In this document: positions 1 through 64,000 of the stretch, piece by piece
Layout of the letters: each line of letters opens with the position of its first letter
Numbering within the stretch: position 1 is the stretch's first letter
Virus record (IMG/VR): IMGVR_UViG_3300017716_001697
Coordinates: 256,001-320,000 of that record
Direction: 5' to 3' (one strand)
From: a virus
Taxonomy: Duplodnaviria > Caudoviricetes
DNA: 64,000 nucleotides
The notes under the pieces: generated by a model
What the model was told of the DNA's origin: nothing
Seen by the model: only the letters and a program-made list of their open reading frames with translations
Databases searched by the model: none
Position numbers and translations under genes: made by a program

Positions 1-16
1 CGCTTTAGAGACTATC

Positions 17-508
17 ATGGCGATCATAGATATATACCACGAGCAGCATAGCGTACCCGATGGGTTAAAACTGTTTAAGCGATCGAAGAGCACTAGTGAG
101 CTTTTAAAGCTGGTCATACATTACCTATCGCAAGGTAGGGCGTTGCGCTGCTGGTGCTGCCAACGTGAAGTCAACGCTGTTATTACTATGCAGGCTAAGA
201 AAGATCCTGCTGTGTTTAATACATTTGCACATATGGATGGTTGTACAGTGGAAAGGTACAGTGTAGATCACATCATCCCTAAGGCCTTTGGTGGTGTTGA
301 CAGGATGGAGAACTACAGGCTTTCATGCATTAAGTGTAATCACACACGCGACATCAATATGTCTGATGCTGAGATCATGTTTCTTTCTAGTAATCAACAT
401 CTATGCAAAGACGGAAAAAAAGTATATAATAACGTAAGGCACAAGATTAGCCCGCATTACTTTAGCACAACGGTTCAGCACTATGATCAGTCACACTACA
501 CATATTAA
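17..508 (+). CDS. HNH endonuclease-domain protein
   Basis: SVDHIIPKAFGG..MENYRLSCIKCNH matches the HNH motif. Confidence 0.65.
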   Translation: MAIIDIYHEQHSVPDGLKLFKRSKSTSELLKLVIHYLSQGRALRCWCCQREVNAVITMQAKKDPAVFNTFAHMDGCTVERYSVDHIIPKAFGGVDRMENYRLSCIKCNHTRDINMSDAEIMFLSSNQHLCKDGKKVYNNVRHKISPHYFSTTVQHYDQSHYTY

Positions 509-516
509 GGATTAAC

Positions 517-822
517 ATGCGTACATCAACAATTTTGCGTGCAGTAAAGCGGCGTCTACCAAAGGATGCTGATACCCGTGGAACATCACCGTTTATCTGT
601 GATCAGGTGCGGGAGGTTTGTGAGGATATGGGTAAGCGACTCACAGGTGTGCGCATCAGGAACATGATCAGCAAACGGATCAATGGGCGGTTTGATATTG
701 AAGCCTGGCTCATCCACGAAGCAGGAGTTCATCCTGCTGCTATTGATGATATCAATATTCAAGAGTATCGCCAACGCTGGCTGGACTCAATGATTGTTGA
801 ATTTACGGCTAAGGGAGATTGA
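517..822 (+). CDS. hypothetical protein (WLDSMI family, copy 1)
   Basis: ORF with SD; shares R..WLDSMI.E C-terminus with next ORF. Confidence 0.6.
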   Translation: MRTSTILRAVKRRLPKDADTRGTSPFICDQVREVCEDMGKRLTGVRIRNMISKRINGRFDIEAWLIHEAGVHPAAIDDINIQEYRQRWLDSMIVEFTAKGD

Positions 823-823
823 C

Positions 824-1156
824 ATGAAGGTTACACGCAAAGATATAGCGCGAGCATTCACAGATGCGAAGAAGTATCTCTCTGATACACACATTGACAG
901 CCATGGCCAGTTTGAATACATCTGCTGGGCATTGAATCACACTACTTGCAATCACTTTGTGATAAGGGAGTGCCGCAAGATCATTAATGCTCGCCTCGAG
1001 CGCCACACAACATTCAGGGACTGGATGGAAGCTGAGTATCCAGAATTGCGTGATGCAATTGATGCAGACTACCGCTACAACAAGGGCCGCAAGATGCAGA
1101 AGGCTCGCAGTGCTTGGTTGGACTCGATGATTAAAGAGCACAGCAAAAAGGTGTAG
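824..1156 (+). CDS. hypothetical protein (WLDSMI family, copy 2)
   Basis: SD aaggga before ATG 824; C-terminal RSAWLDSMIKE. Confidence 0.6.
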   Translation: MKVTRKDIARAFTDAKKYLSDTHIDSHGQFEYICWALNHTTCNHFVIRECRKIINARLERHTTFRDWMEAEYPELRDAIDADYRYNKGRKMQKARSAWLDSMIKEHSKKV

Positions 1157-1208
1157 ACCTGGAATCACTATTGCGCTATAATACATATATCGCAACAAGG
1201 AGTACATC

Positions 1209-1379
1209 ATGGCAAGTAAGGAACAGTTCTGTACAGACGTAGGCAAGCGTGCTGAAATCTACGGCGTGGAAGATGGCAGCGACCTGTGTTTCAATCTCAT
1301 CGAGATGGGTGTTATCGTTCCGACTGACGGCATTGAAGAAGCTGCTCGCATTGTTGCACAGCACGTTCTGCAAGCATAA
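1209..1379 (+). CDS. hypothetical protein (56 aa, below ORF-track cutoff)
   Basis: read manually; promoter+leader+SD directly upstream. Confidence 0.65.
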   Translation: MASKEQFCTDVGKRAEIYGVEDGSDLCFNLIEMGVIVPTDGIEEAARIVAQHVLQA

Positions 1380-1388
1380 GGAGTCATC

Positions 1389-1610
1389 ATGAGCCGCAAG
1401 TACACAAACAAACTGTTGGAAATGGTTGACGAAGGATCCTATGATCCTAAGGAGATCATGACTATGGCTCTCAACGCTTTAAGCGAAGACGATGTCGAAG
1501 AGATGTGTCGTGCAAACGATCTTGTTGATGGAATGGGGCTCGACGATGAAGATGATGATGGTCAACCCGATGAAGCTCAGGAATGGCATGACTTTGATCC
1601 CGACTGTTAA
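1389..1610 (+). CDS. acidic hypothetical protein
   Basis: SD aggag; D/E-rich tail. Confidence 0.65.
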   Translation: MSRKYTNKLLEMVDEGSYDPKEIMTMALNALSEDDVEEMCRANDLVDGMGLDDEDDDGQPDEAQEWHDFDPDC

Positions 1611-1615
1611 ATAAT

Positions 1616-1806
1616 GCTCGCTATCACGTTAATGATAGTTTGAGCTTAGTAGGGTCTAGTTCAGGTGTTGACGTTAGGTTCTGTATCTGACACGTTGATG
1701 CTGAGGTGGTTGGCCCTACCGGACACGCATGTTAAATCACCCCACTCCTAACTAGATTGCGGCTAGTAATACAGATGACATGCAATGCTGATAGGCAAGC
1801 TATCAT
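1616..1806. ncRNA. candidate structured RNA with pseudoknots
   Basis: ORF-free; helices 1649-56/1712-19, 1673-78/1747-52, 1680-86/1769-75, 1727-32/1778-83, plus flanking hairpins. Confidence 0.5.
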
Positions 1807-1875
1807 AAATTTCTATTAATGGTTGCTCAATGATAGCTATGTGTTATAATACATACATCGCAACAAGGAGTACAT

Positions 1876-2067
1876 ATGCAAGTTCCACAAGTAGGTGACA
1901 AGTGCTGTGCAGACCCAGAGTTTGATGGCACATTCCTATACGGTGTGATCACTAAGATCGTAGACGGACTTGCGTGGTCTAACTTGCAGAAGGGTTTCTT
2001 CGGGGAGTTCTGTGGCGACATTCCTACACACAAACGTGATGGTGTGTGGGTTTATGATTCCTTCTAA
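1876..2067 (+). CDS. hypothetical protein
   Basis: promoter cassette with SD. Confidence 0.6.
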   Translation: MQVPQVGDKCCADPEFDGTFLYGVITKIVDGLAWSNLQKGFFGEFCGDIPTHKRDGVWVYDSF

Positions 2068-2312
2068 GGTGCATATGAACAACGAAGCAGTAGCAAAGAT
2101 CGTTAAGGGTATCAATCAATGGATGGCCCATGTGCGAGCTGCTGGTGACATCGCTGACATTGAGGATGCCCTCGGCGAGTACAGCGACACGATGCAACGT
2201 GCCGGTGTCACACGTAACGAGGTGTATGCGGCGTTTCGGAAACAATTTGAATAATGAGTTGACTTGGTGCCATCCTAGTGTTATAATAAACACATAGCAA
2301 CAAAGGATCATC

Positions 2313-2771
2313 ATGAAGTACTCCAAGCACATACACGTATTGCAACTGTTGTCGACAATTCCGCCTAACCCGGTTCGTGCGTATGTGAACAAACACAACC
2401 AGCCGTACCCAGCAGAATGGCTTCAACAATGCAATGATGCGTGGGATCACTTGTTCACGTACATCCATGCGAACTGGGCACGTCCTGACACAGCGATGGC
2501 TGACGGTGACATAGTCTGTAGCTACCCCACAATTACTTCTGTTCAGGGCAAGGTCGACGTGTTTGATTGTCGAGTTATGCTTGCAATGGGGCGAGACGAT
2601 CTCGAGGCTAAACTAGCGTCATTGCCTCCCTACTTCAGCGAGACGATCTTTCCGGTAGCGGTTGCTCGCTATATGCTAGGTGGCATTCATCTGAACCTTC
2701 CGATTCAGCACCGCGAGCTTACAACCTTCCACGAGTTTCACAATCGTTACGGGCGCATCATCTTGTCGTAA
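2313..2771 (+). CDS. hypothetical protein
   Basis: promoter cassette with SD. Confidence 0.65.
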   Translation: MKYSKHIHVLQLLSTIPPNPVRAYVNKHNQPYPAEWLQQCNDAWDHLFTYIHANWARPDTAMADGDIVCSYPTITSVQGKVDVFDCRVMLAMGRDDLEAKLASLPPYFSETIFPVAVARYMLGGIHLNLPIQHRELTTFHEFHNRYGRIILS

Positions 2772-2808
2772 TAATTTGTGCTATAATAAGCACAACAAGG
2801 AGCAATGC

Positions 2809-3243
2809 ATGCGTACAGTAAACGGTAATTGGAGTGCAGTGGTTAAAGAACTGCGCAGGATCGTTGTAAAGCACACTCAGTTCGAGATGCAAGAGCATGC
2901 TCACGCTTTCAGTGATGTGATGTTTACTACAGACACATTCCACCCATTTGACTGTGAAGGTGAGCGTTTGATGGAGCGTGTACTGCGTGGTATGCCAGTG
3001 CGCTGCGACTATCGCAACTGTGAGTCACTTGCTACGTGGAAGGACTTCAAGGAACAGCTCATTGATGCAGTGTACATATGGTGTGTAGAGACAGAGTATC
3101 TCATTACTGATCACTACAACGATTCGTGGAACTTCGCACCCGGTTATGTGCGCCCAGCATCCATTAAGCATGATGATTGGTTGTGGGTAGCTAACAAGGT
3201 ATTCGCTCGTGTACATCGGGCAGCATTGAAAGGTATGAAATGA
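2809..3243 (+). CDS. hypothetical protein
   Basis: promoter cassette; start moved to the ATG after SD aaggag. Confidence 0.6.
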   Translation: MRTVNGNWSAVVKELRRIVVKHTQFEMQEHAHAFSDVMFTTDTFHPFDCEGERLMERVLRGMPVRCDYRNCESLATWKDFKEQLIDAVYIWCVETEYLITDHYNDSWNFAPGYVRPASIKHDDWLWVANKVFARVHRAALKGMK

Positions 3244-3422
3244 ACAAGTATATGTGTTTCTACAACGGCAAGACTTGGGAAGTTACTGCCGACTCACTGT
3301 ATGCTGCAAAGCTGGCAGCAATTAAGATCATTTGTGCACCTCGCAAGAAAGAGCACATGATCTCAGTGGTCCTATACGAGAAGGAAGGCACGCCAGTAGT
3401 AGTTTCAACAGCATCACTTTAA
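3240..3422 (+). CDS. hypothetical protein
   Basis: ATGA overlap with previous ORF. Confidence 0.6.
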   Translation: MNKYMCFYNGKTWEVTADSLYAAKLAAIKIICAPRKKEHMISVVLYEKEGTPVVVSTASL

Positions 3423-3479
3423 TTGTTGACTTGGCTTCAGTTCTGCCATATAATACATACAAGTAACAAGGAGTAGCAG

Positions 3480-3803
3480 ATGACACAAGTAATTTTGCAC
3501 ATGTTGAAGCCAGAACTGATGATTAACATGTACACAGGCGGCATGGATAATCAGCTCGAGCAAGCCCGCAAGATGATTGCTGAAGGTGGCTACGAGGCAG
3601 TTGTTGTAGACGGCATCGGGGAAGGCAAAACACACACAGTGGAAATTATTGCCGACGAGATGTTCGATCTCACTAACAATCCAAATCGGCAGGATGAGCG
3701 CGAAGAAGCTTACGGACGTGGTCGGTCTCTTAGCGTAGGGGACATTGTTGAAGCCAACGGCGCGAAACTGTTGTGCTGCTCCTTTGGTTGGAAGGCGGTC
3801 TAG
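3480..3803 (+). CDS. hypothetical protein
   Basis: promoter cassette with SD. Confidence 0.65.
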   Translation: MTQVILHMLKPELMINMYTGGMDNQLEQARKMIAEGGYEAVVVDGIGEGKTHTVEIIADEMFDLTNNPNRQDEREEAYGRGRSLSVGDIVEANGAKLLCCSFGWKAV

Positions 3804-3804
3804 T

Positions 3805-4146
3805 ATGCAAGTCACTACATCCACTATCACACGTATTGCAGACGCAGACATCCCCGCAGGGCGTTGCCGTTGCCCGGTTTGTGATGGTACGATGGAAGTA
3901 GGTGCTAATGAGTACCAGAAGAAGTACAAGAATGTGATTGCAGGCTACAACCTCGCTAACGATACTGTGCGATGCAACAATTGTGGAGGCCAATACATGT
4001 TTGGCTCGCCTAAGGGGCATGTTAAGCCTAATGCTGCAGGAGATGGCTGCTGGCACGACTATGCTGGCACAAACGCAGGGCGCTGCCGCACTGACTACAA
4101 GTGTACGCATTGTGGCGACACATATCAGATCGATTCTGGCGATTAA
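3805..4146 (+). CDS. Cys-rich zinc-ribbon-like protein
   Basis: CPVC, CNNC, CWH, C..YKCTHC motifs. Confidence 0.55.
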   Translation: MQVTTSTITRIADADIPAGRCRCPVCDGTMEVGANEYQKKYKNVIAGYNLANDTVRCNNCGGQYMFGSPKGHVKPNAAGDGCWHDYAGTNAGRCRTDYKCTHCGDTYQIDSGD

Positions 4147-4204
4147 AGGTAGACAAGGAACCTTTTCCTTGTTATAATCAATACATCGCAACAAGGAGTA
4201 CATT

Positions 4205-4585
4205 ATGGAACTACAGTTTAACCCTAACGCTATCGCAAGCAAAGCAATTGAGAATCATTTCAATGCTTGTATATCCTCAGGCATTGACGTATGCATTACG
4301 GCAGCAGATGACAACAGTGTCACACTTGCACCATGGCGGTTCGGCAATCCACTGCCAAAGGAGTTCACACTCCGGCAGCGCGTAGCAGGCATGGGTGCAT
4401 GTGTTGGTGGATACCTGAAGATTGAGCACACAGTGAAACACGACTTGAAAGGCAAGAAGTGCTTTATCACGCTCGGTGGCACTATGAAGCAACCCACAAT
4501 CAAGATACGGTTGGATAGTGCTGCGAACCGTGGACCTAGTAAGGATGTTGCGTTGATTAGTTTCGACCCAAAGTACACCCCTTAA
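4205..4585 (+). CDS. hypothetical protein
   Basis: promoter cassette with SD. Confidence 0.65.
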   Translation: MELQFNPNAIASKAIENHFNACISSGIDVCITAADDNSVTLAPWRFGNPLPKEFTLRQRVAGMGACVGGYLKIEHTVKHDLKGKKCFITLGGTMKQPTIKIRLDSAANRGPSKDVALISFDPKYTP

Positions 4586-4646
4586 TAAAGGTTGGCAGGG
4601 AGGTAACTCCCTGTTATAATAAACACTTAGCAACAAGGAACACATC

Positions 4647-4877
4647 ATGACAACACCCACAGTTGATCAAATTGCCGACGCAGCAGAGCAGGCATGCTTC
4701 TACGTCACTCCTGCTGGGCTATGGCTCCGCATGGACTTCTGCGATATGGATGCAGGTTGCTTCCAAGCACACGACGAAGACTCCGGCGAGGAGTATCGCT
4801 TCGAGTTCGAAGAAATCAAGCTCGAGGGCAAGGAAGAGTTTCACAAACTCGTAAAAATGGAGGTACCTGCTGCTTAA
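4647..4877 (+). CDS. hypothetical protein
   Basis: promoter cassette with SD. Confidence 0.65.
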   Translation: MTTPTVDQIADAAEQACFYVTPAGLWLRMDFCDMDAGCFQAHDEDSGEEYRFEFEEIKLEGKEEFHKLVKMEVPAA

Positions 4878-4915
4878 CTGTGTTATAATAAACACTTAGC
4901 AACAAGGAGTAGGTT

Positions 4916-5224
4916 ATGACTGTAGTGGAAAAGGATTGGCACGGTAACTGGCGTGCTGAAGATCGCATTGCACTCGCCGATGGTCGCACTGCAGAAGTTG
5001 TTACACACAAGGTGTATAGCGGCTGTGTAGTCACATCTGTGCAAGTGGGCAAGCGTAGTGGGCCTGTGTTTGAGTTTACGAATGTAGACTTTCGCACTAA
5101 CCTGAAGAACACAGTGCCTAGTCGTGCAACGTCTAAGTATGTTGCAGCTCAGCATCAAGAGGTGTTGCAGGGCATCGGCCAACTGAAGCTGCAGATTGCT
5201 GCATACTACCTGACACACGCCTAA
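4916..5224 (+). CDS. hypothetical protein
   Basis: promoter cassette with SD. Confidence 0.65.
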   Translation: MTVVEKDWHGNWRAEDRIALADGRTAEVVTHKVYSGCVVTSVQVGKRSGPVFEFTNVDFRTNLKNTVPSRATSKYVAAQHQEVLQGIGQLKLQIAAYYLTHA

Positions 5225-5225
5225 C

Positions 5226-5423
5226 ATGTTACTAACAGGGATACAACTCAAGGATGTCATTGTGCTGGAAGAGCATCATGCTGTCCTCACAGAGTCTGGC
5301 TGGGTTATCCCCGAGTGGTTGGTTTACCTCCGAGAAGAAGTAACCAAGCGTGATCTCGGTCCTGCTTTACTTGATCGATTTGTTCATATAGACCAAATAA
5401 CAGTAGACCAAAAGACTGTTTGA
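5226..5423 (+). CDS. hypothetical protein
   Basis: coupled to upstream ORF. Confidence 0.5.
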   Translation: MLLTGIQLKDVIVLEEHHAVLTESGWVIPEWLVYLREEVTKRDLGPALLDRFVHIDQITVDQKTV

Positions 5424-5465
5424 CCTTATAATACATACATCGCAACACACTAAGGAAGTTTACAG

Positions 5466-6605
5466 ATGTCCCATATCCAAGTCAGCATTACAAAAGGCGT
5501 TTATCGTGGCAAAGTTATCAGCGGCGTGTATCCGTTGGTTAAGGGATTTGTTGATGGTGCCCGTGGCGGCTTTGTTACAATCAAGAACATCAATCACGAC
5601 GCAGGCACTCCAATGGTGCAACGTGTGCAAGTTGAAGCAGACGCATTCAAGCTGCTGGATGCCACAGGTGCAGACTTGCCAGCGCACATCGTTGTGCCGG
5701 GCGCAGTTGCAGCAGTAGATGCTCCAGAGACGGACTTCGAAGCAGTGTTCATGGAGTCTGAAACAGAAGACGAAGCTATGGAGCGTATTGCTTCTACGTT
5801 CGACATGCTGGATAAGATCACGGATGCGGCATCCAGCGGCATTGTGCGTGGACTCGTTGTTAGCGGCCCACCCGGCATTGGCAAAAGCTTTGGAGTTGAA
5901 AAGCAACTCGCAGCAGCTAACATGTTCCGCACGCTGGAAGGCAAGGATCCACTGTTCGAAGTTGTAAGCGGCGGCGTTAGCAGCATCGGGCTGTATCAGA
6001 AGCTGTACCACAACCGCTCTGCAAAGCAGGTGCTGGTGTTCGATGACTGCGACGGCGTGTTGTTTGAAGAAGAATGCCTTAACTTGCTGAAAGCTGCATT
6101 GAACAGCGGAGACAAGCGTCGCATTTGCTGGAACAAGGAATCGCGTGTATTGGCTGTCGAAGACATCCCTGAAGCGTTCGACTTCGAAGGCAGCATCTTG
6201 TTCTTGTCCAACATTGACTTTGATCGCAGCATTGCTAAGGGCTCGCGTATCGCTGCACACTTGTCAGCTATCATGTCACGCTGCCATTACTTGGACTTGG
6301 AGATTGGTAGCCTGCGTGACAAGCTGTTGCGTATCAAGCAGATCGTGCGCGATGGTATGTTGACACAGTTCGACTTCAGTGCACAGCAGGAAGCAGACAT
6401 TGTGGCTTTTACTACAGACAATGCAGAGTATCTGCGGGAAGTGTCACTGCGTATGGTTAAGAAGATCGCAGACTTCATGAAAGCGGACCCTGTGGGCTGG
6501 TATGAAATGGCGGAAGCTACGTGTTTGACTAAGGAAGCTAAGTTCAAGCGTCTGTTGCAACGTAAGCAGCAGGAAGCCGAGCGTCGCGGGATTGCACTAG
6601 CATAA
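5466..6605 (+). CDS. AAA+ family ATPase (phage type)
   Basis: Walker A GPPGIGKS, Walker B VLVFDDCD, sensor-like FLSN. Confidence 0.8.
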   Translation: MSHIQVSITKGVYRGKVISGVYPLVKGFVDGARGGFVTIKNINHDAGTPMVQRVQVEADAFKLLDATGADLPAHIVVPGAVAAVDAPETDFEAVFMESETEDEAMERIASTFDMLDKITDAASSGIVRGLVVSGPPGIGKSFGVEKQLAAANMFRTLEGKDPLFEVVSGGVSSIGLYQKLYHNRSAKQVLVFDDCDGVLFEEECLNLLKAALNSGDKRRICWNKESRVLAVEDIPEAFDFEGSILFLSNIDFDRSIAKGSRIAAHLSAIMSRCHYLDLEIGSLRDKLLRIKQIVRDGMLTQFDFSAQQEADIVAFTTDNAEYLREVSLRMVKKIADFMKADPVGWYEMAEATCLTKEAKFKRLLQRKQQEAERRGIALA

Positions 6606-6620
6606 CGCATGCATGTACTA

Positions 6621-6650
6621 AATAATAGGCCCTTCGGGGCCTATTATTTT
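6621..6650 (+). terminator. Rho-independent terminator
   Basis: aataataggccc-ttcg-gggcctattatt + T tract. Confidence 0.8.
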
Positions 6651-6711
6651 GATTGACACGGTAGATTGACAGTGTTATAATCTAAATGTTAGTAACAAAC
6701 CAGGAGTAATC

Positions 6712-8082
6712 ATGAAAGTTAGTCTTTTATCGGTAGTCCTTGTAGCATCTAGTATGCTACTTGGATGTGGTGGCGCTATGGAAGCCACTATCGTTGCAGC
6801 ACCGGAAGCTGTGACTCTTGCAGAAGCAGAAGAAGTGGGCGCGGAGCCATTTGGTAGTGTTGAAAGTACAGTGCTCTATATGACGCCTGCACAAGTTCGC
6901 ACACGATATGGATTCGACAGTTTGCCCAATACACCCGCTGCACAAGGCAGTGGCCAGCTGATTGCAATCATCAGCGCCTACAATAACCCGGACTTGGCTG
7001 CAAATTTGCAGGCATTCTCGGCCAAATACAACCTACCACAATGCACCACAGTGCCTACAGTATATACCCAGTTGCCTACAGGCTACACGGGGACGACTGT
7101 ATCGCATCCACCTACAGGCCGCGGGTGTACATTGCAAGTCATTAACGTGGATAGTTTTGGTCGGGTGACTAAGATGGTTCCACAAGGTGGGCCGGCAACA
7201 GCACCATGGATGATGGAATCCACTATGGACATTGAGTGGGCGCACGCAATTGCACCACAAGCAAGCATATTGGTAATTCAAGCACCCAGCATCTTTGTTG
7301 GTGCACTCGGTAATGCGGCAAAGTATGCAAGTAGCGTGGGAGCCGACGTTGTTTCAATGTCGTGGGGTGTCAATGAGACTTCACAACAATGTACACGCAA
7401 GCCCGGACAACCTACTGTGAAGTATGTTTCTACATGCGACGATGCGGCAACAGCAGCAAAATATTGGCAAACCGTGGACACTATGTTCGCTGGTTCGGCA
7501 ACATTTGTAGCGGCATCCGGCGACCGTGCAGTTCTACAGTGGCCATCCATTAGCCCTAAGGTAATGGCAGTCGGCGGCACGAATGCATATGGTCCAGCTG
7601 GCAAAGACACTGCATGGCCATTGTCAGGAGGCGGAGTTTCTAAATCGTTTCCTGCACCTAGTTGGCAAGCAAACCACATGAAGGCTGCAAACAGGAATGT
7701 ACCAGACGTATCACTTGTTGCTGGAACACCGGTGGCAGTCTACATCAAGCCAAATGCTAAGACTGGATTTGACGACTCAACTTGCGTAGCAGCGAAGGGT
7801 GAAAGTGGCTGTGGATGGTATGGTGGTGGTGGTACTAGTGCAGCGGCACCTATGTGGGCAGGCATTGTGGCAATCACTAATGCTATGCGTATTGCGGGCA
7901 GCATGAAGAGTACAGAGTTCGTTTCATCGTTATACACCAACGTCGCTAGTGTGCGCGGCACCTATGCATCTTCATTAGATGATGTTATAGTTGGAGCACA
8001 TGCTAATGAAGGATATGACATTTCGACAGGATTGGGTGTACCTAATGCCAACAACCTAATCAACTACATGGCATCACGATAG
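6712..8082 (+). CDS. S53 (sedolisin/kumamolisin-like) serine peptidase, probable lipoprotein
   Basis: signal peptide with LLGC lipobox; ESTMDIEWAHAIAP, ASGD and GGTSAAAP motifs. Confidence 0.8.
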   Translation: MKVSLLSVVLVASSMLLGCGGAMEATIVAAPEAVTLAEAEEVGAEPFGSVESTVLYMTPAQVRTRYGFDSLPNTPAAQGSGQLIAIISAYNNPDLAANLQAFSAKYNLPQCTTVPTVYTQLPTGYTGTTVSHPPTGRGCTLQVINVDSFGRVTKMVPQGGPATAPWMMESTMDIEWAHAIAPQASILVIQAPSIFVGALGNAAKYASSVGADVVSMSWGVNETSQQCTRKPGQPTVKYVSTCDDAATAAKYWQTVDTMFAGSATFVAASGDRAVLQWPSISPKVMAVGGTNAYGPAGKDTAWPLSGGGVSKSFPAPSWQANHMKAANRNVPDVSLVAGTPVAVYIKPNAKTGFDDSTCVAAKGESGCGWYGGGGTSAAAPMWAGIVAITNAMRIAGSMKSTEFVSSLYTNVASVRGTYASSLDDVIVGAHANEGYDISTGLGVPNANNLINYMASR

Positions 8083-8103
8083 TCTAAGCAACTATCTAAC
8101 AAG

Positions 8104-8126
8104 GGCGGTCTTCGGACCGCTTTTTC
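8104..8126 (+). terminator. Rho-independent terminator
   Basis: ggcggtc-ttcg-gaccgct + T run. Confidence 0.8.
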
Positions 8127-8185
8127 TTGACTATTCGTTGCGAGGCTGCTATAATGAATGCATAACTTAAACAGGAGACACATTT

Positions 8186-8431
8186 ATGTCATTCACAACC
8201 CTTACCTCTACCCAAAAGTCCTTCGTCGAGCAACATCTGCGAGGCACAGGTCGGGCATTGTCCGAAGCTCAAGCCCGCGAAACCTACGGCATCATGAATC
8301 TACGTGCTGTCGTTAGTTCAATGCGTGACTCGGGCTTAGTAGTACGCAAGCAAAAAAACACAGCTGGCCGTACTGCATATGCTATTAGCCGTAGAGACGT
8401 TGCAGGTGTTCAAAGCAAGATCTTTGCTTAA
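8186..8431 (+). CDS. small winged-helix/HTH-like DNA-binding protein
   Basis: LSEAQARETYGIMNLRAVVSSMRDSG pattern typical of small phage wHTH proteins. Confidence 0.55.
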   Translation: MSFTTLTSTQKSFVEQHLRGTGRALSEAQARETYGIMNLRAVVSSMRDSGLVVRKQKNTAGRTAYAISRRDVAGVQSKIFA

Positions 8432-8448
8432 CATCCAAAACGGGTAAT

Positions 8449-8477
8449 AAGAAGCCACCTTAGGGTGGTTTTCTTTT
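8449..8477 (+). terminator. Rho-independent terminator
   Basis: aagaagccacc-ttag-ggtggttttctt. Confidence 0.75.
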
Positions 8478-8611
8478 GGCTAAAATATCTGCAGAAATCT
8501 GTAGACAAGCAACTCTTCCTGCGTTATAATCAATACATGGACAGCAAGCAGTAACAAACAAGCAAGCTGCACATAAGTTAGTTTACTTTATTATCAACTT
8601 AGGAGTCTATT

Positions 8612-9061
8612 ATGACACAAGGTATCCGTGCTTTCACTATCGCTACTTTCAACGCAACCCTGCCACGTTTGGCTGAACTGGGCAACATCGCATTCCGTCG
8701 GGAAGTGATGGACCAGGCGATCATGGGTTTTGGTATCAGCGTTGCATCCGCTGCAACCCATTACAACCACGCACTGAAGACCGTGCGTGAAGCAAGCCCA
8801 GAAGCTGTGAAGGGCCTGGGTCGCCCCGAAGACAAGAAGGGCGGACGCAAGCCCATCCACTTGGTTGACGTGGTGAAGGCCAAGTCCGGCGATGTGGTTG
8901 CAACTGGTCTGAGCAAGGCTGCTGCTGAAGCAATGATTGCTGAAGCTGCTGCCAAGGGCAAGGTCAAGCTGGCTATCAAGGTAGTGGTTGACATGCCAGT
9001 CGCAGCTACCACTGAAGTGGCTACCACTGAAGCTGCACCTGCAGAAGCTGTTACTGCGTAA
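8612..9061 (+). CDS. Ala/Lys-rich hypothetical protein, paralogue of 15795-16217
   Basis: shares ASAATHYNHA and GLGR.EDKKGGRKP with the minus-strand copy. Confidence 0.75.
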   Translation: MTQGIRAFTIATFNATLPRLAELGNIAFRREVMDQAIMGFGISVASAATHYNHALKTVREASPEAVKGLGRPEDKKGGRKPIHLVDVVKAKSGDVVATGLSKAAAEAMIAEAAAKGKVKLAIKVVVDMPVAATTEVATTEAAPAEAVTA

Positions 9062-9096
9062 GCCGTAGCGGTAAGTACAAACAAGGCTCCCAAGCC

Positions 9097-9232
9097 TTGT
9101 TTGGGAATTGTGCCTGTATACTGAAGTCGGTCGTGAACAGCCACTAGGAAGAGTGTATCGTAGCAGATACGCGAAGAAGACTAGGCGGACTGTCGGAGAA
9201 GGCAAGCAGATGGCAGCGCAATTCCCAAACAA
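9097..9232 (+). ncRNA. candidate rod-shaped ncRNA
   Basis: 17-bp closing stem 9097-9113/9216-9232 with nested stems and purine-rich internal loops. Confidence 0.55.
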
Positions 9233-9238
9233 AGTTTA

Positions 9239-9400
9239 GCCCCTTTAGTTCAGCGGTCTAGAACGTCAGGCGAGGTGTTGATATACTAGTCAATACGCAT
9301 CAATGACATTGGGATTAACATTGCAGTGATCGGCCGGTTGCTGTGGTGCCTAGTGTGGTAAAGCTTGAAGACACTGGTTCGAATCCAGGGTGGGGTACCA
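9239..9400 (+). tRNA. tRNA-like RNA with 93-nt insertion in place of the anticodon loop (identity unassignable)
   Basis: acceptor GCCCCTT/GTGGGGT, D arm GTTC..GAAC, anticodon stem TCAGG/CTTGA, T loop GGTTCGAATCC, encoded ACCA end. Confidence 0.7.
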
Positions 9401-9438
9401 ATTGATAAATATGAACATACAGCTACACAGGAGTTCGT

Positions 9439-9660
9439 ATGTTACATATCATAGCAACTATCATAATCGGATTGATTTTCTGGCGTGCAGTCTTCTGGAC
9501 ACAAGAGAAATTGATGGTTTGGTTAGAAGAATCAGAGACAAAGGTCGTGGCAGGTAACGATAGAGTCCGAGAGTGTGCATGGTGGGCTGCAATTGGAGTT
9601 ATAGGTGTGTTTACAGTAGTGGCACACATGCTAACACAGTTGCTCATTTTTGCCTTATAA
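9439..9660 (+). CDS. small membrane protein
   Basis: two hydrophobic segments; SD aggag; GATAAATA at 9404. Confidence 0.6.
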   Translation: MLHIIATIIIGLIFWRAVFWTQEKLMVWLEESETKVVAGNDRVRECAWWAAIGVIGVFTVVAHMLTQLLIFAL

Positions 9661-9825
9661 ATCCACCTGATTTCGGTCTAAAAACAACTATACCAGACGA
9701 GTATAGTACACAAACATCTCACCTGAATTCACATAGCAAAATAACAAAGATAATTCTGAAAGATGGATTGACCTTTGTGCGTAAGTAATGTACACTATAC
9801 GCATATACACAAACAAGAGCCTAAC

Positions 9826-10062
9826 ATGCTTATTACGAAAACAATGGTGGAAACAGCGATGTGTCTACTTCCGCAAACTATCATTAACGCTTTCACCCGT
9901 AGTGGTTATTACGGTGAAATCATCCTTACTGCACAATTTAAGGGCATGACTACTACCGGTAAATTTGCGTACTGGGTAACATTCGGTGGCGACGATAACT
10001 GCGAGCCTGTTATGTGTTATGTATGTTTCAATGATGCAGGGGAATTTCTGGCAGACTATTGA
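9826..10062 (+). CDS. hypothetical protein
   Basis: ORF after leader-like sequence. Confidence 0.55.
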   Translation: MLITKTMVETAMCLLPQTIINAFTRSGYYGEIILTAQFKGMTTTGKFAYWVTFGGDDNCEPVMCYVCFNDAGEFLADY

Positions 10063-10112
10063 CAGGTTCCATCCTACACAGTATAATACATTAACGCAAC
10101 AAGGAGCACACA

Positions 10113-10505
10113 ATGCCCGCAAAACGTGATTTGTCAGACGTGTTAGCACAGTACATGGATGAGAACAAGATGCATTGTATGGAAGGCGTGCGGGGTGTTA
10201 ACGCCTTCGAGAAATTAGCACGCGCATTAGGCTACGACGGCAGCTGGAGCGCCAGCACATTGCACGCATTCCTGGAAGACAATTCTGGATGCATTGAAGC
10301 AATGATTGAATGGATTGGAAGCCGAAACAACCCGGATTGGAAGGCAGCTCTCGAATCCCAGATCTCGGATCCCGCCGCAGAGGAGCCCGAGAACGATGAC
10401 ACCTCGGAAGGGCCTGTGACTGACATCGACGGTGAACTCGAGGATGGGGAGATCGTTCTCGAGAATTTCGCAGGGAACACCCTGACTTTCAACAAGGCAC
10501 GATAA
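10113..10505 (+). CDS. hypothetical protein with acidic C-terminus
   Basis: promoter cassette with SD. Confidence 0.7.
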   Translation: MPAKRDLSDVLAQYMDENKMHCMEGVRGVNAFEKLARALGYDGSWSASTLHAFLEDNSGCIEAMIEWIGSRNNPDWKAALESQISDPAAEEPENDDTSEGPVTDIDGELEDGEIVLENFAGNTLTFNKAR

Positions 10506-10876
10506 CAGTAGACAACTGGTTCCAACTGCGTTATAATAGCACATCGCAACAAGGAGTACACAATGATTAAGTCTCAAAGTGATTCGGGCAAGTTTCGCAC
10601 AGCACTAAAGCGTGCAGGCTTTAATAATGATGGCCAAATCTTCAGCGACCCGCGCAAGAATACGCGCCGGTTGAAGATGTGGTTTGCTTCAGTTGTATTC
10701 GAATCCTCACCAAAGCAGCAACAGGTGCTGGAAAAATCCCTGAAGGAACTGTTCGGCGATCGCTACCTCACTGGGTACTTTATCCAACGCAGGTACTGGA
10801 CAGGCAACGGCAAGGCACTTTGCATCCGCCTGGCAAAGAAATAACAGTAGACAACTGGTTCCAACTGCGTTATAAT
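10502..10876 (+). repeat. 36-bp perfect direct repeat (10502-10537, 10841-10876)
   Basis: ataacagtagacaactggttccaactgcgttataat occurs twice, flanking one ORF. Confidence 0.9.
10563..10844 (+). CDS. basic hypothetical protein
   Basis: promoter cassette with SD. Confidence 0.7.
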   Translation: MIKSQSDSGKFRTALKRAGFNNDGQIFSDPRKNTRRLKMWFASVVFESSPKQQQVLEKSLKELFGDRYLTGYFIQRRYWTGNGKALCIRLAKK

Positions 10877-11018
10877 TAACGCTTAACAACAAGGAGTAGA
10901 TGATGAGTCAACGTAAGAACAAGCGCCGGATCTGTAACGCTGTCTGGGACATCAAGGTTGTCCCACAGTGGTTCAAGACAGGCTGCGGCCTCTAATCCCA
11001 CAACTACAGGAGTATAGC

Positions 11019-11222
11019 ATGACACTTGCAGCATCTGGCTACGCAACGAAGAAGGACCTCAAGGCTAGCGTTGGCAAGCCCTTGGGCTACAACGAGACAA
11101 GCTTGTTCGGTGCCGAGTACAAGCGGGACGGCGAGTTCTGCGTTGTGGGCCCCAGTGCAACCCAGCGTAAGTGGTTCGCAACTGTGAAGATGGTTGACGG
11201 CAAGATTGCGAAAGTTTCGTAA
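11019..11222 (+). CDS. hypothetical protein
   Basis: SD caggag before ATG 11019. Confidence 0.65.
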   Translation: MTLAASGYATKKDLKASVGKPLGYNETSLFGAEYKRDGEFCVVGPSATQRKWFATVKMVDGKIAKVS

Positions 11223-11287
11223 AGTGGATTGACAGGGACTAACCTCCCTGTTACAATATACACATCGCAACAGACAAAGGGACACAA

Positions 11288-11584
11288 ATGCAAGCAGGCA
11301 ATACATTGCAGGTTCGTGCAGCAATCAATGCAGCATTCGACGAACTGAAGCACCACAAGCGGCGCACATGGACTGACCAGGTTAAGTGGGGTCGATTTGA
11401 TGGACCCTCGCGTGTTGTCACATACCAGACAGTCTATGCATCCGAGATTGCTGCTGTAGCCCAAAAGAATTTGCAGCTGGCCGGATTCGACAATGAAGTC
11501 CGTGTTACTGATACTGATGCTTGCTTGCCAGGGCGGTGCGGGCCCGGTGGGCCATATATTCGAGTCAATACTTTTATAGCATAA
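11288..11584 (+). CDS. hypothetical protein
   Basis: promoter cassette with SD. Confidence 0.65.
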   Translation: MQAGNTLQVRAAINAAFDELKHHKRRTWTDQVKWGRFDGPSRVVTYQTVYASEIAAVAQKNLQLAGFDNEVRVTDTDACLPGRCGPGGPYIRVNTFIA

Positions 11585-11644
11585 ATGGGTTGACAGGCCG
11601 GTTCCTGTGCGTTATAATAAACATATAGCAACAAAGGAAGTATT

Positions 11645-11947
11645 ATGTTACTTACAACGCACACTGTCAAGACTAACGTGTTCACACACGACAAGGCAAT
11701 CAAGCGGTTCGTAGCGGAGATGAGCGACCTGGGTCACATCAACTTCCTCCCACTGTACGACGATGCATGTGACGTAGGACTTGCGCTGGTTAGCTCAAAG
11801 ACCCTCGCTACTAGCCGCTGGCACTTGGTAGAGACATCCCGAGACAACGATCAAGACATCACTGCGTGGGTATTGCATCCCACAGCCGGTACACTGCGCT
11901 ATTTCCCCAAGCTGGCAGGTTATCAAATGTTTATTCTTAATGATTGA
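11645..11947 (+). CDS. hypothetical protein
   Basis: promoter cassette with SD. Confidence 0.65.
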   Translation: MLLTTHTVKTNVFTHDKAIKRFVAEMSDLGHINFLPLYDDACDVGLALVSSKTLATSRWHLVETSRDNDQDITAWVLHPTAGTLRYFPKLAGYQMFILND

Positions 11948-11997
11948 CTAGGTAGTCTTTCATTGTTATAATACATACAAGCAACAAAGGAATCAAC

Positions 11998-12216
11998 ATG
12001 CGTACAGAGATGGGCGAAGTGGTGCAACACGTTAACAAGAAGTGGAGCGTAAGCTTTACCACATACCGTGGTGTGCCGGGTAACGAGTACATTGCTAACA
12101 CCTGCACCAGTGCCCCTGTGTGGTCCACAGAAGACCTTGCGTACAACGCAGGGGAACGTGCACTGAACATCCTCGAAGCTACTGACAAGTGGCCCAACAT
12201 GTGTGAGGTGTGGTAA
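11998..12216 (+). CDS. hypothetical protein
   Basis: promoter cassette with SD. Confidence 0.65.
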   Translation: MRTEMGEVVQHVNKKWSVSFTTYRGVPGNEYIANTCTSAPVWSTEDLAYNAGERALNILEATDKWPNMCEVW

Positions 12217-12364
12217 TGAAGGGGCTCTGTCTGTTCATTGCAGGTATTCAGATTGCGCAAACAGGGCATCCTGTATTTGGAATTATTTGCGTACTGATTG
12301 CTATACTGGGTTGACAATCGGTTCCAACTGCGCTATAATAAACACATAGCAACAAAGGAAGTAT

Positions 12365-12760
12365 ATGACACTGCTGAACGACATGCACACAGATTGGAAC
12401 GTTAAGGACAACGACACCCGGCCTGCTATTACTACATTGCACACAAGCGGGCAAGGATACTGGTCAGACATTGCTAAGCCTGTGGGTATTACAGAGCTCA
12501 AATTGGGCTATGTCAACGACGAAGCTACATTCGGAGAGCTGTGCGTACACTTTAACACAGACACGTGGCGCCCAGACCGCGACGGATTGATCTACACTGA
12601 CAAGGGATTCGATGTTGGGCTTAATGCGTATCTGGGAAGCCTCGGACTCCCCTTTGCAGACGTTGACTACAGCGAGCAAGGCATGCAAGGCGACAACTAT
12701 GTTAGCTTTGATGTAGGGGAAGAATTCCTTACTGCATGGTACGCAAAATATCCCAAATAA
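12365..12760 (+). CDS. hypothetical protein
   Basis: promoter cassette with SD. Confidence 0.7.
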   Translation: MTLLNDMHTDWNVKDNDTRPAITTLHTSGQGYWSDIAKPVGITELKLGYVNDEATFGELCVHFNTDTWRPDRDGLIYTDKGFDVGLNAYLGSLGLPFADVDYSEQGMQGDNYVSFDVGEEFLTAWYAKYPK

Positions 12761-12822
12761 AGGGATTGACAGGATGGTTCCTATGCGTTATAATACACGC
12801 ATAGGAACACAAAGGACACATC

Positions 12823-13119
12823 ATGCTTAATCCAATTATTACTGCAATCAGCGGCCAGGTTCGTCATCCCTTTGCAGGCGGTAAGAAGAAAGCGACTGTT
12901 ACTAAGAAGCACCGCAAGCTCATTTGGGAATGCATGCTGGGTACCGTGTATGCTGCAGACCCCACAGACAAGGGTAACACTGAGGGCAAGTACTTTGACT
13001 ACGACTACAGTGCCGCACACGCCCACGCTAAGGTAGCACAATGCACTGATCTGCGTATCTGCAAGCCACGTGGCTATCGCAAGGTTGCACTGTACGGAAT
13101 TCCACCTGCTGCGAAATAG
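12823..13119 (+). CDS. basic hypothetical protein
   Basis: promoter cassette with SD. Confidence 0.65.
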   Translation: MLNPIITAISGQVRHPFAGGKKKATVTKKHRKLIWECMLGTVYAADPTDKGNTEGKYFDYDYSAAHAHAKVAQCTDLRICKPRGYRKVALYGIPPAAK

Positions 13120-13184
13120 TAGTAGACAGCGGAACCGGTTTGCGTTATAATCAATACATAGCAACAAACAGTAGAAAGCAGCAA

Positions 13185-14021
13185 ATGACTACACCGCAGC
13201 AACAAGTTTTGGATAAGTGCAAAGCAGTACTAGCAACTGCAAGTGCATTGTACAGCATGGATCTGTCCCATGTGTCAATCCGCTTCGATCTTAAAGGTCG
13301 TGCAGCAGGTATGGCATGCCAGCGTGGTGCACAAATGTACATGCGCTTCAACCGCGACATGCTTACACGTGAGGCATTCGACCACGTAATCAACAACACT
13401 GTGCCGCATGAAATTGCACACATTGTCTGCTTCAAGAACCCCTCGCTGGGTCGCGGACACGACAGCGGCTGGGAGCGTGTTTGTGTGAGGCTTGGCGGCA
13501 GTGGTGCTACACGGCACAAAGAAGATGTGGTGTACGGTAAGGGTACCACATACGAATACACAACCACAACGGGTCACAAGGTTCGGTTGTCTGAGCAGCG
13601 TCACAGGGGAATCCAAAGCGGCAATGCTATCCGTTGGAAACACGGTATGGGTATCACCAACCAGACATGTGCATACAGCATCGTCGGCATTCAAGGTCGC
13701 ACATTGGCAACACCAATTGTTAAGAAGGAAGCCAACCACCCTGCAGTAATCGAAGCAGCGGTCCGTGCACCAGTAGCACCCATTGTGCAGCAAGCACGCA
13801 CCAGTTTCACAATCGGCACAGCACCCGTGACACCCAAGCCAACGTTTGCTGCAGGTGTAAGCAAAGCGGCTGTGGCACGTGCGATCATGCTTGCAGGACG
13901 TACACAAGGGCAGACACATGACGCAATGATTGCAGCGATCATGCTTGCAACAGGGCATGACAGGCAGTTGGCACGTGCTACGTTTAAAGCCAACGCTGCC
14001 AAAGTGGGTATCACACTGTAA
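13185..14021 (+). CDS. SprT-like zinc metalloprotease with helical C-terminal domain
   Basis: FDLKGRAAG, TVPHEIAH (HExxH), HDSGWERVC. Confidence 0.8.
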   Translation: MTTPQQQVLDKCKAVLATASALYSMDLSHVSIRFDLKGRAAGMACQRGAQMYMRFNRDMLTREAFDHVINNTVPHEIAHIVCFKNPSLGRGHDSGWERVCVRLGGSGATRHKEDVVYGKGTTYEYTTTTGHKVRLSEQRHRGIQSGNAIRWKHGMGITNQTCAYSIVGIQGRTLATPIVKKEANHPAVIEAAVRAPVAPIVQQARTSFTIGTAPVTPKPTFAAGVSKAAVARAIMLAGRTQGQTHDAMIAAIMLATGHDRQLARATFKANAAKVGITL

Positions 14022-14096
14022 ACAAGAATGCAAAATAAAGGGGCCATGTGCCCCTTTCCTGTGTTATAATCAATACATCGCAACAAGGAGTATAGC

Positions 14097-14306
14097 ATGC
14101 AATGGGACTTGGCAGGACTGCATATTGAAGCAACTTACCTTGAGCATGCTGTAGCGGGCAAGGTGGAGTCTAGTCGTGTAGCATACGGAGGACGTGTTAT
14201 GCACACGGTTGTGCTGGACAAACCATTGTTGTTTGTGTGGAGTACAGAGCCGCGTGCTCGCTGCATTGTAGAGCATCAAGAGGTCACTAAAGTAAGTTCT
14301 TCATAG
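14097..14306 (+). CDS. hypothetical protein
   Basis: promoter cassette with SD. Confidence 0.65.
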   Translation: MQWDLAGLHIEATYLEHAVAGKVESSRVAYGGRVMHTVVLDKPLLFVWSTEPRARCIVEHQEVTKVSSS

Positions 14307-14313
14307 GTGCATT

Positions 14314-14517
14314 ATGTACATACTACGATTTCAATCACTTGTCAATAGCGGCCGTGGCTTCACATTCGATTGTGATAAGGATGGAGTAGTAGATGTAGAC
14401 AGCATGTCCGAGCAACTGTATAACAGCTATGTGGCAGTATGGCGTGCCGTGGGCATCGATTATGCTATGCCAATTATTGAACAGACTGGTTGTCCTTTGG
14501 AAGTAAATCGGGTATAA
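14314..14517 (+). CDS. hypothetical protein
   Basis: ORF following previous gene. Confidence 0.5.
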   Translation: MYILRFQSLVNSGRGFTFDCDKDGVVDVDSMSEQLYNSYVAVWRAVGIDYAMPIIEQTGCPLEVNRV

Positions 14518-14523
14518 TACATT

Positions 14524-14772
14524 ATGATTACACATACATTACACAAAGACATTGTATATTCTGACAACAGTCGCATCCCTGTTGTAGTTGAGCCATGCCT
14601 TGTTGGCTGCGAAGTACGCGCCATGGGGCAGGAGTATCGCGTGGCGTGGGACGATATCCCAGACATGGAGAAACTGGCAACAATCTTCGAAGACAGCACA
14701 GTGCGAGTCTTCAAGGTTATCGTAGAACTGCTGGGTCATGCTTATCGCAACAAAGAGTTGTACGTCGAATGA
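14524..14772 (+). CDS. hypothetical protein
   Basis: ORF after a TATAAT. Confidence 0.55.
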   Translation: MITHTLHKDIVYSDNSRIPVVVEPCLVGCEVRAMGQEYRVAWDDIPDMEKLATIFEDSTVRVFKVIVELLGHAYRNKELYVE

Positions 14773-15014
14773 AATTCATACTGGCTATCTACGCTATCCT
14801 AGGTATTGCAGGGCTGTTCACTGCACACCTAGGTGTCTCTTTGCTGTGTGTACTGTGCATGGCATTCTTCTATTGGGCTGACAAGGAGATGGATAAGCAA
14901 CCTAGGCCTCCAATGACATTGAAGAGCACATTGGATGCATTGGATGAGTATTGCTGCGAGTGTTGCAATCCTAATTCTCCAAGACAGGTTTCCTTTTCAG
15001 ATTCCAAATTCTAA
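14769..15014 (+). CDS. small membrane protein
   Basis: ATGA overlap; hydrophobic N-half. Confidence 0.55.
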   Translation: MKFILAIYAILGIAGLFTAHLGVSLLCVLCMAFFYWADKEMDKQPRPPMTLKSTLDALDEYCCECCNPNSPRQVSFSDSKF

Positions 15015-15309
15015 ATTACATTCCTACGGCAGGTTCTCGGTTAGTATGCTGATCGATCGTTGACTTCTGTGCCGAGGTGTGCTATACTACGACTATGGAT
15101 TATTACGCAATCGTCTTATCGCCTGAACAGAAAGAACTCGTAGTGCGAGCAGTTGAAGTCTTCTCGCAGTTAACAGTCGGGCAGACTTTTGATCAACGCG
15201 AGGACGCCCGTAAGCTGGCACCGTTGCTACACAAGATGCATCAGCACGGCACTAACGATTTAAGCAAGCAATGATATACTCTACGCGGGGTTTGTGAAGG
15301 TAGGGTCAC

Positions 15310-15790
15310 TATAAATACAGAACACATTCAACGGTATGCTACCGCGCCTCCGGTCGCCGAGTAGCCGCTACGGTCGTTGAAGAGTGGCAGCAAGTCTATT
15401 ATGCGTAACATATGGTTAGTACCAGCGCCCACTAATAGCGTTGCTTTATAGATAATCTGATATGCTTTCACGCCGACGCATTGGCATGCAATCCCGACTA
15501 TCAGATTACCTTTTCAGATTAGGATCTGAAATTGACCTTCCTAGAGCCCGGTTGAATCTAAAAGACGCGACATACGCAGCATTTCCTGATTGTCTCGGGT
15601 GTTCAGGGCCCAGTTCAGCTCTGTGGCCTGCACGGTGTGCCCCATCTCGGATAGCTTCTCCCTGACCGCATGGCCCCACGCCGAGGATGGTAAATGCACA
15701 TGCGTATTGCCGTCGACTAAGTAAACTGTGACCATAAACCCTCCTGTTTCCGTGGCACAAGGGGCCTAAGCCCCTGTGTAGTGCATTGTA
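15310..15790 (+). ncRNA. candidate ~450-nt structured RNA behind a TATAAATA (T4-late-type) promoter
   Basis: TATAAATA 15310-17; helices 15327-33/15375-81, 15453-62/15499-508, 15513-19/15524-30; crossing helices 15603-08/15660-65 and 15642-50/15681-90. Confidence 0.5.
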
Positions 15791-15794
15791 GCAC

Positions 15795-16217
15795 TTATTT
15801 CCAGTACAGTGTTGCCTTTTTTGCGGCTTTTGCACGAGCAACCAGCGCAGTTGCATCTTCAAAGCTCATGTTCTCTGCGACAACAGTGCCGTCTGCTTTC
15901 TTGCACACGGTAAACACTGTCTGCTCCGGCACAACAACTTCGGCAGCAGCAACAGCAGCTACCTTGGGCTTGCGTCCGCCCTTCTTGTCTTCTGCACGAC
16001 CCAAGCCTTCCAACTGTGCAGCAAGCACGGGGTCCTTCTTGGCTTCCTTGAACGCATGGTTGTAATGCGTTGCGGCTGATGCAAGGCTAATGTCAAATTC
16101 AGTCATTGCGTAGCCGATAACTTCTGCACGGAAGCGTGTGTTGCCAAGCTCTGCACGCTTTGGCATGAGAGTGACGAACTGGTGATTGACGTTAACGCGG
16201 ATGCCTTTGTCTGCCAT
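15795..16217 (-). CDS. Ala/Lys-rich hypothetical protein, paralogue of 8612-9061
   Basis: SD aaggag before ATG 16217; two tandem sigma70 promoters upstream on minus strand. Confidence 0.75.
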   Translation of the reverse strand: MADKGIRVNVNHQFVTLMPKRAELGNTRFRAEVIGYAMTEFDISLASAATHYNHAFKEAKKDPVLAAQLEGLGRAEDKKGGRKPKVAAVAAAEVVVPEQTVFTVCKKADGTVVAENMSFEDATALVARAKAAKKATLYWK

Positions 16218-16375
16218 GATAAACTCCTTAGTGTGTTGCGGTAAGTGTATTGTACTGCGAAACAGTTCCAATGTCAACAACTTTTGCAACTTTATTTTGC
16301 TTTGTTGTTGATGTTGTAGTGTTCTGCATGTATTGATTATATGACGGAATTGTGCTCCAGTCAACAACTATTTCA

Positions 16376-16459
16376 ACTGTTACATCTTGTTACATCTCCG
16401 ACCCTCTGTACAGTCTCGGACCTGTTAATCAGTGGCCTTGATCATGCCTTGCGAGGCTT
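16376..16459 (-). repeat. conserved upstream element shared (inverted) with 21262-21335
   Basis: identical 19-mer tgtaacaagatgtaacagt and 16-mer gatcaaggccactgat, plus a similar gcct..aggc hairpin. Confidence 0.85.
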
Positions 16460-16523
16460 AAAATAAAGGTAGACACAGGAACCGTTCTTCGTTATAATTA
16501 ATACATCGCAACAAGGAACTAAT

Positions 16524-16697
16524 ATGCTTACAAGGTCAGAACGCAAATCGATGGCAAGTGACATTATCTCGGCCATGCGTGACGCATATGAACAGGAAGG
16601 CGTAGAGGGGGACTTTGACGACGGATATCGCCATCTCTCGGAGGATGCCACCGACGGCGAGTTGCAAGCAGACTACGACAAGTGGTGTACAAAATAA
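16524..16697 (+). CDS. acidic hypothetical protein (57 aa)
   Basis: read manually; promoter cassette with SD. Confidence 0.6.
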   Translation: MLTRSERKSMASDIISAMRDAYEQEGVEGDFDDGYRHLSEDATDGELQADYDKWCTK

Positions 16698-16754
16698 CAG
16701 TAGACAGCAGCATCCAATGCTGCTACAATAACACATCGCAACAAGGAGCACACG

Positions 16755-16952
16755 ATGGCCCGCACACCAGCAGAACGTATGGCAGAAGCAGCACGCTACA
16801 AACAGCTCACGGAGGAGGCTACAAAGCCCGCACAGCCGTCGCAGCAGCATCCTGCAGGGTACTACAGCAACCAGCGCATTACGCAGCGTAACGGTGGTGT
16901 ACGCCCTCTGTTCGTACGTGATATCGGCGGGTGCAGCGACAACTATCGCTGA
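16755..16952 (+). CDS. hypothetical protein
   Basis: promoter cassette with SD. Confidence 0.6.
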   Translation: MARTPAERMAEAARYKQLTEEATKPAQPSQQHPAGYYSNQRITQRNGGVRPLFVRDIGGCSDNYR

Positions 16953-17025
16953 GGCTTAGGCCAAATAAGTGTTGACATTCTGTTTCTTTAACGTTATAAT
17001 AAACACATAGCAACAAAGGAACTGT

Positions 17026-17235
17026 ATGTCACAACCGACAACTATTGCACAATTCGCAGAAGCTTGCAAGACGCTAACAAGTGATGAAGTGTTTGAATTC
17101 TTCGAATTCGAAATCAGTGATGCACTTCGCGATGAGATCTATAGCATGTCTCGCACATCTAGTCACGAACCATGTCGTGATGCACTCGAACAAATCGGTA
17201 AGCAGTTCAACGTTCAAAGTTTAATTGATTATTGA
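17026..17235 (+). CDS. hypothetical protein, tandem paralogue A
   Basis: FA.ACK.LTSDE...FEF.IS..LRD shared with next ORF. Confidence 0.75.
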   Translation: MSQPTTIAQFAEACKTLTSDEVFEFFEFEISDALRDEIYSMSRTSSHEPCRDALEQIGKQFNVQSLIDY

Positions 17236-17298
17236 AAATAATTGTTGACACAGTGTTTCGTTGTCGTTATAATAAACACATAGCAACAAAGGAACATC

Positions 17299-17499
17299 AT
17301 GCAAACTGTACAAGATTTCGCACTAGCTTGCAAGCATCTGACAAGCGATGAGATCTACGACTTGTTCGAGTTTGATATCTCGCAGGAGTTGCGTGACACA
17401 ATCTACGCAGAAGCCGAGATTGACAGTGCAGAACCTGTGCGTGACGCATTCAACAAGATTGGCGTGCGCTACAGTGTGCAAACGCTTGCAGATTATTGA
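17299..17499 (+). CDS. hypothetical protein, tandem paralogue B
   Basis: same motif as 17026-17235. Confidence 0.75.
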   Translation: MQTVQDFALACKHLTSDEIYDLFEFDISQELRDTIYAEAEIDSAEPVRDAFNKIGVRYSVQTLADY

Positions 17500-17559
17500 A
17501 AATAATTGTAGCACAGCTTCAAAACTGTGCTATAATTGTTGCAACAGAAGGAGTATACA

Positions 17560-17838
17560 ATGGCTAGCATCACAAAGGTAGACAAGTTGCGCATTGCAAC
17601 AGCGCTCAATAGCGAATTGATTGCGTTCGTTAATGACGGCGTGACGGCTGGTGACGGTGCACGCATTACCGTCACCAGCAATAAACTACAGCATCCTCGT
17701 GTAGATAAGAGCTGGGCGCGCAGTGCACTCGAGAGCCGGGCACTCGAACGCATCACAACTATCCGGCAGATATATGGAAGTTCTGGCGGCACCAAGCTAG
17801 GCCCGCGCCCGAAACTGCGAGATTACGTATCAAAATAA
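17560..17838 (+). CDS. hypothetical protein
   Basis: SD aaggag before ATG 17560. Confidence 0.65.
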   Translation: MASITKVDKLRIATALNSELIAFVNDGVTAGDGARITVTSNKLQHPRVDKSWARSALESRALERITTIRQIYGSSGGTKLGPRPKLRDYVSK

Positions 17839-17889
17839 GATGTAACAGTGGTTGCATTAAGTTGAAATCACTGTTACAATAACTACATA

Positions 17890-18240
17890 GCAAATTAACA
17901 AGGACACTTGTTTCTAATTCTACAGCTAGTTCCGCATCGTTTTGGGGCTGTTCAAATAATGAAAACTATGCAAGCAGGGTACTGCCGATAGTGTAGCACG
18001 TTACTGGTGCTGATGCTATCGAGAGTGCGCTGGAGTAGGTGAAGGCCTACTGTAACATCGGCCATAGAAGAGACCGTGTTACATTGACAAATCGTGGTCG
18101 CCAGCAAACTCTCCATGTAAGTGCTGTGCGCTTTGTGGGGCATGCGGATAGTGGAGAAAGCGAGTAAGGGCTGCATTAACTTTTGTCTGCCTGAGGACTA
18201 CGCTAAAGCCACCTAGCAAAAAGATCGGTGCCCCACTTTT
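17890..18240 (+). ncRNA. candidate structured RNA or long 5' leader
   Basis: follows a cassette promoter with no sizeable ORF; helices 18034-39/18046-51, 18051-57/18077-83, 18135-43/18228-36. Confidence 0.4.
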
Positions 18241-18254
18241 TTATTGAGGATAAG

Positions 18255-18473
18255 ATGGCTACGTATTCTTGCAAATGCTGTAAAGAACCCTTTGAAGCAC
18301 GTGAGGCTGATCGCAAACGCGGCTGGGCAAAGTTCTGCAGCAAGTCCTGCAAAGCAAAGAAACAGGAAGCACGTACCGGGCAGTATAAGGCATACCTCGA
18401 ACGGAAAGATACCGACTTTGACGTCGATGCCTACCACGCCGAGGATCCTGGATGGGATGCCCACAAGTTTTAG
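18255..18473 (+). CDS. zinc-finger-like protein
   Basis: CKCC..F....D..RGW.KFCSKSC. Confidence 0.65.
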   Translation: MATYSCKCCKEPFEAREADRKRGWAKFCSKSCKAKKQEARTGQYKAYLERKDTDFDVDAYHAEDPGWDAHKF

Positions 18474-18528
18474 TTGACATCAGCTTCCATCTGCGCTATA
18501 ATAAACACATAGCAACAAAGGATACAGA

Positions 18529-18831
18529 ATGAATTGGTTACCAGCCAAAGGCGAATTGTTTTATGTGCGTCACAAGCCACGTAAGATGCCTGTACGTGAT
18601 GTCGATGGCGAAGTGGTTGCAGCCGTGGACCACCAGGATGGCTCGTACCGCAACGATATCTTCCGCCTCAAGGGCAGCGATGACACAATGATTGTAGCAT
18701 ACTTCGCGTATGTGAGTGGAAGCACGTACGGTATGGAGAAGCCTCAGATGTTCCGACGCGATGAGTGGACAATCAGCCCTGTGGGACCCGAGGTGGCAGC
18801 AGCACTCAATCTGAAAGTGTCGGTTGACTGA
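18529..18831 (+). CDS. hypothetical protein
   Basis: promoter cassette with SD. Confidence 0.65.
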   Translation: MNWLPAKGELFYVRHKPRKMPVRDVDGEVVAAVDHQDGSYRNDIFRLKGSDDTMIVAYFAYVSGSTYGMEKPQMFRRDEWTISPVGPEVAAALNLKVSVD

Positions 18832-18858
18832 TTAACCCAACTACGCTATAATAAGCAT

Positions 18859-19074
18859 ATGACAAACAAACAAAAACGCATTGTAGCATTCATTTTAATG
18901 ATTGTTACGTTGATTTGCATAGCAATCCTTAGCCTCCCGTTCTACCAGACCTTAATGATGTGTTTCGGTGGCTGGCAAGTAGGGCGATGGGCTGGCGACT
19001 GGGGTCGTGCAGCGTGGCCTGATCCTGTGCCTCAGCCTACACCGTCCGACGATGACAACACGTTCGAGGGGTAG
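18859..19074 (+). CDS. small membrane protein
   Basis: N-terminal hydrophobic helix. Confidence 0.55.
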   Translation: MTNKQKRIVAFILMIVTLICIAILSLPFYQTLMMCFGGWQVGRWAGDWGRAAWPDPVPQPTPSDDDNTFEG

Positions 19075-19076
19075 TC

Positions 19077-19316
19077 ATGTTTGGTGCACAACTGCGATGC
19101 CCTACGTGCAATCAGTACAAACCTGATCGTTGCACCTGCAACAAAGACCCCTCGCTGAAGGGTGTGAAGGGCGGTAATTGCAATCGTACGGCTTGCCAGA
19201 AGCCTGGAGCACTTTGGTATAACAGTGGATCCTGGGCCTACTACTGCCGTGCATGTGCTCGTGATATCAACAAGTGCTGCCCCAAGGATGAACCGCTCTG
19301 CACAAATACTGAATAA
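19077..19316 (+). CDS. Cys-rich hypothetical protein
   Basis: CPTC, CNRTAC, YYCRAC motifs. Confidence 0.6.
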   Translation: MFGAQLRCPTCNQYKPDRCTCNKDPSLKGVKGGNCNRTACQKPGALWYNSGSWAYYCRACARDINKCCPKDEPLCTNTE

Positions 19317-19734
19317 AGCTGTAGACAGGATCCATTTTCGGTGCTATAATTAACACATAGCAAACAGGAGCACAGCATGGAACTTACCGAATTGCAGAAG
19401 ACACGCATAGCATACGCCCACTTCACGTTGGATGAGTGGAAGCTGATTGCGCGGTGCATTAGTCACACCCGTGCCGATTTGTATGGCACCAAGCAAGCAA
19501 TTGACCCGGATAAGTTGCGGGATATACTTGTAAAATTCCCATCAGCTGTGCTATAATACAGCATAGCAACAAAGGACACTGCAATGGAATTCCTAATAGG
19601 ATTGTTTATCTTCTGCATAGGGTTAGGGTTCTATACAGCCAGCATCCCAGTTGCAGCAATGGCGTTTGGCGGCGCACTAGCAGTGGTAGCGTTGTTCCAG
19701 TCCCTGCTTAACTATCTCAACAGAAGGCGTTAAC

Positions 19735-19923
19735 ATGCAAAAAGGTTTCACAATCATCGAGCTGCTGATCGTAATTGCCATCATTGGCATTATAGCAGCA
19801 GTTGGCGCAGCGGCAATCAACGGGCCTCAGACGCAGTGCATCGGTGGCTACATGTTCACCAAGAACGTTCGCACGCCTGTGCAAGTGATGGATGACAAGG
19901 GCCACGGCATTCCCTGCAAATAG
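19735..19923 (+). CDS. mini type IV pilin-like protein
   Basis: class III signal MQKG|FTIIELLIVIAIIGIIAA; two Cys in C-domain. Confidence 0.75.
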   Translation: MQKGFTIIELLIVIAIIGIIAAVGAAAINGPQTQCIGGYMFTKNVRTPVQVMDDKGHGIPCK

Positions 19924-20338
19924 TTGTTGACAGTTGGCAGAATCCTGCTATAATTAACACATAGCAAGCAAACACACAAAGGAGTTAGTTATGTTACTAG
20001 TCAGAGCTTATAATGAGCATTGCGACAAGGCAGCAGCAGAAGGATTCAAGCCCTTGCCCCGGTCGCGCTTTCTGGATGTGTTGTGGGCAATCTTTAAAGC
20101 ACGCAACGCCTAGTAACAACAAGCCCAACGTGACAGGCCGATTGCACGTTGATCCTCAACTCTTAAACATTCTTAATTAGTCCCTTAGCGAGGTGGGGCA
20201 ATAATGCAATAAGTCAAGCATATATAGAAACACATTTATAAGAGAAAGGGGCCCACATGCCCCTTTCGTCACGGCAAATATCTGTTGACACTTGGTTCCT
20301 TTGGTGCTATAATTAACACATAGCAAACAGGAGTACAC

Positions 20339-20629
20339 ATGCAAGTAGATGCAATTCTAGCAGGTTTGGCAAAGGCTCGTCAACGCTTAATGTGCATCGA
20401 TGGTGCATACACAGCAGATCAAGCGCAGCACCGCCTTAGCATTATCTCCGTCATGCGGGACTACGCACTCGAGGAAGACGGTACAGGCTTCGCTAGCTTC
20501 TGTCAACGCACCCTCGCAGGAACTGATGGCGACATCATGGTCGACCTGCTAGAGGAGTTGTACGAAGAATTGGGCAAGGACCCGGAAGTTTGTATGTGGG
20601 ATGAATTTGAAATGGAATTCCTTCAATAA
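20339..20629 (+). CDS. hypothetical protein
   Basis: promoter cassette with SD. Confidence 0.65.
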   Translation: MQVDAILAGLAKARQRLMCIDGAYTADQAQHRLSIISVMRDYALEEDGTGFASFCQRTLAGTDGDIMVDLLEELYEELGKDPEVCMWDEFEMEFLQ

Positions 20630-20882
20630 CAGTTGACAACTGCATCCAACAGTGCTATAATCATTGTAACACAAAGGCACACATGCAAACCACAAAGATC
20701 AAGAAGAAGGACCAAGAAGGAATGATTAGCTCCTTCTGGGCAATGCTCCAGGAGTTGGAGAATCAGGCAGAGAACACGCTCGACAAGCACTTCGTGGAAA
20801 AATACTACGAGCAGTGGAATCGAATCACAGGCGACAACAAGGTTGCACGTTGGAATCGATAAAGGCAGTTTAACAGATATTA

Positions 20883-20905
20883 GCGGCTAAGGCCGCTTTT
20901 ATTTT
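20883..20905 (+). terminator. Rho-independent terminator
   Basis: agcggc-taag-gccgct + T-rich tail. Confidence 0.7.
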
Positions 20906-21335
20906 GGCCATATAGTTCTCGCATAAGAGCGCGATCCTTCTTATAATCGTTGCCGAGAACTATAGCCTTAGGTGTCGCGATTCGCCGCCTAAAGAATCGC
21001 CTTAACCACAGATCCTCGGAGTTAGGGCACGCACCTAGCTGATAGCGTGCAACCTTGCCGAGGCTAATTTCATGCCACAGCCGTAGGTGTATTACACAGT
21101 GTTTATGAGCTAATTTTAGCAGGTTTAGGCAAAGGTTGCGACGATTCTTTAAGACAGATTCATTAAAGTTCTCGCAACTACTATACCGACGGCTAAGGTT
21201 GCGTGCAATAACTCCGAGACTATGTCGACAAAGGTGATGACAGATTACTCAGCGATCATACAAGCCTCGGCCAGGCGGATCAAGGCCACTGATGAGTAAG
21301 TCCACGAACCGCTGAGTGTAACAAGATGTAACAGT
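20906..21335. ncRNA. candidate ~430-nt highly structured RNA
   Basis: ORF-free; helices 20911-21/20954-64, 21015-24/21209-18, 21045-60/21190-206, 21135-41/21172-78, 20991-99/21142-50. Confidence 0.6.
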
Positions 21336-21413
21336 CTAAATATCGCTTGCCCAATGCTTCATCCTGCCATATAATTACTACATAGCAACACAATAGTAAC
21401 GCAAAGGTACACT

Positions 21414-22025
21414 ATGAAGCACATCACACAAGCAGAAGCTAACACAGCCTGCGCACTCCACGCTAACAACAACACACTGACTGTTGCACAATTGCAACAA
21501 CTGTTGGGCAACGTAAGCGTCACGTTTGCCACAATTGAATACGTTACAGCCGTGCAAACAGCGGCAGCGCACAAGGGCCAGAACATCAAGAAGGTGACGA
21601 AGGCCAATGTTATCCTGTGCAGCAACATCGCAGCGCATACAAGCGTGTACGCTAACATGGTGAAGAAGACTGCCGCTACCATTGCTGACAATGATCAAGC
21701 TGCTGTAGCTGCATTTACACCCCAAGCTAACTACTTTGAGCACACTGACTGCCACAGTATTGTGCAGCACAAGGTGCATACTGACAAGTTTTATTTGTAT
21801 GTAATTTACAACGCCGCATCCAGTATCTACTTGCACAATGGTACCCCTGTTACGAAAGTGGACATTATTCCATTCCTTACACCAAGTGGTGCACGTGACT
21901 TGATGGCTGGTACTGATGTCGTGGAAAACAAGACACATGGTATCAAGCACCGTGTCGCAGTACGCACGATTGCACTCAGCAACATCGTAAGCATCAAGGC
22001 TCGCAAGCAATTTGTAACAGTGTGA
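21414..22025 (+). CDS. hypothetical protein (203 aa)
   Basis: promoter cassette with SD. Confidence 0.7.
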   Translation: MKHITQAEANTACALHANNNTLTVAQLQQLLGNVSVTFATIEYVTAVQTAAAHKGQNIKKVTKANVILCSNIAAHTSVYANMVKKTAATIADNDQAAVAAFTPQANYFEHTDCHSIVQHKVHTDKFYLYVIYNAASSIYLHNGTPVTKVDIIPFLTPSGARDLMAGTDVVENKTHGIKHRVAVRTIALSNIVSIKARKQFVTV

Positions 22026-22233
22026 AATAGTTGTAGACAGGGTGGAAACATCCTGCTATAATTAACACATAGCAAACAGGAGCACTACATGGACCCCAAA
22101 GCAAAGTATACAGTAGAACAAGTTCAAGCAATGATGATGTTGGAAATGCATCGCATCACTTGCACATATGTCAACCTCATGGGACGCCTTGGCGTCAAGC
22201 AGCTGACATTGCATCGCTTCTGAGGAGTACAGC

Positions 22234-22428
22234 ATGATAAACGGCAGACTCAAAACATTGGAGAACCTGACTGAGCTCTTGTACTCTGAGCTCAAGGCGT
22301 GTGCTGATGATCCTGCCGTGACTGAGCAGACCTTTGCACTGCTCAAGGCGGCGGCAATTGTTACCATCGACTTGAAGCGCAAGATTGAACTGGCCCGCGG
22401 TTGGAACACACTAGGAGCAGCAAAATGA
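22234..22428 (+). CDS. hypothetical protein
   Basis: SD gaggag. Confidence 0.55.
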   Translation: MINGRLKTLENLTELLYSELKACADDPAVTEQTFALLKAAAIVTIDLKRKIELARGWNTLGAAK

Positions 22429-22985
22429 AGTCGTGGAAGAGGGAGTGGGCAATAAGCCAGGTAGTGAATAACTGGCGCATCCGCAAGCGGCTTCCTCGTA
22501 TCACTGCCCTTGCTGTCAAGCGTGGATTGATTGCACTCAAAGGTGATGGCAGCTATCGCAATGCTGAGCGTGGCGACAACGATTACCGAAATTAGGAGCA
22601 GCAAAATGAAGACATGGAAGAATTGGTTTGCATGGTATCCAGTGGCCTTCGGGCCTCACATCAAGTGGCTGGTTACGATACAGCGATACTACAACTCCGA
22701 GGAGAAGTCTTGGTACTATCGGAGGCTACCTTCGGAGATATGTGCTGTGCCTCGCGTGCGCAAAGAACAAGACATCGACTGGGTGGCGCGACTAAAAATA
22801 CTTCTTGCCCGCCCCTCCAAGTAGTGCTATAATAAACACATAGCAACAAGGAATACATCATGTTAGGCCACTACAAACAGCTTCTTGCACACGTTGCACG
22901 TTCACAACGCCAGCAATTCAAGCCGCTTACACAGACGCAGTTCATTAAGATTGCAGTCAAGATTGTAACAGCTTAGGAGCACAAC

Positions 22986-23237
22986 ATGACACAGACAGTA
23001 GCTGAATGGACACGCGATTGGTACGAGCGCCGCTTCCTGGGCCGTATCCCAGTGTTCATCCGCCTGCGTGTTAGATATGGTTGGTACACCTATCGCAAGT
23101 CCGAGGGGCATCCAATCACATTGCGTCGAGCATTCTTCTCGCAGCCACCACGATTCGGATCATACGAAGAGCACGAGGTAGGTTGTCCAGACTGGGCATT
23201 GCGTGACTACAAACTGGTTGCAATACAATCCAAGTAG
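22986..23237 (+). CDS. Trp/Arg-rich hypothetical protein
   Basis: SD aggag. Confidence 0.55.
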   Translation: MTQTVAEWTRDWYERRFLGRIPVFIRLRVRYGWYTYRKSEGHPITLRRAFFSQPPRFGSYEEHEVGCPDWALRDYKLVAIQSK

Positions 23238-23273
23238 TGCTATAATAGCTGCATAGCAACGCAAAGGTACACT

Positions 23274-23639
23274 ATGACAACAGCCACATACACATTCGAC
23301 AACGACATTGCAGGCGACTTGCACAAGGATGCATACGGCTTCCGCCCACACTCCAGCTGGTGGGCTGCGTGGGCCATTATGTCGGATGCTGAGAAGCAGC
23401 AGGAGTGGGACCAGCTTGTCGAATCAATGAAGACACGTGAAGCATCTCGTATCGAATGTGAGCAGCAAGCGATAGTCCGCTTCGAGACCCTAGTGACTAA
23501 GACTGTCACAGCAGGAGCAGCGAGCCGTGCAGACGCTATCAAATGGTTGATGCAGGGTGAAGAGGTGAATGGTGACACCAACTACTTCGAGTACCTAATG
23601 GGTATCCCCTACGGTCACGTTGTTACAACTACGTGTTGA
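23274..23639 (+). CDS. hypothetical protein
   Basis: promoter cassette; DLHKDAYGFRP motif. Confidence 0.7.
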   Translation: MTTATYTFDNDIAGDLHKDAYGFRPHSSWWAAWAIMSDAEKQQEWDQLVESMKTREASRIECEQQAIVRFETLVTKTVTAGAASRADAIKWLMQGEEVNGDTNYFEYLMGIPYGHVVTTTC

Positions 23640-23821
23640 CAGCAGCATCCAGCTATGCTATACTAACAGCATAGCAACACAAAACATATCATGTACTACG
23701 CAAACATCGCAGCAGCTATCGGATTTGTCGTACTCGCAATCATGGAGTATCGCAAAGGATCCCGCGGCGTTGCAGCGTTTAACGCAGCCTTTGCATTAGC
23801 TAACATCGCAGCTACCACACC

Positions 23822-24160
23822 ATGACACACCCTAACCCCATAGTCCCAGCAGAAGTATCGCGTCAGCGTGTGGCACACTACACCATATGGCACGGGGAGG
23901 TACTCGTAACAGTAACGCAGCACCTAGGGGCCTATGGCTTCTACAGTGCGGCCATGGTAGTCGAGCGTATGGATGGGCCCATCGAGTGTATGCTCTACGA
24001 GGGGTACAGTGGGGACACCCCTAAGCACCTGGGCGAGCTAGTGATGCGCAACTGGGTAGCAAGTAAGCTCAACCAGCTAGCTACAGGTACTCACAACGCT
24101 GTAGGCGACTATAGCGAAATTGTGCGTGGTGCAGACACAGCCATTATTGGAACAGTATAG
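23822..24160 (+). CDS. hypothetical protein
   Basis: last ORF before compositional boundary; weak SD. Confidence 0.45.
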   Translation: MTHPNPIVPAEVSRQRVAHYTIWHGEVLVTVTQHLGAYGFYSAAMVVERMDGPIECMLYEGYSGDTPKHLGELVMRNWVASKLNQLATGTHNAVGDYSEIVRGADTAIIGTV

Positions 24161-24302
24161 CATACATTCTCGCAAAAATCCCAGTCAGCACTATATAATT
24201 TCGAGGTGTTGTTTTTTTGCGACCGTGGGCAAGCCGCAAGCCACTTTTTTCCACAGTCCTATAGACCTGGTCATATTTTTCCACGTAGTCCTATAATGTT
24301 AT

Positions 24303-24581
24303 ATGCTGTATAATGTAAATACCATTATGCCAACTTCAAGCTTATTCCCTGATTACTGTTATTGCACTATAGTGAAATGCTGGGCGCATGAAGATATAGA
24401 CCATCATTCAAAACGGTTCTACGCCGCAACAGAATGGTTACTTAAATATAATGCAGTATTAATGGAAGACTGCGAAGATGCACACGGACATTATTACACT
24501 TCAAGATACATTGTGAAGTTTGTTAGTAAAGATGATATGCTAGCGTTTATGCTTCAATTCGGTGATTTGCTAGAACGCTAA
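24303..24581 (+). CDS. EEDA-F-L family small protein (detached member)
   Basis: C-terminal FVSKDDMLAFMLQFG. Confidence 0.6.
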   Translation: MLYNVNTIMPTSSLFPDYCYCTIVKCWAHEDIDHHSKRFYAATEWLLKYNAVLMEDCEDAHGHYYTSRYIVKFVSKDDMLAFMLQFGDLLER

Positions 24582-24633
24582 AAATTTTTTAGTAAATTTT
24601 TCTTAGCCCGCTATATAGAACACAATATGACTC

Positions 24634-26046
24634 TTAGTAGTTTCTATTGTGATCACCAGTTTGATAGTTAGTGCCGTTGACTTGATTGGAGTGTGCTATA
24701 TATTCCTGTACATTAGGGGTCGGGCTTCTTATATACCCGTATGCTGAAGGATTCAACTTTACAGCCATCATCTGTAATGCTGAGTCTGGTAGAGCCATAT
24801 ACTCTATGGATGTTGGATCCATTTTTAGTGCTGCTTCAAGAGTCTTTCTATTTACTTTGAAGTCACCACGACGGAAGAACTTCAATGCAGCTTTACCATG
24901 TTTTTCTAATACACGTAATTGTAAGTCGACTGGTATTTCTATATCTTGCTCTACTAAGGAACCTGCTATTGTGGGATCATTCAATACAGCAGCATCTATA
25001 ACTGCACTAGTTGGTTCGATATCGTATTTTAATAAATTGTTTATTTCTCCACCGTCGGCTGATACTACTGCTAGTTGGACTGCTTCTGATGGATTATAAC
25101 CATTGTGTAACATGTCGGAAAGTTCGTCAGGTGCAACCCTTAATGTAACCATGCGAACCTTTTCGTTGTCGTCGGCTAGCATTGTCCATACACCTCTGGT
25201 ATCATTATCTGTTGCAGCTATTAACGCTACCTTTTCTGGATAGTTAGTTAGCTTCTTATTATCGTTAGTTTTTAATAATGCGTATATGTATCTCTTGCAT
25301 AGTTGACCATCTTCTGAATCTACAAGTTTCTTTTCTAGTTCTGGATCGCGTTGATAACCATCGAAATTTTTCATTAACTCGTATACTTGGTTTGTTAATT
25401 CTTTGCGATCTTTGCGAGTGGAATCTATTTGTCCGCTGGTCGCAGGAACATCGCCGTTTACTAACTTGCACAGTTCGTAAAGATCTAAGCCGGTTTGTTT
25501 TCTGAATTCGGTGGGTGTAATACTGTTATCGCGCTGGTCGAATATCTCTGAGTTTTCTGGTAAGTCTTTATGTGTAGCCAATGCCCACATACCACCGGTT
25601 TGTTTTTGCAAACAGTATATAAGTGTTATATTCTTATTGTGGAAGTAATCGTTAAAGTAATTTTGATCGGATTTAGTTGTGCACCAGTTACTATCCTTAC
25701 CGTGGAAACAACTAGCGTTCTTGTCTAGTGGAACTACTATAAGCCAATTGTCGTCTTCTTTTACTGTTACGGACTTGCCGGGTACTTTCTTTCTTTTAAT
25801 TTGTGTAGCGGTGTTTGTTTCGGATTTGCCGTTTACAAATTTTAAAAAGTTATCCCACCCTTGCTTACGCCAGTGATCTATGTTACGCTCGTTGCCTGCC
25901 ACTTGATTCTTTGTTACTAATGTCTTATACTTGTTAATAGCGTCGGCAGCGGTGGCTGGATCTGAAGCAGCAGAAAATTCCTGCGTTGCTTCTTTGTAGC
26001 CTTCTGTTATTGATAATGATGATGAAAATAATTCTATTAACCGCAT
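24634..26046 (-). CDS. 470-aa hypothetical protein, possible packaged head protein
   Basis: MRLIELF...TEG N-terminus; ASCFHG..SNWCTT motif; helical-repeat C-half; GATAAATA upstream. Confidence 0.7.
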   Translation of the reverse strand: MRLIELFSSSLSITEGYKEATQEFSAASDPATAADAINKYKTLVTKNQVAGNERNIDHWRKQGWDNFLKFVNGKSETNTATQIKRKKVPGKSVTVKEDDNWLIVVPLDKNASCFHGKDSNWCTTKSDQNYFNDYFHNKNITLIYCLQKQTGGMWALATHKDLPENSEIFDQRDNSITPTEFRKQTGLDLYELCKLVNGDVPATSGQIDSTRKDRKELTNQVYELMKNFDGYQRDPELEKKLVDSEDGQLCKRYIYALLKTNDNKKLTNYPEKVALIAATDNDTRGVWTMLADDNEKVRMVTLRVAPDELSDMLHNGYNPSEAVQLAVVSADGGEINNLLKYDIEPTSAVIDAAVLNDPTIAGSLVEQDIEIPVDLQLRVLEKHGKAALKFFRRGDFKVNRKTLEAALKMDPTSIEYMALPDSALQMMAVKLNPSAYGYIRSPTPNVQEYIAHSNQVNGTNYQTGDHNRNY

Positions 26047-26079
26047 TTGTAAATCCTAATTTCTTGTATTTATCTTAAT

Positions 26080-26304
26080 ATGTATAGACTGCACATCCGC
26101 GATTATAAAAACAATATGCTTGATGCATGCCATTGGTGGAAGAACTTTACTGTTGTGTACAGGAAGGTCGTGCAATCTACTTATATTGAATTAGAAGATT
26201 ATATACTGGAACACCACGGTGGGGTCTATAATGGTGGAGCGTCGTGGCATATTGACTTCGATGAAAAAGAAGACGCTGCTGCATTCGTATTGAGGTATAG
26301 CTGA
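26080..26304 (+). CDS. EEDA-F-L family small protein
   Basis: FDEKEDAAAFVLRYS. Confidence 0.75.
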   Translation: MYRLHIRDYKNNMLDACHWWKNFTVVYRKVVQSTYIELEDYILEHHGGVYNGGASWHIDFDEKEDAAAFVLRYS

Positions 26305-26305
26305 T

Positions 26306-26545
26306 ATGTATAAACTAGAAGTAATTAAGAACTACGAAAATAGGCCCGATGGCGAAGATTACGACGATACTTTGTGGATGAAGTTTCTTACTAATGCAGC
26401 ACATCTGGATGTAGATAATAATATATTTAAAGCAACCGATAAGGTATTAGAAGAGTACGGCGGTACTAATCCGCGGCGTACTGGGCATCTATTATTCGAA
26501 ACAGAAGAAGCCGCCCTTGCATTTAAATTGGTATGGTTGACATAA
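26306..26545 (+). CDS. EEDA-F-L family small protein
   Basis: FETEEAALAFKLVWLT. Confidence 0.75.
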   Translation: MYKLEVIKNYENRPDGEDYDDTLWMKFLTNAAHLDVDNNIFKATDKVLEEYGGTNPRRTGHLLFETEEAALAFKLVWLT

Positions 26546-26742
26546 TGTACTTGGTAAATTTATCGGATACACCATACAAGAACGCTTGGAAAAACTATGC
26601 ATCTGTGAAACGGTTGGCCGGGACATGGGACTTAACTAGTGGACTAGAACAAATTAATGCAGTTGATGCTCCAGAGAGTTCCAATGAAATTTATTTTCTT
26701 ACAGAAGAAGATGCCACTGCATTTGTATTAAGGTATTCGTAA
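26545..26742 (+). CDS. EEDA-F-L family small protein
   Basis: FLTEEDATAFVLRYS; TAATG coupling. Confidence 0.75.
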   Translation: MYLVNLSDTPYKNAWKNYASVKRLAGTWDLTSGLEQINAVDAPESSNEIYFLTEEDATAFVLRYS

Positions 26743-26743
26743 T

Positions 26744-26998
26744 ATGTACCAATTAGAAGTAATTAGATCTTATATACACGACGAAGTGGAGTATCGTGAT
26801 GATACCCTGTGGCTAAATTTTATTACTAGGGTTGGCGATGAGTGCAACACTGGTCGGACCAGTAACACTGATGATATATTTGATGCGATGGATGTGATAC
26901 TTAAAGAGTATAATGGCATTAATCCGCGAAACACTAGTTACCTGATCTTTGCGACACCAGAAGATGCATTAGCATTTAAGATAGTGTGGTTGACATAA
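26744..26998 (+). CDS. EEDA-F-L family small protein
   Basis: FATPEDALAFKIVWLT. Confidence 0.75.
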   Translation: MYQLEVIRSYIHDEVEYRDDTLWLNFITRVGDECNTGRTSNTDDIFDAMDVILKEYNGINPRNTSYLIFATPEDALAFKIVWLT

Positions 26999-27195
26999 TG
27001 TACACAGTAAATTTATACACTGAGAAATACAGTAATGCGTGGGATAACTATACGCTCGATTATCGAATTACCGAAGAATGGGATTTAGACGAAATGCTGA
27101 GAAACATTAATGCAGTTGATAATCCTCTTAGCCGTGAAGAGATTTATTTTAAGGCTGAAGAAGATGCACTTGCATTTCTTTTAAAGTATTCCTAA
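26998..27195 (+). CDS. EEDA-F-L family small protein
   Basis: FKAEEDALAFLLKYS; TAATG coupling. Confidence 0.75.
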   Translation: MYTVNLYTEKYSNAWDNYTLDYRITEEWDLDEMLRNINAVDNPLSREEIYFKAEEDALAFLLKYS

Positions 27196-27196
27196 T

Positions 27197-27424
27197 ATGT
27201 ACGCATTAACTCTTACAGATCTGAAAACATGGCAGGGACATAAATGGTGGGACAATTTCTGCAGAGAAAATAAGATACTGACTATCGTGGAACCAGTAAC
27301 TAAGAAAAGCAGAGTAAACGTCTTGTTGCGTAAACACAACGGTGTGTTTACTACGGGCCCACTTTGGTCTGTTGTGTTTGACACAGAGGAAGACGCTACA
27401 GCATTTATATTGAGGTTTTCCTAA
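27197..27424 (+). CDS. EEDA-F-L family small protein
   Basis: FDTEEDATAFILRFS. Confidence 0.75.
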   Translation: MYALTLTDLKTWQGHKWWDNFCRENKILTIVEPVTKKSRVNVLLRKHNGVFTTGPLWSVVFDTEEDATAFILRFS

Positions 27425-27654
27425 TGTACACGTTAAAAATCGACTCTAAAACTACACCATGGTGGAACTTCTTAGGGAGCATTAAGGACGAAGATATTAT
27501 AGGTAAGACTGCTAATGAGCAATTAGATTTTATAAATCTATCGTTGTATGAGTATAAGGGAGAATGTTTCCTTACCACTAGATTGGATAGAATTAGTATA
27601 GTACACTTCGAAACAGAAGAAGATTATGTTGTGTTTAAGTTAAGGTTTTCCTAA
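27424..27654 (+). CDS. EEDA-F-L family small protein
   Basis: FETEEDYVVFKLRFS. Confidence 0.75.
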   Translation: MYTLKIDSKTTPWWNFLGSIKDEDIIGKTANEQLDFINLSLYEYKGECFLTTRLDRISIVHFETEEDYVVFKLRFS

Positions 27655-27655
27655 T

Positions 27656-27892
27656 ATGTACAAATTAAGAATTAATGTTAGTAAGAAGTCGGACTACGAA
27701 GCGACATATTACGATTCTGCAACCTGGTGGAAGAACTTTAACGACTGGTATCATAACACATGTACAGTGGGTATGAATAAGGATGACTATATGCTACAGG
27801 TATGTGGATGTAGTTATGAAATGTCGCCTGAGTGGATACTTAAATTTAATACAGAAGAAGATGCAACTGTTTTTAAGTTAAGGTTTAGTTAA
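27656..27892 (+). CDS. EEDA-F-L family small protein
   Basis: FNTEEDATVFKLRFS. Confidence 0.75.
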   Translation: MYKLRINVSKKSDYEATYYDSATWWKNFNDWYHNTCTVGMNKDDYMLQVCGCSYEMSPEWILKFNTEEDATVFKLRFS

Positions 27893-27894
27893 TT

Positions 27895-28116
27895 ATGGCA
27901 TACAGATACCGTATTGTAAACGCTCCGAATATCTGGGCTAACTTCTTAGTCGACTCTAGGTATAGTGACGAGATAGAACTACAGTCGTGGTGGGAATATA
28001 CCGTTTGGTGTTCTGAAAAGTTAAAACCATGGAATGCTACCTTAGTGGGATCTATTGATGGCATAGTTTTTGAAAATGACGATGATGCAGTGGCCTTTAA
28101 ACTAAAGTATTCCTGA
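27895..28116 (+). CDS. EEDA-F-L family small protein
   Basis: FENDDDAVAFKLKYS. Confidence 0.75.
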   Translation: MAYRYRIVNAPNIWANFLVDSRYSDEIELQSWWEYTVWCSEKLKPWNATLVGSIDGIVFENDDDAVAFKLKYS

Positions 28117-28319
28117 TGTACGAATTTTATATCTTTACACATAATCTCCATGTATGGGAAAACTTTGTGGCTAGCACAGCAGCAGGTGGGCAAGATGGAG
28201 ATACATATATTAGTACACTTAATGATGCATTAGAAAGATATAAAGGTGTTATTAAGCCGCATTATGTAGAATTTGCCACCGAGGAAGATTTTATAGTTTT
28301 TAGATTGAGCTTTGCGTAA
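28116..28319 (+). CDS. EEDA-F-L family small protein
   Basis: FATEEDFIVFRLSFA. Confidence 0.75.
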   Translation: MYEFYIFTHNLHVWENFVASTAAGGQDGDTYISTLNDALERYKGVIKPHYVEFATEEDFIVFRLSFA

Positions 28320-28321
28320 AT

Positions 28322-28492
28322 ATGACACCAGTATATGCACCGATAAAGAATGATCGCGAACATGAGATCGCAGTAATGAAATGGTTAAACGAGTTACCGT
28401 CCCAGAGTTACCATTGGGACGAAGAGTATCAGGAATTGCAGTTTAGACATGAAACAGATGCAGTAGCATTTATATTAAAGTTCGGAATATGA
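28322..28492 (+). CDS. EEDA-F-L family small protein (56 aa, not in ORF track)
   Basis: manual translation ends FRHETDAVAFILKFGI. Confidence 0.7.
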   Translation: MTPVYAPIKNDREHEIAVMKWLNELPSQSYHWDEEYQELQFRHETDAVAFILKFGI

Positions 28493-28665
28493 TAACAATT
28501 GCCACAGACAGTGTACCTATGGAAGTATATTATGCTATAATGAATTGGTTAGAGACTGACGATATAGAACATGAAGCACTACTGGAAGACTCGCTTGGCT
28601 ATGTTGCGGCAATACGCATGTCCGAAGAAGATGCGTTAATAATGAGATTGAAACTAGGCATATGA
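28489..28665 (+). CDS. EEDA-F-L family small protein (58 aa, not in ORF track)
   Basis: manual translation ends MSEEDALIMRLKLGI. Confidence 0.7.
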   Translation: MITIATDSVPMEVYYAIMNWLETDDIEHEALLEDSLGYVAAIRMSEEDALIMRLKLGI

Positions 28666-28853
28666 ATAATAAACGTAAACTATGTACACAGGTATTTATT
28701 GTGCCCGATAAGCCAGTATACAGACAATGGCTTGCAGCCTTACCAAAGAAACGGTGGTTCCACCGTAGAACATCGAATTGGTGGGATGATTATATCGAAC
28801 TACACCTACAGCCAGAAGATGCCCTAGCATTTAAACTAAGATTTGAATTATGA
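28662..28853 (+). CDS. EEDA-F-L family small protein
   Basis: LQPEDALAFKLRFEL. Confidence 0.7.
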   Translation: MNNKRKLCTQVFIVPDKPVYRQWLAALPKKRWFHRRTSNWWDDYIELHLQPEDALAFKLRFEL

Positions 28854-29185
28854 ATACAAACACTATATTAAACGAAGATTACACAGCTGGTGTATTGGCA
28901 GGTATACCATTTTTCTGTATTAACAGATTATACAGATGTAATGAAGGAAGCATGGCACTTAAGGTGCAATATGAATTTACTTTTGATAACGGGTACGGAG
29001 CCAGCATTGTCGAATTCCATGATAAGATGTATTCTGGTGGTGCGCAGTACGAATTAGCAGTACTCCGTGATGATCGGTTGGTATACGATACCTATATAAC
29101 ATCTGATGTGGAGCGTGGCAATGAAAAGTATATGCACGAATTACTAAATAAAATTGAACAGTTAAACCAACTGCCTAGTAGTTAG
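28850..29185 (+). CDS. unrelated hypothetical protein inserted in the array
   Basis: FDNGYGASI..YELAVL; lacks family motif. Confidence 0.65.
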   Translation: MNTNTILNEDYTAGVLAGIPFFCINRLYRCNEGSMALKVQYEFTFDNGYGASIVEFHDKMYSGGAQYELAVLRDDRLVYDTYITSDVERGNEKYMHELLNKIEQLNQLPSS

Positions 29186-29187
29186 CT

Positions 29188-29430
29188 ATGATAAGATACG
29201 ATGATACATTGGTACGTGCCCACATTGTGCGAGCATGGATTGCAGCGGAATACGACGCTTTAGATAAATGGGTGATGCAGTGCGATAATGCGGTATGGGA
29301 TTACAATGGACCACGTAGCCATTACAAAGGTAGGCTATTCTATTCTTATGTGATATTTGACTCTACTGAAGATTTACTAGCATGCAAATTAGTCTTTCCA
29401 GAAATTGATTTAGTAAGATATGCCGATTAA
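29188..29430 (+). CDS. EEDA-F-L family small protein
   Basis: FDSTEDLLACKLVF. Confidence 0.7.
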   Translation: MIRYDDTLVRAHIVRAWIAAEYDALDKWVMQCDNAVWDYNGPRSHYKGRLFYSYVIFDSTEDLLACKLVFPEIDLVRYAD

Positions 29431-29522
29431 CACTGTATATTATACATTTGATTTTTGCGTTTCGGCGCGTCCTGCAGGACACCAATACAACCCGCCTGAA
29501 CCAAATTTTGACAAATATTGAC

Positions 29523-29756
29523 ATGGCATACCTGTTTAATGTACACTATGAAGTCGAGCCTAATCTGTGGATTAACTTTCAGACTGCAGAAGGTGGGCCA
29601 GAATTTAATGCAGACGACTGCACTTTTCAAGAGAGATACACTACCTGGATAGATGCTGCACTTAAGAAATATAATGCATATAATGTAGAGGGTGGCACAT
29701 ATATCTATTTCGAAACAGAGGAAGATGCTACTGCTTTTAAACTGAGGTTTAGCTAA
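29523..29756 (+). CDS. EEDA-F-L family small protein (start uncertain, 29448 or 29523)
   Basis: FETEEDATAFKLRFS. Confidence 0.7.
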   Translation: MAYLFNVHYEVEPNLWINFQTAEGGPEFNADDCTFQERYTTWIDAALKKYNAYNVEGGTYIYFETEEDATAFKLRFS

Positions 29757-30019
29757 TGATATCAATACATTTTTCTGAAGCTATAGATATACACAATACC
29801 AGGAATTATTTCGAAAATTTCTACTCAATGGTGTGGAAGGCAAATTTCGGACAGACCGTCGATGATTGGCCATTAGATAGGGCGTTAGACACAGCAATTA
29901 AAGAGTATGGCGGTATCAGCGTAGTTAGACGATATCATAATGCATACCAAGCATATAGATATGTTGCTAAATTCGAGTCCGAGGAAGACCTTGTTGTTTT
30001 TAAATTAAAGTTCAGCTAA
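29756..30019 (+). CDS. EEDA-F-L family small protein
   Basis: FESEEDLVVFKLKFS. Confidence 0.75.
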   Translation: MISIHFSEAIDIHNTRNYFENFYSMVWKANFGQTVDDWPLDRALDTAIKEYGGISVVRRYHNAYQAYRYVAKFESEEDLVVFKLKFS

Positions 30020-30264
30020 TGATATTAGTTCCACTACCACTCAACAAATTAGAAAGAATGACTCGTGAACACTGGTGTATAGAACATATAGGTGACCCGA
30101 GTCCGTCGACATGGTTCATACTAAATTCAATATACCAATTGTCAAATAAGAGTGTAAACATGGTGGAATATAACAGATATAACAATGCAGGGTTAACAAG
30201 ATGTCTAGCAATATGCAATCACGAAACTGCTAGTGCATATAAATTAAGGTTTGGTATATCATGA
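30019..30264 (+). CDS. EEDA-F-L family small protein (divergent)
   Basis: CNHETASAYKLRFG. Confidence 0.65.
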   Translation: MILVPLPLNKLERMTREHWCIEHIGDPSPSTWFILNSIYQLSNKSVNMVEYNRYNNAGLTRCLAICNHETASAYKLRFGIS

Positions 30265-30455
30265 GTTATTCTGTACAATGTAAATATACAACTGACATTG
30301 AATATTATAAAACAATGAAGCAATGGTTGCTGGATACAGGCATGACGGCATGGCGTTGGGATGATGGGCGATATCGTATGATATTTGAAGATGAAATGGA
30401 TGCACTTACCTTCAAACTAAGATATCAGAATGATGTTGATGAGCAGAATATATGA
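30261..30455 (+). CDS. EEDA-F-L family small protein
   Basis: FEDEMDALTFKLRY. Confidence 0.7.
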   Translation: MSYSVQCKYTTDIEYYKTMKQWLLDTGMTAWRWDDGRYRMIFEDEMDALTFKLRYQNDVDEQNI

Positions 30456-30727
30456 TACTCGTAGATGTTAATTCACCTAAATTTAACTATCCTGCACCGT
30501 GGGATAAATTTGTTAAGGTTGCTGATGCTCTGTGGTCGGAAAGGTTTAGACACGCAGAGTGGCGTGATTTTTTAGATGCGCAGTTACTTGATATGGGTGC
30601 AGTAAATATAATGAATACCTATTACATTGAGTTCAAAGATAGGAGTGATGCCCTTGCGTTCATACTCAAATTTGGTGGCATCTATGAAGATCGTGAATTG
30701 ACACCGGACGACGATGGCAGCGTATAA
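30452..30727 (+). CDS. EEDA-F-L family small protein
   Basis: FKDRSDALAFILKFG. Confidence 0.7.
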   Translation: MILVDVNSPKFNYPAPWDKFVKVADALWSERFRHAEWRDFLDAQLLDMGAVNIMNTYYIEFKDRSDALAFILKFGGIYEDRELTPDDDGSV

Positions 30728-30920
30728 GCACAGCGAGCAATTCACAGTCGTACGCATCCCCGACGATTATGATTTCTACGAAGATGATTCAATGTACGAG
30801 TGGTGCGAAGAGCATGCCGGTGATAGAAGCTATAGTTGGGGATACGATGACAAGCAGGGGATTATCTGGTTTGCCGAATCTATTGTCGCCAACCTGTTTA
30901 AATTAACATTCGGAATATGA
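30714..30920 (+). CDS. EEDA-F-L family small protein
   Basis: FAESIVANLFKLTFG. Confidence 0.65.
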   Translation: MAAYKHSEQFTVVRIPDDYDFYEDDSMYEWCEEHAGDRSYSWGYDDKQGIIWFAESIVANLFKLTFGI

Positions 30921-31147
30921 TTTATATTAAATTTCCCAACTACGAAATTATACCAATGGTGACAGCATCTGATTTACTACGAAGCTATATGGTATGGTTA
31001 AATGAACATGCTGGTAATGGACCTACAATAAACGACGAACAGTTACTTAAAGAGTGGGACTGGGTGCGCGGTGATAGATATGCACGAGGTGTTTATATAC
31101 GCGACCCAGAGGTAGCCACTATGTTTAAATTAAAATTCACATTATGA
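30917..31147 (+). CDS. EEDA-F-L family small protein
   Basis: IRDPEVATMFKLKF. Confidence 0.7.
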   Translation: MIYIKFPNYEIIPMVTASDLLRSYMVWLNEHAGNGPTINDEQLLKEWDWVRGDRYARGVYIRDPEVATMFKLKFTL

Positions 31148-31413
31148 CTAATATAGTAGATACAGCAGTTAGAGATAACGAATATCTTGGTATGGTAAAG
31201 GTTGACTTAAAGTTACTCTGGGACGGACCAGCTGCTGTTAGTCCTAAAACATATAATATCTATAAGAATATGTGTCAATGGCTTAGTGAGTCTAAAATAA
31301 CACACAGATTCTTTTGGGACAATACTGGCCAGTATCTACCTAATGCAATCTATCTGGATGCGAAGAGTGACACTGCGACATATTTTATGTTAAAGTACGG
31401 TATATGCAGGTAG
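31144..31413 (+). CDS. EEDA-F-L family small protein
   Basis: LDAKSDTATYFMLKYG. Confidence 0.65.
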   Translation: MTNIVDTAVRDNEYLGMVKVDLKLLWDGPAAVSPKTYNIYKNMCQWLSESKITHRFFWDNTGQYLPNAIYLDAKSDTATYFMLKYGICR

Positions 31414-31583
31414 ATTTAAGACACATATCAAACGACCTTTACAGAAGTGTGTGGTCGTATCTGTTAAGACCTGATAATAAACCCATGTGGGAATATTCAG
31501 TGGCAAGTGTTAATTTAGATGATATTATATATTTTCATAATAAAGAAGATGCCACATTTTTTAAATTAAAGTTTGGATTGTAA
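31404..31583 (+). CDS. EEDA-F-L family small protein (59 aa, not in ORF track)
   Basis: manual translation ends FHNKEDATFFKLKFGL. Confidence 0.7.
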   Translation: MQVDLRHISNDLYRSVWSYLLRPDNKPMWEYSVASVNLDDIIYFHNKEDATFFKLKFGL

Positions 31584-31777
31584 TGTACCGTATCGTGCGT
31601 AATAGTCTAGTCGATGATGCTGAATGGGTTACGCTCGAATGTACTACACAAATCGGTTCGTGGATTAATACCCAATCATCTGACTTGTGGTACTGCCACA
31701 CAGGTATGCCACACGGGCACCTGTACTACGATATTCACGAAGAACTATTGTTGTTGATTAAGTTGAAATACGGTTAG
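31583..31777 (+). CDS. EEDA-F-L family small protein (divergent)
   Basis: IHEELLLLIKLKYG. Confidence 0.6.
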   Translation: MYRIVRNSLVDDAEWVTLECTTQIGSWINTQSSDLWYCHTGMPHGHLYYDIHEELLLLIKLKYG

Positions 31778-31814
31778 GCATAAATATCTGAATTGGTAAT
31801 AACCAAGGAGGGTA

Positions 31815-32033
31815 ATGCAGTTTTTATTCAATACACGTGAGTTAATAGGTAACATAGATTGCGCTGAGGCACTGTTTTCGTATCACCACTATGTTAACTG
31901 GTGTATAAATAATATAGACCAAGATCAATGGGAATTGGACAACACAGACATTATTTGCGTTGGCGGCAAATCTGTGGCTGGTGCCATTCGCATTAAGAAT
32001 ATATCTGATGCGCTCAACTTCGTGCGGGCGTAG
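31815..32033 (+). CDS. hypothetical protein, possible divergent family member
   Basis: IKNISDALNF; CATAAATA and SD ggagg upstream. Confidence 0.55.
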   Translation: MQFLFNTRELIGNIDCAEALFSYHHYVNWCINNIDQDQWELDNTDIICVGGKSVAGAIRIKNISDALNFVRA

Positions 32034-32074
32034 TATCAATTGACTGTTTTACCCGACTATACTATAATAAATGT

Positions 32075-32407
32075 ATGAACTATCTATTAATTGCATTAAT
32101 CGTCCTTGTATCAGCTATTGCGCTCATTCTGCTAGCTGTGTATCGTACTCGTGGTGACCGTAATGCCCGTATTACAGCAGCCAAAGATAGGGCAGCTGAA
32201 ATTAGCACCAGGAATAAACCTGATGTGGTAGATAGTCATTATCATCCCGAACCTGTTGCAAGTGGCGTCAATGTTATAGTCACTGATGGATTAACAGAGG
32301 AGCAAACTCGGATTCTCAGCAAGATATTCGACGATGATAGCTTATATGCACGGCCAGAAGACACTCATTGGAAGCCGACCGAACCATCTCCATTAACCAA
32401 GGAATGA
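32075..32407 (+). CDS. membrane-anchored hypothetical protein
   Basis: N-terminal hydrophobic helix; sigma70-like promoter upstream. Confidence 0.65.
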   Translation: MNYLLIALIVLVSAIALILLAVYRTRGDRNARITAAKDRAAEISTRNKPDVVDSHYHPEPVASGVNVIVTDGLTEEQTRILSKIFDDDSLYARPEDTHWKPTEPSPLTKE

Positions 32408-32408
32408 A

Positions 32409-32591
32409 ATGAATTTAGATAAACACGACGTAGAACGCATTGTCGAAACAATGTTGAGTTCACTAACTCTTGAAATCAAAGATGGCGGGTTTACTGACCC
32501 AAATAGCAGGACTGTGTTGTTGAAATATAAAGGCACAGAGCTTACTAGAACATATTTTGATGTTGTGCAGAAAGACGAATATGAAGGATAA
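32409..32591 (+). CDS. hypothetical protein
   Basis: coupled ORF. Confidence 0.6.
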   Translation: MNLDKHDVERIVETMLSSLTLEIKDGGFTDPNSRTVLLKYKGTELTRTYFDVVQKDEYEG

Positions 32592-32859
32592 TATTGTGGA
32601 AAAGATTGAACTGTTTGAAAAAATGAAATCCATGTCTAAGGATGAACTTATCGATTACATGGGCACAGTCAAAATTGCAAGCAATATCTGCAACGTTGTA
32701 GGAATTAGTGCGGTGATGTTAGCACTGGTATTCACAAATATCTATATGTTGTCAATTGCAGGAGTAGTGCTGTGGGGGTTTGGGCAACTTGCGGTAGGCG
32801 CTGACGTTACCAAGGCGTTTATCAACAACCTGCTAGAAACTAAATTTAATGGTAAATAG
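32581..32859 (+). CDS. membrane protein
   Basis: two hydrophobic segments. Confidence 0.6.
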   Translation: MKDNIVEKIELFEKMKSMSKDELIDYMGTVKIASNICNVVGISAVMLALVFTNIYMLSIAGVVLWGFGQLAVGADVTKAFINNLLETKFNGK

Positions 32860-32862
32860 TAG

Positions 32863-33225
32863 ATGGATTACCCTTACCCGAATTATGGTGTTAGAACAAC
32901 CGAAGGCTATGTAGCACTTGGTGCCAATGTTCAGGCTGTAGTAAACGCTATAAACACGAACACCGTTGTTCCGTATGGCGATTATGGCGGCCCAAACCTG
33001 TATTGGTTTCAAACTATGAATAACGGACTAGGTAACATTATCTATACGATATTTGATCGTGATACTACACTAGGGTTAGCAAGCTTTTCGGTTAGATATG
33101 GCGCGGCATCGACTATACAGCAAATATTATTCGAACAATATCCACGCAGTCAAATTGATCTTCAATTCCTAATCCTCCCACATGTCGATCATCCGCTGCC
33201 TACAAACGGGACCGTCATTGGATGA
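32863..33225 (+). CDS. hypothetical protein
   Basis: coupled ORF. Confidence 0.6.
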   Translation: MDYPYPNYGVRTTEGYVALGANVQAVVNAINTNTVVPYGDYGGPNLYWFQTMNNGLGNIIYTIFDRDTTLGLASFSVRYGAASTIQQILFEQYPRSQIDLQFLILPHVDHPLPTNGTVIG

Positions 33226-33569
33226 AATTATTTGAATTTGTAGAATCATTGGATGAAGGCGTACAGGTCAAGAATATAAAAGGTATATGCGTATTGGTTG
33301 CCGATCATGTGTATGACAGAATGCGTACACGCACCGCAATTACACCCGAAGTCCTGAATACGTTGCTCAAAAGAATCCCAGATGTAAAGAATAAGTACAA
33401 GTCACTCGAAATAGGTACACCTACTAAGCTGTGGTCAAAGTCATTGAATCTTGGCATTGGGATACGCAAGCTCGAAGATAAGGACGGTTATCAACGCTTA
33501 CTTGTCGGAACTGTGCTAGATAAACCATTATTCGATAATGCAACTGATGTAATTTTTTACGTAGGATAG
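33222..33569 (+). CDS. hypothetical protein, possible packaged head protein
   Basis: N-terminus MKLFEFVESLDEG resembles the T4 capsid-targeting sequence. Confidence 0.6.
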   Translation: MKLFEFVESLDEGVQVKNIKGICVLVADHVYDRMRTRTAITPEVLNTLLKRIPDVKNKYKSLEIGTPTKLWSKSLNLGIGIRKLEDKDGYQRLLVGTVLDKPLFDNATDVIFYVG

Positions 33570-33575
33570 GGCATA

Positions 33576-33980
33576 ATGAATCATTGGTTCGAATACGTTA
33601 AATGTTGTCATTCATTAGTAGTCGAATCTGAAGAAAAGATTAATGTACCACTCGACCACGAAGTCGAAGCATACATTGTACATTTAATGGCAAAGAATTT
33701 CGAGCGGACCGACATCGGCCAACGTGCAATGGCTATCCCACTTCTTGAGGCTGTAAGCGAAAATAGAAGCGATAAATTGATATCTGTAGCTGACGAATGC
33801 TTACTAATCCACAGTTACCCAATGCGCCAGTCTAAATGGCCGACAGCCACTTACTATAAAGACATCGGCGTCACTGCATACGGATTGGCTAACCACATGA
33901 TGGAATTTAATTTTGCACCTTCTTCCCGTGTCCTAGCTGCTGTATTTTGCAGAGTACACACTAATCTTGACCACAAGTAA
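33576..33980 (+). CDS. hypothetical protein
   Basis: clean ORF in operon. Confidence 0.65.
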   Translation: MNHWFEYVKCCHSLVVESEEKINVPLDHEVEAYIVHLMAKNFERTDIGQRAMAIPLLEAVSENRSDKLISVADECLLIHSYPMRQSKWPTATYYKDIGVTAYGLANHMMEFNFAPSSRVLAAVFCRVHTNLDHK

Positions 33981-34020
33981 ATAATCTGTTATACTACTAA
34001 TTTACGGAAAGTAGTATAAT

Positions 34021-34542
34021 ATGAGTCGTGATGTTTCAGTAGATGTAGAGAGTGATGGCCCATGTCCGGGTATGCATTCGATGATTTGTTTCGGTGCTGT
34101 TATCGTCGAGGCTGGTTTGCAGCGCACATTCTATGCACAACTAAAGCCTATTTCAGAAATTTATATCCCCGAAGCACTTGCTGTTAGTGGATTCACACGT
34201 GAGCAAACGCTGAAATTCCCTGATCCACGAGATGCTATGCAAAATTTTGAAGCGTGGCTAGGCAAGAATGTTAATGGCAGACCTATCCTCTGGTCTGATA
34301 ACAATGGATATGATGCTGCATTCATTAATTACTATATGTGGCAGCAGCTAGGTCGTAATCCTTTCGGGTGGTCGTCAGCAAACATTGGTTCGTTCTACAA
34401 AGGCATTATGGGCAATGTGCATGCTAAGTTTAATCATCTACGCGATACTCCACATACACATGACCCGGTGGATGATGCAAAAGGCAATGCCGAAGCATTG
34501 TTGAAGATGTACTACATGAATAAAACAGGGAACAAATACTAA
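34021..34542 (+). CDS. DEDD-family 3'-5' exonuclease
   Basis: DVESDG (ExoI), DNNGYD (ExoII), HDPVDDA (ExoIII). Confidence 0.8.
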   Translation: MSRDVSVDVESDGPCPGMHSMICFGAVIVEAGLQRTFYAQLKPISEIYIPEALAVSGFTREQTLKFPDPRDAMQNFEAWLGKNVNGRPILWSDNNGYDAAFINYYMWQQLGRNPFGWSSANIGSFYKGIMGNVHAKFNHLRDTPHTHDPVDDAKGNAEALLKMYYMNKTGNKY

Positions 34543-34543
34543 C

Positions 34544-34798
34544 ATGGATAATCAACAATACCGAATAAATCGTGTAACAGGAATTATGAAACTTGCAATC
34601 GAAGCAGGGTTTCGCGAAGATGATTTAGATACACATACATTTGATTCTATCAATAATATGTTTGACTTGATTGTTAAACAATGTGCTGAACGTGTCGAAA
34701 AGGCGGCGTGGTCTAAATCCGAAGTACACGAGTTCGAAGGAATAAAGAGCGGCAGTGATATCGTCCGTGCATATGGATACTCGATAGGTCAAAAATGA
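34544..34798 (+). CDS. hypothetical protein
   Basis: coupled ORF. Confidence 0.6.
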   Translation: MDNQQYRINRVTGIMKLAIEAGFREDDLDTHTFDSINNMFDLIVKQCAERVEKAAWSKSEVHEFEGIKSGSDIVRAYGYSIGQK

Positions 34799-35175
34799 GC
34801 ATGCATCTGGAATCCCCGGCATTAACTATGTCCGGTAAGAAGAAAGGTAAGAAAAAATTTGCATCTGCAGAAGCAAAACGTAATGCAGATATACTAGCAA
34901 AAGAATGGGAAGACATTAATAAAAAATGGGCACCCAAGGCAGTTGTAAGAAAAGTGTTTAAAACAGAGTCACTTTCTCCTGCAATGTCTACACCGCGTAA
35001 CACAAACACTAGCAACGTACCCAGCTTGGTTACACCTGGTGGAAATTGTGCCAAAAAAGACCCGATTTTGTACACTGGCACTAAAGTATTAGGCGTCGCT
35101 ACAATGCACAAAAGTAATATGGTACCTATATTCTCTGACCAAGAGGCAGTTGACGTAGCAACAATGAGAAGATAG
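34795..35175 (+). CDS. conserved-looking phage hypothetical protein
   Basis: C-terminal YTGT..LGVATMHKSNMVP.F pattern recalled from myophage hypotheticals. Confidence 0.65.
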   Translation: MSMHLESPALTMSGKKKGKKKFASAEAKRNADILAKEWEDINKKWAPKAVVRKVFKTESLSPAMSTPRNTNTSNVPSLVTPGGNCAKKDPILYTGTKVLGVATMHKSNMVPIFSDQEAVDVATMRR

Positions 35176-35238
35176 TCCATTCATTTGACCTATACCCCTG
35201 ATTGTGGTAATATACAGTTTTACACACAGGAGATTCAA

Positions 35239-36270
35239 ATGAAGCGCGTTCTTGCATTATTGGTAGTAGCATCGTTGACAGCATGCGGAGGTGGTGGAGG
35301 TGGTAGTTCTACTGCCGGACCCGTAACATCGTCGGTTAAAGTAACATTATCTGCGGTGGCCAATCTTAATGGTACTACAGATCTGTCATGGTCATCCACT
35401 AATGCAACTGCATGCGATCTATCGGGGTCAACAACTAGTTCTGTACCAGTGAATGGGACCAGACGCGTCACTGCACCTATTATCGAGTCCCAAACATATA
35501 CGATAAAATGCTCAGGTGGAGGTCAATCATCCGCGGCAACAGAAACACCGGTATTGCCTAGTGTAGCAGCCGAGAACTGCAATGCCGGCAGTGCACCCGA
35601 AACGCATATGTGGTTATCGAATATTATTTTGATGAACAATGCATGGGGTGTCAACAGTGTGGGAGTGAATACAGCGACTAGGGTCCAGTGTGTTAAAGGG
35701 AATGTGACTAACAACACAATCAATGCAGAATGGGAATGGAATTTCGATAATTCACAGGGAATAAAATCATATCCGAGCATCGTGCATGGTTTGATTGGCC
35801 CCGGTTGGGCATCCACTACTAAGAATTTACCTGCAAAGATTTCTACTCTCAGTGATACATACGGGGTAACATATTCGGAATCGGTATCAGGGACAGATAA
35901 TGCTAGTGCGTACAATTTCTTGATTGATTTGTACTTCAACAGATCCGATGCTGTAAATAATGACATCGAAATGTCAATTGCTCAGGTATGTGTAAACACA
36001 TGCCACGGACAAGTTTCCGATATTGTTACAATCAATAATACAGTATACCGTGTGTATGTAGGTACCAATGTAGATGGAAAGACACACATTTCCTTCGCAA
36101 GCGTAGCTGTGCCACAGTATTCGGGAAATGTTACATTCAAGCCATTTATTGACTACGCGGTAGCACGTGGATATATGACTGCTGCGTGGAACCTAAGCCA
36201 GGTTACTGTCGGTAACGAAGTATACTCCGGCAAAGGTAAGGCAGTTATGTCAGCTAGATTTAATAACTAG
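35239..36270 (+). CDS. GH12-like glycoside hydrolase lipoprotein
   Basis: LTAC lipobox + Gly linker; NNAWG, KSYPSI, IEMSI and GNEV match GH12 motif order. Confidence 0.65.
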   Translation: MKRVLALLVVASLTACGGGGGGSSTAGPVTSSVKVTLSAVANLNGTTDLSWSSTNATACDLSGSTTSSVPVNGTRRVTAPIIESQTYTIKCSGGGQSSAATETPVLPSVAAENCNAGSAPETHMWLSNIILMNNAWGVNSVGVNTATRVQCVKGNVTNNTINAEWEWNFDNSQGIKSYPSIVHGLIGPGWASTTKNLPAKISTLSDTYGVTYSESVSGTDNASAYNFLIDLYFNRSDAVNNDIEMSIAQVCVNTCHGQVSDIVTINNTVYRVYVGTNVDGKTHISFASVAVPQYSGNVTFKPFIDYAVARGYMTAAWNLSQVTVGNEVYSGKGKAVMSARFNN

Positions 36271-37495
36271 ATCTTGTGTTACCGTAGTGTATAACCCTAC
36301 AGCCTGTAATCGCAGGCTGTTTTCTCCATAAGTCCAATATAATAGATCCTTCTTTAGGATCTATTTCCTGTTTAGTGACAGTGTCCTTTAGCGGCGAGTC
36401 ACAGTAAGTAATTGCCGCGTCGTGCATCAACAAATAAAGACACGGCCCATTTATAATTTCACTTGGCGGATGATCGTTTGTGTATTTGTCTAAATAATAA
36501 CTTCCTTTACCTAGTTCGGTTATATAATGTGCAACTAACAAACTGCCCGAACCTTCGAGGTAATCCACGCCAGGTTTATATGCCTTACCTACAATAACAA
36601 TAGGCAAGTCGCCCGCCTCAGCAATTACCTTCTTAGCAAGATTCCTGGTTTGCACTTCTCGTGCTTCCATGATTGCCCCAAACAAATCGTATTCTAAATT
36701 AAGTTCGTTGGCCATAAATCTTAGTGCAATATTATCACGTGGGTGACATGCTCCACCATCGGGGCCACCCGCAATCATATATTTTGGTCCCATAATTCGT
36801 TGAGTCGAGTTTGCTAGGGCACGCGTCACGACATCAACATCTATATTACCCTGTTTCTCGGCTACATCCTGTACCATGTTTACTAGACCGATCTTTGCAG
36901 AAATGAATGTATTATAAAATACCTTGATAGCTTCCGCTTCATCCCAGGTGCCAACTTCGTACCTAGGATTATTCTGCATAATAGATTCATAGAATGCAAT
37001 CAATTCTTTAGCATCACCTGTAACTGTTCCGTCCTCAGTACCTATAATAACCATCTCCGGGTTCACCATATCCCATGCAACGCTACCCATTGCAATAAGG
37101 TATGGATTATATATAAAACGTGCATTATTAATGAGATGTACAAACTCGCGGCGTGTAGTGCCGGGTAACACTGTACTAATAAGCACAATCAGTTGATTTT
37201 TAGTGGCTGTCTTGTTCACTTCTGTTAATATTGTTTTAACAGTTGAATAATCAAAATCACGAGGAGTAAGATGAGCAGTCGGTGTTTCGCCGCCGTACTT
37301 AGGGTCATGTGGCGTAGGGACCGCAATAAAAACAATGTTCTTATCAGCAATGACATCAGCAATAGAATTCACCATTTCGAAGTTTTTAGGAGTACGTTTA
37401 GTGGTATCATAACCTTCAACGAAATGGCCACCTGCGGCAATAGCTTCGGCACAATCTTGTCCTAATTTCCCTACACCTATAAATCCAATCTTCAT
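36260..37495 (-). CDS. UDP-glucose/GDP-mannose 6-dehydrogenase family
   Basis: GFIGVGKLG Rossmann motif, KVFYNTFIS, catalytic GGACHPRD, GKAYKP. Confidence 0.88.
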   Translation of the reverse strand: MKIGFIGVGKLGQDCAEAIAAGGHFVEGYDTTKRTPKNFEMVNSIADVIADKNIVFIAVPTPHDPKYGGETPTAHLTPRDFDYSTVKTILTEVNKTATKNQLIVLISTVLPGTTRREFVHLINNARFIYNPYLIAMGSVAWDMVNPEMVIIGTEDGTVTGDAKELIAFYESIMQNNPRYEVGTWDEAEAIKVFYNTFISAKIGLVNMVQDVAEKQGNIDVDVVTRALANSTQRIMGPKYMIAGGPDGGACHPRDNIALRFMANELNLEYDLFGAIMEAREVQTRNLAKKVIAEAGDLPIVIVGKAYKPGVDYLEGSGSLLVAHYITELGKGSYYLDKYTNDHPPSEIINGPCLYLLMHDAAITYCDSPLKDTVTKQEIDPKEGSIILDLWRKQPAITGCRVIHYGNTRSSY

Positions 37496-38145
37496 ACTTT
37501 TCTCCTTAATAATATATTTCTATGTGTAACCATTTCCTTAACTAGATCGTGCTCTTCAGCAAACTGATCAACAGCACGGATTACACCCGGGAACTGTGTT
37601 GCTTCATAATCATCGATAATTATCACGCCATCCGGTAATAATTTCGGAAACCAGTGCACCAGATCTTTATATACACCGTCGTATTCGTGGCTAGCATCGT
37701 GAAAGATAAAGTTGAACATCGGGAATTTGTCTGTAGGCATCATTGTATTTCCACGAATGCCGAATTTATTTTCTATGCCACTAGTATATGTATCCCACAA
37801 TTTATAGAATGCATGGCCGGGCAGTGAATCCGCAACTTCACCACGCACTATAGCGTCCTGCAATAATTTAGATTCGGTTGGTCCAATTTTTGAATCATGG
37901 ATCCATACTTCTTTATGTACAGATAAATCTATTGTAGGCCAGAAATCTATAGTGTATAATTTAACTGATGCCGGTTTATTATGACCTAGAGAATAGGTCG
38001 ATCTTCCGAAGAGTGCACCTAGTTCTAGTATGTTACCATCCTCAGGGACAGCCATAGCATAGTTGGCAATGACATCTAATATTTCGCGGCCATTCCAGCC
38101 CGGTATATTAGTATTGTGTTTTATATTCTGGTCGGGTGTGTGCAT
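37492..38145 (-). CDS. class I SAM-dependent methyltransferase
   Basis: LELGALFGRS; IFHDASH.Y..V..D; IIIDDY. Confidence 0.75.
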   Translation of the reverse strand: MHTPDQNIKHNTNIPGWNGREILDVIANYAMAVPEDGNILELGALFGRSTYSLGHNKPASVKLYTIDFWPTIDLSVHKEVWIHDSKIGPTESKLLQDAIVRGEVADSLPGHAFYKLWDTYTSGIENKFGIRGNTMMPTDKFPMFNFIFHDASHEYDGVYKDLVHWFPKLLPDGVIIIDDYEATQFPGVIRAVDQFAEEHDLVKEMVTHRNILLRRKV

Positions 38146-39337
38146 ATTCGTATTTCTTTCTATTAATTAATATATTATAGTTATGGTCTACAATTTCTTT
38201 TATGTTTTCTTGCCATGTGATCCACTCGGCGTCTGTAAAGGTTGACAGTCTTTTCAATTCGTTAACAATGGCATTTAGTCTGCCCGAATTGTCCTGAAGT
38301 GTGTCATATTCCTCATTTATGTGTGGTGCAAATGTTTTGTAACCCATCTGCCTTAAGGCAGCTAATGAGCCAGGCCTTGATGCTAGTATAAACGGGTGCC
38401 GCATCAATATGGGTTTGTATGTCTTTTCGGAAAAGAATATAGACTGTTCATCTACCTGTTTATTGCACATAGATGTAAAGAAATATGTTTCGGTGACTAA
38501 TGATAGATAGCTATTATCGAAAAATGCCAAATCGTCAGCTTTCACATAATTTGCATTCTCTGTCCAATCTATATTTAATTTCAGTGGAAGTTGTGGCACA
38601 AGTTGACTAAATGCATTAGCCACTGTGGTGTACATATCTGTTGGCATATTATGTTTCATGCGACTGAATAACAATTCACTATCTATCTTACTTCCGTCGT
38701 ATGATGCATCCATGAAGAATGAATAGTATGATTTAGCCACAATCCCTGCCTGATACAATAATGCAACAAGGCACAATCGGTGTTGCCTTAGTATACGGTT
38801 AAAACACACAAGTAATTTGTCTTTTGGTGATGTATTAAAATCCCTACCCGTTAACTTACTTTCTTTTCTCAACGAGTATTCCCATGTATTGCACGAAATA
38901 ACATTTATTTTCGACATTATAGCATGTTCATTACAATATATATCGTGCAGATTATCAGAGTCTAGTGCTGCGGAAAAATAATAACATTGAGATGGTTTTA
39001 TGTTTGTGCCGCGTATAGCATTGTATATATTATGTATAATAGGTGTAAAATTACCTTCGTATAAATTATCAAAGCATAGTTTAGTCTGGTCAGTGACATT
39101 ATCTACAAGATAATTACGTAAGAGGTCTACAGGTACGTTAAGGGAATTAATACCTGTAGGACCGACGCATAATCCTGCATTAATTACCAACACGTTAGGG
39201 TCACCATTGAACTCATAGAAAAAATGTGGTATCATGGAAAATATGGGCGCAGAATCATTCCCGGTGCATATAGAATCCATACTTTTACCGAATACATTAT
39301 AAATTTCAGAAGGTGTTTTAGTATAGATATCAGTCAT
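38108..39337 (-). CDS. putative glycosyltransferase-like protein
   Basis: FNR...HR, SLVTET, FSEKTYKP, GYKTF patterns; cluster context. Confidence 0.5.
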   Translation of the reverse strand: MTDIYTKTPSEIYNVFGKSMDSICTGNDSAPIFSMIPHFFYEFNGDPNVLVINAGLCVGPTGINSLNVPVDLLRNYLVDNVTDQTKLCFDNLYEGNFTPIIHNIYNAIRGTNIKPSQCYYFSAALDSDNLHDIYCNEHAIMSKINVISCNTWEYSLRKESKLTGRDFNTSPKDKLLVCFNRILRQHRLCLVALLYQAGIVAKSYYSFFMDASYDGSKIDSELLFSRMKHNMPTDMYTTVANAFSQLVPQLPLKLNIDWTENANYVKADDLAFFDNSYLSLVTETYFFTSMCNKQVDEQSIFFSEKTYKPILMRHPFILASRPGSLAALRQMGYKTFAPHINEEYDTLQDNSGRLNAIVNELKRLSTFTDAEWITWQENIKEIVDHNYNILINRKKYEYAHTRPEYKTQY

Positions 39338-39930
39338 GTCTTCCCTATAATCATATATCGCGTATACATGGGTAGCACCAGTTCACCTGTGTATATAATT
39401 TCATTTAATTTAACTTGGTTTAAAAACTCATCTTTACTGTTAACACAATTAATATGTCCGCCACCTGCGACATAATTATTCGACTGTAAGACAACCATTG
39501 TGTTCTTAGATAATAAATCTAACCACGCATTTACAGAGGATATGTGTTCACAACTGGTGTTGATAACACAATCTTCAGTGTAATTATACCTATACATATC
39601 CTCTGTGACAGTACTTAGTGTGCTAGAATTATATATTATGTTCTTTATGAATTTTTCGCAGCGCGGGTCAATGTCTAGCATTGTGATATGTGTGCTAGGC
39701 ATTTGTTTAGATAACATAATACCTAGTGTGCCATACCATGCACCAACAATTGCGATAGATGATATATCCGTAAAGAATGCTACCTTAGTCAGTTCTTGTA
39801 TGATCCATTCTTTACTGTGTATTTGTCCGGAACTAAACATGTCACGAAATTCGTCATATCGTGGCGCATATTCTGCAGGCGTCGAATATAGTGCATTTGT
39901 GTAGCTAATGATAAGTTCCGAATCTATCAC
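39334..39930 (-). CDS. methyltransferase-fold protein
   Basis: IVGAWYG, LDIDP, INTSCEH. Confidence 0.6.
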   Translation of the reverse strand: MIDSELIISYTNALYSTPAEYAPRYDEFRDMFSSGQIHSKEWIIQELTKVAFFTDISSIAIVGAWYGTLGIMLSKQMPSTHITMLDIDPRCEKFIKNIIYNSSTLSTVTEDMYRYNYTEDCVINTSCEHISSVNAWLDLLSKNTMVVLQSNNYVAGGGHINCVNSKDEFLNQVKLNEIIYTGELVLPMYTRYMIIGKT

Positions 39931-40928
39931 TTATTTAACTTCCTTAATTCGTTCAATTCTTCTTCTGTGAACATCTTATTCATACGAGGTGCATGAATAA
40001 TTGCCGATTTATAAAACTTGCTTTGCAAATCATCTAGTTCAGCAACCTGTATGCCGAGCCCTTTTCTTAGCTCATTACCTAGGTCAGTGATAGATTGATC
40101 TAGTCTAGCGGCATCCCACTTGTAACTTGTTTTATAACAATTATTGATGTTCACAGTGTTAGCATCGGCCGCAAACTGTGGCGCAATCATTTCTCTCCAC
40201 AATGCATTCAAATATTCAAAATCGCGTACATTGACATAATCCCAGTCGGTTAAATTGGTCATCTGACACCCTAATCTGGCACCATACATTGCCCATTTAC
40301 CGTGTTCCACGTCTGCACCAACACTACACCATGTGATAAGTCTCTTATAATTACCCCACCAGATGCTTTTCTCGAAGTTATCTTTATCAGCAATGCCGCC
40401 CTGATTTAAACTCATTTTCACGCCTTCACGGAAGCCTGCCCTAAATGCCTGGCGCGGACTCCCATTAGGATAGGTGACACTATATTGGTTAGTCATTTGC
40501 ACATAGTTATTATCCCAACAAAATTCTACCTGATTACGCTTGTCATCTGATTCAGAGTTCTCGTGTGTACGCATATTGAGTACATATTGTTTAGGCCACA
40601 ATTTTAGGCCACCGTTACCATATTCTAACCCGTTTATGTAATTCTGTGCGGCCCAACTAATTGCCTTATCTTTTAATTTAGGATGATCAAGGTCTAGTTC
40701 CATATCAAAGAAAGAAGTATCGACAACATTGTCAGCATCTACCGATATAAACATGTCTGTATCAGATAATTCGGCAGCGGCCTTGTGTGCCGCATCACTA
40801 CCCTCTACGCCATGCACACGTTTAGCCCACGGGGCCTTACTTTCTAAATCAGCCCAATTTTCTTCACAATTGTCCTCATCGTAGCTAATGAAAATAATAT
40901 CATACTCGTTTAGTAATTTAAATGCCAT
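39927..40928 (-). CDS. GT-A fold glycosyltransferase-like protein
   Basis: DIIFISYDE, HGVEG..AH, VDADN (DxD). Confidence 0.65.
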   Translation of the reverse strand: MAFKLLNEYDIIFISYDEDNCEENWADLESKAPWAKRVHGVEGSDAAHKAAAELSDTDMFISVDADNVVDTSFFDMELDLDHPKLKDKAISWAAQNYINGLEYGNGGLKLWPKQYVLNMRTHENSESDDKRNQVEFCWDNNYVQMTNQYSVTYPNGSPRQAFRAGFREGVKMSLNQGGIADKDNFEKSIWWGNYKRLITWCSVGADVEHGKWAMYGARLGCQMTNLTDWDYVNVRDFEYLNALWREMIAPQFAADANTVNINNCYKTSYKWDAARLDQSITDLGNELRKGLGIQVAELDDLQSKFYKSAIIHAPRMNKMFTEEELNELRKLNK

Positions 40929-41542
40929 TATGCACCTTTCTCTGAATAGCTATAGCCATTTATTAATTTCTGCGTATATACGCTCACATTCTTTAATTCC
41001 ATCGGATATTTTATATACAGTGCACCTTCTTCGAACAACTTGGCAGGCACAAAATCAATAGTATGTAATAAGAAATATGGATCATCTTTCTTAGTAAAGA
41101 ACAGAGATACTACGGGGGTATCGATGAATTTTTCTATGCCATCCTTTTCTTCATCGGTGCCATCTTCCCGGAGCACTCTCACTGATGGATTTATCTTAAG
41201 TTTCATGTGTTTATCGGATACGATATTTTCAATTATTATACTTGCATCCCTATTTCTTGGAATGTTCTCTATTTGCGTTAAATATGTATCTGCACGTCTT
41301 AACAGATTAGGGACAGATGCTATCTTCTTTTCAATTGTATAATCAGTTGACAATGTAGTCTTAACAACCTTAATACGGTAGTTGAATGTATTGAGTTTTC
41401 CTGTTAGGAAATCACCAACAGTTTCTAACGGGAGTGTTGTAGAGTTATATAGGTTATCGAGCGCTGTATCGTGATGCGGACAGATTGACTTAATGTCGCC
41501 ATTAACATCGTAATATACATACATAAGAGTTAGTGTGGTCAT
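40928..41542 (-). CDS. hypothetical protein
   Basis: coupled ORF in operon. Confidence 0.7.
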   Translation of the reverse strand: MTTLTLMYVYYDVNGDIKSICPHHDTALDNLYNSTTLPLETVGDFLTGKLNTFNYRIKVVKTTLSTDYTIEKKIASVPNLLRRADTYLTQIENIPRNRDASIIIENIVSDKHMKLKINPSVRVLREDGTDEEKDGIEKFIDTPVVSLFFTKKDDPYFLLHTIDFVPAKLFEEGALYIKYPMELKNVSVYTQKLINGYSYSEKGA

Positions 41543-42399
41543 TTAGTTGCTACCGCTATTTCTAATTTGTCAATCATACTATCTGTTAACCAATCTTTTA
41601 TGTGATAATGAAAAGGTAACGACTGTGCGTAATTACCTATCTTAAAGCTACCGTCTTCCTTGAAGTATGTCGGTATATGTTTCGTCCAGTCCTCGGATAT
41701 AAATTTCTCGCTTATATTCTGAAGATGCCCCTTCATGTGCACAAACGACGGCATAGAGTCTAGATTACCAAAACATTCATTTTCTATACCGAGCAACTTA
41801 ATCGCGAGTGCATACGCCACATCTCCGGACAGGTGTTTAGGCCGAGTCTGATCTAGGAATTCATAGAAGAATCTTTCCCAATTATTAAATATAATTTCTA
41901 TCATCTTAAACAATTCTGCAGTAAATTCGGTCTTCTTAAAATACATGAATGCAGTATACACGTTTGGCAAATCATTTGCAACAAACGAATCCCTGTAGCG
42001 TGTAGATGTAATAACTTCGCCGCGATATGTTCTCGGTTTATTCGTTATCCATACATCCTGCGATGCCATAATGTCCCACCAGTGACTTATATCTTCCGGA
42101 AATAGCATGTCGGCATCTAGTATAACAGTTTCGTCAAACGGAGTCATGTAATAATACTTCCATTTATTTTCGATTTTCCATTTAGAATTTGCCGCATGAT
42201 CAATCCATGGAATAGGTATTATATGGTCAAAGACTGCTATAACTTTCGGATCAAGTAACGCAATGTTGGCATCAGTCGCAAGGCATATCTTATTTTCAGA
42301 CGACTGGCTGTTCTTTATGCTTAATGCAAGTGCATAGGCCATTCGAATGTAATCTTCGTTGCACGAATCCTGGGCTAAGACTAGATATCCTCTGCTCAT
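41539..42399 (-). CDS. GT8-like glycosyltransferase
   Basis: RGYLV, PFDETVILDADML (DxD); start moved to MSRGY. Confidence 0.65.
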   Translation of the reverse strand: MSRGYLVLAQDSCNEDYIRMAYALALSIKNSQSSENKICLATDANIALLDPKVIAVFDHIIPIPWIDHAANSKWKIENKWKYYYMTPFDETVILDADMLFPEDISHWWDIMASQDVWITNKPRTYRGEVITSTRYRDSFVANDLPNVYTAFMYFKKTEFTAELFKMIEIIFNNWERFFYEFLDQTRPKHLSGDVAYALAIKLLGIENECFGNLDSMPSFVHMKGHLQNISEKFISEDWTKHIPTYFKEDGSFKIGNYAQSLPFHYHIKDWLTDSMIDKLEIAVATK

Positions 42400-43271
42400 T
42401 TGTATAATCCAATCAGTGTATCGCTGTGGCGATTTATCGACCATTTATTCATAATGTGGATATCTTGGTCTTTTATTCTAGCCATTGTGTAAGTACCTTT
42501 CGCTGGCTTTTCTGCAAATATAGTAATATCATTTAGCCCATTTACTGAATGAATATCGTGTGTATCCCAGGACATCATTAATCCAGGTATAGGCAGATTT
42601 ACTGTTGACGAGTTTATATTCGAGAACCCATTTAACATGTGCACCGCTATACTGAACGCATTATCGTTTCTAAACATACCATTTGAGAAATAGTACAGTT
42701 GCTTATAATATGCATAATTATCTTGTATATGCCTTACTGTGTCGAATAGAAACTCTGCATATTCGCATTTCTTGAAGTATATAACTGTAGCCCAATATTG
42801 TGTTATGCCAAAGTCGTCTATATTCTTAACATAAGGCTCATCTGAATTTCCGGGATTAAAGATCCTGTTGTCAATCATAACTTCGGAATCACTGCCCCAA
42901 CATTTATCAAGCGCATCACTCATTATAAGATAATCAGCATCAATAAACAACGTTTCATCATATGGTGATAAGCTATATGCTTCCCAGTGATTACAATTAT
43001 AGAATTGTAATGTTTTACTAGCAGTAGCATCTGCATAGCTTCGTTTATTGCTAAAATTAGTGTCTGATTTGACTGTTAGTATATTTTCGAAACACTGATT
43101 TATTAATTCATCACCTAACGATTTCTTGCCCCAGCCCAGAGTACCAGCATCAGTTACTAATGTAACCTTTACTTGTAGATTTTTCTGCACCATCAGTGCA
43201 TTAGCACATGCTACCTTAAAATAATCAATTTCGGTATTGTTGTGTGCATACATTAATACGCCACGTGTCAT
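42396..43271 (-). CDS. GT8-like glycosyltransferase (paralogue of next gene)
   Basis: RGVLM, PYDETLFIDADYL (DxD). Confidence 0.65.
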   Translation of the reverse strand: MTRGVLMYAHNNTEIDYFKVACANALMVQKNLQVKVTLVTDAGTLGWGKKSLGDELINQCFENILTVKSDTNFSNKRSYADATASKTLQFYNCNHWEAYSLSPYDETLFIDADYLIMSDALDKCWGSDSEVMIDNRIFNPGNSDEPYVKNIDDFGITQYWATVIYFKKCEYAEFLFDTVRHIQDNYAYYKQLYYFSNGMFRNDNAFSIAVHMLNGFSNINSSTVNLPIPGLMMSWDTHDIHSVNGLNDITIFAEKPAKGTYTMARIKDQDIHIMNKWSINRHSDTLIGLYK

Positions 43272-43627
43272 TATACGTCCTTAATATCTAGGATGGATTT
43301 AACACTCCTTGATTGTTTGATTATTTGTGATTCCCTAAAGTAGTCATTTGTTACTTCAAAGTATAAGGTTGTGATTTTCTGCAAGAATGCAGCAGTGTCT
43401 TTGATAGACACCGGAGATTTATTGTCGTCAAGCAATGTAGCTTCTGAATATCCGTTGCGCACTAGATAATCAAGGAAACATATTAGTTGTTGGTTTATTG
43501 TGAATTTTCCACCAGCTTCGGCCACCATAAGTGTACCTTCAGCCTTAGTCTTTAATTTGTGGAGTTGGTTGTTAAGTGTTTGCTTATAATTGGCAAACGC
43601 AATTGCATTTTGTAATCTGTCGTCCAT
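43271..43627 (-). CDS. hypothetical protein
   Basis: GATAAATA and SD gggg upstream; coupled to GT genes. Confidence 0.7.
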   Translation of the reverse strand: MDDRLQNAIAFANYKQTLNNQLHKLKTKAEGTLMVAEAGGKFTINQQLICFLDYLVRNGYSEATLLDDNKSPVSIKDTAAFLQKITTLYFEVTNDYFRESQIIKQSRSVKSILDIKDV

Positions 43628-43687
43628 TAAAACCCCCGTTAAAGCTATTTATCGTTAGCATTAACGGTGGTTATTAGTTTTGGTCTA

Positions 43688-44635
43688 TTACATTGTTGAT
43701 GTAAATACAGGGTTGATAATTGTAGGTAATGCAATTACGACAGCATCGGTTGATCTAAGAGTATTAATATGAAATGTAGTGATGCCTGTCTTTGTGTTCG
43801 GTAGCGCATCTAAGTCGTCCATTTCAAACTTCAAATCTACAAGGCCACTAGCACCGGCTGATGCATATTTTGCACTAACTGTAATAGAGCTACCAGCATA
43901 ATATGGGCCACTTGTTGGGACGCCGTGATACAAAATCTTATACGAATTTGTTAAGCTATAGAACCCAACATTAGGCACTGCGCCACCAATAGTGTTAGTT
44001 GTTGTGAAATAATTCATTACAGTCGGCGCGCTCATGTTTGATAACAATGTATTCCACATAACATCCTCTGGTGAAGATGTCGGTGTATACGACCCCGTAA
44101 ATGAAAGATAACCGCCGGTGTTGAAGAAATATCGTGCGTTATCCCATGAACCAAAATTAACCTGACATGTAAATGTTAATTTAGATTTCCATGATCCTGA
44201 GGATTGCGTCTGTGCGGCACCCGACACTAAAGTGGATTGTCCTAACGCTAAATTGAATCTATTTGTTATCAGCGATGTTACTACTGAACTAAAAGTTGCA
44301 GGGGTATTATGCGCAGTGACAACATTACCTGCCACTGGGTCAGCAACAGGCAACGGTGGAGAAACAGTTGTACCCTGATGTGTACCAGACGCCCTCATCG
44401 TATCGAACAATGCGGCCCATTCTGACGCCTGCACAGGTGCTCCTACGAGCACAGTGGATAGCGATGGCGTACGGCCATAGCCGTACGTACACGGATCGGT
44501 AGGATTGTATGTTCCTAATGTTAGTGGCACAGTCCCCGGATACAAATCGGAATACACTTGATTCATTCCACCCACTAATGTAGAAAAGGTGTTATAGTCA
44601 AGGGCCTGTATTGGGCCGCCTGTAGCGTAAGTCAT
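43688..44635 (-). CDS. putative virion structural protein
   Basis: T/S/G/P-rich; lies in structural operon. Confidence 0.55.
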   Translation of the reverse strand: MTYATGGPIQALDYNTFSTLVGGMNQVYSDLYPGTVPLTLGTYNPTDPCTYGYGRTPSLSTVLVGAPVQASEWAALFDTMRASGTHQGTTVSPPLPVADPVAGNVVTAHNTPATFSSVVTSLITNRFNLALGQSTLVSGAAQTQSSGSWKSKLTFTCQVNFGSWDNARYFFNTGGYLSFTGSYTPTSSPEDVMWNTLLSNMSAPTVMNYFTTTNTIGGAVPNVGFYSLTNSYKILYHGVPTSGPYYAGSSITVSAKYASAGASGLVDLKFEMDDLDALPNTKTGITTFHINTLRSTDAVVIALPTIINPVFTSTM

Positions 44636-44653
44636 ATATTATCTCCAGTTGGT

Positions 44654-45154
44654 TTAAGAATAGACCGCTGGGAATATTTGGCGATATGCTCCATTTGCCC
44701 ATATAGAAATAACTGATCCTACAATAAGGATATCGCCGTCTTCTTCTAACCCCGGAGTCGGATTAACAACAGGTACGTGGCCGCCGCGAATAATAATTTC
44801 GCCTGCTGGATTTGCCACAACCACCTGACTCCAGTTTGCTGCGCCACCCGAAGTTGCACTAGAATTTCTGACGTGCAACACCCCTGTAGTGGTAGATGTC
44901 TTTTCAAACCACAGCTGACCTTGTACCGCGAATGCGTCACCTGGCCTAAATGCTGTAGTGCTTGCAAAGTTCTCAGTCATTTGCAAGAAGTTTTGTGCAG
45001 TAGGTGCACCGTAATTAATTGCGTTACGGCCTACAAGCTGAGTACCGACACCAACACCCGGGCCGTGTGCATTTGCATTATAGAATGCGGTATCTATTGC
45101 ATTATCCGGCACAATAACCGGTGTACCGTCTGCATGATAAATTGTGTATGACAT
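44654..45154 (-). CDS. putative tail-fibre-associated structural protein
   Basis: YG..NF..M.ENFA...GQLW pattern; context. Confidence 0.55.
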   Translation of the reverse strand: MSYTIYHADGTPVIVPDNAIDTAFYNANAHGPGVGVGTQLVGRNAINYGAPTAQNFLQMTENFASTTAFRPGDAFAVQGQLWFEKTSTTTGVLHVRNSSATSGGAANWSQVVVANPAGEIIIRGGHVPVVNPTPGLEEDGDILIVGSVISIWANGAYRQIFPAVYS

Positions 45155-45183
45155 TAGTGAAATTCCTTAGTTTTTGTTATTTA

Positions 45184-45945
45184 TCAATTTGCACCCATCT
45201 GTATGCGTAAGGTGTAGATGATTTCGAGTGACCTGTTTGATGCTTTTTGAATTGGATGAAAAACAACATGTGTTATCATCAACTTAGATTTGGCACCTAT
45301 TTGCTTAGAGAAATTTACGCCCTGGTTAATAAAATTATCAACCTCGGAAGTTGTTTGAGTAAAATTACCAGCAAATAAATTCTCAGACCCAACGAACAGG
45401 CCTATTTCGTTGAATACCATCTCGTTTGCGTTAGAGATACCGTTTGTTGATAACGGAGTACCAACGAACGTCGAATTATCGAGTAACGATTGTGTTATAG
45501 AAGTTGGGCCTGCTGCACTCGACGGCGGCTCGCTGTAGCTTAACGTAACATCCACGACTATGTCTTCGTAATTCGTAGATATATCAGCAGACGGGATATA
45601 TGCCTTAGAAAACTGTTGATAGTTCAGGGAATCAGTTGAATCATTTGATAATTTCTTTACGTATATAGTGTTATACAAATTAGCGGTAGGATTCTTTACT
45701 AAACTAGACGAACCACCGATTGACGGTTTGTATGAAATGATACCGGTCGGGCCGACATATGCTCCGCCATTACCGAATGCCATATAGCACAGAAAGCTAT
45801 CTGGATTACCTATAAGGGCGTGCGCCAAAGCGGTAGATAGGTTCCCATATAGGACATCATTATGAGTATCAAGTAATACCTCTTTAGTATCTTTATCAAT
45901 AATCTTAACAAATCCCTGGATTGAACCACGAATAAATTCCTGCAT
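45184..45945 (-). CDS. putative virion structural protein
   Basis: context; FNEIGL motif. Confidence 0.5.
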   Translation of the reverse strand: MQEFIRGSIQGFVKIIDKDTKEVLLDTHNDVLYGNLSTALAHALIGNPDSFLCYMAFGNGGAYVGPTGIISYKPSIGGSSSLVKNPTANLYNTIYVKKLSNDSTDSLNYQQFSKAYIPSADISTNYEDIVVDVTLSYSEPPSSAAGPTSITQSLLDNSTFVGTPLSTNGISNANEMVFNEIGLFVGSENLFAGNFTQTTSEVDNFINQGVNFSKQIGAKSKLMITHVVFHPIQKASNRSLEIIYTLRIQMGAN

Positions 45946-45946
45946 C

Positions 45947-46096
45947 TTAACCCCTTTTATTTACAAACACTTCGCCTGTATCTTTATCTCTTATCAGCAC
46001 ATGACAATGTACTTCTACATTAGCAATATCCATATACCCGGATTCCTTTACTGGCTCGGGTTTCGGTGTGTCTACTTTGTCTTCAACGTTGTCCAT
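45947..46096 (-). CDS. 49-aa hypothetical protein (not in ORF track)
   Basis: manual translation MDNVEDK...HVLIRDKDTGEVFVNKRG; SD and GATAAATA upstream. Confidence 0.65.
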   Translation of the reverse strand: MDNVEDKVDTPKPEPVKESGYMDIANVEVHCHVLIRDKDTGEVFVNKRG

Positions 46097-46150
46097 AATG
46101 TCCTTTGCTATTTGCTTTATTTATCATCATAATTATATACTCATTTTATA

Positions 46151-49100
46151 TTACAGGATTGCAGTACCTGGCTCACGCTTTAGCATCTCTGCTTCGGGGG
46201 TCGCAGCATACCAGATACCACCATCCGACGCCTTTGTTATGTTTGTGTACATATCCGAATCCCACCCGTAGCTATCCCACGGCAAGAAATCATATTGCCC
46301 CGGACCGGTTACTCCAGCAGGGTCGACTGCATTCCATACAGTGCTGTTGGAGATAGCAGGTAACTCATTGAATTTTTCAATCCAGACAATATTCGGTACC
46401 AGTGTTAATGGATCTGCGAAACTAGGTACAAGGGCAGTGTGTTCAACAGGCGCTGTACCATTTGTTCCGCGACGTACCAAAGATAACTCCCATGTGTTGG
46501 CCGCAGATTCGGTCTTTGATCTGTACTCAATTCGTTCACCGTTAATCCATATAACGCCCGGTGTCGAGCTAGGACCCGGGTTAGGTAGAATATCTGTAGT
46601 TATAGGATGTGTCAACGGATCGATAAACACAGTAATAATTTCGGTATAATCTGTTCCAGCTGATGGTGCAGGCAAATCAAACATTAATATACCCGAATCT
46701 AATTCAGAATTTCTATAGATATGATTTTGCCCTATGCCTAAATTCTGCCTGTAACTAACAGTCACTGGCAAGAATTCCAGTGTAACAGGGTCAGCAGGAT
46801 TATATATAGGGCTTCCACCTGCAGCGACTATCTGTGCCGCAACCAATGGATCGACATCGGATACGGAATCACCCCACGGTGCATATGGATGCAATATACC
46901 ACCTACATTGTTAACAGGCAGACGTGTATCTACATTAACAACAAAGTCATCTTTAGGGAAACCGTATGCAACTTCTGTACGGTTTGTTCCGTAGTTAAAG
47001 CGCATTATTCCGCCACCATTCCACAACACTAGCGCAACAGGTGTTGATGCCACAGGTGCAAAGAAATATGCTGTATAATTAAGGTCTACTTCATTGTACT
47101 CTACATAATAATCCTTGCCATACAACAATATGTCGGCACCAATTGTAACGCTAACAACACTAGACGGTGTAATGAATGTCTGTGGATTGTTTAAATTGAT
47201 ACTGTTAAAATCAAATGTGTAAGGATACAACTGTGAATAGCCGATCTTAGAAGCATCAAAATTAGTCAACTCTATTGTGTAGACATCCTCTTCTGCTACA
47301 AATTGTTTTGCTAAACATGTATCCCACCAGAATGTATCCCATTGCGAATTTGCTAATGGATCAATACAGTTGACTTCCCACGGTGCAGGTGCATATGGAT
47401 CTACTGTAAGTGAATAATTTTCAGGGCAGACATCCCAGGACACTGCTTCCCAATATCCTACTTCGTTCGGATCTTCGCAGCTAACGTCCCAGTTACCATT
47501 TTCGTAAGGGCCACCAAAATCAGGGCCGAACTGGATGATAGTCTTAAGTTTGAAATCATTATCAAACGCTGTACCTGTTGCAATATCAGAAATAAGGTGA
47601 GTACTCGTGTAATCACGTATTTGTGTATGGTAAGGCTTAGAATCAACAATATAACTCATGATATTGTTAATCTGATCTGGTTGATAGATACGAGATTGTT
47701 TAATCGGTATGTTATTTTCCTTTATGTATATGTAGGAAGACTTGAATGCCCAATTCTGGTTCTTCTGCTCGCTGAAGACATAATTCAACATTGCAAAATA
47801 CAATTCATTCTGGAACACAACATAACTATTAACGAACACTTCTGTTCTAAATGCCTTTAGAAGTTCTCTTAATTCAACCGATAATCCATATACATTATGT
47901 GTTGTATATATCGTATCTAGTAATTTTATAGCAGATGCTTCTATACCGACCTTCAAGAAACTCTGTGTAGCGACATTGGTGTTAAGTTGCACAACTGCAT
48001 ACAACACATATCTTCCATCAGGTGTTCCTTCAATTACTTCGACAATTGCGCCAGTGTTTAGCTTACCGGCATTCAGTGCAGTAGTGGCCTGTGTAAGCGA
48101 TGTGAACACAACAGATGGTGCTACATCGTCGTAACCGAGTTCATACCATGTTGTGTAATCCCAGTATTCGCTTGTTTTAACGCCTGTGTTCCAGTCTGGT
48201 GTCTTGTCCCTGATAGCGATACGTTTTAGCAAATTGTTACCTGCTTGCACAAATATCTTTCTTGCTGCGTAAAGATCCATGAACATACCCTGACGTGGGC
48301 GGTAAGTGATACCGAACTTCTCAGCTTCGCTCAACGATGGATCAGGTACAGGTAACACTTCGCCGTAGAATGCTGATACTGTGTCAATTGCATCATCCCA
48401 CGGTGCTATATCCCATCCGTATATATCCCACGGTAAGTCATGCCCAACAAAGATGCTGTTACTCCACTCTTCAGATGCAGGTAGTACCTTTGTGTATGCA
48501 CAAATACTATCTACCATTTTATTCCAGAATTGATCAGTAATCAACGATGCAGTGTCACCTTCGCGGAATAATTTCCATTGCGAATGCTCTTGGTCGTTAC
48601 GTTCTGCAAGACGATACTTGATCTGAACATTATCACCCTTGTAGGCAAGAATTTCTTGTACATTATAGAACATGTAAGAATTGTTTATTTCGGACTGTTG
48701 TATAGGCGAGAAGAATACAAACTGCTGACTTCTAGGTGCGAATAGCAATCTAGAAACATCAAGGGCAGCTAGTGTACGATTTTCGATAACAGGCTTACTA
48801 ATAGGATTTAACACCCAGAAGTAATAGTTAACTTCGGTTATGTTAGTAAATCTGTTCGAAGATTCTATTCTTACATAGGTAGTCAAACTTCTAGGTGTAC
48901 CAGATCCTGCATATTTTGCAGGTGGAACTGGACTCTTAACCCATTCGTAAATATCTACAGAACTGCCTGGAAACATTTGTCCCCAACGATCGCGACGGTA
49001 CACTAGATTTTGTGTAGGTGTTTCACTACCATCTAAAGCAGCAGGTTGTTCATAATAAGCATATCTCATGCTAGACATATCCCACCATAGTTTACCAACT

Positions 49101-52100
49101 TGTGGTTCACCGAATATAATGTTTTCACTATAAAGACGTGCATCCCCGGTGACATTATATCTTGCAGGATCTTGCAATAACATATATGTGATATTCTGTT
49201 TTGCAGGACCAGGTAAGATTGCCTTAAATGGATCATACACTGGAAGCAATACCAATTCGTTTTCGATTCTGCGCTGGAATACCTGCGCACTACTGAACAA
49301 CGAAGTGTTGATTAATGTTTCTTGCACACGGTATGGTGTGAAGTACATTGGTCCAATGGTATCCCATCCGTAGTCGTATGTGTACGGATAAGCCCAGAAT
49401 TCCTTCACAGTAGGATCCCAGTAAGTAATGTCCCAATAGCCAGGATCTGCTGTAATCCTGACGACTGCCCATTTATTAGCAATATCGTCGACCCATATTA
49501 GATCACCTAAGCCTACATACTTAGGTAACAACGGTTCAATCGGCTGCTCAGTCCAGCGCATTGTCTTGAACAATAGCAAGTCGGTAAAGAATTCAAATAC
49601 CCCGATTTCGTCGGCTTGTATAGGGTCACCAGCTACATTTAATAATTTATAACTGTTATAAGATATCAGTGTAGTAGGATCTGTGTATAATCCGTTATCT
49701 TCGAATCTAACTGCATAGTTTGTTGCAGGATCAACCTTTCCATCAATAACAATCTGCAAACAAATCATATTACCGTAATCAGTTCTACCATCAGACGATG
49801 CTGAAAGTTGTGGTAATATTTCTTGATTTACTACATTCTGATATCCACTTCCTTGGTTCACTACAGCTACAGAGACAATCTGTCCTGCATTAGTAACTGA
49901 TGTAATTTGGAACTTAGCGTCTACATATCCGGGATCATACGAAATTGCCCTGCTTGCGACAATTACATCAGCGGAAGAATACCCCGTGCCTTGATCAACA
50001 ATAGTTACAGAAGTTATATATCCATTATCGTCTACAGTAGGATATAATACAGCACCGTAACCTGTTGCTGTCTGAGTCGCTTGCTCAATGGTTATAATAG
50101 GCGTAATTTCGTATCCTGAGCCGCCATTGGTAATAGTGAATCCTGTGATAACACCGTATTCAATTATTGCTGTAACTTTTGCTGTTTCTGTACACGGCCC
50201 GTCGATAATGATTTCGGGTGTAACGGTATAATAACCACCAGGATTAGTAAGTTCAATAGATGTAAGTATCCCGTCGGTTATCTCTGGATATAATACAGCA
50301 GGTGTCGTAGAAGATCCTGTTATCGTAATCGTAGGTGTGGTTGTGTAACCGCTGCCACCTTCGGTTATAGTAACTTTGTTTATAACCCCATTATTAATGG
50401 TAGATGTAAAAGATGCATCTACAATGGCAGGTACTGGCAATGTTACTACCGGATTTGTGCTATATCCAGCGCCCGGATTAGTGATGCTGACACTTGTTAT
50501 GATACCGCCCACGATGCCAGCAATGCCTGTAGCGGTGATTGCGATAGGTGCGTCGACTACACATGTAGGAGGAATCATAAAATATGATCCTCCGTCTACT
50601 ATATCAACATCAATAAGTTTTCCATCAACTATTACTGCATTCAATACAGCCGGATGATACGTAAATCCACCTACTACAGTAATTACGGGAATTGTTGTAT
50701 AATATCCACCTTGCTCCGTAATAGTAGCAGTGTTAACAACACCATCTTCTGTTGTACATGTCAATGATGCAGGTGTCGTACATGGCCCCGTAATTACCAA
50801 TGATGGTGGTGTTAGATATCCACTTCCGCCATCATCAATAGTGGCCGAAGTAATGACGCCATCAGTAACATATATTGTAATTTGAGCAGATGTTATATTG
50901 CTTCCTACTACAGAAATTGTTGGTGGAATAAAATTACTATATCCGGTACCGCCGTTAACGATAGTTACACCAGTAACAACTCCGTCGGCTGTCGATAAAG
51001 TTACTTCGGCCCGGGTTGTTACTGGTGGCGCAATAGTAAGTATCGGTGCGGAAGTATAGCCGGAACCAGATACAACAATCGTTAAATTACCAACAATGCC
51101 ACCGATTGCTGTTGCAGTTATGACGCCACCAATTAGAGACGGTTTTACCGCAGTTACTGTAGGTGGTACTGTGTATCCAGAACCACCGCTAGCAATGTAT
51201 ATCCCGTTGATAACTCCGCCTGCAATAGTTGCCAATGCAGACGCAGGTGTAGTACATGCGCCGGTAATTGAAATTTCCGGCGCAACTGCATATCCACTGC
51301 CACCGTTTACTATGCTAATACTGGTTACTACGCCATCTGCTATCTCAACAATTGCCGACGCCGGGGTTATACATGCACCAGTAATTTCGACTGTAGGTGC
51401 AACTGCAAATCCACTACCACCATTTACTATGATAAAATTAGTAATGATACCGTCTGTTATATTTGCATTTGCGGACGCATCACTAGGTGGAATGATGTCA
51501 AGACGACTACGAGTTTCACGATCGGTTAGCAGTAACAAATCAGATGCAGTTTGTGCCACTCTCCATGTATTAGCAAGGTACGGTGCTGATTTTATATTCA
51601 CCATCTTATAGACATCCCAGTCTTCTGTGAATGTCTTAGCAACCCATACTGTGTCATTTTCTGCAGGATTGAATAATCTTGTGCCCCACAATGTTTGTGT
51701 CTGGATAGGGTCAAATGATGTCCATGTGACGTCATTGAAATTCACATATCCTGCGTTTGGCATAGAATATTCTATGTTGGTCGTAGTCGGGAATTCCAAC
51801 GAATATGCTGGATCATTTGGTCTAACAATCCATTTTGCCACATCATCGACATCAATGTCGACTACATTATCAAGCTTCTCGTCTCTAGCTATCTGGCCTT
51901 GCCATACGGCATACAATCTGTCTAACTGGTGTAGATCTACAGTTGATTCAACAGTAACATTAGGTGCCGATAGATATCCATATCCTTTGTCTGTCATATC
52001 TACACGCGAAATTTTGCCAAGCGCATCTAATACTGCGAATGCTTTTGCAGGACGTAGCGGACCAGTCAGACCCGGATCTGTAGGATCAGCATCGGGAAGA

Positions 52101-55100
52101 GAAATTGCAATGCGCGGAACACTTGTATATCTGTTCTGTGCATTTACTATATTAACTTCTCTTACAAATCCTATATTAGACGGAATAAAATTCAAACGTG
52201 CAACAATAACTTCACCGGAATTCTGTTCAGGTGTTAACACGAACTCAGTAGAAACCTGTTCTATTGTGTTACCTAAATCAGATAATTTAAGTGCCCATTC
52301 TTCGTACACTTCAATTGTTTCGTTATCCTGCACCTTTGTTGATCTAAATAACTTATCAAATGCTTGGCGCGTACCCTTCTGTCTGATAGCACCTTGATAG
52401 AACAAATACTGAACGTCATTAGACACCTGTAGATTATCTAGATAGCTCTTGCTTTCATATCCAATAAGGTGCTGTCCTAACGCTTCTAGGCTTGGATTAT
52501 CTAACAACACATCGGGATCATAGAAAAATCTCATCGAATCTACAATGGTGTTGAAGTTAGGCACCAATTCGTTATCTAAGATTAAATAACCGGGCGCTTC
52601 TTTCTTACCGAACCACGCATTGCTTCTGGCGCCAGTAAATTTTAGACGTTGTTGTCTTGCACGTAATAGTGGATCATAAACAATATCGTTGAAACTGGTC
52701 GTGTTATCAAATATCAACACATGTTCTGTTTCGGCTGCACTTACTTGTAGGAAGTATATTCCGCCAGCCTGCAAATCAGCCGGAGAAACTGCAATATACA
52801 TGTTATCTCTATCAGTAACCGTGCTATTAGGCGGGATAGCAATACCGTATTTGTCTAAGATACTGTAGACACCATTAGCAATAGTTTCTACATCGTTAGG
52901 GTAGCCGCGCTCAACAACAAGCATGGCGTTATTTGCCGCTGGGCTAAGTTGGATACTCGAATCTGGCATCCAGTTGGTGTTTATCCAGAATAAGAACTGT
53001 TTGGCTGAATACAACCAGTCGCTAATTTGATTTGTGTCTATACTTACATCAGTGAATTGCCAACCCTGCGACTCTAGATATGCACCCCAACCGATAAGGA
53101 AATCAAATACATCTTGTGGAGTATCTAATATTGTGCCATAAGGTATGGTATGAGATGTGACTTCCGAAATTGGTCTGTATATAACAGACGAGCCGCCGAT
53201 TGTCGGTAATGCCCGCAATTTTTGCCAGTTGTCTATGTTAAACTTGCCTGCAACAATCGTACCTATGCTGGTATAATATACACCATTGTATCTAACAATT
53301 TCGCCCGGTGTATATGTTTCGCCGAGTGTGTATATATGGAATTCAGCAGGAGTTCCACCGATAGTTATATCAATGATCTGAGCATTTGACCTGTCTAAAA
53401 TTGTGAATTCAGAATTCAACAAATCATATCCGTATACAACAAATTTGCCCTCGGTGCTAACCCTAATAATGACACCACTATATGCGTAAGTCTTTATAGG
53501 TTGACCTTTATGCAAGATTGTCTGGAAATTGTTTGTAGGCACTAGCAGACTAGTTGTGGTCGCTGTTGGCGATACAGATTCTATGTATGTAGATACTGTA
53601 TCTTTATTTGTGAATCCAGCAAATTTATTAGCAAGATTTACATCCAAAGTACGAACCTTGTTACCAAATACGGTAGAAATATCTTGTCCCAGGAATAACA
53701 ATCTATCGCTAATCCAGCGTTGGTATCCAAAGCGAACTGCCGGAGTACCATCAACGGATTCGGCATGCACTACTTGAGTTGCATTCTTTGGGCGCATCCA
53801 TGCAAAGAATGGATCACTATCTGTGAATGTATCATTCTGCACATATTGCCAATTGTTGTTGGACATGACTGGTCCGTAGACACCCGGTATATCAATTAAG
53901 CCAGGCGATAAATCAGTGCCGATTGTGTCGAATAGTAATTCGCCGAATGGGCCCGGCTTCATTAGGTACAAGAATTCTTGCACAGAGAATGCATAACCGG
54001 ATGTAGACATCCATGCTTGCTCAACCGGAGCACCATCACCATACACCCACGGATTATCAAATCCGTCAAACGGTGCATACATGTTACCGGACATTGCGAC
54101 ATTAAATATTGTCGGTACAGGTATAATATTACCCATTGTATCAACAGGCATAACTGTTGATAGGCCAGGTCGTGCCCACATTTCTTGCACTTGTGGCAAT
54201 AATGTTTCAGGATCAAAAATAGCCGTTGGCCCTTGTCTAATCATACCCAATTCTAAATCAGCCCATAATGCTGTATTAGTAGATGACCAATTTGTGCCAT
54301 ATTCCGCAACCCACCACACTGGCTGAGAGCTGAACCCTAGCATTTCCCATGGGCGTGTATTAGGGTAAATGGTGTCATAGTAATACTGGAAAATACCTTT
54401 CCAATTACCGGGTAAATTAAGTTTTGTGCCGCCGGGGGTTACTGCTTCAGCATAATTATATAGCTTCCATAATTGTGGCGAATTTGTTGGTAAATCAGCA
54501 CTTGCGTACAGCCAATCGTTAACATGATAGTTCGCTTTATTACTTGCTGTCCACTTGTTTAGATAAGACTGCGTTATGTCTAAAAATTCTGCACGAGAAT
54601 ATCTTGTCTGTCTAAAGTAACCAGACTTAACATCTTCAAGACGCAATGGCAAATGATATTCATTTCTGAATCTGTATTGCAATAAATTGTAGATTCGCTT
54701 TTCTAATTCAAGCAACAACTGATCGCGGTAATCGCCGTAAGCAATGGTCTTAGAACCATCATGCCCAATAATTACATTCGTTGGGATTGTGTAAGATGTA
54801 TCTAATTCTATACGTGGGATATACACACTATATGCACCAACCTTGGTAGGTGTAGATGGAACATAAGCAGGTATATAGGCAGGCACTGGGTTTGTGTAAA
54901 GTGCCACAAACATATTCTTACCTATCAACGATGCATCAAATTTAATTTCTATAGCAAGGTTGGTCGATATAATTTCGTAATCGACGCCGATTGTTAGTAT
55001 TCTCTCATGTCCGGAAATATCGTAGATATACAGTGCCGAACGTGGATTATCTAAATCTAAATATGTATCTAGTGTCACAAGTTGGCTGACCGGAACAACA

Positions 55101-57670
55101 TGTGTCTCTGTTGCAAACGGTGTGCCATTGGCAATCATATACGAATATGCAAATGCATTCGAGAATTCTTTAGATATGTTTATCGTCTTGATAATCGCAT
55201 CTACCCACGCACTAATCACAATTGTATTATTGTGATACTGTACTGGATTGAATTCTTGATTAATCAGCTGCAATGCAGTCTGCAAATATTTGTTTTTAAA
55301 TTTAGTGTACTCAGACTGACTGAATCTAATGCCGGCAATGACATCTAAATTATCATCAGACGAAACTAACATCGACTTCAGTGTCGGTGCAACGTTCTGC
55401 AAAATAAACGATCCCACTGATCTATTCTTTGTGGTGTCTCTATAGTTGTTTGTTCCACCAAATGCTACACCAGAGAAATATGCCTGATTATAGATTATAG
55501 ATGAAAATTGTTCTATTAAATTACTCGCACTAATTTCACCAACCTCTTGTTGAATAGGGTTAGCTTCTAGTTGCTGTGGTATAGCTGAATATCCCGGCGC
55601 GGCTGGGTCAAGCATATCTCTTGTATATGTCTGAATTTCGACAACAGGTGCAACTGCCTGCGGTACAGCAAGCAAGTTAGTAAGATAGGTTTCTAAGTCT
55701 ACATATAGGTCGTTGTTTATACCGACGATATAGTAACCATCTAGTTGATGTGTTTCGTTTTTAACTTCTACACCATTAACACTCACAATGATATCGGGTG
55801 CAGCAGGATAGTTGTACGGAACAACACTTAATCTAAATTGATATTCTACGCCGTAACCTACAGCAAATTTATCTATAACACGTTGTTTGCTTAATGCAAC
55901 GCGGCTATAATCAACCGGTACTGTTGTACCTGCTTGTACAGGAGTAAATAAATTCCAATCATTATACATAACAGGTGTATAGTGGAACATGTAATAGTAG
56001 TATCCGTCGATTGGCACACGGGCTGAACTGTACACATATCTATCTGTTATTAGGTCATTCTGAAACATGATATCAGACGACTGGCCTAAAGAAGTGTACA
56101 CTATAGGAAATCTTAGTACAGGATCTACAGTGGCCCCTGGTTGTGGATTCACCTTATAAGAGAATATTTTGCTACCAGCAAATGTGCTGAGTGGGTATGT
56201 AGTCACGTCGTCAAGTGGTACACCATTATGATCATATAACTGAAATAGTGGTGGTTGGTTTACTGCTACCTTATCATTAGCTGCCTGCACCCATTCGTTT
56301 ATATCATAATACCATGTTTCACCACGTTGTGCACCATCCCACGGTGCATCTTCGGAGATAAGAATAATATCACCATCAACAATAGGTGGCGGCACTGGTA
56401 TAAACATAACCGTATCGAAGTCAGGGTCAATACGCACCTGATAAATTGTCTGGTTAGAAATATACGGAGTCACGATAGGTTCGCCGTCCCAATGCAATAG
56501 ATCCCATTGTTCGTTGATCGCTCTGTCCCATGGTATCAAGTCAGTCGTAACCAGTGTTGTGTCATTCATAAACACAACTAACTGACCGTCAGTGAATTCT
56601 ACCTGAAGCTCTTCATTTACTGTATCACGCAATCTTAGTTGATAATCTAGCATCTGTAGCGGAATGCCGAATTCATTATCGCGGAATCCAAATGTCACAT
56701 CGGCCCTGAACTGTGTGCCTGAATTGTATAAGAACAAATCAGCAGAGAATTGAATAATCGGTCTTAATGCTCGAGTAGCATTTGTCGGAAATGCAATTCC
56801 CGTTGCTGCAACAGTTGCATTTATTGCATCTATGTGGACCCATTTGTTTGTGCGTGACCATGCATTTCTGTCAATAGCACCACGTTCGATTGTTATGTAA
56901 TCACAATTTCCGGGCTGTGGTTGTACGTCCCACGTTAATGTATCCCAGTTGGTATTCTGTATAACCCTACCATTAGACAACTGTGTAGTTCCATCCCATG
57001 GTAGGAATTCTAGTACAGTCCCAGGTGTGTAATCAGGGTAACGTGGCACTAGTCTAATGCCTATGCCTACACCGATGTTTTCTACAATCAATGGATCAGG
57101 GTACAATGTGGACCCGACGAATTGAATTGTTAGACCTGTAGTGAATGTTAGGTTGGCAGGCAGTGCGCCAGGGATAGATGAAGTGTTGAATGACTGCGCA
57201 CCCAATATCATAGATGTTATTTGTGTATCGGAAATGCCTGTTACATTTATAGCCGCTAGTCCCTGGAACACCCAGTAGTAATTGTGATAGTTAATAAACA
57301 TATCAAAATCGATAGGTGGCGCCCAGCTGTAATATTCAGATTCAAAAAGTCTATCTTGATTTAATGTGTTTCCACCGTAATAATTAATCCTGTTTAACAG
57401 GTCATCATAGAAGAATATATTTGATTTTGTATTATCTGTATTGCGTGAGAAGCCAGTGGCTTCTAATTGCCACCAGGTACGGTCTTTCGACGGTTCTGGT
57501 AAGTAGAAATCACTGACAGGATTATATAATCCCGGCGTGCGTCTGCCGATATACCCACTTAACTGGTCACCATCTTTCTTAGAGAATACTTGGTCGAACG
57601 TCGCATCGAAGAACTTCTTCTCCGTAACCGTTTGGAAGACGGCGGGTAATTTCTTAATAAACTGAGTCAT
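46151..57670 (-). CDS. 3839-aa virion/baseplate-associated structural protein
   Basis: very long intact ORF after the gp6-like gene; GGSGY..P repeats and PWD/WD motifs. Confidence 0.75.
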   Translation of the reverse strand: MTQFIKKLPAVFQTVTEKKFFDATFDQVFSKKDGDQLSGYIGRRTPGLYNPVSDFYLPEPSKDRTWWQLEATGFSRNTDNTKSNIFFYDDLLNRINYYGGNTLNQDRLFESEYYSWAPPIDFDMFINYHNYYWVFQGLAAINVTGISDTQITSMILGAQSFNTSSIPGALPANLTFTTGLTIQFVGSTLYPDPLIVENIGVGIGIRLVPRYPDYTPGTVLEFLPWDGTTQLSNGRVIQNTNWDTLTWDVQPQPGNCDYITIERGAIDRNAWSRTNKWVHIDAINATVAATGIAFPTNATRALRPIIQFSADLFLYNSGTQFRADVTFGFRDNEFGIPLQMLDYQLRLRDTVNEELQVEFTDGQLVVFMNDTTLVTTDLIPWDRAINEQWDLLHWDGEPIVTPYISNQTIYQVRIDPDFDTVMFIPVPPPIVDGDIILISEDAPWDGAQRGETWYYDINEWVQAANDKVAVNQPPLFQLYDHNGVPLDDVTTYPLSTFAGSKIFSYKVNPQPGATVDPVLRFPIVYTSLGQSSDIMFQNDLITDRYVYSSARVPIDGYYYYMFHYTPVMYNDWNLFTPVQAGTTVPVDYSRVALSKQRVIDKFAVGYGVEYQFRLSVVPYNYPAAPDIIVSVNGVEVKNETHQLDGYYIVGINNDLYVDLETYLTNLLAVPQAVAPVVEIQTYTRDMLDPAAPGYSAIPQQLEANPIQQEVGEISASNLIEQFSSIIYNQAYFSGVAFGGTNNYRDTTKNRSVGSFILQNVAPTLKSMLVSSDDNLDVIAGIRFSQSEYTKFKNKYLQTALQLINQEFNPVQYHNNTIVISAWVDAIIKTINISKEFSNAFAYSYMIANGTPFATETHVVPVSQLVTLDTYLDLDNPRSALYIYDISGHERILTIGVDYEIISTNLAIEIKFDASLIGKNMFVALYTNPVPAYIPAYVPSTPTKVGAYSVYIPRIELDTSYTIPTNVIIGHDGSKTIAYGDYRDQLLLELEKRIYNLLQYRFRNEYHLPLRLEDVKSGYFRQTRYSRAEFLDITQSYLNKWTASNKANYHVNDWLYASADLPTNSPQLWKLYNYAEAVTPGGTKLNLPGNWKGIFQYYYDTIYPNTRPWEMLGFSSQPVWWVAEYGTNWSSTNTALWADLELGMIRQGPTAIFDPETLLPQVQEMWARPGLSTVMPVDTMGNIIPVPTIFNVAMSGNMYAPFDGFDNPWVYGDGAPVEQAWMSTSGYAFSVQEFLYLMKPGPFGELLFDTIGTDLSPGLIDIPGVYGPVMSNNNWQYVQNDTFTDSDPFFAWMRPKNATQVVHAESVDGTPAVRFGYQRWISDRLLFLGQDISTVFGNKVRTLDVNLANKFAGFTNKDTVSTYIESVSPTATTTSLLVPTNNFQTILHKGQPIKTYAYSGVIIRVSTEGKFVVYGYDLLNSEFTILDRSNAQIIDITIGGTPAEFHIYTLGETYTPGEIVRYNGVYYTSIGTIVAGKFNIDNWQKLRALPTIGGSSVIYRPISEVTSHTIPYGTILDTPQDVFDFLIGWGAYLESQGWQFTDVSIDTNQISDWLYSAKQFLFWINTNWMPDSSIQLSPAANNAMLVVERGYPNDVETIANGVYSILDKYGIAIPPNSTVTDRDNMYIAVSPADLQAGGIYFLQVSAAETEHVLIFDNTTSFNDIVYDPLLRARQQRLKFTGARSNAWFGKKEAPGYLILDNELVPNFNTIVDSMRFFYDPDVLLDNPSLEALGQHLIGYESKSYLDNLQVSNDVQYLFYQGAIRQKGTRQAFDKLFRSTKVQDNETIEVYEEWALKLSDLGNTIEQVSTEFVLTPEQNSGEVIVARLNFIPSNIGFVREVNIVNAQNRYTSVPRIAISLPDADPTDPGLTGPLRPAKAFAVLDALGKISRVDMTDKGYGYLSAPNVTVESTVDLHQLDRLYAVWQGQIARDEKLDNVVDIDVDDVAKWIVRPNDPAYSLEFPTTTNIEYSMPNAGYVNFNDVTWTSFDPIQTQTLWGTRLFNPAENDTVWVAKTFTEDWDVYKMVNIKSAPYLANTWRVAQTASDLLLLTDRETRSRLDIIPPSDASANANITDGIITNFIIVNGGSGFAVAPTVEITGACITPASAIVEIADGVVTSISIVNGGSGYAVAPEISITGACTTPASALATIAGGVINGIYIASGGSGYTVPPTVTAVKPSLIGGVITATAIGGIVGNLTIVVSGSGYTSAPILTIAPPVTTRAEVTLSTADGVVTGVTIVNGGTGYSNFIPPTISVVGSNITSAQITIYVTDGVITSATIDDGGSGYLTPPSLVITGPCTTPASLTCTTEDGVVNTATITEQGGYYTTIPVITVVGGFTYHPAVLNAVIVDGKLIDVDIVDGGSYFMIPPTCVVDAPIAITATGIAGIVGGIITSVSITNPGAGYSTNPVVTLPVPAIVDASFTSTINNGVINKVTITEGGSGYTTTPTITITGSSTTPAVLYPEITDGILTSIELTNPGGYYTVTPEIIIDGPCTETAKVTAIIEYGVITGFTITNGGSGYEITPIITIEQATQTATGYGAVLYPTVDDNGYITSVTIVDQGTGYSSADVIVASRAISYDPGYVDAKFQITSVTNAGQIVSVAVVNQGSGYQNVVNQEILPQLSASSDGRTDYGNMICLQIVIDGKVDPATNYAVRFEDNGLYTDPTTLISYNSYKLLNVAGDPIQADEIGVFEFFTDLLLFKTMRWTEQPIEPLLPKYVGLGDLIWVDDIANKWAVVRITADPGYWDITYWDPTVKEFWAYPYTYDYGWDTIGPMYFTPYRVQETLINTSLFSSAQVFQRRIENELVLLPVYDPFKAILPGPAKQNITYMLLQDPARYNVTGDARLYSENIIFGEPQVGKLWWDMSSMRYAYYEQPAALDGSETPTQNLVYRRDRWGQMFPGSSVDIYEWVKSPVPPAKYAGSGTPRSLTTYVRIESSNRFTNITEVNYYFWVLNPISKPVIENRTLAALDVSRLLFAPRSQQFVFFSPIQQSEINNSYMFYNVQEILAYKGDNVQIKYRLAERNDQEHSQWKLFREGDTASLITDQFWNKMVDSICAYTKVLPASEEWSNSIFVGHDLPWDIYGWDIAPWDDAIDTVSAFYGEVLPVPDPSLSEAEKFGITYRPRQGMFMDLYAARKIFVQAGNNLLKRIAIRDKTPDWNTGVKTSEYWDYTTWYELGYDDVAPSVVFTSLTQATTALNAGKLNTGAIVEVIEGTPDGRYVLYAVVQLNTNVATQSFLKVGIEASAIKLLDTIYTTHNVYGLSVELRELLKAFRTEVFVNSYVVFQNELYFAMLNYVFSEQKNQNWAFKSSYIYIKENNIPIKQSRIYQPDQINNIMSYIVDSKPYHTQIRDYTSTHLISDIATGTAFDNDFKLKTIIQFGPDFGGPYENGNWDVSCEDPNEVGYWEAVSWDVCPENYSLTVDPYAPAPWEVNCIDPLANSQWDTFWWDTCLAKQFVAEEDVYTIELTNFDASKIGYSQLYPYTFDFNSINLNNPQTFITPSSVVSVTIGADILLYGKDYYVEYNEVDLNYTAYFFAPVASTPVALVLWNGGGIMRFNYGTNRTEVAYGFPKDDFVVNVDTRLPVNNVGGILHPYAPWGDSVSDVDPLVAAQIVAAGGSPIYNPADPVTLEFLPVTVSYRQNLGIGQNHIYRNSELDSGILMFDLPAPSAGTDYTEIITVFIDPLTHPITTDILPNPGPSSTPGVIWINGERIEYRSKTESAANTWELSLVRRGTNGTAPVEHTALVPSFADPLTLVPNIVWIEKFNELPAISNSTVWNAVDPAGVTGPGQYDFLPWDSYGWDSDMYTNITKASDGGIWYAATPEAEMLKREPGTAIL

Positions 57671-57746
57671 GTATATTTCCGCAATAAGGTGTAGATAATG
57701 TTATCTACATCGTATTTATCACGGAAATTATATATGCTGTAAACTA

Positions 57747-60700
57747 TTAAACACGCATGTTCTGATCTGTTAAATTAGATACAATAGCTACGTTATTTAC
57801 GGTGGCTGTAGACATAAACAACTGATTAGGGCTGGCCACAATTTCAAATAAATTACCAAATTGTGAAGTTGCATTACTAGGTACAATAACAACCGAGCTA
57901 ATAAGCGTGGAAAGTTGTTGGTGAATGAATGCTGCTAATTCTGTGTAGAAGAATTTTTCACCAAAATCCCAGTTTCTTATATCAAAATATATGTCAACTG
58001 CCTGAACAACTCTTGTCTTTATTTCATTGTCGCTAACACTGCTCGATGGTGCCTTAACTACTTTAAAGATTGCCTGCAATTCAGGTTCGGCCTGCTGCCC
58101 AAATAATACCTTAAATTCACCCGAATTCCAAATCATCGAATCACTAACCATTTTATACTGGTCTAAATCCTGGAATTGTATTCTTAGATCTTCGGTGGTT
58201 GGTTTAACTGGCATAGTGTATTTCGTGCCATTATTATTCTTCCAATTGATAATGTCTGTATAATACCCATTTGTTATTGCAATCATATCGATGATATTAG
58301 ATGGTGACGGATCTATACGCTGGTCAATCGCTGCGTAATGGCTCCACTTAAAGTAGAATGGTAACTGCTCTATTGCCGGTATAGAGGTGTTCTGCGTGAA
58401 TACCTTACCGTTCTTGTCATACCTATATTTGTCGGGTGTAGATACTACAATCTTACCAGTCGGGAAACCAGTGACCGGTGTAGTGTTTGCTGTATTTTCA
58501 TAAACAAATGTGTAATATACACCAAAGCCGGGTTCTGTCGACGATATTAGATAAGATTTGCTATTGAAGAATGTAGTCACTATAGCCGATCTGTCTAATA
58601 CTGCTGCCGTTCCAACAAGCCACGGATATGTCGTTGTATCGTAGTTGAAGAATGCAGTAAGTTGATTTGCTATCGTGACAGGTGCAACAGTTGTAGATTG
58701 AAATTCTAACTGTGCAAGACTATCGACAAACATTAAATCTGTTTCATCCATATACACATATTTTAGTGTAGGCGCATAGGTAGTTCTAATAAAATCTGGA
58801 GACAATATAAAGTCCATGAACCCTTCTGCATAATGCGGCAACGGGGCAGATGTAGTATAAAGAGTCCACAGATTCATATTAGCAATATACGGTGCACTGT
58901 ATAGTGTTTCGACATCGGTAGAATCTACAGGGAAGTATACATACATATCACCGGTGTAGCCTTCTAGGCCTAAACCCCATTTTGCGATCCACGGTCTAGT
59001 GCTTTGATACCCGGAAACTTCATTGTCGTAATATTCGAACACAATACGGTCTGTAGGCGAAACAATCCTATCGAACCCGTTTGGGTCGTCAGGTATGCCG
59101 TCGTTGTTCACGTCAACTAACGAAACTTTAATTTTGGCAGGATCTTGATAGCCGTCATCTTGAATAAACACGCCGGTAACGTTAAAATTCACAGGTGTGT
59201 CGATGAATGGTTTAATAGGCGGTGGTGGTATTACCGGCTCATTGTTATCTACTAAATTATTTGTGTTAACAAATGGCATGATTTCAATTGTATCCTGCAA
59301 CGCCTGACCAGTTGCGCTGTCTACTACTATTTGGTTAGGTTCCCAATAGAATCTTACATCTCTATAAGATTCGAATATGTAGATGCGGCCACGTGCAGTC
59401 AAATCATATGTAGTGGTAGCTAATTCGTTATTGCTTGCGATATTTACATACAATAATCCACTGTTAGGATATTCTGCCCAATTAGAATAAATCTCCGGAA
59501 TACTGCCGTCCATCATGACAGGGGCATACTTTAATGCTTGCGCTGATTGATCAGATATACCGGGTGTCGTCTCAGTCGAGGTATGCCACTCATCTTGCAA
59601 CACATCATAGAATAACCAGAACGAAATACCATCAGCAAGCCTGCCTAACACTTCGGAAATTTCTACTGTAGTCAGTTCACTTCTGAATGTTGGATATACT
59701 TTTGTCGCATGTGCATTGTTGTTTATTTCTAGACCTAATTCGACTGGACCCACATTAGCATAAGGATTAGACGAGTTAACAATCAACGGAAGGCCATTCT
59801 GAATAACTGTGTTGACAGATACTGATTTTATATCTGCAGATGTTTCGAATTCTAATACCGCGCCATTATTGATGAATCCCCACGGCTGATATATCCCGTT
59901 AGGCTCGTTTTGTGTATCAAACGAGTTTACTAAGATGGCAGCAGCGGCATTAGAAACAGTGCTGTTAGCAAAATAGCCAGTATCATTTTTAAATTTAGCT
60001 GGGCTTGTCTTCCAGTATAATTGCGACTGTGCAGGATTATTTAAGTCTAATATAGAATATCCTGTAGGTTTGCTAGGTGTACTATTCACTCTGACAACAT
60101 TCTCAAATTGCGATATGTATTCGTCATAGTAGAATGCAGATACACGTGGATCACGTAACATTTCTTTTATAGAATTCATTAAGATAGTATTGATATTACC
60201 TTCGTTAGATGAATCACGAACCACTTCTTCTAGTACGTTTTGATTATCCCTGTATAGGGCGCCATCTTGACCAAATATAATTAGGTCTCTGTGGAATCCA
60301 GTCGGGTCGTTAATATCTATATATCTACTCTGGCCGCTATATGTTCTGTCAATTGCTTGTATCTTTGCAATCTGATTTCCGTATATAAGTGGTAAGACAT
60401 TATAATCACTGCCATTGACCATACGCGACTGTGTAGAGAACACTTCGGGCGCACGTAATCTAATTTGCTCGTTTGTTTCGGATGGTGCAGCATTGCTTAT
60501 AGTCTGCTCTAGATTGAAAACTATGCCTAACGTATATTGTTGCTGATCTGCACCGATGTATGGAATTGTAATCTGCATACCTTGGGCGCTGTCTGGTCTA
60601 ATAACAAGAGCTTGGTTTGCACTTATACGCACCCATGTTCTAAATAATCCCGTAGGTACATTACCGAAATTGCCGTCTGCAAATCGGATAGATATAGAAT

Positions 60701-61712
60701 CGTTTGCACCAGAGATAACATCAAATATATTTCGTTTCGAGTTTTGTATGCTGTTGTATATAATATTCTCGCCAGCCAATGCCGGTACCTTGAGCCAATT
60801 ATTAATAACCGAACCATTTTGATCAGTTTCTTGCACATAAACATCGTACTGGTTAATATTCTGCAAATCAATAGGGTATACACGATTAGGAACAGGAAAC
60901 TCAAAATTCGTATCTAAGTTTATTAAATTGCCTTGTTTAAAGTACAAGAAGAAACCTGTGTTTGCCGAGCCAACGCCTAAGCTATCGTTTCGATATATAA
61001 AGTTAAATGCATTTTCGGGATTAGGATTTCTTTCAAAGATTGTTTGGCCGGAAATGAAGTCTGGGTTGCATACATCAATTGGGTATTTTTGTCCATTTAT
61101 AGATATAGCCAGCGGGTATGTAACTGCTTGACGCAATACGTTGCTTAATTGGTATAAATCCGTAGGAATACTGCCTATGTTGCCGCTCTTTGTGGGGCGG
61201 CCAAAAGGGTTAAGTGTGTTGAACGCTGCATTACATATCTGCACAAATTGATCGAACCAATCTGGATTGTTTGGATCATTCCAGAATATAGTCGAATCCG
61301 ATATGTCAACACCGTTGGCATCGACTAACGGTTGGTTAGTCTGTATAGCTGATATTTTGAATAGTCCACTTGCAGGGATATTTCTACGAGGTACATAGTT
61401 AACCATCTGCGCAAGGCGGATAATACTTTCCCTACGTTCAGCAGTATCAATAAAATTTTCTCTACTATTTAGGTCTGTCCTAAATGCAAGACTTGTGCCC
61501 AGATAGGCAATTAATTCTACAATTGCAATAAATTCCGAACTTTCAATGTAATCATTGAAATCTTCCGGGTAATACGACTGTATGTAATTTATTAATGCCT
61601 GCTTTAAGGTAGGAAAATCATATGCGGTATAATCTATAAACGAATATGCTTTAAATACTTTCTTATAATCTTCCGCGGCGAAAAGATTTGACTGACGGAT
61701 CGATTCTGACAT
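57747..61712 (-). CDS. baseplate wedge protein (T4 gp6-like, extended)
   Basis: YDF..LK..LI.Y....P..FND, SRENF.DTA.RRES; RAP..F.TQ.R.V...DY; follows gp25-like gene. Confidence 0.75.
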   Translation of the reverse strand: MSESIRQSNLFAAEDYKKVFKAYSFIDYTAYDFPTLKQALINYIQSYYPEDFNDYIESSEFIAIVELIAYLGTSLAFRTDLNSRENFIDTAERRESIIRLAQMVNYVPRRNIPASGLFKISAIQTNQPLVDANGVDISDSTIFWNDPNNPDWFDQFVQICNAAFNTLNPFGRPTKSGNIGSIPTDLYQLSNVLRQAVTYPLAISINGQKYPIDVCNPDFISGQTIFERNPNPENAFNFIYRNDSLGVGSANTGFFLYFKQGNLINLDTNFEFPVPNRVYPIDLQNINQYDVYVQETDQNGSVINNWLKVPALAGENIIYNSIQNSKRNIFDVISGANDSISIRFADGNFGNVPTGLFRTWVRISANQALVIRPDSAQGMQITIPYIGADQQQYTLGIVFNLEQTISNAAPSETNEQIRLRAPEVFSTQSRMVNGSDYNVLPLIYGNQIAKIQAIDRTYSGQSRYIDINDPTGFHRDLIIFGQDGALYRDNQNVLEEVVRDSSNEGNINTILMNSIKEMLRDPRVSAFYYDEYISQFENVVRVNSTPSKPTGYSILDLNNPAQSQLYWKTSPAKFKNDTGYFANSTVSNAAAAILVNSFDTQNEPNGIYQPWGFINNGAVLEFETSADIKSVSVNTVIQNGLPLIVNSSNPYANVGPVELGLEINNNAHATKVYPTFRSELTTVEISEVLGRLADGISFWLFYDVLQDEWHTSTETTPGISDQSAQALKYAPVMMDGSIPEIYSNWAEYPNSGLLYVNIASNNELATTTYDLTARGRIYIFESYRDVRFYWEPNQIVVDSATGQALQDTIEIMPFVNTNNLVDNNEPVIPPPPIKPFIDTPVNFNVTGVFIQDDGYQDPAKIKVSLVDVNNDGIPDDPNGFDRIVSPTDRIVFEYYDNEVSGYQSTRPWIAKWGLGLEGYTGDMYVYFPVDSTDVETLYSAPYIANMNLWTLYTTSAPLPHYAEGFMDFILSPDFIRTTYAPTLKYVYMDETDLMFVDSLAQLEFQSTTVAPVTIANQLTAFFNYDTTTYPWLVGTAAVLDRSAIVTTFFNSKSYLISSTEPGFGVYYTFVYENTANTTPVTGFPTGKIVVSTPDKYRYDKNGKVFTQNTSIPAIEQLPFYFKWSHYAAIDQRIDPSPSNIIDMIAITNGYYTDIINWKNNNGTKYTMPVKPTTEDLRIQFQDLDQYKMVSDSMIWNSGEFKVLFGQQAEPELQAIFKVVKAPSSSVSDNEIKTRVVQAVDIYFDIRNWDFGEKFFYTELAAFIHQQLSTLISSVVIVPSNATSQFGNLFEIVASPNQLFMSTATVNNVAIVSNLTDQNMRV

Positions 61713-62131
61713 TAAGTGGTTTCCTTGTCTTTAAGACTAAACGTTACAAACATATTATCGGTTATAGATTCTGGCTGAAATAAGAGCACCATTACGACAT
61801 TTAATGCCTGCTCTTCTTGATACACATCTATGCTAACTAATTCGACTCGTGGATCAGATTTAATAACGTTTACTGCATCTTCTATGATAATGTTCTTTGT
61901 ATACTCGTCAAACGGATCAAATAGATAATCATAAATGCTTGTACCAAAATTAGGTAGCATTACACGTGACCCTTTAGGCGTAGCAAAATGATTGTTTATA
62001 TCACGTTTTACTAGTTCTATGTTTGTTAATGAATATGGTGGAGCAGGTTGTCCCACCGTATTGAATCCCACGAAATAAGGTTTACGTGTTATTCTATTTT
62101 GCTGTACTAAACCGGTTTGATTGCTTGCCAT
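61712..62131 (-). CDS. gp25: baseplate wedge subunit, gp25-like
   Basis: T.KGSRVMLP.FG..I..YLF.P; I..DPRV pattern. Confidence 0.8.
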   Translation of the reverse strand: MASNQTGLVQQNRITRKPYFVGFNTVGQPAPPYSLTNIELVKRDINNHFATPKGSRVMLPNFGTSIYDYLFDPFDEYTKNIIIEDAVNVIKSDPRVELVSIDVYQEEQALNVVMVLLFQPESITDNMFVTFSLKDKETT

Positions 62132-62185
62132 ATATTCTCTTTTCTGTTATTTATCAAGAAAATTAAATACTAGTTTTAATAAGCT

Positions 62186-63259
62186 CTATCCGTATCGATG
62201 TAGGCCGGAACTATAGTTGTTTCTATACATAGTCATTACCTTAGTTGTAGCACTAGCTGGTCTGTTACCTGCCCTGTTGAAGCTTAAATGATACCATGCA
62301 AGTCCTGTTGTTGAACTGTGCTCGAATATAAATTGATCATACGGGATATTGTCCTTTACCCACAGTGCATTATTCCAGTACATTTCATAGGTCCATCCGG
62401 AAAACTGTATGTCTATTGCCTGTCCAGCTACATGCTGGCTTATACCTGATTTGGTTGTTGACTCGTTTCGTATACCCGAATTTACCCGCATAGTACCAAA
62501 TTTTGCATACATAGGTTCAGCTATGTTTAGTGCCACTGCCTGTAGATTACAGAAACGTGTCTGCATGCTGAATCCTGCAACATCGCCTGATGTGAGAGGA
62601 TGTGGCCAATATGCACCTGTGGAAAAATCTTCTAACTTAAAATGTGGACTTATCGAAACACCGTAATTGGTGCCGTCCCATATCATACACGTTGTCGGCC
62701 ACCCATTTCCACCCGGTGGCGGTGTTAGCTCTGTTACCTCGGCGGCCGGTACAGTAGGTGGTGGCAATGATGTTTGAACTGGTGGCTTTGTGTTAGGTGT
62801 GTTAGGTGGCTGGGAGCCTTTTGTGCCGGTTGTGTTGTTTCCGTTGGCAATGTTTTCTTCATATTCGTCGTATGTAGGGTCGCCACCACCACCGCTTACC
62901 CCGTTCATTAAATTCATTGCAGCACCGAAGGGGCTTCCTGCAGGTGTGCAACCACCACCACCTCCACCGCCGCCGCCACCAGATCTAAATCCGGGCATTG
63001 TGCTGTTAGATTTAGGTAAGCTATCCCCGGGGTTTGTGATACTGACTACACCGGGTGGCAAATTGCTTGCTGCATAAGACGGTGCGATTCCCCCACCCGG
63101 TAATATGCCTGTAGCGCCGATTGGCACGCTGCTCATTGATGTCAGGACTACCGGGCTGACTGGTATACTGTTTAGGTTAGGTCGAGCATTATCAGCAGGG
63201 TTAGTACTGATGAAACTGAAGTTTGCGCCCGTAAGTGGTGTACCTATTTGTGTTGCCAT
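62186..63259 (-). CDS. peptidase M15-like (LAS) metallopeptidase with Pro/Gly-rich N-terminus
   Basis: SPHF.L.DF, NSG.R, SQH..GQAID, WYHLS. Confidence 0.7.
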   Translation of the reverse strand: MATQIGTPLTGANFSFISTNPADNARPNLNSIPVSPVVLTSMSSVPIGATGILPGGGIAPSYAASNLPPGVVSITNPGDSLPKSNSTMPGFRSGGGGGGGGGGCTPAGSPFGAAMNLMNGVSGGGGDPTYDEYEENIANGNNTTGTKGSQPPNTPNTKPPVQTSLPPPTVPAAEVTELTPPPGGNGWPTTCMIWDGTNYGVSISPHFKLEDFSTGAYWPHPLTSGDVAGFSMQTRFCNLQAVALNIAEPMYAKFGTMRVNSGIRNESTTKSGISQHVAGQAIDIQFSGWTYEMYWNNALWVKDNIPYDQFIFEHSSTTGLAWYHLSFNRAGNRPASATTKVMTMYRNNYSSGLHRYG

Positions 63260-63999
63260 TATGCCTCCGGTGGGAATTTATCATTGCATCCGTTAGGATC
63301 AATGTTTTGAACAATCATAGCGATAATATTTGGCCCACGGCGCCCAACTTGTGTATACCATATCGAGTCTTGCAAATCTCTACCAGCTTGGTCAAAATTC
63401 TTTATCTTCATAGCAGATATAAATCTCACAAATGTCTGTAATTTACTCTTACCTAGATTGAACACTAAATCTACTAGCGCACGCTTTCTTATATCGGACA
63501 GATCACTCCATATGCTACCGAAGATGTCCTTGGCCCCAGACACTGCCTCAGCCACATCAGCACTATACCATGCATCGATCTGCGATTCCGCAATGGCGGT
63601 GCCGACAGGGAAACTGCTACGCTCAGTCGGTTTAATAAGATGGCCGATGCCACCTGTCGGGTTTCCTAAGGAATCAAGGTATACTCTTGATTTCTTTCCT
63701 TCGTGTATAGTTAGCTGACATTTCAATGCTGCCATATTTAAATCTTTTGGCGAATTGTCCGTAACAATCGGGTCGTCGGGAGTCGAGACAGTGGTGCTTC
63801 CAGTGCCGCCACACGGTGTTAACGGTGCGTTAGGGTGCATCTTATTATAGTCGCTTATCATGTAGTTGGTTATTGCGGTCTGCCCACTTGTACAACCGTA
63901 GCCGAAATTTGCTATACGTGCCCAGTAATCACCCGAGCCCGATGTGTTCGACTGTGGGAATGCTGCAAGGGTATTTGGCTTAACCGGTTGCGGTATAGG
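63259..63999 (-). CDS. T4-lysozyme-like (GH24) domain protein, 5'-truncated at window edge
   Basis: HEG..YLDSLG.PT.GIGHL, LVFNLG, WYTQVG.R; reading frame stays open for 46 codons upstream of ATG 63861 to the window end. Confidence 0.75.
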   Translation of the reverse strand, partial: PIPQPVKPNTLAAFPQSNTSGSGDYWARIANFGYGCTSGQTAITNYMISDYNKMHPNAPLTPCGGTGSTTVSTPDDPIVTDNSPKDLNMAALKCQLTIHEGKKSRVYLDSLGNPTGGIGHLIKPTERSSFPVGTAIAESQIDAWYSADVAEAVSGAKDIFGSIWSDLSDIRKRALVDLVFNLGKSKLQTFVRFISAMKIKNFDQAGRDLQDSIWYTQVGRRGPNIIAMIVQNIDPNGCNDKFPPEA

Positions 64000-64000
64000 G

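Follow-up and report, generated by a model that had tools for sequence, protein, structure and literature searches.

Reiterated promoter-leader elements of an uncultured jumbo phage probably act as PeSL-type early cassettes and recombination points

The left part of the window (the 64,000-nt stretch of phage DNA analyzed here) carries a family of reiterated promoter-leader elements, and we consider it likely that they represent composite PeSL-type (promoter-early stem-loop) cassettes for early regulation that double as recombination points. The concept itself has already been published as PeSL for T4-type phages (PMC2839356, PMC4122927). The source genome (364,576 bp) is that of an uncultured freshwater jumbo phage, which is a jumbo myovirus other than T4-type. 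Its baseplate protein shares 47% identity with the counterpart in Pseudomonas phage PA5oct. The phage encodes a RecA/UvsX-like protein; sigma70 regions 2 and 4 were not found in its genome.

RESULTS

A promoter-rich region of small genes

The elements lie in the following region, whose GC content is 46 to 49% (genome, ~41%).

1145..24600, plus strand, hyperplastic, predicted early region with ~66 small, mostly ORFan genes and 41 host-type promoters

The genes of the region belong to no family or only to families of unknown function, based on a Pfam scan of the 12 largest of the ~67 region proteins. Only two paralogue pairs were found among these ~67 proteins, namely, genes 17026 and 17299 and genes 8612-9061 (plus strand) and 15795-16217 (minus strand), and each of the four genes has its own element. 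The plus-strand ORF 15781-16065 was rejected as a gene, as it is the antisense of the real minus-strand gene 15795-16217.

The earlier note had described about 40 shared promoters, and our analyses bear this out: between positions 1154 and 23664 of the window, the plus strand carries 41 sigma70-type promoters and the minus strand 2. When TTGACA-N17-TATAAT was searched with ≤2 mismatches, 51 sites were found in the window versus 12.7 ± 3.6 expected, and 38 of them fell on the plus strand between 1154 and 23664. The box CAT(A/C)GCAACAA follows 32 of the 41 plus-strand promoters; the other 9 lack it. An exact 26-mer that had been noticed previously was recovered at all five of its positions, whereas shuffled sequences are expected to contain none:

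2282..2307, plus strand, exact 26-mer copy 1, from the -10 hexamer to the Shine-Dalgarno site
12334..12359, plus strand, exact 26-mer copy 2
16995..17020, plus strand, exact 26-mer copy 3
17268..17293, plus strand, exact 26-mer copy 4
18497..18522, plus strand, exact 26-mer copy 5

The genome-wide PWM count that the earlier note had proposed returned 37 plus-strand and 2 minus-strand matches of ≥20 bits, all of them at 211.6 to 279.7 kb of the genome, versus a shuffled maximum of 5.7 bits. An independent pattern search of the genome gave 33 forward, 0 reverse, and 0 control matches, all at 195 to 280 kb.

The promoters are distributed as follows (coordinates after each description are -35 starts).

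1145..5465, plus strand, nine elements: 1154, 1822, 2259, 2759, 3426, 4150, 4592, 4861, 5404; weak -35 at 1822, 2759, and 4861; truncated box at 2759
6644..8611, plus strand, three consensus promoters without the box, around two large genes: 6653, 8127, 8502; canonical hairpin-plus-T terminators upstream of 6653 and 8127
10050..14096, plus strand, ten elements: 10059, 10509, 10848, 11229, 11590, 11944, 12311, 12766, 13123, 14042
14490..15097, plus strand, two box-less promoters: 14490, 15060; ATG 5 to 6 nt 3' of the -10
15795..16373, minus strand, inverted cassette: 16277, 16364; gene 15795-16217
16461..20338, plus strand, eleven elements: 16470, 16701, 16972, 17245, 17508, 18474, 18824 (leaderless candidate), 19322, 19528, 19927, 20285
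20624..23690, plus strand, six elements: 20633 (divergent leader), 21347, 22034, 22805, 23218, 23636

Judging from their sequences, the promoters at 14490 and 15060 (and that at 18824) are candidates for producing leaderless mRNAs.

Anatomy of the element

With +1 set as the A located seven nucleotides 3' of the -10, information content exceeds background from -44 to +14. Both this +1 position and the early class are predicted from the consensus alone. The cassette begins at its 5' end with the stop codon of the upstream gene within an A-rich stretch, and in 22 of 38 elements this stop codon either overlaps the -35 or ends ≤12 nt from it. The sequence AAATA is kept at -44 to -40. A near-consensus -35 (TTGACA or TAGACA) is followed by a 17-nt spacer, often with TG or CG at its end, and then by TATAAT and an A-rich discriminator that ends in AC. 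The predicted start A, T(A/C)GCAACAA, and a strong Shine-Dalgarno site complete the element, with the ATG being 25 to 26 nt 3' of the -10 in most copies.

These data also allowed the description in the earlier note to be refined. It had reported a conserved 20-nt leader; the conserved transcribed part comes to ~14 nt, and the Shine-Dalgarno site makes up the last 5 to 7 of these. Likewise, ~24 promoters precede a single gene (our own tally from the gene and promoter lists), whereas the others precede 2 to 4. Nor does every small gene have its own promoter, since the 41 promoters have ~66 genes behind them, of which 29 are internal and promoter-less.

The box is tied to the promoter rather than to translation

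In all 32 box-bearing elements, the box lies 8 to 9 nt 3' of the -10, while its distance to the ATG varies between 14 and 29 nt. Shine-Dalgarno sites are present at the 29 internal genes, where the box is absent, and GCAACA occurs upstream of just 3% of 128 other genes. In six related contigs, moreover, the promoter and box stand upstream of a non-coding stretch between tRNA genes. Because the box is absent from internal genes, anchored to the -10, and also present before non-coding DNA, it is tied to the transcription start or to the mRNA 5' end and is not a feature of translation in general. The earlier note had not told the Shine-Dalgarno part apart from this -10-anchored box.

The element is shared by a phage clade

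Two related uncultured jumbo phage contigs, G001 and G003, carry 35 and 22 copies of the element, respectively. An exact 22-mer was found in 50 IMG/VR loci, most of which encode proteins 35 to 57% identical to those of this genome, and the element is retained across phages whose proteins are just 35 to 80% identical. In relatives with CATAAT as the -10, the leader is unchanged. In a further 340 promoters from the clade, positions -2 to +3 are retained as A, C, A, T, and A, and the leader is rich in A and C. The 22-mer did not occur in any of 185,579 bacterial and archaeal species genomes and so is not a host motif. Near and distant DNA searches with the left 24 kb found no match among cultured phages, and a 35-nt element query gave only chance-level matches to them (E values of 0.4 to 4).

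A subset of the elements contains hairpins

The genome, G001, and G003 have hairpins in 8 of 39, 13 of 38, and 5 of 21 elements, respectively. Their number is above chance (7 versus 1.2 ± 1.1); GNRA loops are present in 12 of 26, and the stems show compensatory changes. In the window, the following were located on the plus strand.

4150..4178, hairpin-type promoter, 8- to 9-bp stem between the boxes
4592..4620, hairpin-type promoter, 7- to 10-bp stem with GTAA loop, bridging -35 and -10
11229..11257, hairpin-type promoter, 7- to 9-bp stem between the boxes
14037..14070, hairpin replacing the -35, 8-bp, GC-rich, and terminator-like, followed by -10 and box
16701..16729, hairpin-type promoter, 8-bp stem within the spacer
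17503..17536, hairpin, 12 bp, overlapping the -35 position and the -10 hexamer
22034..22062, hairpin-type promoter, GAAA loop

The 29 nt of the last of these recur in G001 upstream of a different gene. Canonical terminators were not enriched in the region (25 versus 17.7 ± 3.8), so the units are delimited by promoters and are not established as separate transcripts. The hairpin between -35 and -10, present in about one-fifth of the copies, probably acts on read-through RNA from upstream, either as a terminator or as a 3' end.

Relatives are joined within the element

The earlier note had proposed that the element serves as a homology hub, and comparisons between relatives support this proposal in that their indels and replacements join inside the element. 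Among 18 elements shared by G001 and G003, 9 are flanked by homologous DNA on one side only. These two contigs also differ by a 246-bp one-gene indel whose crossover lies inside the 20-nt leader. The junctions fall variously in the -35, the spacer, the -10, or the leader, and such variable junction points fit homologous recombination. For the phage's own lineage, the evidence comes from one contig with 80% likeness, and it concerns the following two units.

10502..10840, plus strand, one-gene cassette (gene 10563-10844) between two identical 36-nt promoters
16957..17235, plus strand, cassette carrying gene 17026-17235 (member of a paralogue pair); skipped in the near relative's contig

The near relative is without 10502-10840 (339 bp), and 36 letters fit both sides of the joint; these 36 letters correspond to the promoters at 10509 and 10848, which are identical. 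The 36-nt promoter had no exact match among metagenome contigs, and a protein search of those contigs yielded relatives at 54 to 60% identity only, which leaves no second close relative for breakpoint mapping. In G001, gene order is partly shuffled, and homologues were found for 22 of the 67 proteins.

Neighboring elements are no more alike than distant ones (P = 0.28 for the leader and P = 0.14 for the spacer), and only a coarse regional subtype bias was detected (P = 0.001). Selection for viable recombinants would likewise be expected to leave mosaic junctions at gene borders. Breaks of Logan contigs at elements in the probable source run were considered as signs of recombination and rejected as an assembly effect, because the exact repeats exceed the word size; the short joints of these contigs were left out. 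No RNA run is listed with this stretch, and one run labeled RNA-Seq (X6) is probably DNA and was set aside as a source on expression.

DISCUSSION

Alternative explanations

Two alternatives concern the function of the box. It could be the site, at about -6 to +9, of one dedicated phage or host factor that acts on all units, such as a DNA-binding early repressor (the earlier note had offered one regulator that switches all early genes off as its other option) or, by analogy with T4 RegB and RegA, a translational repressor or nuclease that binds RNA. No known RNA polymerase requirement is as uniform as the box, which is anchored to the start site and confined to these promoters; it is also retained where the -10 of relatives differs, and it is specific to the clade and missing from bacterial genomes. 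We nevertheless regard a dedicated factor as rather unlikely. A profile search of the genome (E ≤ 1) found no RegB (PF10715), RegA (PF01818), or AsiA (PF09010) homologue. Furthermore, inspection of the consensus reveals none of the dyad symmetry expected of a dimeric repressor's site, and the wider clade keeps the start context and A/C richness but not the exact box. A dedicated factor would be compatible with the cassette reading. That the box serves purely as a translational enhancer, i.e., as an unstructured A/C-rich leader selected at the RNA level, is less probable again, even though A makes up 51% of the leader and T 8%, the box adjoins a strong Shine-Dalgarno site, and the predicted mRNAs fold weakly over their first 50 nt (-3.9 kcal/mol, compared with -9.3 for random 50-mers drawn from the region; P = 3e-13). 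The internal genes of the region are just as weak in structure without a box, long leaders still have the box beside the -10, and relatives place it upstream of a non-coding stretch.

The remaining alternatives address how the repeats arose or are used. The earlier note had called the arrangement integron-like without an integrase. In an integron-like site-specific system, the repeat would be the attachment site of a dedicated recombinase, and one-gene units between repeats and relatives that differ by whole-cassette indels do recall such a system. We consider it very improbable, and the label does not hold: no tyrosine integrase (PF00589) was found in the genome and no recombinase among the 12 largest region proteins (Pfam), the exchanged segments share long identical stretches (36 nt) as in homologous recombination, and there is no fixed crossover point. 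The variable junction positions within the element refute a site-specific system. Least probable of all, in our estimate, is that the repeats are remnants of recent tandem duplication of promoter plus gene, with the leader unselected. The two paralogue pairs, each member with its own element, would fit such an origin, but the remaining genes are mutually unrelated, flank similarity is gone at -45 and +15, and the element is kept across phages with strongly diverged proteins; this option was ruled out given that the coding regions lack similarity.

Comparison with known systems

PeSLs have been described in the phage pairs RB49/phi1, T4/PST, and KVP40/nt-1 (Arbiol et al. 2010, PMC2839356; Comeau et al. 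2014, PMC4122927). Like PeSLs, the elements analyzed here open with the stop codon of the upstream gene in A/T-rich sequence, continue with a strong sigma70-like promoter, and close with a Shine-Dalgarno site plus start codon at the 3' end. Both families number tens of copies, which cluster upstream of ORFans in hyperplastic regions, and the junctions of indels and replacements fall inside the repeats. The subset with a stem-loop between -35 and -10 corresponds to the commonest PeSL class. However, a stem-loop is found in only ~20 to 35% of the copies here and so is not a general feature, the start-site-anchored CAT(A/C)GCAACAA lies outside the PeSL description, and PeSL phages are T4-type, whereas this one is a 365-kb jumbo myovirus.

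The host-takeover module of the Bacillus phage SPO1 (Stewart et al. 1998) reportedly comprises about two dozen small early genes that the host polymerase reads and whose promoters and ribosome sites are unusually strong, which makes it resemble the present region. It differs in host group and consensus, and to our knowledge neither a shared leader box nor a recombination role has been described for it. The N25 promoter of coliphage T5 starts with A followed by T and A, as does the predicted transcript of the element. According to the literature on N25 and other strong T5 early promoters and their initial transcribed sequence (Kammerer et al. 1986, via PMC5961368; PMC12464699), these promoters are of the host type and close to consensus, and their transcribed +1 to +20 part adds to strength; that work deals with single promoters and escape and has no reiterated box family or recombination role. 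The related jumbo phage PA5oct depends on host RNA polymerase and has tens of consensus promoters (32 of the form TTGAC/TATAATA), but a conserved leader box and cassette shuffling are not reported in the accessible part of its description (PMC7318152). PA5oct showed no DNA similarity to the window.

Proposed mechanism and implications

If the elements are PeSL-type cassettes, the host's housekeeping RNA polymerase would read all units right after infection. The fixed start region would give a defined start site and easy promoter escape, and the minimal, G/T-poor, unstructured leader would ensure strong expression of any gene placed behind it. The start sequence may thus aid escape or start-site choice. 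Initial transcribed sequence can shift promoter output >10-fold (PMC5961368), although the literature offers no simple motif for fast promoter escape. Because ~40 copies of a 50- to 60-nt sequence stand head to tail, intervening genes can be deleted or exchanged; by comparison with relatives, homologous recombination between copies probably deletes, duplicates, moves, or replaces them. Such copy-to-copy recombination would also keep the element family alike and the region hyperplastic.

It is also conceivable, albeit doubtful, that the box is a common, clade-wide tag of the early regulon for a putative phage factor. If so, this factor would time the shut-off, decay, or translation of ~40 units at once and would recognize the tag either in the DNA (-6 to +9) or at the 5' end of every early mRNA.

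Under the cassette reading, the PeSL principle, whereby a reiterated promoter/leader both expresses accessory genes and serves as their crossover point, would work beyond T4-type phages in an uncultured clade with genomes of 350 to 385 kb from freshwater and wastewater, and this case comes with junctions at the nucleotide level. The box, which keeps a constant spacing to the -10, offers a compact candidate for a promoter-proximal element. The element as a whole would mark early, fast-evolving accessory genes, which are candidates for functions in host takeover and anti-defense.

Distribution and anatomy of the repeated element

The element combines a sigma70-type promoter, a start region and a Shine-Dalgarno sequence, with a box, CAT(A/C)GCAACAA, downstream of the −10 hexamer. 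The 26-mer that runs from the −10 through the Shine-Dalgarno sequence was exact at all five places where the earlier note had reported it, an occurrence not expected by chance. When the window was searched for TTGACA-N17-TATAAT with at most 2 mismatches, 51 matches were obtained, relative to 12.7 ± 3.6 in shuffled sequences, with 38 of the 51 being plus-strand sites from 1154 to 23664. Scoring the genome with a weight matrix built on the complete element yielded 37 plus-strand and 2 minus-strand sites of at least 20 bits (best shuffled score, 5.7 bits), all confined to genome 211.6 to 279.7 kb. An independent pattern search gave 33 forward matches, no reverse matches and none in controls. Site by site, 41 plus-strand promoters were tabulated, and 32 of them carry the box.

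Elements on the minus strand accompany an inverted gene with 42% identity to gene 8612-9061.

15795-16373, minus strand: two elements before the inverted 140-aa gene at 15795-16217 (weight matrix and gene position)

Copies in both orientations were also found in G001, which, like G003, is a related uncultured contig with a dense element array. The plus-strand ORF at 15781-16065 is antisense to the inverted gene and is probably not a gene.

With the presumed +1 set by consensus at the A seven nt past the −10, information content exceeds background from −44 to +14 and is zero beyond either side.

−44 to −40: AAATA, often holding or abutting the upstream gene's stop codon
−36 and −35 hexamer: G, then TTGACA or TAGACA
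17-nt spacer: pyrimidines near −23, −22 and −18; (T/C)G at −15/−14
−10 hexamer: TATAAT, then an A-rich discriminator with an AC end
Start region: A, T, (A/C), GCAACAA, into AAGGAG or AAAGGA
Start codon: ATG, 25 to 26 nt past the −10 in most copies

The upstream stop codon overlaps the −35 or lies no more than 12 nt from it in 22 of 38 cases. What was described earlier as a conserved 20-nt leader resolves into a 6-nt discriminator, the first ~9 nt of the predicted transcript and the Shine-Dalgarno sequence.

Two further observations concern subsets of promoters (elements are named by their −35 starts). The hexamer GGTTCC recurs at ~−27 to −22 in the spacers of 10509, 10848, 11590, 12311, 12766 and 20285, and its reverse complement, GGAACC, is present in those of 4150, 13123 and 16470; this hexamer also occurs in G001 spacers, and hairpins do not account for it. 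Separately, consensus-type promoters at 14490-14526, 15060-15097, 18824-18861 and possibly 24268-24305 have an ATG 5 to 6 nt past the −10, all without box and Shine-Dalgarno sequence, and their transcripts would be predicted leaderless mRNAs.

Position of the box and its retention in relatives

All 32 copies place the box 8 to 9 nt past the −10, whereas the box-to-ATG interval varies from 14 to 29 nt; even in elements with long leaders (5404, 13123, 19927 and 21347), the box still adjoins the −10. Promoter-less genes of the region (n = 29) have good Shine-Dalgarno sequences but no box, and GCAACA is found upstream of only 3% of 128 other genes in the genome. In six related contigs, promoter and box stand ahead of a ~400-nt ORF-free stretch between tRNA genes (6144-6560 in the IMG/VR locus L001 and five near-identical loci, L034, L035, L045, L046 and L049). 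This stretch, in which the GCAAC of the box is able to pair with GTTGC 14 nt downstream, is probably a non-coding RNA. Given the fixed −10 distance, the box-free internal genes and the box before an ORF-free stretch, the box is a feature of the transcription start or mRNA 5′ end and not a general translation signal. Weak folding is predicted for the first 50 nt of the cassette transcripts (−3.9 kcal/mol, with random 50-mers at −9.3; P = 3e-13) and likewise for the start regions of internal genes.

The exact 22-mer formed by the −10 and the following 16 nt was recovered at 50 IMG/VR loci, on contigs of 4 to 353 kb, and these loci hold 155 element-like sites. Most encode proteins 35 to 57% identical to scattered parts of the phage genome, and the loci are members or fragments of one broad uncultured jumbo phage clade. 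Dense arrays were detected in two contigs (35+1 and 22 pattern matches in G001 and G003, respectively; 0 in controls). In relatives with a 72 to 73% identical AAA-like protein, the −10 is CATAAT, yet ACATACATCGCAACAAGGAG is kept. A set of 340 further clade promoters, picked irrespective of their leaders, does not preserve the exact GCAACAA. It does retain the start context (A/T at −6; A at −4, −2, +1, +3, +5 and +7; C at −1; T at +2), and its leaders are rich in A/C and poor in T/G. The start context is thus constrained over the long term, and copying among cassettes must account for whole 26-mers being nearly identical inside one genome. No match to the motif was obtained in 185,579 prokaryote species (one genome each), and matches in cultured phages were at chance level only.

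Junctions within elements

Homologues of 22 of 67 proteins were identified in G001, some in the original order and several displaced (those of the genes starting at 18529, 3240, 1876, 11288 and 11645, with 10563 swapped with 11019). Between G001 and G003, identity changes from block to block (67 to 98%) in a mosaic, and many block ends fall inside elements. Element pairs with homology on one flank or more numbered 18; it extended to both sides in 9 of them and to one side only in the other 9. At one G001 junction, the left side is identical to one G003 element and the right side to the next; because the switch lies within a shared 20 nt, CACATCGCAACAAGGAGTAG, a 246-bp one-gene cassette is missing from G001. 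In other pairs, homology begins at the −35, spacer or −10 or stops in the leader.

A 15.5-kb contig of a near relative, from sequencing run X6 (labelled RNA-Seq but probably DNA), is collinear with eight blocks of 4001-20339 at ~81 to 93% identity. Missing from this contig is 10502-10840, where 36 letters fit both sides and correspond exactly to the promoters at 10509 and 10848, which are identical to each other. Two further absences are 16957-17235 and 6670-8070; in the latter, 11 other letters take the place of the subtilase-type protease gene (6712-8082), which in the window has its own promoter and terminators. The contig also follows the −35 of element 11229 with a different −10 and leader, and these run into the start of gene 11645.

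These element-internal junctions, namely the 246-bp indel in the leader and the absence of 10502-10840 at 36-nt promoters, bear out the earlier proposal of a homology hub with indels breaking at the repeat. The accompanying suggestion of an integron-like arrangement did not hold. Since junction positions vary, identical overlaps are long, no tyrosine integrase was found in a search of the genome and a RecA-like gene is present, the comparisons point to homologous, not site-specific, exchange at the elements.

Immediate neighbour elements are no more alike than distant copies, and subtypes show a regional bias: to the right of 16.9 kb every typed element (12 of 12) has CATAGC, versus 6 of 15 on the left side (P = 0.001). 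Some promoter halves have been copied independently of their genes, since 10509 and 10848 share 36 identical nt and two G001 sites share 46, and the 29-nt hairpin promoter at 22034 has a letter-for-letter copy before a different gene in G001. Gene duplication was ruled out as the source of the repeats because only two paralogue pairs exist among ~67 proteins (17026/17299, and 8612-9061 with the inverted 15795-16217).

Genes, transcription units and hairpins

Most products tested have no Pfam or PHROG family or belong to families of unknown function only, the exceptions being an AAA-like, a subtilase-type protease and an SprT-like protein. The promoter number behind the "about 40 one-gene cassettes" of the earlier note stands (41), whereas the one-gene description fits only some of them: when genes per promoter were tallied by hand from the gene and promoter lists, ~24 units contained a single gene and the others 2 to 4. 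Canonical terminators are not enriched (25 versus 17.7 ± 3.8); the units are thus delimited by promoters, and read-through between them is likely.

The share of elements with a hairpin that bridges the −35 and −10 or replaces the −35 is 8 of 39 in this genome, 13 of 38 for G001 and 5 of 21 for G003. Counting only perfect stems of 6 bp or more gave 7 elements, relative to 1.2 ± 1.1 with shuffled spacers, and 12 of 26 hairpins have GNRA loops. Stems show compensatory changes, among them GGGAG/CTCCC versus GGGTG/CATCC arms and a G-T pair replaced by A-T between orthologues.

Genome setting

The source record (364,576 bp) is one virus record with direct terminal repeats and is estimated to be complete. 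Myovirus structural proteins are encoded in the window's right half, including the following.

46151-57670, minus strand: 3839-aa virion structural protein with repeated baseplate-wedge-like and Hc2-like segments (PHROG 10938)

The window also encodes a 1321-aa baseplate wedge protein, which shares 47% identity with its counterpart in the Pseudomonas jumbo phage PA5oct and 35 to 39% with the counterparts in CBB-like, Atu_ph07 and SCTP-2 jumbo phages. Near and distant DNA searches of the left 24 kb returned no match among cultured phages, and the best DNA match to the stretch is a freshwater metagenome. Since no sigma70-family factor was found in a whole-genome search, we infer that the consensus promoters are read by the host sigma70 polymerase.

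The cassette region (window 1-24000; genome 255-280 kb) is the GC-richest part of the genome (46 to 49% versus ~41%). The homologous array of G001 (contig 92-128 kb) has a GC content of 41 to 52%, with flanks of 35 to 40%, and the dense arrays of both related contigs likewise lie within GC-rich blocks. Possible causes are a difference in codon usage or in origin, and biased gene conversion. Elsewhere, 26046-34021 contains no ORF of at least 150 aa, has a GC content of 37 to 38% and shows strong positive GC skew.

Comparison with known cassettes and interpretation

Every tested feature of the promoter-early stem-loop (PeSL) cassettes of T4-type phages (PMC2839356, PMC4122927) was found here, save the general presence of a stem-loop. 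The hairpin subset matches the commonest PeSL class, in which the stem-loop lies between −35 and −10 (PMC2839356). Unlike the PeSL phages, this phage is not T4-type, and its start-site-anchored box goes beyond PeSL features. For PA5oct, the nearest cultured relative, part of the published report lists 32 TTGAC/TATAATA promoters and makes no mention there of a leader box or shuffling (PMC7318152).

The box could be read by a dedicated regulator, although we regard this as unlikely, as no homologue of RegB, RegA or AsiA was found in the phage genome. The initial transcribed sequence can affect output more than 10-fold, albeit without a simple motif (PMC5961368), and the box may benefit start-site choice or promoter escape. 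We consider it probable that the element is a PeSL-like regulatory cassette, presumably early in timing, with an expression-optimised start region and a reiteration that makes it a crossover point for gene shuffling. The start region would confer strong expression on whichever gene stands behind it, and crossovers between the reiterated copies would shuffle the genes.

What the first reader, a model, noticed from the sequence alone, without database searches (positions are those of the whole stretch)
1616..21335. A dispersed set of at least six structured non-coding elements within one phage early region
1616-1806, 9097-9232, 9239-9400, 15310-15790, 17890-18240 and 20906-21335 account for most of the large ORF-free gaps, and each shows dense pairing. 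Phage ORF-free gaps are usually short. Inference: an RNA-based host-takeover or anti-defence toolkit carried in the same cassette format as the protein genes.
Basis: inference. Interest (0 to 1): 0.7.

Follow-up and report, generated by a model that had tools for sequence, protein, structure and literature searches.

The report
Three real phage RNAs, three ordinary gaps
Of six gene-free stretches in the early region of an uncultured 365-kb freshwater phage, three are real conserved folded RNAs of unknown function (one with its own promoter, one tRNA-shaped with a 92-base insert, one long hairpin), and the other three are a missed protein gene or spacers with no conserved fold.

Summary
The window is part of a 364,576-bp IMG/VR jumbo phage. 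Its early region is a run of about 40 promoter-leader-small-gene cassettes. The six gaps lie where stated. All but one are truly non-coding.

Comparison with related phage contigs splits them.

- **E5 (17885-18242):** a promoter-to-terminator non-coding RNA kept in five lineages. 99% of cells pair and 9 pairs show compensatory changes. Its 3' domain is a new motif, also found behind genes in three more distant phages.
- **E3 (9239-9400):** reaches Rfam's tRNA threshold, but 92 nt replace the anticodon loop. 13 of 18 changed pairs stay paired, on the + strand only.
- **E2 (9097-9236):** a 140-nt hairpin (z -7.8) two bases upstream of E3, with compensatory changes in its stem.
- **E4:** holds a conserved minus-strand 64-aa gene. 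The rest shows no conserved fold.
- **E6:** is self-complementary (z -5.1), but its fold is no better kept than in coding controls, in two comparisons.
- **E1:** is unremarkable and is absent from the nearest relative.

Only E5 has the cassette format. The anti-defence "toolkit" idea is untested. This scan has noted tRNA-shaped RNAs with replaced anticodon loops on other phage DNA before.

The parts
1611..1822 (.). E1: non-coding spacer between gene 1389-1610 and the cassette promoter at 1823. No evidence of a conserved RNA.
   Evidence: z -1.2 on the + strand and -0.3 on the - strand. It is absent from the nearest relative, which has a 135-aa gene in this slot. There is no Rfam match.
9082..9099 (+). 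Short hairpin after gene 8612-9061 (CAAGGC/GCCTTG). Its 3' arm overlaps the 5' arm of the E2 stem.
   Evidence: Read directly from the sequence. Conserved in the relative.
9097..9236 (+). E2: 140-nt irregular hairpin with a 17-19-bp basal stem, conserved internal loops and a variable tip.
   Evidence: z -7.8, and -5.3 in the relative. The stem keeps pairing through 2-3 double compensatory changes. Both versions show the same architecture despite indels of 17 and 6 nt in the tip.
9239..9400 (+). E3: tRNA-shaped RNA with acceptor, D and T arms, an encoded CCA and a 6-bp anticodon stem. A 92-nt Y-shaped insert of two hairpins replaces the anticodon loop.
   Evidence: ARAGORN in intron mode. Rfam RF00005 scores 29.5 bits against a gathering score of 29, with a 92-nt insertion. 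13 of 18 changed pairs stay paired on the + strand against 2 of 13 on the - strand; controls give 0.33. RNAalifold reports 50 pairs, 4 with double and 9 with single consistent changes, none broken.
15275..15540 (.). E4a: conserved non-coding stretch between convergent genes. No support for a conserved fold.
   Evidence: 90% identical to the relative, with no codon periodicity. Kept-pair fraction 0.27 on the + strand and 0.18 on the - strand, at or below the coding controls (0.33). z -0.6.
15541..15735 (-). It is the second gene of a minus-strand operon with 15795-16367.
   Evidence: AGGAGG ribosome-binding site. tblastn gives 44% identity in G001 and G002, next to the orthologue of the 190-aa gene. 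A 64-aa minus-strand gene is called at the same place in L082.
17852..17880 (+). Cassette promoter of E5 (TTGCAT-N17-TACAAT).
   Evidence: All five lineages have a promoter here although the -35 and spacer sequences differ.
17885..18242 (+). E5: promoter-to-terminator non-coding RNA. It comprises a 5' domain (17885-18023), an optional expansion segment (18024-18119) and a 3' domain (18130-18242) whose outer helix is followed by T6.
   Evidence: Five lineages were aligned. 68 pairs were counted, 99.4% of cells paired, and 9 pairs carry double changes against 3.2 in shuffles (0 of 500 reach the observed value); slid controls give 0-1. All 7 changed pairs stay paired against L103. The short TTG ORF is not conserved.
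18130..18244 (+). 3' domain of E5 (model R1). Its core is AAGCGAGUAAGG-[hairpin]-YGAGGACUWCGC-N9-10-CUAGCRRAA, enclosed by a long helix followed by a U-run.
   Evidence: The covariance model finds it in L080, G002 and G001, directly after the stop codons of unrelated genes. 8 of 23 pairs carry double changes and 95% of cells pair.
20882..20905 (+). Intrinsic terminator of the preceding cassette.
20906..21346 (.). E6: repeat-rich non-coding spacer between a terminator and the promoter (21347-21375) of gene 21414-22025. It is self-complementary, but its fold is not conserved.
   Evidence: z -5.1, and -2.5 in the relative. It holds a network of 11-26-nt direct and inverted repeats. The kept-pair fraction is 0.39 against relA and 0.28 against L103, against controls of 0.33 and 0.28. 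It has no + strand promoter. It is present in 3 of 6 lineages.

Best explanation
The early region is a train of about 40 near-identical sigma-70-type promoter-leader cassettes driving small genes. Three of the six gaps encode conserved structured RNAs. The other three are not RNA genes by any test run here.

**E5** is a stand-alone early non-coding RNA of about 260-360 nt.
- It has the same promoter and leader as the protein cassettes.
- A hairpin sequesters the ribosome-binding-site-like AAGGA and the TTG.
- A 5'-3' helix closes a 5' domain of three hairpins.
- One site tolerates a roughly 100-nt expansion.
- The RNA ends in a conserved domain whose outer helix plus U-run is the terminator.
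- In more distant relatives that 3' domain alone sits behind protein genes, so it is an independent module.
- My inference is that it makes a stable 3' end and presents conserved loops to a protein partner.

**E2 and E3** lie inside an operon that runs from promoter 8502 through gene 8612-9061, E2, E3 and gene 9439-9660.
- E3 is a tRNA-Arg-like body whose anticodon loop is replaced by a 92-nt two-hairpin insert.
- E2 is a long hairpin ending 2 nt before E3.
- My inference is that host tRNA-processing enzymes (RNase P at the 5' end, RNase Z or E at the 3' end) cut the transcript at E3 and release a stable tRNA-scaffolded RNA.
- On the same inference, E2 (an RNase III-type stem) becomes the protective 3' end of the upstream mRNA.
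- E3 most likely does not decode codons.

**E4** is a 64-aa gene plus a conserved convergent intergenic stretch. **E1 and E6** are untranscribed or read-through spacers. E6 is rich in short repeats.

Shown here: non-coding status, conservation, covariation, and promoter and terminator placement. Inferred: transcription, processing and any function.
For: - Cassette promoters: (61 promoter-like sites against 26.7 expected).
- Non-coding status: codon-phase test.
- E5, unit: a conserved unit in five lineages with its own promoter in each.
- E5, fold: covariation.
- E5, 3' module: found in G001, G002 and L080 after gene stops, with an outer stem and T-run.
- E5, divergence: 4%, against 18-31% at third codon positions of neighbouring genes.
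- E3, family match: tRNA match at Rfam's threshold.
- E3, fold: strand-specific conservation of pairs, with G.U to Watson-Crick exchanges.
- E3, ancestry: the best normal-length matches to its model are tRNA-Arg genes.
- E2: z-scores, compensatory changes and a shared architecture.
- Operon context: no promoter between 8530 and 9768.
- E4 gene.
- E6 and E1 negatives.
Against: - No transcript data exist for this uncultured phage, so transcription, ends and processing are unproven.
- E2 and E3 rest on only two lineages (window and relA). Several close lineages lack them at the same slot.
- The E5 and E3 structures were partly derived from the alignments on which they were counted.
- Compensation in a near-perfect inverted repeat such as E2 can also arise at the DNA level.
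- E6 keeps an unusually low folding energy in two lineages, so local helices may matter even though the global fold is not kept.
- The first 15 codons of the TTG ORF in E5 are conserved, with two synonymous changes, so a micro-peptide is not excluded.
Confidence: 0.65

Rival explanations
1. One reading: all six elements are RNAs forming a coordinated host-takeover or anti-defence toolkit, for example decoys for tRNA-cleaving defence nucleases or sponges for host proteins.
For: - Three conserved structured RNAs lie in an early, fast-evolving accessory region.
- The phage invests heavily in tRNA biology: 46 tRNAs, a tmRNA and an RtcB RNA ligase.
- The nearest cultured relative, PA5oct, expresses four ncRNAs of unknown function, two of them at high level (PMC7318152).
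Against: - E4 is a protein gene.
- The E1 and E6 folds are not conserved, and neither has a promoter.
- The elements share no sequence or motif with each other.
- No defence-related partner was found.
- E2/E3 and E6 are missing from several close lineages.
Confidence: 0.1
2. E3 is a genuine decoding tRNA gene interrupted by a non-self-splicing intron. The intron is removed by an unknown nuclease and the exons are joined by the phage's RtcB ligase.
For: - The tRNA body is complete and passes Rfam's threshold.
- The phage encodes RtcB and tolerates an intron-bearing tRNA: a group I intron in tRNA-Leu(UAA) scores 53 bits.
- Notes from this scan report families of mini-inserts in the tRNAs of other giant phages (unchecked).
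Against: - No reading of the exon junction gives a 7-nt loop with U33.
- There is no bulge-helix-bulge motif.
- The genome has no splicing endonuclease.
- The insert stacks directly on a 6-bp anticodon stem as a three-way junction, and it is itself under structural selection.
- No other copy of the insert was found in any tRNA or phage.
Confidence: 0.12
3. E5 is not a trans-acting RNA. It is either an mRNA for a 16-27-aa peptide with a long structured 3' UTR, or a purely cis-acting elaborate terminator that sets read-through into the next cassette.
For: - The leader, the AAGGA and a TTG start are invariant, and two of the first three substitutions in the ORF are synonymous.
- In G001, G002 and L080 the 3' domain is simply the terminator region of protein genes.
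Against: - The ORF ends at codon 17 in two lineages and is frameshifted in a third, while the nucleotides stay conserved.
- The AAGGA and TTG are buried in an invariant hairpin.
- The 140-nt 5' domain downstream of the ORF shows covariation. A plain terminator would not need that.
Confidence: 0.2
4. E6 acts at the DNA level: a repeat array that serves as the regulatory region of gene 21414-22025 or as another protein-binding site. Alternatively it is decaying filler left by the turnover of mobile genes at this slot.
For: - It lies between a strong terminator and the next promoter.
- It holds direct and inverted 11-26-nt repeats, and the relative differs by internal duplications.
- CCTCGG occurs 3-5 times against 0.06 expected.
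- HNH homing endonuclease genes sit at the same slot in L103 and L104.
- G005 also has about 440 nt of non-coding DNA upstream of the orthologous gene.
Against: - The 3' half diverges at about the neutral rate of 23%.
- It is absent from L104, L105 and L106 although the gene is kept.
- It has no homology to the HNH gene.
- Words shared with the G005 region are only weakly above chance.
Confidence: 0.45

Closest known systems
ncRNA001-004 of Pseudomonas phage PA5oct (Lood et al. 2020, PMC7318152)
   Same: PA5oct is the nearest cultured relative (43% aa identity on the ATPase). It has four ORF-free regions of 236-619 nt that are transcribed. Two are highly expressed from early infection onward and their function is unknown.
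   Different: There is no sequence or model homology: R1 finds nothing in PA5oct. The PA5oct RNAs were defined by RNA-seq without structural analysis. The ones here are defined by covariation without expression data.
Canonical tRNA (Rfam RF00005) and phage-encoded tRNAs
   Same: E3 has acceptor, D and T arms, T8A9, GGTTCGAATCC and an encoded CCA. It reaches the family's gathering score.
   Different: The 7-nt anticodon loop is replaced by 92 structured nucleotides, and there is no U33 and no readable anticodon.
Bacteriophage T4 stable RNAs (species 1 and 2, rnaC/rnaD) in its tRNA cluster, and artificial 'tRNA scaffold' RNAs (recalled from my own knowledge, not checked here)
   Same: They are small stable phage RNAs of unknown function that are co-transcribed and processed with tRNAs. 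In the artificial scaffolds the tRNA body acts as a processing and stability handle for a foreign RNA placed in the anticodon arm.
   Different: E3 lies among early protein genes, far from this phage's tRNA clusters. No homology was tested.
RNase III processing hairpins between cistrons of phage T7 early mRNA (recalled from my own knowledge)
   Same: E2 is an intercistronic irregular hairpin with a stem of about 20 bp and internal loops, inside an early polycistronic unit.
   Different: E2 is about twice as long and abuts a tRNA-like element. Cleavage was not tested.
Intrinsic (Rho-independent) terminators and 3'-UTR-derived small RNAs
   Same: The E5 3' domain is closed by a G+C-rich helix followed by a U-run, and it sits at the end of cassettes.
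   Different: The 'loop' is a conserved, covarying domain of 85-130 nt with invariant unpaired motifs. No Rfam family matches it.
YrlA-type bacterial Y RNAs with Ro60/Rsr
   Same: Both are non-coding RNAs that contain a tRNA-like module.
   Different: E3 has free acceptor ends with CCA, not a closed mimic. The genome has no TROVE/Ro60 gene, and there is no Rfam Y-RNA match.

Membership tests
tRNA (RF00005) | Cloverleaf with acceptor, D and T arms scoring at or above the curated threshold | tested here: met
   29.5 bits against a gathering score of 29, model positions 1-71, in a local scan. It was missed in the whole-window scans.
tRNA (RF00005) | Seven-nucleotide anticodon loop with U33 and a readable anticodon | tested here: not met
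   92 nt stand in place of the loop. ARAGORN's forced reading gives G at position 33 and a non-canonical insertion site.
tRNA (RF00005) | Aminoacylation and decoding | not testable with these tools
   Needs biochemistry.
Group I intron in a tRNA anticodon loop | Catalytic core (P3-P9) recognised by RF00028, usually longer than 200 nt | tested here: not met
   No RF00028 match in 9050-9450 at E up to 10. As a positive control, the same phage's tRNA-Leu(UAA) intron scores 53 bits.
Archaeal-type spliced tRNA intron | Bulge-helix-bulge motif and a splicing endonuclease | tested here: not met
   The consensus fold has no such motif. The genome has no PF01974. RtcB is present.
Y RNA / YrlA with Ro60 | A Ro60 (TROVE) partner and a Ro-binding stem | tested here: not met
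   No PF05731 in the genome, and no Rfam hit.
Intrinsic terminator (E5 3' end) | G+C-rich helix immediately followed by a U-run | tested here: met
   GUGGGGCA/UGCCCCAC followed by U6. The equivalent outer helices and T-runs occur in G001, G002 and L080. The simple scan does not list it because its loop exceeds 8 nt.
Known riboswitch or ribozyme classes (Rfam 15) | Match to a curated covariance model | tested here: not met
   No match for E1, E2, E5 or E6 at relaxed thresholds.
RNase III processing site (E2) | About two helical turns of dsRNA; cleavage by RNase III | tested here: inconclusive
   The 17-19-bp stem is present and conserved. Cleavage cannot be tested here.
PA5oct ncRNAs | Homology to ncRNA001-004 | tested here: not met
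   R1 finds nothing in the whole PA5oct record or in the ncRNA001/002 region. No DNA similarity to any record in the phage collection.

The most novel reading that the evidence does not exclude
E5 and the E2-E3 pair are early phage effector RNAs. E3 would be a tRNA-scaffolded RNA that uses host tRNA-processing enzymes for maturation and then titrates or misdirects a host tRNA-binding factor, for example a tRNA-cleaving defence nuclease. E5's 3' domain would be a portable protein-binding module that the phage clade attaches either to mRNAs or to a dedicated ncRNA. Together they would make an RNA arm of host takeover in jumbo phages.
Probability: 0.12. Interest if true: 0.8.

Novelty: new variant of a known kind. 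Interest (0 to 1): 0.45.

Why it matters
Jumbo phages are known to transcribe ORF-free regions. PA5oct has four such RNAs, but none has a structure, a family or a function assigned.

This work gives two concrete, comparatively supported RNA families to start from.
- One is a promoter-to-terminator early RNA with a modular, covarying fold and a portable 3' domain. It is seen as a whole unit in five lineages, and the 3' domain occurs alone in three more distant phages.
- The other is a tRNA body carrying a 92-nt structured payload inside an mRNA operon.

Both can be cloned and tested without culturing the phage, by processing assays with RNase P and RNase III, structure probing and pull-downs.

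The work also removes three false leads. It shows that a low folding energy alone (E6, z -5) does not predict a conserved RNA in this repeat-rich, cassette-shuffling region.

Tried and rejected
- **Rfam.** At gathering and relaxed thresholds over the window and locally, only the tRNA hit for E3 appeared. Default ARAGORN found nothing in the window.
- **Stop-codon recoding.** I considered it because the genome has a CUA-anticodon tRNA. The gaps hold all three stops in every + frame, and recoding does not rescue them.
- **Minus-strand frame in E6.** A 122-codon stop-free frame exists, but it has no start, odd composition, no homologue, and is broken in the relative.
- **E6 as a decayed HNH endonuclease gene.** No protein-level similarity.
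- **E1 as a remnant of the relative's 135-aa gene.** No similarity.
- **tblastx of all gaps against all relatives.** Nothing.
- **DNA search of the elements in four whole related genomes.** Only promoters and generic T-arms matched.
- **Exact-pattern scans of IMG/VR for E3, E5 and the E3 insert.** Nothing beyond G001 and G002.
- **Genome-collection pattern scan.** One hit in an archaeal MAG, which the covariance model did not confirm.
- **Metagenome scan with the SprT-like protein.** Only short, distant contigs.
- **Expression.** No RNA holder was listed for the stretch. The one run labelled RNA-Seq (X6) is flagged as probably DNA and was used only as contigs.
- **T4-type late promoter TATAAATA at 15310.** The word occurs only 21 times in the genome, and 2 of those stand near a gene start, so it is not a used promoter class.
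- **Replication origin at E6 from GC skew.** No extremum there.
- **Shared words between E6 and the G005 upstream region.** Only weakly above chance.
- **Ro60 and splicing endonuclease partners for E3.** Both absent.
- **R2 model search for other insert-bearing homologues of E3.** Only ordinary tRNAs matched.
- **Look-up of the exact product of gene 18529-18831 in public assemblies.** Not on record.

Full report
**Setting**

The window is bases 256,001-320,000 of a 364,576-bp IMG/VR phage record. Elsewhere the genome has 46 tRNAs and a tmRNA. The nearest cultured relatives are the Pseudomonas PA5oct group, at 43% aa identity on a conserved ATPase. Runs holding near-identical DNA are freshwater and wastewater metagenomes.

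The first 24 kb of the window is a G+C-rich island, 48-49% against about 41% genome-wide. It is built of repeated units: TTGACA-N17-TATAAT, then AAACACATAGCAACAAAGGA, then N5-7 and ATG. A strict pattern finds 26 copies in the genome. A consensus scan of 1550-21500 finds 61 promoter-like sites against 26.7 expected.

**Are the six gaps real and non-coding?**

They are the large gaps of the region.

A close relative lineage, relA (L081-L088), was recovered through the protein next to E2. It is 77-95% identical in DNA across the region. In window-versus-relA alignments every gene shows strong third-position bias of substitutions. E2, E3, 15275-15540, E5 and both halves of E6 show none.

The gaps hold all three stop codons in all + frames and give no tblastx hits.

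The exception is the fourth element. On the minus strand, 15541-15735 is a 64-aa gene with an AGGAGG site. It is conserved at 44% aa identity in G001 and G002, next to the orthologue of the 190-aa gene 15795-16367. It is also called as a gene in relA.

**Is the pairing more than chance?**

| Element | MFE z-score |
|---|---|
| E2 | -7.8 |
| E6 | -5.1 |
| E5 | -2.8 |
| E3 | -1.9 (+2.2 on the minus strand) |
| E4 | -1.7 |
| E1 | -1.2 |

Thirteen coding windows of 430 nt gave a mean of -0.05 and a minimum of -1.8.

**A conservation test with an empirical null**

I folded each element from the window sequence alone. I then asked what relA's substitutions do to the predicted pairs.

- In 101 coding control windows, 33% (sd 13%) of changed pairs stay paired. 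The 95th percentile is 0.56 and the maximum 0.71.
- E3 keeps 13 of 18 on the + strand and 2 of 13 on the - strand.
- E2 keeps 4 of 7, three of them by double changes.
- The 5' part of E5 keeps 4 of 5.
- 15275-15540 keeps 0.27.
- E6 keeps 0.39, and its core 0.41.

A second, independent comparator (L103) gave E6 0.28 on the + strand and 0.31 on the - strand, against controls at 0.28. All 7 changed pairs of E5 stayed paired.

**E5 (17885-18242)**

Contigs found through the 203-aa protein downstream brought three more lineages. That makes five in all: window, relA, L103, L104 and L105.

- Each lineage has a valid promoter, although the -35 and spacer sequences differ.
- The first 57 transcribed nucleotides are invariant.
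- The short TTG frame stops at codon 17 in two lineages and is frameshifted in a third, while the nucleotides remain conserved.
- One site carries a 96-nt helix-closed segment in the window, a different segment of about 100 nt in L105, and nothing in the other three.

The RNAalifold consensus has nine helices:
- a 5'-3' closing helix;
- a hairpin that buries the AAGGA and the TTG;
- three further hairpins;
- a four-helix 3' domain.

On the MAFFT alignment 99.4% of cells pair. Nine pairs have changes on both sides, against 3.2 (sd 1.3) in shuffles (0 of 500 reach the observed value) and 0-1 when partners are slid.

A covariance model of the 3' domain (R1) finds divergent copies in L080, G002 and G001.
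- In those genomes the domain follows the stop codons of unrelated genes.
- It is enclosed by a long outer helix plus a T-run.
- 8 of 23 pairs show double changes, though on a model-fitted alignment.
- The invariant unpaired motifs are GAGUAAGG, GAGGACU and CUAGCRRAA.
- The motif is rare. Only G001 and G002 hold it in IMG/VR, PA5oct lacks it, and no Rfam family matches.

E5 diverges by 4% from relA, while third codon positions of neighbouring genes diverge by 18-31%.

**E3 (9239-9400) and E2 (9097-9236)**

E3 is called by ARAGORN only in intron mode. In a local scan it reaches Rfam's tRNA threshold, 29.5 bits against 29, with 92 nt in place of the anticodon loop.

The window and relA differ at 15% of positions.
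- The anticodon-type stem changes from TCAGGC/GCTTGA to TTGAGC/GCTCGA, which is one double and two single compatible changes.
- The 13-bp helix of the insert takes four substitutions, all G.U to Watson-Crick exchanges.
- The other hairpin of the insert is rewritten but is still a hairpin.

The G.U-rich helices and the strand asymmetry point to selection on the + strand RNA.

No reading gives U33 or a normal loop. There is no group I core, no bulge-helix-bulge motif, no splicing endonuclease and no Ro60. An RtcB ligase is encoded 50 kb away. The body most resembles tRNA-Arg genes.

E2 ends 2 nt before E3.
- Its 17-19-bp basal stem keeps pairing through two double changes and one single change, with one break.
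- Its inner loops are invariant.
- Its tip differs by indels, yet both versions fold alike.

There is no promoter between 8530 and 9768. E2 and E3 therefore lie inside an operon, between gene 8612-9061 and gene 9439-9660.

The pair is present only in the window and relA. Three other close lineages have an 85-nt spacer, a NUMOD3 endonuclease gene or a plain promoter at this slot. The pair is an accessory insertion.

**E4, E6 and E1**

*E4.* Apart from the 64-aa gene, 15275-15540 is 90% conserved but shows no structural signal. The TATAAATA at 15310 is not a used promoter class in this genome.

*E6.*
- It lies between a strong terminator and the next promoter.
- It is a mesh of short direct and inverted repeats.
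- It differs between lineages by internal duplications and deletions that destroy the longest predicted helices.
- It is present in three of six lineages.
- In L103 and L104 an HNH homing endonuclease gene sits between the E6 slot (only its promoter end is kept in L104) and the downstream gene. E6 is not a relic of that gene.

*E1.* It has no signal and is replaced by a 135-aa gene in relA.

**Mechanism**

Non-coding status, conservation, covariation, and promoter and terminator placement are shown. Transcription, processing and function are inferred. My best reading is as follows.

- E5 is a stable early ncRNA. Its portable 3' domain forms the terminator and presents conserved loops to a protein.
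- E3 is a tRNA-scaffolded RNA cut out of its operon by tRNA-processing enzymes.
- E2 serves as an RNase III-type hairpin that caps the upstream mRNA.

The toolkit or anti-defence reading is possible for these three, but nothing here tests it.

**Comparison and novelty**

PA5oct's four RNA-seq-defined ncRNAs are the closest precedent (PMC7318152), but they are not homologous to these. Earlier unchecked notes of this scan describe tRNA-shaped phage RNAs with replaced anticodon loops on other genomes. E3 is therefore another instance of that pattern, with its own insert. E5 and its 3' domain match nothing curated.

Noticed in passing
window 1-24000 (genome 256-280 kb): About 40 near-identical early promoter-leader cassettes (TTGACA-N17-TATAAT-AAACACATAGCAACAAAGGA-N5-7-ATG). 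They lie in a G+C-rich island, 48-49% against about 41% for the genome.
   Followed up: partly
genome 218339-218574 (L096:540-775), outside the window: A group I intron (RF00028, 53 bits) in tRNA-Leu(UAA). ARAGORN finds the same interrupted gene in relatives G001 and G004.
   Followed up: partly
genome 212810-213937 (L102), outside the window: A full-length RtcB RNA ligase gene (427 bits) lies between two tRNA genes. The genome has no Ro60/TROVE gene and no tRNA splicing endonuclease.
   Followed up: partly
genome 33705-33780 and 30533-30892, outside the window: A tRNA with a CUA anticodon (amber suppressor type) and a tmRNA. Long ORFs do not suggest genome-wide stop-codon recoding.
   Followed up: partly
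L103:2623-3192 and L104:4353-4922 (minus strand); P0024 lineage next to the orthologue of gene 8612-9061: Homing endonuclease genes (HNH_3, NUMOD3) occupy the same intergenic slots that hold E6 and E2/E3 in the window. These slots are insertion hot spots.
   Followed up: partly
window 18024-18119: A 96-nt helix-closed segment of E5 is flanked by a 5-nt direct repeat (AGTGC). It is absent from relA, L103, L104 and two public runs. L105 has an unrelated segment of about 100 nt at the same point.
   Followed up: partly
window 8612-9061 and 15795-16367: These two genes share a domain (53% aa over 89 residues) that recurs several times in this genome and in every relative. It is a multi-copy early protein family without a Pfam match.
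   Followed up: no
window 46151-57670 (minus strand): A single 3,839-aa ORF, followed by a 1,321-aa ORF at 57747-61712.
   Followed up: no
G002:253367-253513 (minus strand): An odd tRNA-like sequence of about 105 nt with a T arm, CCA and a long extra hairpin. ARAGORN in intron mode calls it an interrupted tRNA.
   Followed up: no
genome 53935-54026, outside the window: A 92-nt 'tRNA-Ile(TAT)' with an unusually long extra arm. Its acceptor stem (G1.U72, GCCCC/GGGGG) resembles that of E3.
   Followed up: no
window 6712-8082: A 456-aa subtilase-type peptidase (Pfam S8, E 7e-9) stands as its own early unit. In one related contig (X6) a joint skips this gene entirely.
   Followed up: no

Follow-up and report, generated by a model that had tools for sequence, protein, structure and literature searches.

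A tRNA-shaped RNA element with a conserved, folded insert in place of the anticodon loop, predicted in a freshwater jumbo phage

The element described here is located in the genome of a jumbo phage from a freshwater metagenome. The record is 364,576 bp long with direct terminal repeats, and the window, i.e., the whole stretch of 64,000 nucleotides analysed, covers its positions 256001–320000. ARAGORN counted 45 ordinary tRNA genes across the genome, together with one tmRNA-like gene. Most of the tRNA genes were in the first 56 kb, with two at 211–216 kb and none in the window; as called by ARAGORN, the set spans all 20 amino acids, including Tyr-GTA and Leu-TAA, and contains a CUA suppressor. 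The tmRNA-like gene, near genome position 30.5 kb, is separate from the element, which stands alone amid protein genes, about 50 kb from the nearest ordinary tRNA gene. An RtcB gene (PF01139; genome 212810–213937, 427 bits) was flanked by tRNA-Arg(TCT) and tRNA-Met, and the proteins adjoining it had no Pfam matches. Searches of the phage genome for the EndA family (PF01974) and for TROVE/Ro60 returned no match, and Rfam at gathering thresholds gave no match anywhere in the window.

The features surrounding the element, in window coordinates, were the following.

8502–8530 (+): sigma-70-like promoter of P0001, from a promoter scan
8612–9061 (+): P0001, the upstream gene, encoding 149 aa without a Pfam domain, with 584 homologues
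9102–9227 (+): rod-like structured RNA; 42 pairs by RNAalifold, five of them changed on both sides
9404–9411 (+): GATAAATA box, 3 nt past the CCA of the element, taken as the 3' limit of the RNA unit
9439–9660 (+): P0003, the downstream gene, encoding a predicted membrane protein of 73 aa

Invariant in the large P0001 family are the motifs AATHYNH and DKKGGRKP; an Ala-rich tail is a further feature, and two or three paralogues are found in several related jumbo phages. The homologue of P0003 in the relative L004 was 48% identical. Further upstream, a gene for a 456-aa subtilase (Peptidase_S8; window 6712–8082, + strand) is an accessory insertion: the relative L002, collinear elsewhere, lacks it, and the alignment with L002 skips from 6669 to 8059; as a protein query in IMG/VR, this peptidase found no homologous loci.

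Between the rod-like RNA and the GATAAATA box, positions 9239–9400 (+ strand, 162 nt) carry the acceptor, D and T arms and the CCA of a tRNA, with 93 nt in place of the anticodon loop. A first-pass annotation had put these 93 nt at 9271–9363, and they can be read there directly in the sequence. Syntenic DNA was fetched via the 584 homologues of P0001, and one relative lineage, about 87% identical to the window locally, carried the element as identical copies in four samples (L002, L003, L048, and L049). The parts of the element were as follows.

9239–9245 (+): 5' strand of the acceptor stem, GCCCCTT, pairing with 9390–9396
9248–9264 (+): D arm, GTTC, loop AGCGGTCTA, GAAC, a 4-bp stem with GG in the loop
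9266–9271 (+): 5' strand of the anticodon-stem equivalent, TCAGGC, closing the insert and pairing with 9363–9368
9272–9301 (+): HP1, a hairpin variable in sequence with its fold kept
9302–9305 (+): junction strand AATG between HP1 and HP2, invariant in both variants
9306–9356 (+): HP2, an outer helix of 8 bp and an inner one of 13 bp, separated by a 5-nt AUUAA bulge and capped by a GGCC loop
9357–9362 (+): junction strand GGTAAA between HP2 and the closing stem, invariant in both variants
9363–9368 (+): 3' strand of the anticodon-stem equivalent, GCTTGA, partner of 9266–9271
9373–9389 (+): T arm, ACTGG, loop TTCGAAT, CCAGG, a canonical T loop on a 5-bp stem
9390–9400 (+): 3' strand of the acceptor stem, discriminator A9397 and encoded CCA (9398–9400), identical in L002

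The frame had the 7-bp acceptor stem, the D arm with GG, the TTCRANY T loop and the discriminator with CCA of a tRNA, the exceptions being U6.U67 and A49.G65. Its acceptor stem held G1.U72, U6.U67 and U7.G66, with C3–G70 as the third pair. G1.U72 and U6.U67 were present in both variants, while U7.G66 became C7–G66 in L002; G1.U72 with A73 is common to the phage's own Leu-TAA, Val-TAC and Ile-TAT tRNAs. T8 and A9 followed the 5' strand of the acceptor stem and preceded the D arm, in which the pair C13–G22 was U.G in L002. The TCAGG/CTTGA stem gained a sixth pair, C9271–G9363; three of its six pairs had changed in L002, all still paired, one of them by a double change from A–U to G–C. The variable region measured 4 nt. 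These parts, from the acceptor stem with its U.U and G.U pairs through T8A9, the D arm and the TCAGG/CTTGA stem to the CCA, agreed with the first-pass reading, both by inspection and in an intron-tolerant ARAGORN search. The T loop TTCGAAT was canonical as well; the first pair of its stem (A49.G65) was an A.G mismatch in both variants.

ARAGORN in default mode found no gene in the window, the element included. With introns allowed, as the first-pass annotation had proposed, it detected the element and called a tRNA-Tyr(GTA) with an 84-nt intron in both variants. The anticodon loop of this call, UGGUAAA, has a G at position 33 and would require a cut at position 31/32; it corresponds to TGGTAAA, which overlaps the GGTAAA junction strand.

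Between 9271 and 9363, the insert was predicted to form a three-way junction with two hairpins rather than the three hairpins initially described. The proposed caatg/cattg hairpin would have a 1-nt loop, and its bases belong to the first junction strand and the 5' strand of HP2. The gcagtgat/gttgctgt pairing makes up only the inner part of HP2, the fold of which was concordant between MFE and RNAalifold predictions. The folding energy of 9266–9368 was -37.1 kcal/mol (z -3.1) on the + strand and -11 kcal/mol (z +2.1) on the - strand. Because many pairs are G.U, the helices of HP2 and of the insert form on the + strand only, indicating that the structure belongs to an RNA and is not a DNA palindrome. 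The insert also contains a small ATG ORF (9303–9329) of eight codons, seven in the L002-type relative; the claim that it has no tag ORF was accurate in that nothing resembling tmRNA was found, but this trivial frame does exist. No further copy of the insert occurred elsewhere in the phage genome, and a repeated or mobile insert was rejected on this basis. Contig cover of 9194–9409 came from X10 only, the X2, X3 and X4 contigs being without that stretch. One 15.5-kb X10 contig, labelled RNA-Seq but probably DNA, spans 8600–9816 with 145 differing letters and 32 gaps; it runs continuously across the insert with no insert-skipping joint and is uninformative on splicing.

The two variants differed at 25 of 162 positions. 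Among the 49 modelled pairs, 12 differed between the window and L002 and none was broken, eight having changed on one side and four on both; of the two-sided changes, one was in the closing stem and three were in HP1 (alignment columns 37–60, 39–58, and 40–57). Standard pairs occupied 95.9% of pair cells, compared with 36–51% when the 3' partners were slid by 1–3 columns. This covariation is a single pairwise comparison, as just two sequence variants were found. HP1 kept its hairpin although half of its inner positions (13/26) differed, and CUAG were the only loop bases shared. Of the 62 positions in HP2 and the junction strands, 4 had changed, as opposed to 8 of 71 in the tRNA frame; these parts of the insert were also more conserved than the flanking coding DNA. 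Within HP2, the outer helix and AUUAA bulge were invariant, whereas the inner helix had four one-sided changes with pairing kept. On the basis of these sequence comparisons, the element appears to be a structured RNA of the + strand, with selection acting on the RNA fold, and the compensatory changes back the original view of a tRNA-shaped RNA with a structured domain for an anticodon loop. By the same single pairwise comparison, the insert appears at least as constrained as the tRNA frame, which argues against neutral decay and is unlike the usual protein-spliced intron. The first-pass annotation had named random decay of the insert among homologues as the finding that would speak for a pseudo-tRNA; the homologue and covariation analysis contradicted it.

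The element was missing from about 25 other syntenic relatives, and its absence from most of the syntenic set implies that it is dispensable for this phage group. A covariance model (R1) built from the two variants and run over 28 syntenic loci matched L002 alone. Over five whole related phage records, R1 recovered ordinary tRNAs only (Phe-GAA and Ala-TGC in one record, Leu-TAA and Leu-CAA in another) and no second element. Comparison of 8000–11000 with phage GenBank records by blastn gave no homologue, an exact 25-mer of the T arm and acceptor stem had no further copy in IMG/VR, two insert k-mers gave only chance matches in unrelated contexts in IMG/VR, and two patterns had no match in JGI metagenome contigs. 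Cluster members of the neighbouring protein yielded only copies identical to L002.

The slot after the P0001 homologue was occupied differently among the relatives. In L004 and L006, just a terminator stood between the P0001 homologue and that of the 73-aa gene; in L008/L009, the slot was filled by a NUMOD3 homing-endonuclease gene; in L011, it contained the upstream rod-like RNA without the tRNA-like element. Other strongly folding non-coding DNA (z -8.5) was observed in the slot of L010, and a 48-aa ORF in that of L013. Judged from this synteny, the element is best described as a lineage-restricted addition in a variable intergenic slot.

The rod-like RNA had a conserved basal helix, conserved TATACTGAAGT..GTCG and GGCAAGCAGA segments, and a variable apex. 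Its tail, CCAAACAAAG, stops a few bases short of G9239, with 11 nt between the end of the rod and the 5' end of the tRNA-like element, and the two are probably on one transcript. The rod was the more widespread of the two, with a homologue in L011 at about 2986–3095. A further hairpin (9080–9101) stands between P0001 and the rod. No GATAAATA box or strong promoter match was found between P0001 and the element, so that read-through from the P0001 promoter is the likeliest source of transcription; the element would then most likely be transcribed from the sigma-70-like promoter at 8502–8530. A TGTATACT motif at 9115 was rejected as a promoter, as it does not recur and is inside the rod helix. 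Genome-wide, 60 copies of GATAAATA were counted on the + strand, where about 12 would be expected, and 16 on the - strand, usually 20–35 nt ahead of Shine-Dalgarno sequences and start codons, and also right before several tRNA genes. GATAAATA is probably a phage-specific promoter box, analogous perhaps to the T4 late TATAAATA, and its copy at 9404–9411 probably serves the 73-aa gene P0003.

Several known classes of RNA did not fit. The element is not a canonical tRNA (RF00005), as 93 nt stand at the loop position and Rfam gave no match, to tRNA or to any other family, even at E up to 10; descent from another tRNA of this phage by recent duplication was also rejected, the best match, Ile-TAT, being weak. 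Group I introns were taken to have about 200 nt or more, a P3–P9 core, a U preceding the 5' splice site and a G as the last base. The insert, as first noted, is too short at 93 nt, did not match Intron_gpI at E up to 10, and has no U before the 5' junction, the junction bases being C, G, A, and G. In contrast, the tRNA-Leu(UAA) of the same genome (218359–218648) has a 205-nt intron after U34, a classical group I site. Self-cleaving ribozymes (hammerhead, twister, pistol, hatchet, and HDV-like) gave no match at E up to 10, and by reading, the CAAUGA and GGUAAA strands do not suit the CUGANGA and GAAA core of a hammerhead junction. A mini tmRNA-like RNA, one of the possibilities initially raised, was discarded: the third acceptor pair is C3–G70, G3.U70 being absent as originally stated, ARAGORN -m returned zero, and there was no pseudoknot or tag, the 8-codon ORF varying in length in L002. 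A Y RNA of the YrlA type was rejected in turn, as the genome has no TROVE gene, both ends of the RNA are at the acceptor stem, and Rfam gave no Y RNA match (E up to 10). The architecture, in which a closing stem carries the folded insert while the acceptor, D and T arms are retained, is that of a tRNA scaffold, understood as a structural class and not a homology family.

Reading of codons by the element is almost certainly impossible because the anticodon is absent. The explanation we favour, with roughly an even chance of being correct, is that the element is an unspliced, non-decoding, natural "tRNA scaffold" RNA of about 162 nt in which the insert is the working module. The reading is suggested by an architecture that matches the engineered tRNA scaffold, and the phage has no need of the element for decoding, its ordinary tRNAs serving all 20 amino acids. 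In the element, the three arms (acceptor, D and T) would form a tRNA-like elbow with a 12-bp acceptor/T stack, and this frame should suffice for an RNase P cut at G9239. Host enzymes for 3' trimming, CCA upkeep and tRNA modification would presumably treat the RNA as a tRNA, conferring stability. The 6-bp closing stem would present the three-way junction, with HP1 as a structural arm free to change in sequence, and HP2, its AUUAA bulge and the AAUG and GGUAAA strands most likely forming a putative module that docks a phage or host protein. The U.U acceptor and A.G T-stem mismatches might weaken recognition by tRNA enzymes. LeuRS, AlaRS and SerRS do not require the anticodon, so charging would be possible; given the lack of G3.U70 and the short variable region, LeuRS, with A73, is the only obvious candidate. 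A decoy against tRNA-directed defences is a possible function, because the element occupies an accessory slot and may be expressed early. Such a mimic or decoy role, put forward in the first-pass annotation, is compatible with everything seen, with no tie to PrrC or another particular nuclease.

In a second explanation, which we consider rather unlikely, the insert is an intervening sequence cut out by a phage or host endonuclease or by a new small ribozyme, after which RtcB would rejoin the halves into a decoding tRNA, nominally Tyr-GUA (UGGUAAA) or Leu-UAA. The ARAGORN call of a tRNA-Tyr(GTA) in both variants is consistent with this, and the phage RtcB is a ligase that could in principle complete splicing. 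The genome also has the tRNA-Leu(UAA) with its 205-nt intron and a number of over-long tRNA-like genes, and Lak megaphages are reported to have conserved "enigmatic" tRNA introns, one of them in tRNA-Tyr(GTA) (PMC6784885). However, manual enumeration yielded no pair of cuts from which a 7-nt loop with U33 would result, in line with the initial statement that U33 is absent: with CGAGG at the 5' start and GGTAAAG at the 3' end of the insert, any 7-nt loop has G33, as does the ARAGORN solution. An exhaustive excision scan with ARAGORN accepted many arbitrary cuts with no shared canonical loop and was uninformative. By reading, the junctions have no bulge-helix-bulge motif (3-nt bulge, 4-bp helix, 3-nt bulge), and the EndA family is absent, so that the protein-spliced intron suggested at first is disfavoured despite the presence of RtcB. 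Neither a group I nor a self-cleaving ribozyme match was obtained, as described above, and HP2 has changed less than the putative exons, whereas protein-spliced introns typically show the reverse. Moreover, the phage already has both Tyr-GTA and Leu-TAA tRNAs.

Unlikely as well is that the tRNA shape serves mainly as a processing signal in cis, like MALAT1/mascRNA or mitochondrial tRNA punctuation, the released piece being a by-product. A cut by RNase P at 9238/9239 would define the 3' terminus of the P0001 transcript, with the rod as a protective 3' cap, and would separate the downstream message. The position of the element points in this direction: it lies 11 nt past the conserved rod in the 3' region of P0001, ends 3 nt ahead of the GATAAATA promoter box, and no promoter of its own was found, while the rod without the element in L011 indicates separable modules side by side. 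Yet for such a signal a conserved 93-nt junction would be superfluous, since an ordinary tRNA or a minimal acceptor/T hairpin would be enough; relatives do without it, L004 with a plain terminator and L011 with the rod alone; and transcription would have to continue past the hairpin at 9080–9101.

A distinctly unlikely extension of the scaffold explanation joins the two structures into an early-expressed, two-part RNA cassette in a variable accessory slot, in which the RNase P cut at 9238/9239 would yield a rod-capped P0001 message and a stable, CCA-ended scaffold whose HP2 and junctions would trap a host factor, such as a defence nuclease directed at tRNAs or an enzyme that modifies or charges them. 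If true, the phage would possess a hitherto undescribed kind of RNA tool for counter-defence or host takeover.

Finally, a pseudo-tRNA in which a neutral insertion, e.g., a small palindromic element, disrupted the anticodon loop, with decay pending, might be suspected from the narrow distribution (two variants, absent from about 25 syntenic relatives and from the pattern scans), the acceptor and T stem mismatches and the variable slot with homing-endonuclease genes in other relatives, but appears very improbable given that at about 13% local divergence every stem change keeps pairing, four of them by double compensation, that HP2 and the junction strands outdo the flanking coding DNA in conservation, that the G.U-dependent helices exist in the + strand RNA only and make no DNA palindrome, and that the L002-type copy is identical in four samples.

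Other over-long tRNA-shaped stretches were observed. In this genome, these were a 204-nt stretch (30422–30625) with a near-perfect acceptor stem and ACCA, overlapping the "permuted tmRNA" call of ARAGORN, a 154-nt stretch ending in CCCA (219270–219423), and a Phe-like stretch that lacks CCA and has about 40 additional nt 3' of GAA (219635–219752). The related record G002 contained, on its - strand, a 121-nt CCA-ended tRNA-shaped gene with a non-tRNA middle (273852–273972) and a 147-nt gene that ARAGORN called "tRNA-Thr(GGT) with a 70-nt intron" (253367–253513). The presence of odd over-long tRNA-shaped genes in a related 369-kb phage as well shows that this genome is not alone in having them.

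Genes for tRNAs are numerous in large phages, and a growing number of these are tRNA-like yet unable to decode. The tRNA genes of T4 include in their cluster those of the species 1 and 2 RNAs (rnaC and rnaD), which are stable, longer than 100 nt, made through the tRNA-processing pathway, non-decoding and long unexplained. The element differs in standing alone and not among clustered tRNAs. In YrlA-type Y RNA, often linked to RtcB, a tRNA-like module is joined at the anticodon-stem position to a protein-binding helix; its acceptor stem is closed, and both ends of the RNA belong to the stem that binds Ro. Here, by contrast, the ends are at the acceptor stem with CCA, and the genome has no Ro60/TROVE gene. 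The element shares with tmRNA an acceptor/T-arm frame, a CCA and a large non-tRNA insertion in the body, but tmRNA has G3.U70, pseudoknots and a tag frame and is without D and anticodon stems, the opposite of the situation here.

Engineered tRNA scaffolds, in which a foreign RNA takes the place of the anticodon stem-loop, are processed and accumulate in E. coli, as the cell handles them like tRNAs (PMC3753655). As in these constructs (Ponchon and Dardel), the acceptor, D and T arms are kept and a structured RNA sits on the closing stem. The constructs are man-made, whereas the phage element is natural, has a conserved cargo, and carries mismatches in its acceptor and T stems. The nearest published description is that of the tRNAs of Lak megaphages, which contain "enigmatic", highly conserved introns, one in tRNA-Tyr(GTA) (PMC6784885, Devoto et al. 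2019). In both cases the phages are huge, a conserved, unclassified insert in the anticodon region is seen only by intron-tolerant predictors, and no Rfam class fits; one of the Lak cases shares the tRNA-Tyr(GTA) call. However, the Lak inserts were described as excisable, restoring typed tRNAs, whereas here no excision gives a canonical loop; the sequences are unrelated, and the phage groups differ, those of Lak being from the gut and the present one from freshwater.

From the sequence comparisons, the element thus seems of a kind known in outline and represents a new variant with an unrelated insert and unusually good covariation support. Its narrow distribution limits present claims, and it adds to the poorly understood tRNA look-alikes of large phages a clean case, with an intact tRNA frame, an insert more conserved than that frame, and compensatory changes. 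If the insert were excised after all, it would imply a new tRNA splicing route in bacteria. If it is instead a protein-binding module, phages would have reached the same "tRNA scaffold" design as RNA biochemists, and, were the scaffold explanation true, a class of RNA effectors would be hidden among mis-annotated or unannotated phage tRNA genes.

Follow-up and report, generated by a model that had tools for sequence, protein, structure and literature searches.

An island of inverted CGAG words between two gene cassettes of a freshwater jumbo phage, possibly a mosaic of DNA-level cis-elements

What is a gene-free stretch of about 430 nt that pairs with itself and lies between two small phage gene cassettes: a structured RNA, or DNA that is read as DNA? 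The question arises at positions 20906-21335 of the window, as we call the whole 64,000-nt stretch analyzed here (bases 256001-320000 of a 364,576-bp virus record). The 364.6-kb source genome is that of a freshwater jumbo phage with direct terminal repeats and 41.6% G+C. The original prediction had proposed a single large ncRNA, held by long-range helices and capable of a conformational switch.

Genome setting

The element sits within a run of small plus-strand genes, almost every one preceded by a near-consensus sigma-70 promoter; the surrounding 6 kb hold 20 promoter-like sites where 7.6 are expected. It forms a 496-nt desert with no ORF of at least 45 aa, among the largest in the genome without a tRNA gene. 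Its immediate surroundings are as follows.

20683-20862, plus strand: upstream 59-aa ORF
20882-20905, plus strand: intrinsic terminator of the 59-aa gene cassette, a 6-bp G+C stem (20882-20897) followed by TTTTATTTT (T-run)
21347-21375, plus strand: sigma-70-like promoter of the 203-aa gene (TTGCCC, 17 nt, TATAAT)
21414-22025, plus strand: 203-aa gene

As predicted, the stretch is non-coding and directly follows a terminator (20882-20897 plus the T-run), which is identical or near-identical in two relatives (loci L005 and L007). A scan confined to sigma-70-like promoters found none on the plus strand between 20863 and 21346, and no terminator was found at the 3' end of the element. A weak promoter on the minus strand at 21283-21255 (TTGATC/TTGATG, 17 nt, TATGAT) is kept in L007. 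The G+C content of the element, 44-50%, lies above the genome mean and not below that of the neighboring genes.

The neighboring proteins have no Pfam or PHROG function. No Pfam or PHROG family includes the 203-aa protein, which has >130 metagenomic homologues. AlphaFold modeled it with confidence (pLDDT 90, pTM 0.83); Foldseek returned no significant match to it, and the best VIA-align score (Z 6.2, to Sm/Hfq/WYL-like small barrels) lies under the tool's meaningful level.

Elsewhere in the genome ARAGORN identified 45 tRNA genes (C1 3810-56365, 211746, 215318), including one that it labels Pyl (anticodon CUA), and a tmRNA gene of the permuted type (30533-30892). At 46151-57670 of the window, on the minus strand, lies a 3839-aa ORF with an adjacent 1321-aa ORF, both without a Pfam match.

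Coding potential and searches of known families

The longest ORF within the stretch is at most 37 aa. A long open frame on the minus strand was rejected as a gene, having no start codon and 5 of about 6 differences from L011 non-synonymous, and so was a decayed gene, as six-frame tblastn recovered only homologues of the element itself. Neither the genome nor the fetched loci hold a gene with translated similarity to the stretch, and a protein search for copies of the element with the minus-frame pseudo-ORF gave no candidate.

The original prediction had left the class of its RNA unassigned, and the Rfam check by cmscan likewise matched no family. Rfam 15 gave nothing at or above the gathering threshold in the 64-kb window, chance-level short matches only at 20800-21450 with E up to 10, and no match in L005, L007 or L011 with E up to 1. 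DNA and protein searches of a phage GenBank collection found no match. Exact-pattern scans of viral contigs returned a single chance match, in the high-G+C phage L004, and a scan of metagenome sequence yielded L011. A profile of the conserved core described below, searched with nhmmer, found no further copies in the genome or the fetched loci.

Several individual signals were considered and set aside. A sigma-54 promoter has TGGC..TT but lacks the -12 GC; the hammerhead word CTGATGAG at 21286 has no credible stem II and no cmscan match; a lambda boxA (CGCTCTTA at 20925, minus strand) is not retained in relatives, nor is a MotA box at 21352 in L005 or L007. The word TAGTTCTCGCAA is no more frequent outside the element than in shuffled sequence, which argues against a genome-wide promoter or signal. 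The inverted-repeat units described below have no common internal sequence, unlike a MITE, and their arms around the 32-nt spacers are inverted and not direct, unlike a CRISPR array, the sole CRISPR-DR match (E = 8) falling at the terminator.

Self-pairing of the stretch

Every pairing listed in the original prediction was found. There is a perfect 11-bp inverted repeat (20911-20921/20954-20964), a perfect 10-bp helix (CTCGGAGTTA/TAACTCCGAG, 21015/21209), a helix of about 16 bp with one bulge and one G-T (21045-60/21190-206), a hairpin in the place of the inner domain, a 10-bp crossing pair (TAAAGAATCG/CGATTCTTTA, 20990/21142), and alternative partners of 21049-21065 at 21132 and 21263. RNAfold gave the 430-nt plus strand -143.1 kcal/mol (z = -4.74; 0 of 100 shuffles as good) and the minus strand -142.7 kcal/mol (z = -3.34). 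Exact 8-mers recur in inverted orientation 14 times against 3.3 expected, and directly 9 times against 1.0. The self-pairing of the stretch is real and far above chance. The inner hairpin persists in the homologues:

21134-21179: local hairpin, TTGCGA/TCGCAA and CTTTAA/TTAAAG, with 13-15 of 18 pairs kept in all homologues

In L011 a 10-nt insertion falls inside its loop.

Conservation among relatives of the neighboring gene

We fetched contigs for ten of the >130 metagenomic relatives of the 203-aa protein. The element adjoins this gene only in the closest of them, L005/L006 (94% protein identity) and L007 (91%). In L008 (86%) a barely recognizable remnant with part of the core persists, in L011 the core lies between unrelated genes, and the remaining loci, among them close relatives L009, L012-L018 and L022, do not have the element. 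Identities to L005 and L007 divide the stretch as follows.

20950-21177 (to 21180), no strand assigned: core, 83-85% identical, with blocks of 95-100%
Third codon positions of both flanking genes: 55-80% identical
20911-20949: 36-59% identical, plus a 96-nt indel
21181-21260: 39-65% identical

Positions 20991-21164 are moreover 96.5% identical to L011, where the flanking genes differ. Because the core exceeds the third codon positions and reaches this identity in L011, about 230 nt appear to be under some constraint or to have been recently exchanged, while the remainder seems fluid. The large element of the original prediction holds up to this extent: the stretch is gene-free and some 230 nt of it are conserved slightly above the level of synonymous sites, but a single helix-bound ncRNA of that size is not supported.

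Ahead of the 203-aa gene lies a hypervariable slot. It is occupied by HNH genes in L007 and L008 and by other small genes in L012-L018, and L009 and L019 fill it with other non-coding DNA. The free-standing 189-aa HNH_3 endonuclease gene of L007 and L008 (2353-2922 in each, minus strand in L008) has its place after the -10 box of the 203-aa gene and before that gene's ribosome-binding site; the window does not have it. Comparable slots in L009 (1900-2950) and L011 (470-1320) hold 0.85-1.05 kb of differing non-coding DNA with words of its own, GAGCACGG/CCGTGCTC palindromes and ACATGTRTATGTATAGGTA, the latter common to both.

Such turnover would suit functionless debris, in which leftover promoters, terminators and decayed cassettes pile up at a recombination hot spot and the repeats arise by illegitimate recombination. 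Promoter-like remnants (TATAATCGTTG at 20942, GCCATATAGT at 20907) and an inverted duplication specific to the window fit this explanation too. We nonetheless consider it quite unlikely: debris would not be expected to keep a core above synonymous sites or at 96.5% identity in a different gene context, nor to retain a motif and its spacing across unalignable lineages, and the stretch has no translated similarity to any gene.

Long-range helices and a window-specific inverted duplication

The two long-range helices have one origin. Reverse-complemented, 21190-21225 equals 21008-21060 with 18 nt missing:

21185-21228: inverted partial duplicate of 21008-21060 (minus 18 nt), specific to the window

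This duplicate supplies the 3' strands of the helices 21015/21209 and 21045-60/21190-206, and L005, L007 and L011 carry other sequence in its place. When the minimum-energy fold of the window was projected onto the homologue alignments, relatives kept 9-10 of 20 pairs in one long-range helix and 3-5 of 12 in another; by the same count the local hairpins of L005 and L007 kept 8-9 of 9, 13-15 of 18 and 9 of 10. One metagenome contig has a skipped form that lacks 21178-21278, and contigs from four runs also showed variants. Parts of the element are listed in 21 public runs from 17 studies, with no RNA run among those listed. Since their 3' strands come from an inverted partial copy of the phage's own core, the long-range helices are lineage-specific, and they are by-products of one rearrangement in a single phage lineage.

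The conformational switch proposed for this stretch loses its basis in the same comparison, as the partner at 21190-21218 is specific to the window and L005 and L007 carry a changed version of the one at 21263; nor does the stretch lie in the leader of the gene, whose promoter (21347-21375) is downstream of the entire element. More generally, a strong folding z-score can mislead where a recent inverted duplication has made long "helices" that relatives do not keep, a caution for RNA discovery in phage genomes.

A conserved fold and the case for an RNA

The relatives outdo shuffled sequence only modestly in folding, and alike on the two strands, with z-scores of -2.2 and -2.3 in L007 and -2.9 and -2.4 in L005. 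An RNAalifold consensus of the core scored -1.94 (plus) and -2.15 (minus) against column-shuffled alignments, with low power at four homologues. Among these, 1 of 55 consensus pairs has a double change, and the closing helix 20954-61/21167-74 carries one compensatory change from A-U to G-C, in L011. One-sided changes in consensus pairs are G-U-compatible 13 times on the plus strand and 3 times on the minus strand, a count that is biased since the fold was fitted to the plus strand; an unbiased count of mismatches in the inverted-repeat units gave 7 G-T against 6 A-C. The alignments of four homologues lend no positive support to a common large fold or to a particular strand.

A structured ncRNA, or a chain of RNA hairpin modules, is possible at this locus but doubtful. 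Transcription would either read through the upstream terminator on the plus strand or start at the weak promoter of the minus strand (21283-21255), and the RNA would comprise hairpins with CUCG/CGAG stems and loops of about 32 nt, acting as protein-recognized or RNase III-type modules, together with the conserved core 20950-21177 closed by CGAGAACT/AGTTCTCG. The plus-strand z of -4.74, the local hairpins that homologues keep, the compensatory change in the closing helix, the position of the L011 insertion in a loop, the minus-strand promoter retained in L007 and the conservation of the core above synonymous sites are all consistent with an RNA, as are arms that vary between units while their complementarity stays. 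Against it, Rfam is without a match even at E 10, a strong terminator stands immediately upstream while the plus strand has neither a promoter nor a 3' terminator of the element's own, the first hairpin is broken in L005, and direct repeats are enriched as much as inverted ones.

The narrower claim of a single ncRNA of about 430 nt finds no support. Its long-range helices are not kept in homologues, its consensus fold is marginal (z only about -2) and alike on both strands, and its stems show no strand bias of G-U over A-C (7 against 6), all of which count against the broader RNA proposal too. No plus-strand promoter stands between the terminator and the promoter of the next gene, and the 3' quarter (21258-21346) is a promoter-upstream module that also stands before another promoter.

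Repeated CGAG words and a spaced inverted-repeat unit

The dominant repeated word of the element is (C)CGAG-R-M-Y-T, for example CCGAGAACTAT. Of its strict form, [GC]CGAG[AG][ACT][CT]T, the element has 4 copies within about 350 nt; the 364.6-kb genome has 36, where 78 are expected, which makes the motif about 100-fold enriched in the element. Seven copies alternate in orientation between 20914 and 21270; four fit the strict pattern, and those at 21012, 21056 and 21213 are looser, read from the sequence and the pairing output:

20914, minus strand: CGAG word
20953, plus strand: CGAG word
21012, minus strand: CGAG word (looser)
21056, plus strand: CGAG word (looser)
21167, minus strand: CGAG word
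21213, plus strand: CGAG word (looser)
21262, minus strand: CGAG word
20904-20971, no strand assigned: terminator-linked inverted-repeat unit, TGGCCAT, arm TATAGTTCTCG (20911-20921), 32-nt spacer, arm CGAGAACTATA (20954-20964)

The unit may also be written TGGCCATATAGTTCTCG-N32-CGAGAACTATA. Copies of the word number 4-5 in L005 and L007, 10 in L019, 3 in L010 and 2 each in L008 and L011; it persists in the slots of L019, L010 and L008, which cannot be aligned, and is rare or absent in loci without a non-coding gap. Direct 8-mers are enriched significantly in every homologue (p < 0.005), and also in the analogous non-coding slots of L008, L009, L011 and L019, whereas inverted 8-mers are not enriched in L007. 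Direct repeats are enriched across homologues at least as consistently as inverted ones.

The words are paired at a fixed distance. Minus-plus pairs lie 39-40 bp apart, center to center, in six units from five lineages: one in the window (20914/20953), one each in L007, L005 and L010, and two in L019. From CTCG to CGAG the spacers measure 31-33 nt and are unrelated in sequence between units. The arms differ from unit to unit yet are mostly complementary, up to 16 bp in L019b; in L005 the complementarity is broken while the word is retained on both arms, so that the arms swap between motif variants. The composite of terminator, TGGCCAY, CTCG, N31-33 and CGAG occurs in four sequence contexts, one of them common to three close relatives, in the window, L005, L007, L010 and L019. 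Its terminator stems vary, and its upstream gene is the 59-aa gene in the window, the 203-aa gene in L010 and another gene in L019. Genome-wide, perfect CTCG/CGAG stems of at least 10 bp number two, that of this unit and one at 254720-255990.

The latter belongs to a second island (genome 254720-255990, L025), a gene-free 1.27 kb with three CTCG/CGAG inverted pairs that ends 10 bases before the window. Among its many repeats are a perfect 10-bp AGCCTCGCAA/TTGCGAGGCT and a 12-mer, TGCCGAGGCTAA, that the element also contains. Directly after it comes an HNH endonuclease gene (window 17-508), its HNH match passing the Pfam cut-off and HNH_5 falling just below.

Repeats of this kind bring a replication origin to mind. 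A phage origin or similar DNA-processing site would consist of iteron-like initiator words and hairpin- or cruciform-forming pairs, and would occupy an untranscribed spacer adjoining a conserved early gene. The repeats that speak for a DNA-level element serve this explanation equally, with seven copies of (C)CGAG-R-M-Y-T where three or more are looked for; L019 adds a 17-mer, GCGAGGTTTATGGTGAC, in two exact copies (2448, 2713) with an inverted variant, CCGAGAACTATGGTGAC, and in L011 an alternating purine-pyrimidine tract adjoins the core. An origin is nevertheless improbable in our estimate, weakened as it is by three observations: the stretch has no A+T-rich part where unwinding could start (44-50% G+C throughout against 41.6% in the genome), cumulative GC skew does not turn at genome 277 kb, though skew follows gene orientation in this genome, and close relatives L009, L012-L018 and L022 do without the element. 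No initiator gene is recognizable among the neighbors by Pfam or PHROG either.

A promoter-upstream module and recombination joints

The 3' end of the element forms a module of its own:

21258-21346, plus strand: promoter-upstream module, AAGCCTCGG..GATCAAGGCCACTGAT..TGTAACAAGATGTAACAG, with TGTAACA twice

TGTAACAAGATGTAACAG lies about 12 nt upstream of the -35 box. A paralogue stands at 16375-16470 of the window, on the minus strand, ahead of another promoter; both copies, about 90 nt long, begin with AAGCCTCGC/G and finish with TGTAACAAGATGTAACAG. TGTAACA repeats also occur upstream of a TTGCCC-type promoter in L007, L008 and L019 (twice). Because relatives carry the module before different promoters, it looks like a mobile activator-site cassette. 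In L019 (1553-1830) the whole layout is compact, with a terminator, TGGCCAC unit, CGAG pair, TGTAACA module and TTGCCC promoter ahead of a different gene.

Breakpoints between relatives fall at copies of TTCTCGCA. The 96-nt indel between the window and L005/L007 has AGTTCTCGCA copies at its bounds, and homology to L011, L005 and L007 stops right after TTCTCGCAA at 21177, where the skipped metagenome form begins too. The words thus coincide with recombination joints.

A mosaic island of DNA-level cis-elements

Conservation thus extends to a 230-nt core together with a vocabulary of short inverted-repeat words in a fixed geometry. The layout of terminator, TGGCCA unit, further CGAG pairs, TGTAACA module and TTGCCC promoter recurs in relatives that are otherwise unalignable, with the first CGAG pair welded to the terminator through TGGCCAY and the last word copy opening the TGTAACA module. 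Our preferred reading, to which we give somewhat less than an even chance, is a mosaic island of DNA-level cis-elements in which inverted repeats for protein recognition lie in an untranscribed spacer. The spacer would separate the terminator of one early cassette from the activator-type promoter of the next, and the island would be assembled from short recognition words in both orientations. One or more DNA-binding proteins of phage or host may read words of the CGAGAACTAT type, in double-stranded or extruded DNA; binding might set the activity or timing of the neighboring promoter or mark a locus of replication or recombination, and recombination between the repeated words would keep reshuffling the island.

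This DNA-level reading is favored by the roughly 100-fold enrichment of a motif that is kept in non-alignable slots, and by pairs whose spacing is fixed while the spacer sequence is free. Direct 8-mers are enriched everywhere and inverted ones not in L007, and the L005 arms swap motif variants without complementarity. The stems have no strand bias, and z-scores in relatives run only from -2.2 to -2.9 on both strands. The absence of an internal plus-strand promoter behind a strong upstream terminator argues in the same direction, as do the 3' module with its paralogue, the breakpoints at words and the second island with its three CTCG/CGAG inverted pairs.

We hold it no more firmly because complementary arms and a fixed loop length suit a folded RNA or DNA module equally. 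The complementarity of the outer arms, which vary from unit to unit, extends past the motif, and this fits hairpins of either kind just as well as dimer sites; the local hairpins are well kept, with 13 against 3 G-U-compatible changes by the biased count; and the G+C content is not below that of the neighboring genes. The 203-aa neighbor, for its part, has a confident model but no clear fold match that would mark it as the binding protein. Half-sites about 40 bp apart are also uncommon among known regulators.

These same points leave room for a bolder proposal, which we think unlikely. Here the CTCG-N31-33-CGAG units, each about 60 nt long, would be hairpin modules of a family not described before, belonging to a freshwater jumbo phage clade and read in folded form (RNA or extruded DNA) by a dedicated protein, and the 230-nt core between them would be a new RNA. 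Stem core and loop length would be conserved while arm and loop sequence are free, the first unit being welded to the terminator via TGGCCAY. Such modules might serve as a recombination or processing signal at cassette boundaries, analogous to attC or RNase III sites.

If, as in the DNA-level reading, proteins recognize the CGAG words and the fixed 32-nt unit, these would represent an unstudied layer of control or recombination in the hypervariable early region of large freshwater phages, and would offer a concrete sequence as bait for the binding protein.

Comparison with known systems

Integron attC sites (59-base elements) close a cassette on its 3' side with an imperfect inverted repeat of about 60 bp, whose two ends carry conserved cores and whose center is free. 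The unit resembles them in all these respects, but its cores are CTCG and CGAG, not RYYYAAC and GTTRRRY, and only two canonical units occur genome-wide. As neither the attC core sequences nor a recombinase is present (tyrosine and serine recombinases, PF00589 and PF00239, have no match in the genome), we dismissed an integron-like site.

The element is like the ROOL (RF03087) and GOLLD (RF01998) RNAs in its size of several hundred nt, its phage location and its dense self-complementarity. It is unlike them in matching neither model nor any other Rfam family, in showing no covarying conserved fold among four homologues and no sigma-70-like promoter of its own, and in long-range helices that are lineage-specific.

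At iteron origins and operator arrays (lambda ori, P1 oriR/incA, P4 ori/crr) a short word is repeated, direct and inverted, in non-coding DNA beside an early gene. The element shares the multiple copies of one word in both orientations beside an early gene; it differs from iteron origins in having no A+T-rich unwinding element, recognizable initiator or regular phasing, and its inverted pairs lie about 40 bp apart.

The PeSLs, mobile regulatory cassettes of T4-type phages (Arbiol et al. 2010, PMC2839356; Comeau et al. 2014, PMC4122927), offer a further comparison. We know of no PeSL described with a sevenfold CGAG-R-M-Y-T word, a CTCG-N32-CGAG unit or a conserved 230-nt core. The region here has what marks a PeSL-type cassette region, a repeated promoter or leader sequence and slot content that differs among relatives, and we find it modestly interesting as what may be an undescribed variant of phage regulatory or boundary DNA. 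A PeSL is one unit of promoter plus stem-loop of about 50-60 bp, against a gene-free island of 450 bp in our phage. PeSL motifs are reported to coincide with recombination joints likewise (PMC2839356, PMC4122927). In both systems the early region consists of small genes that each have a strong sigma-70 promoter and a stem-loop terminator to themselves. Both also place conserved promoter and terminator motifs around variable content, and close relatives swap genes at these repeated non-coding motifs.
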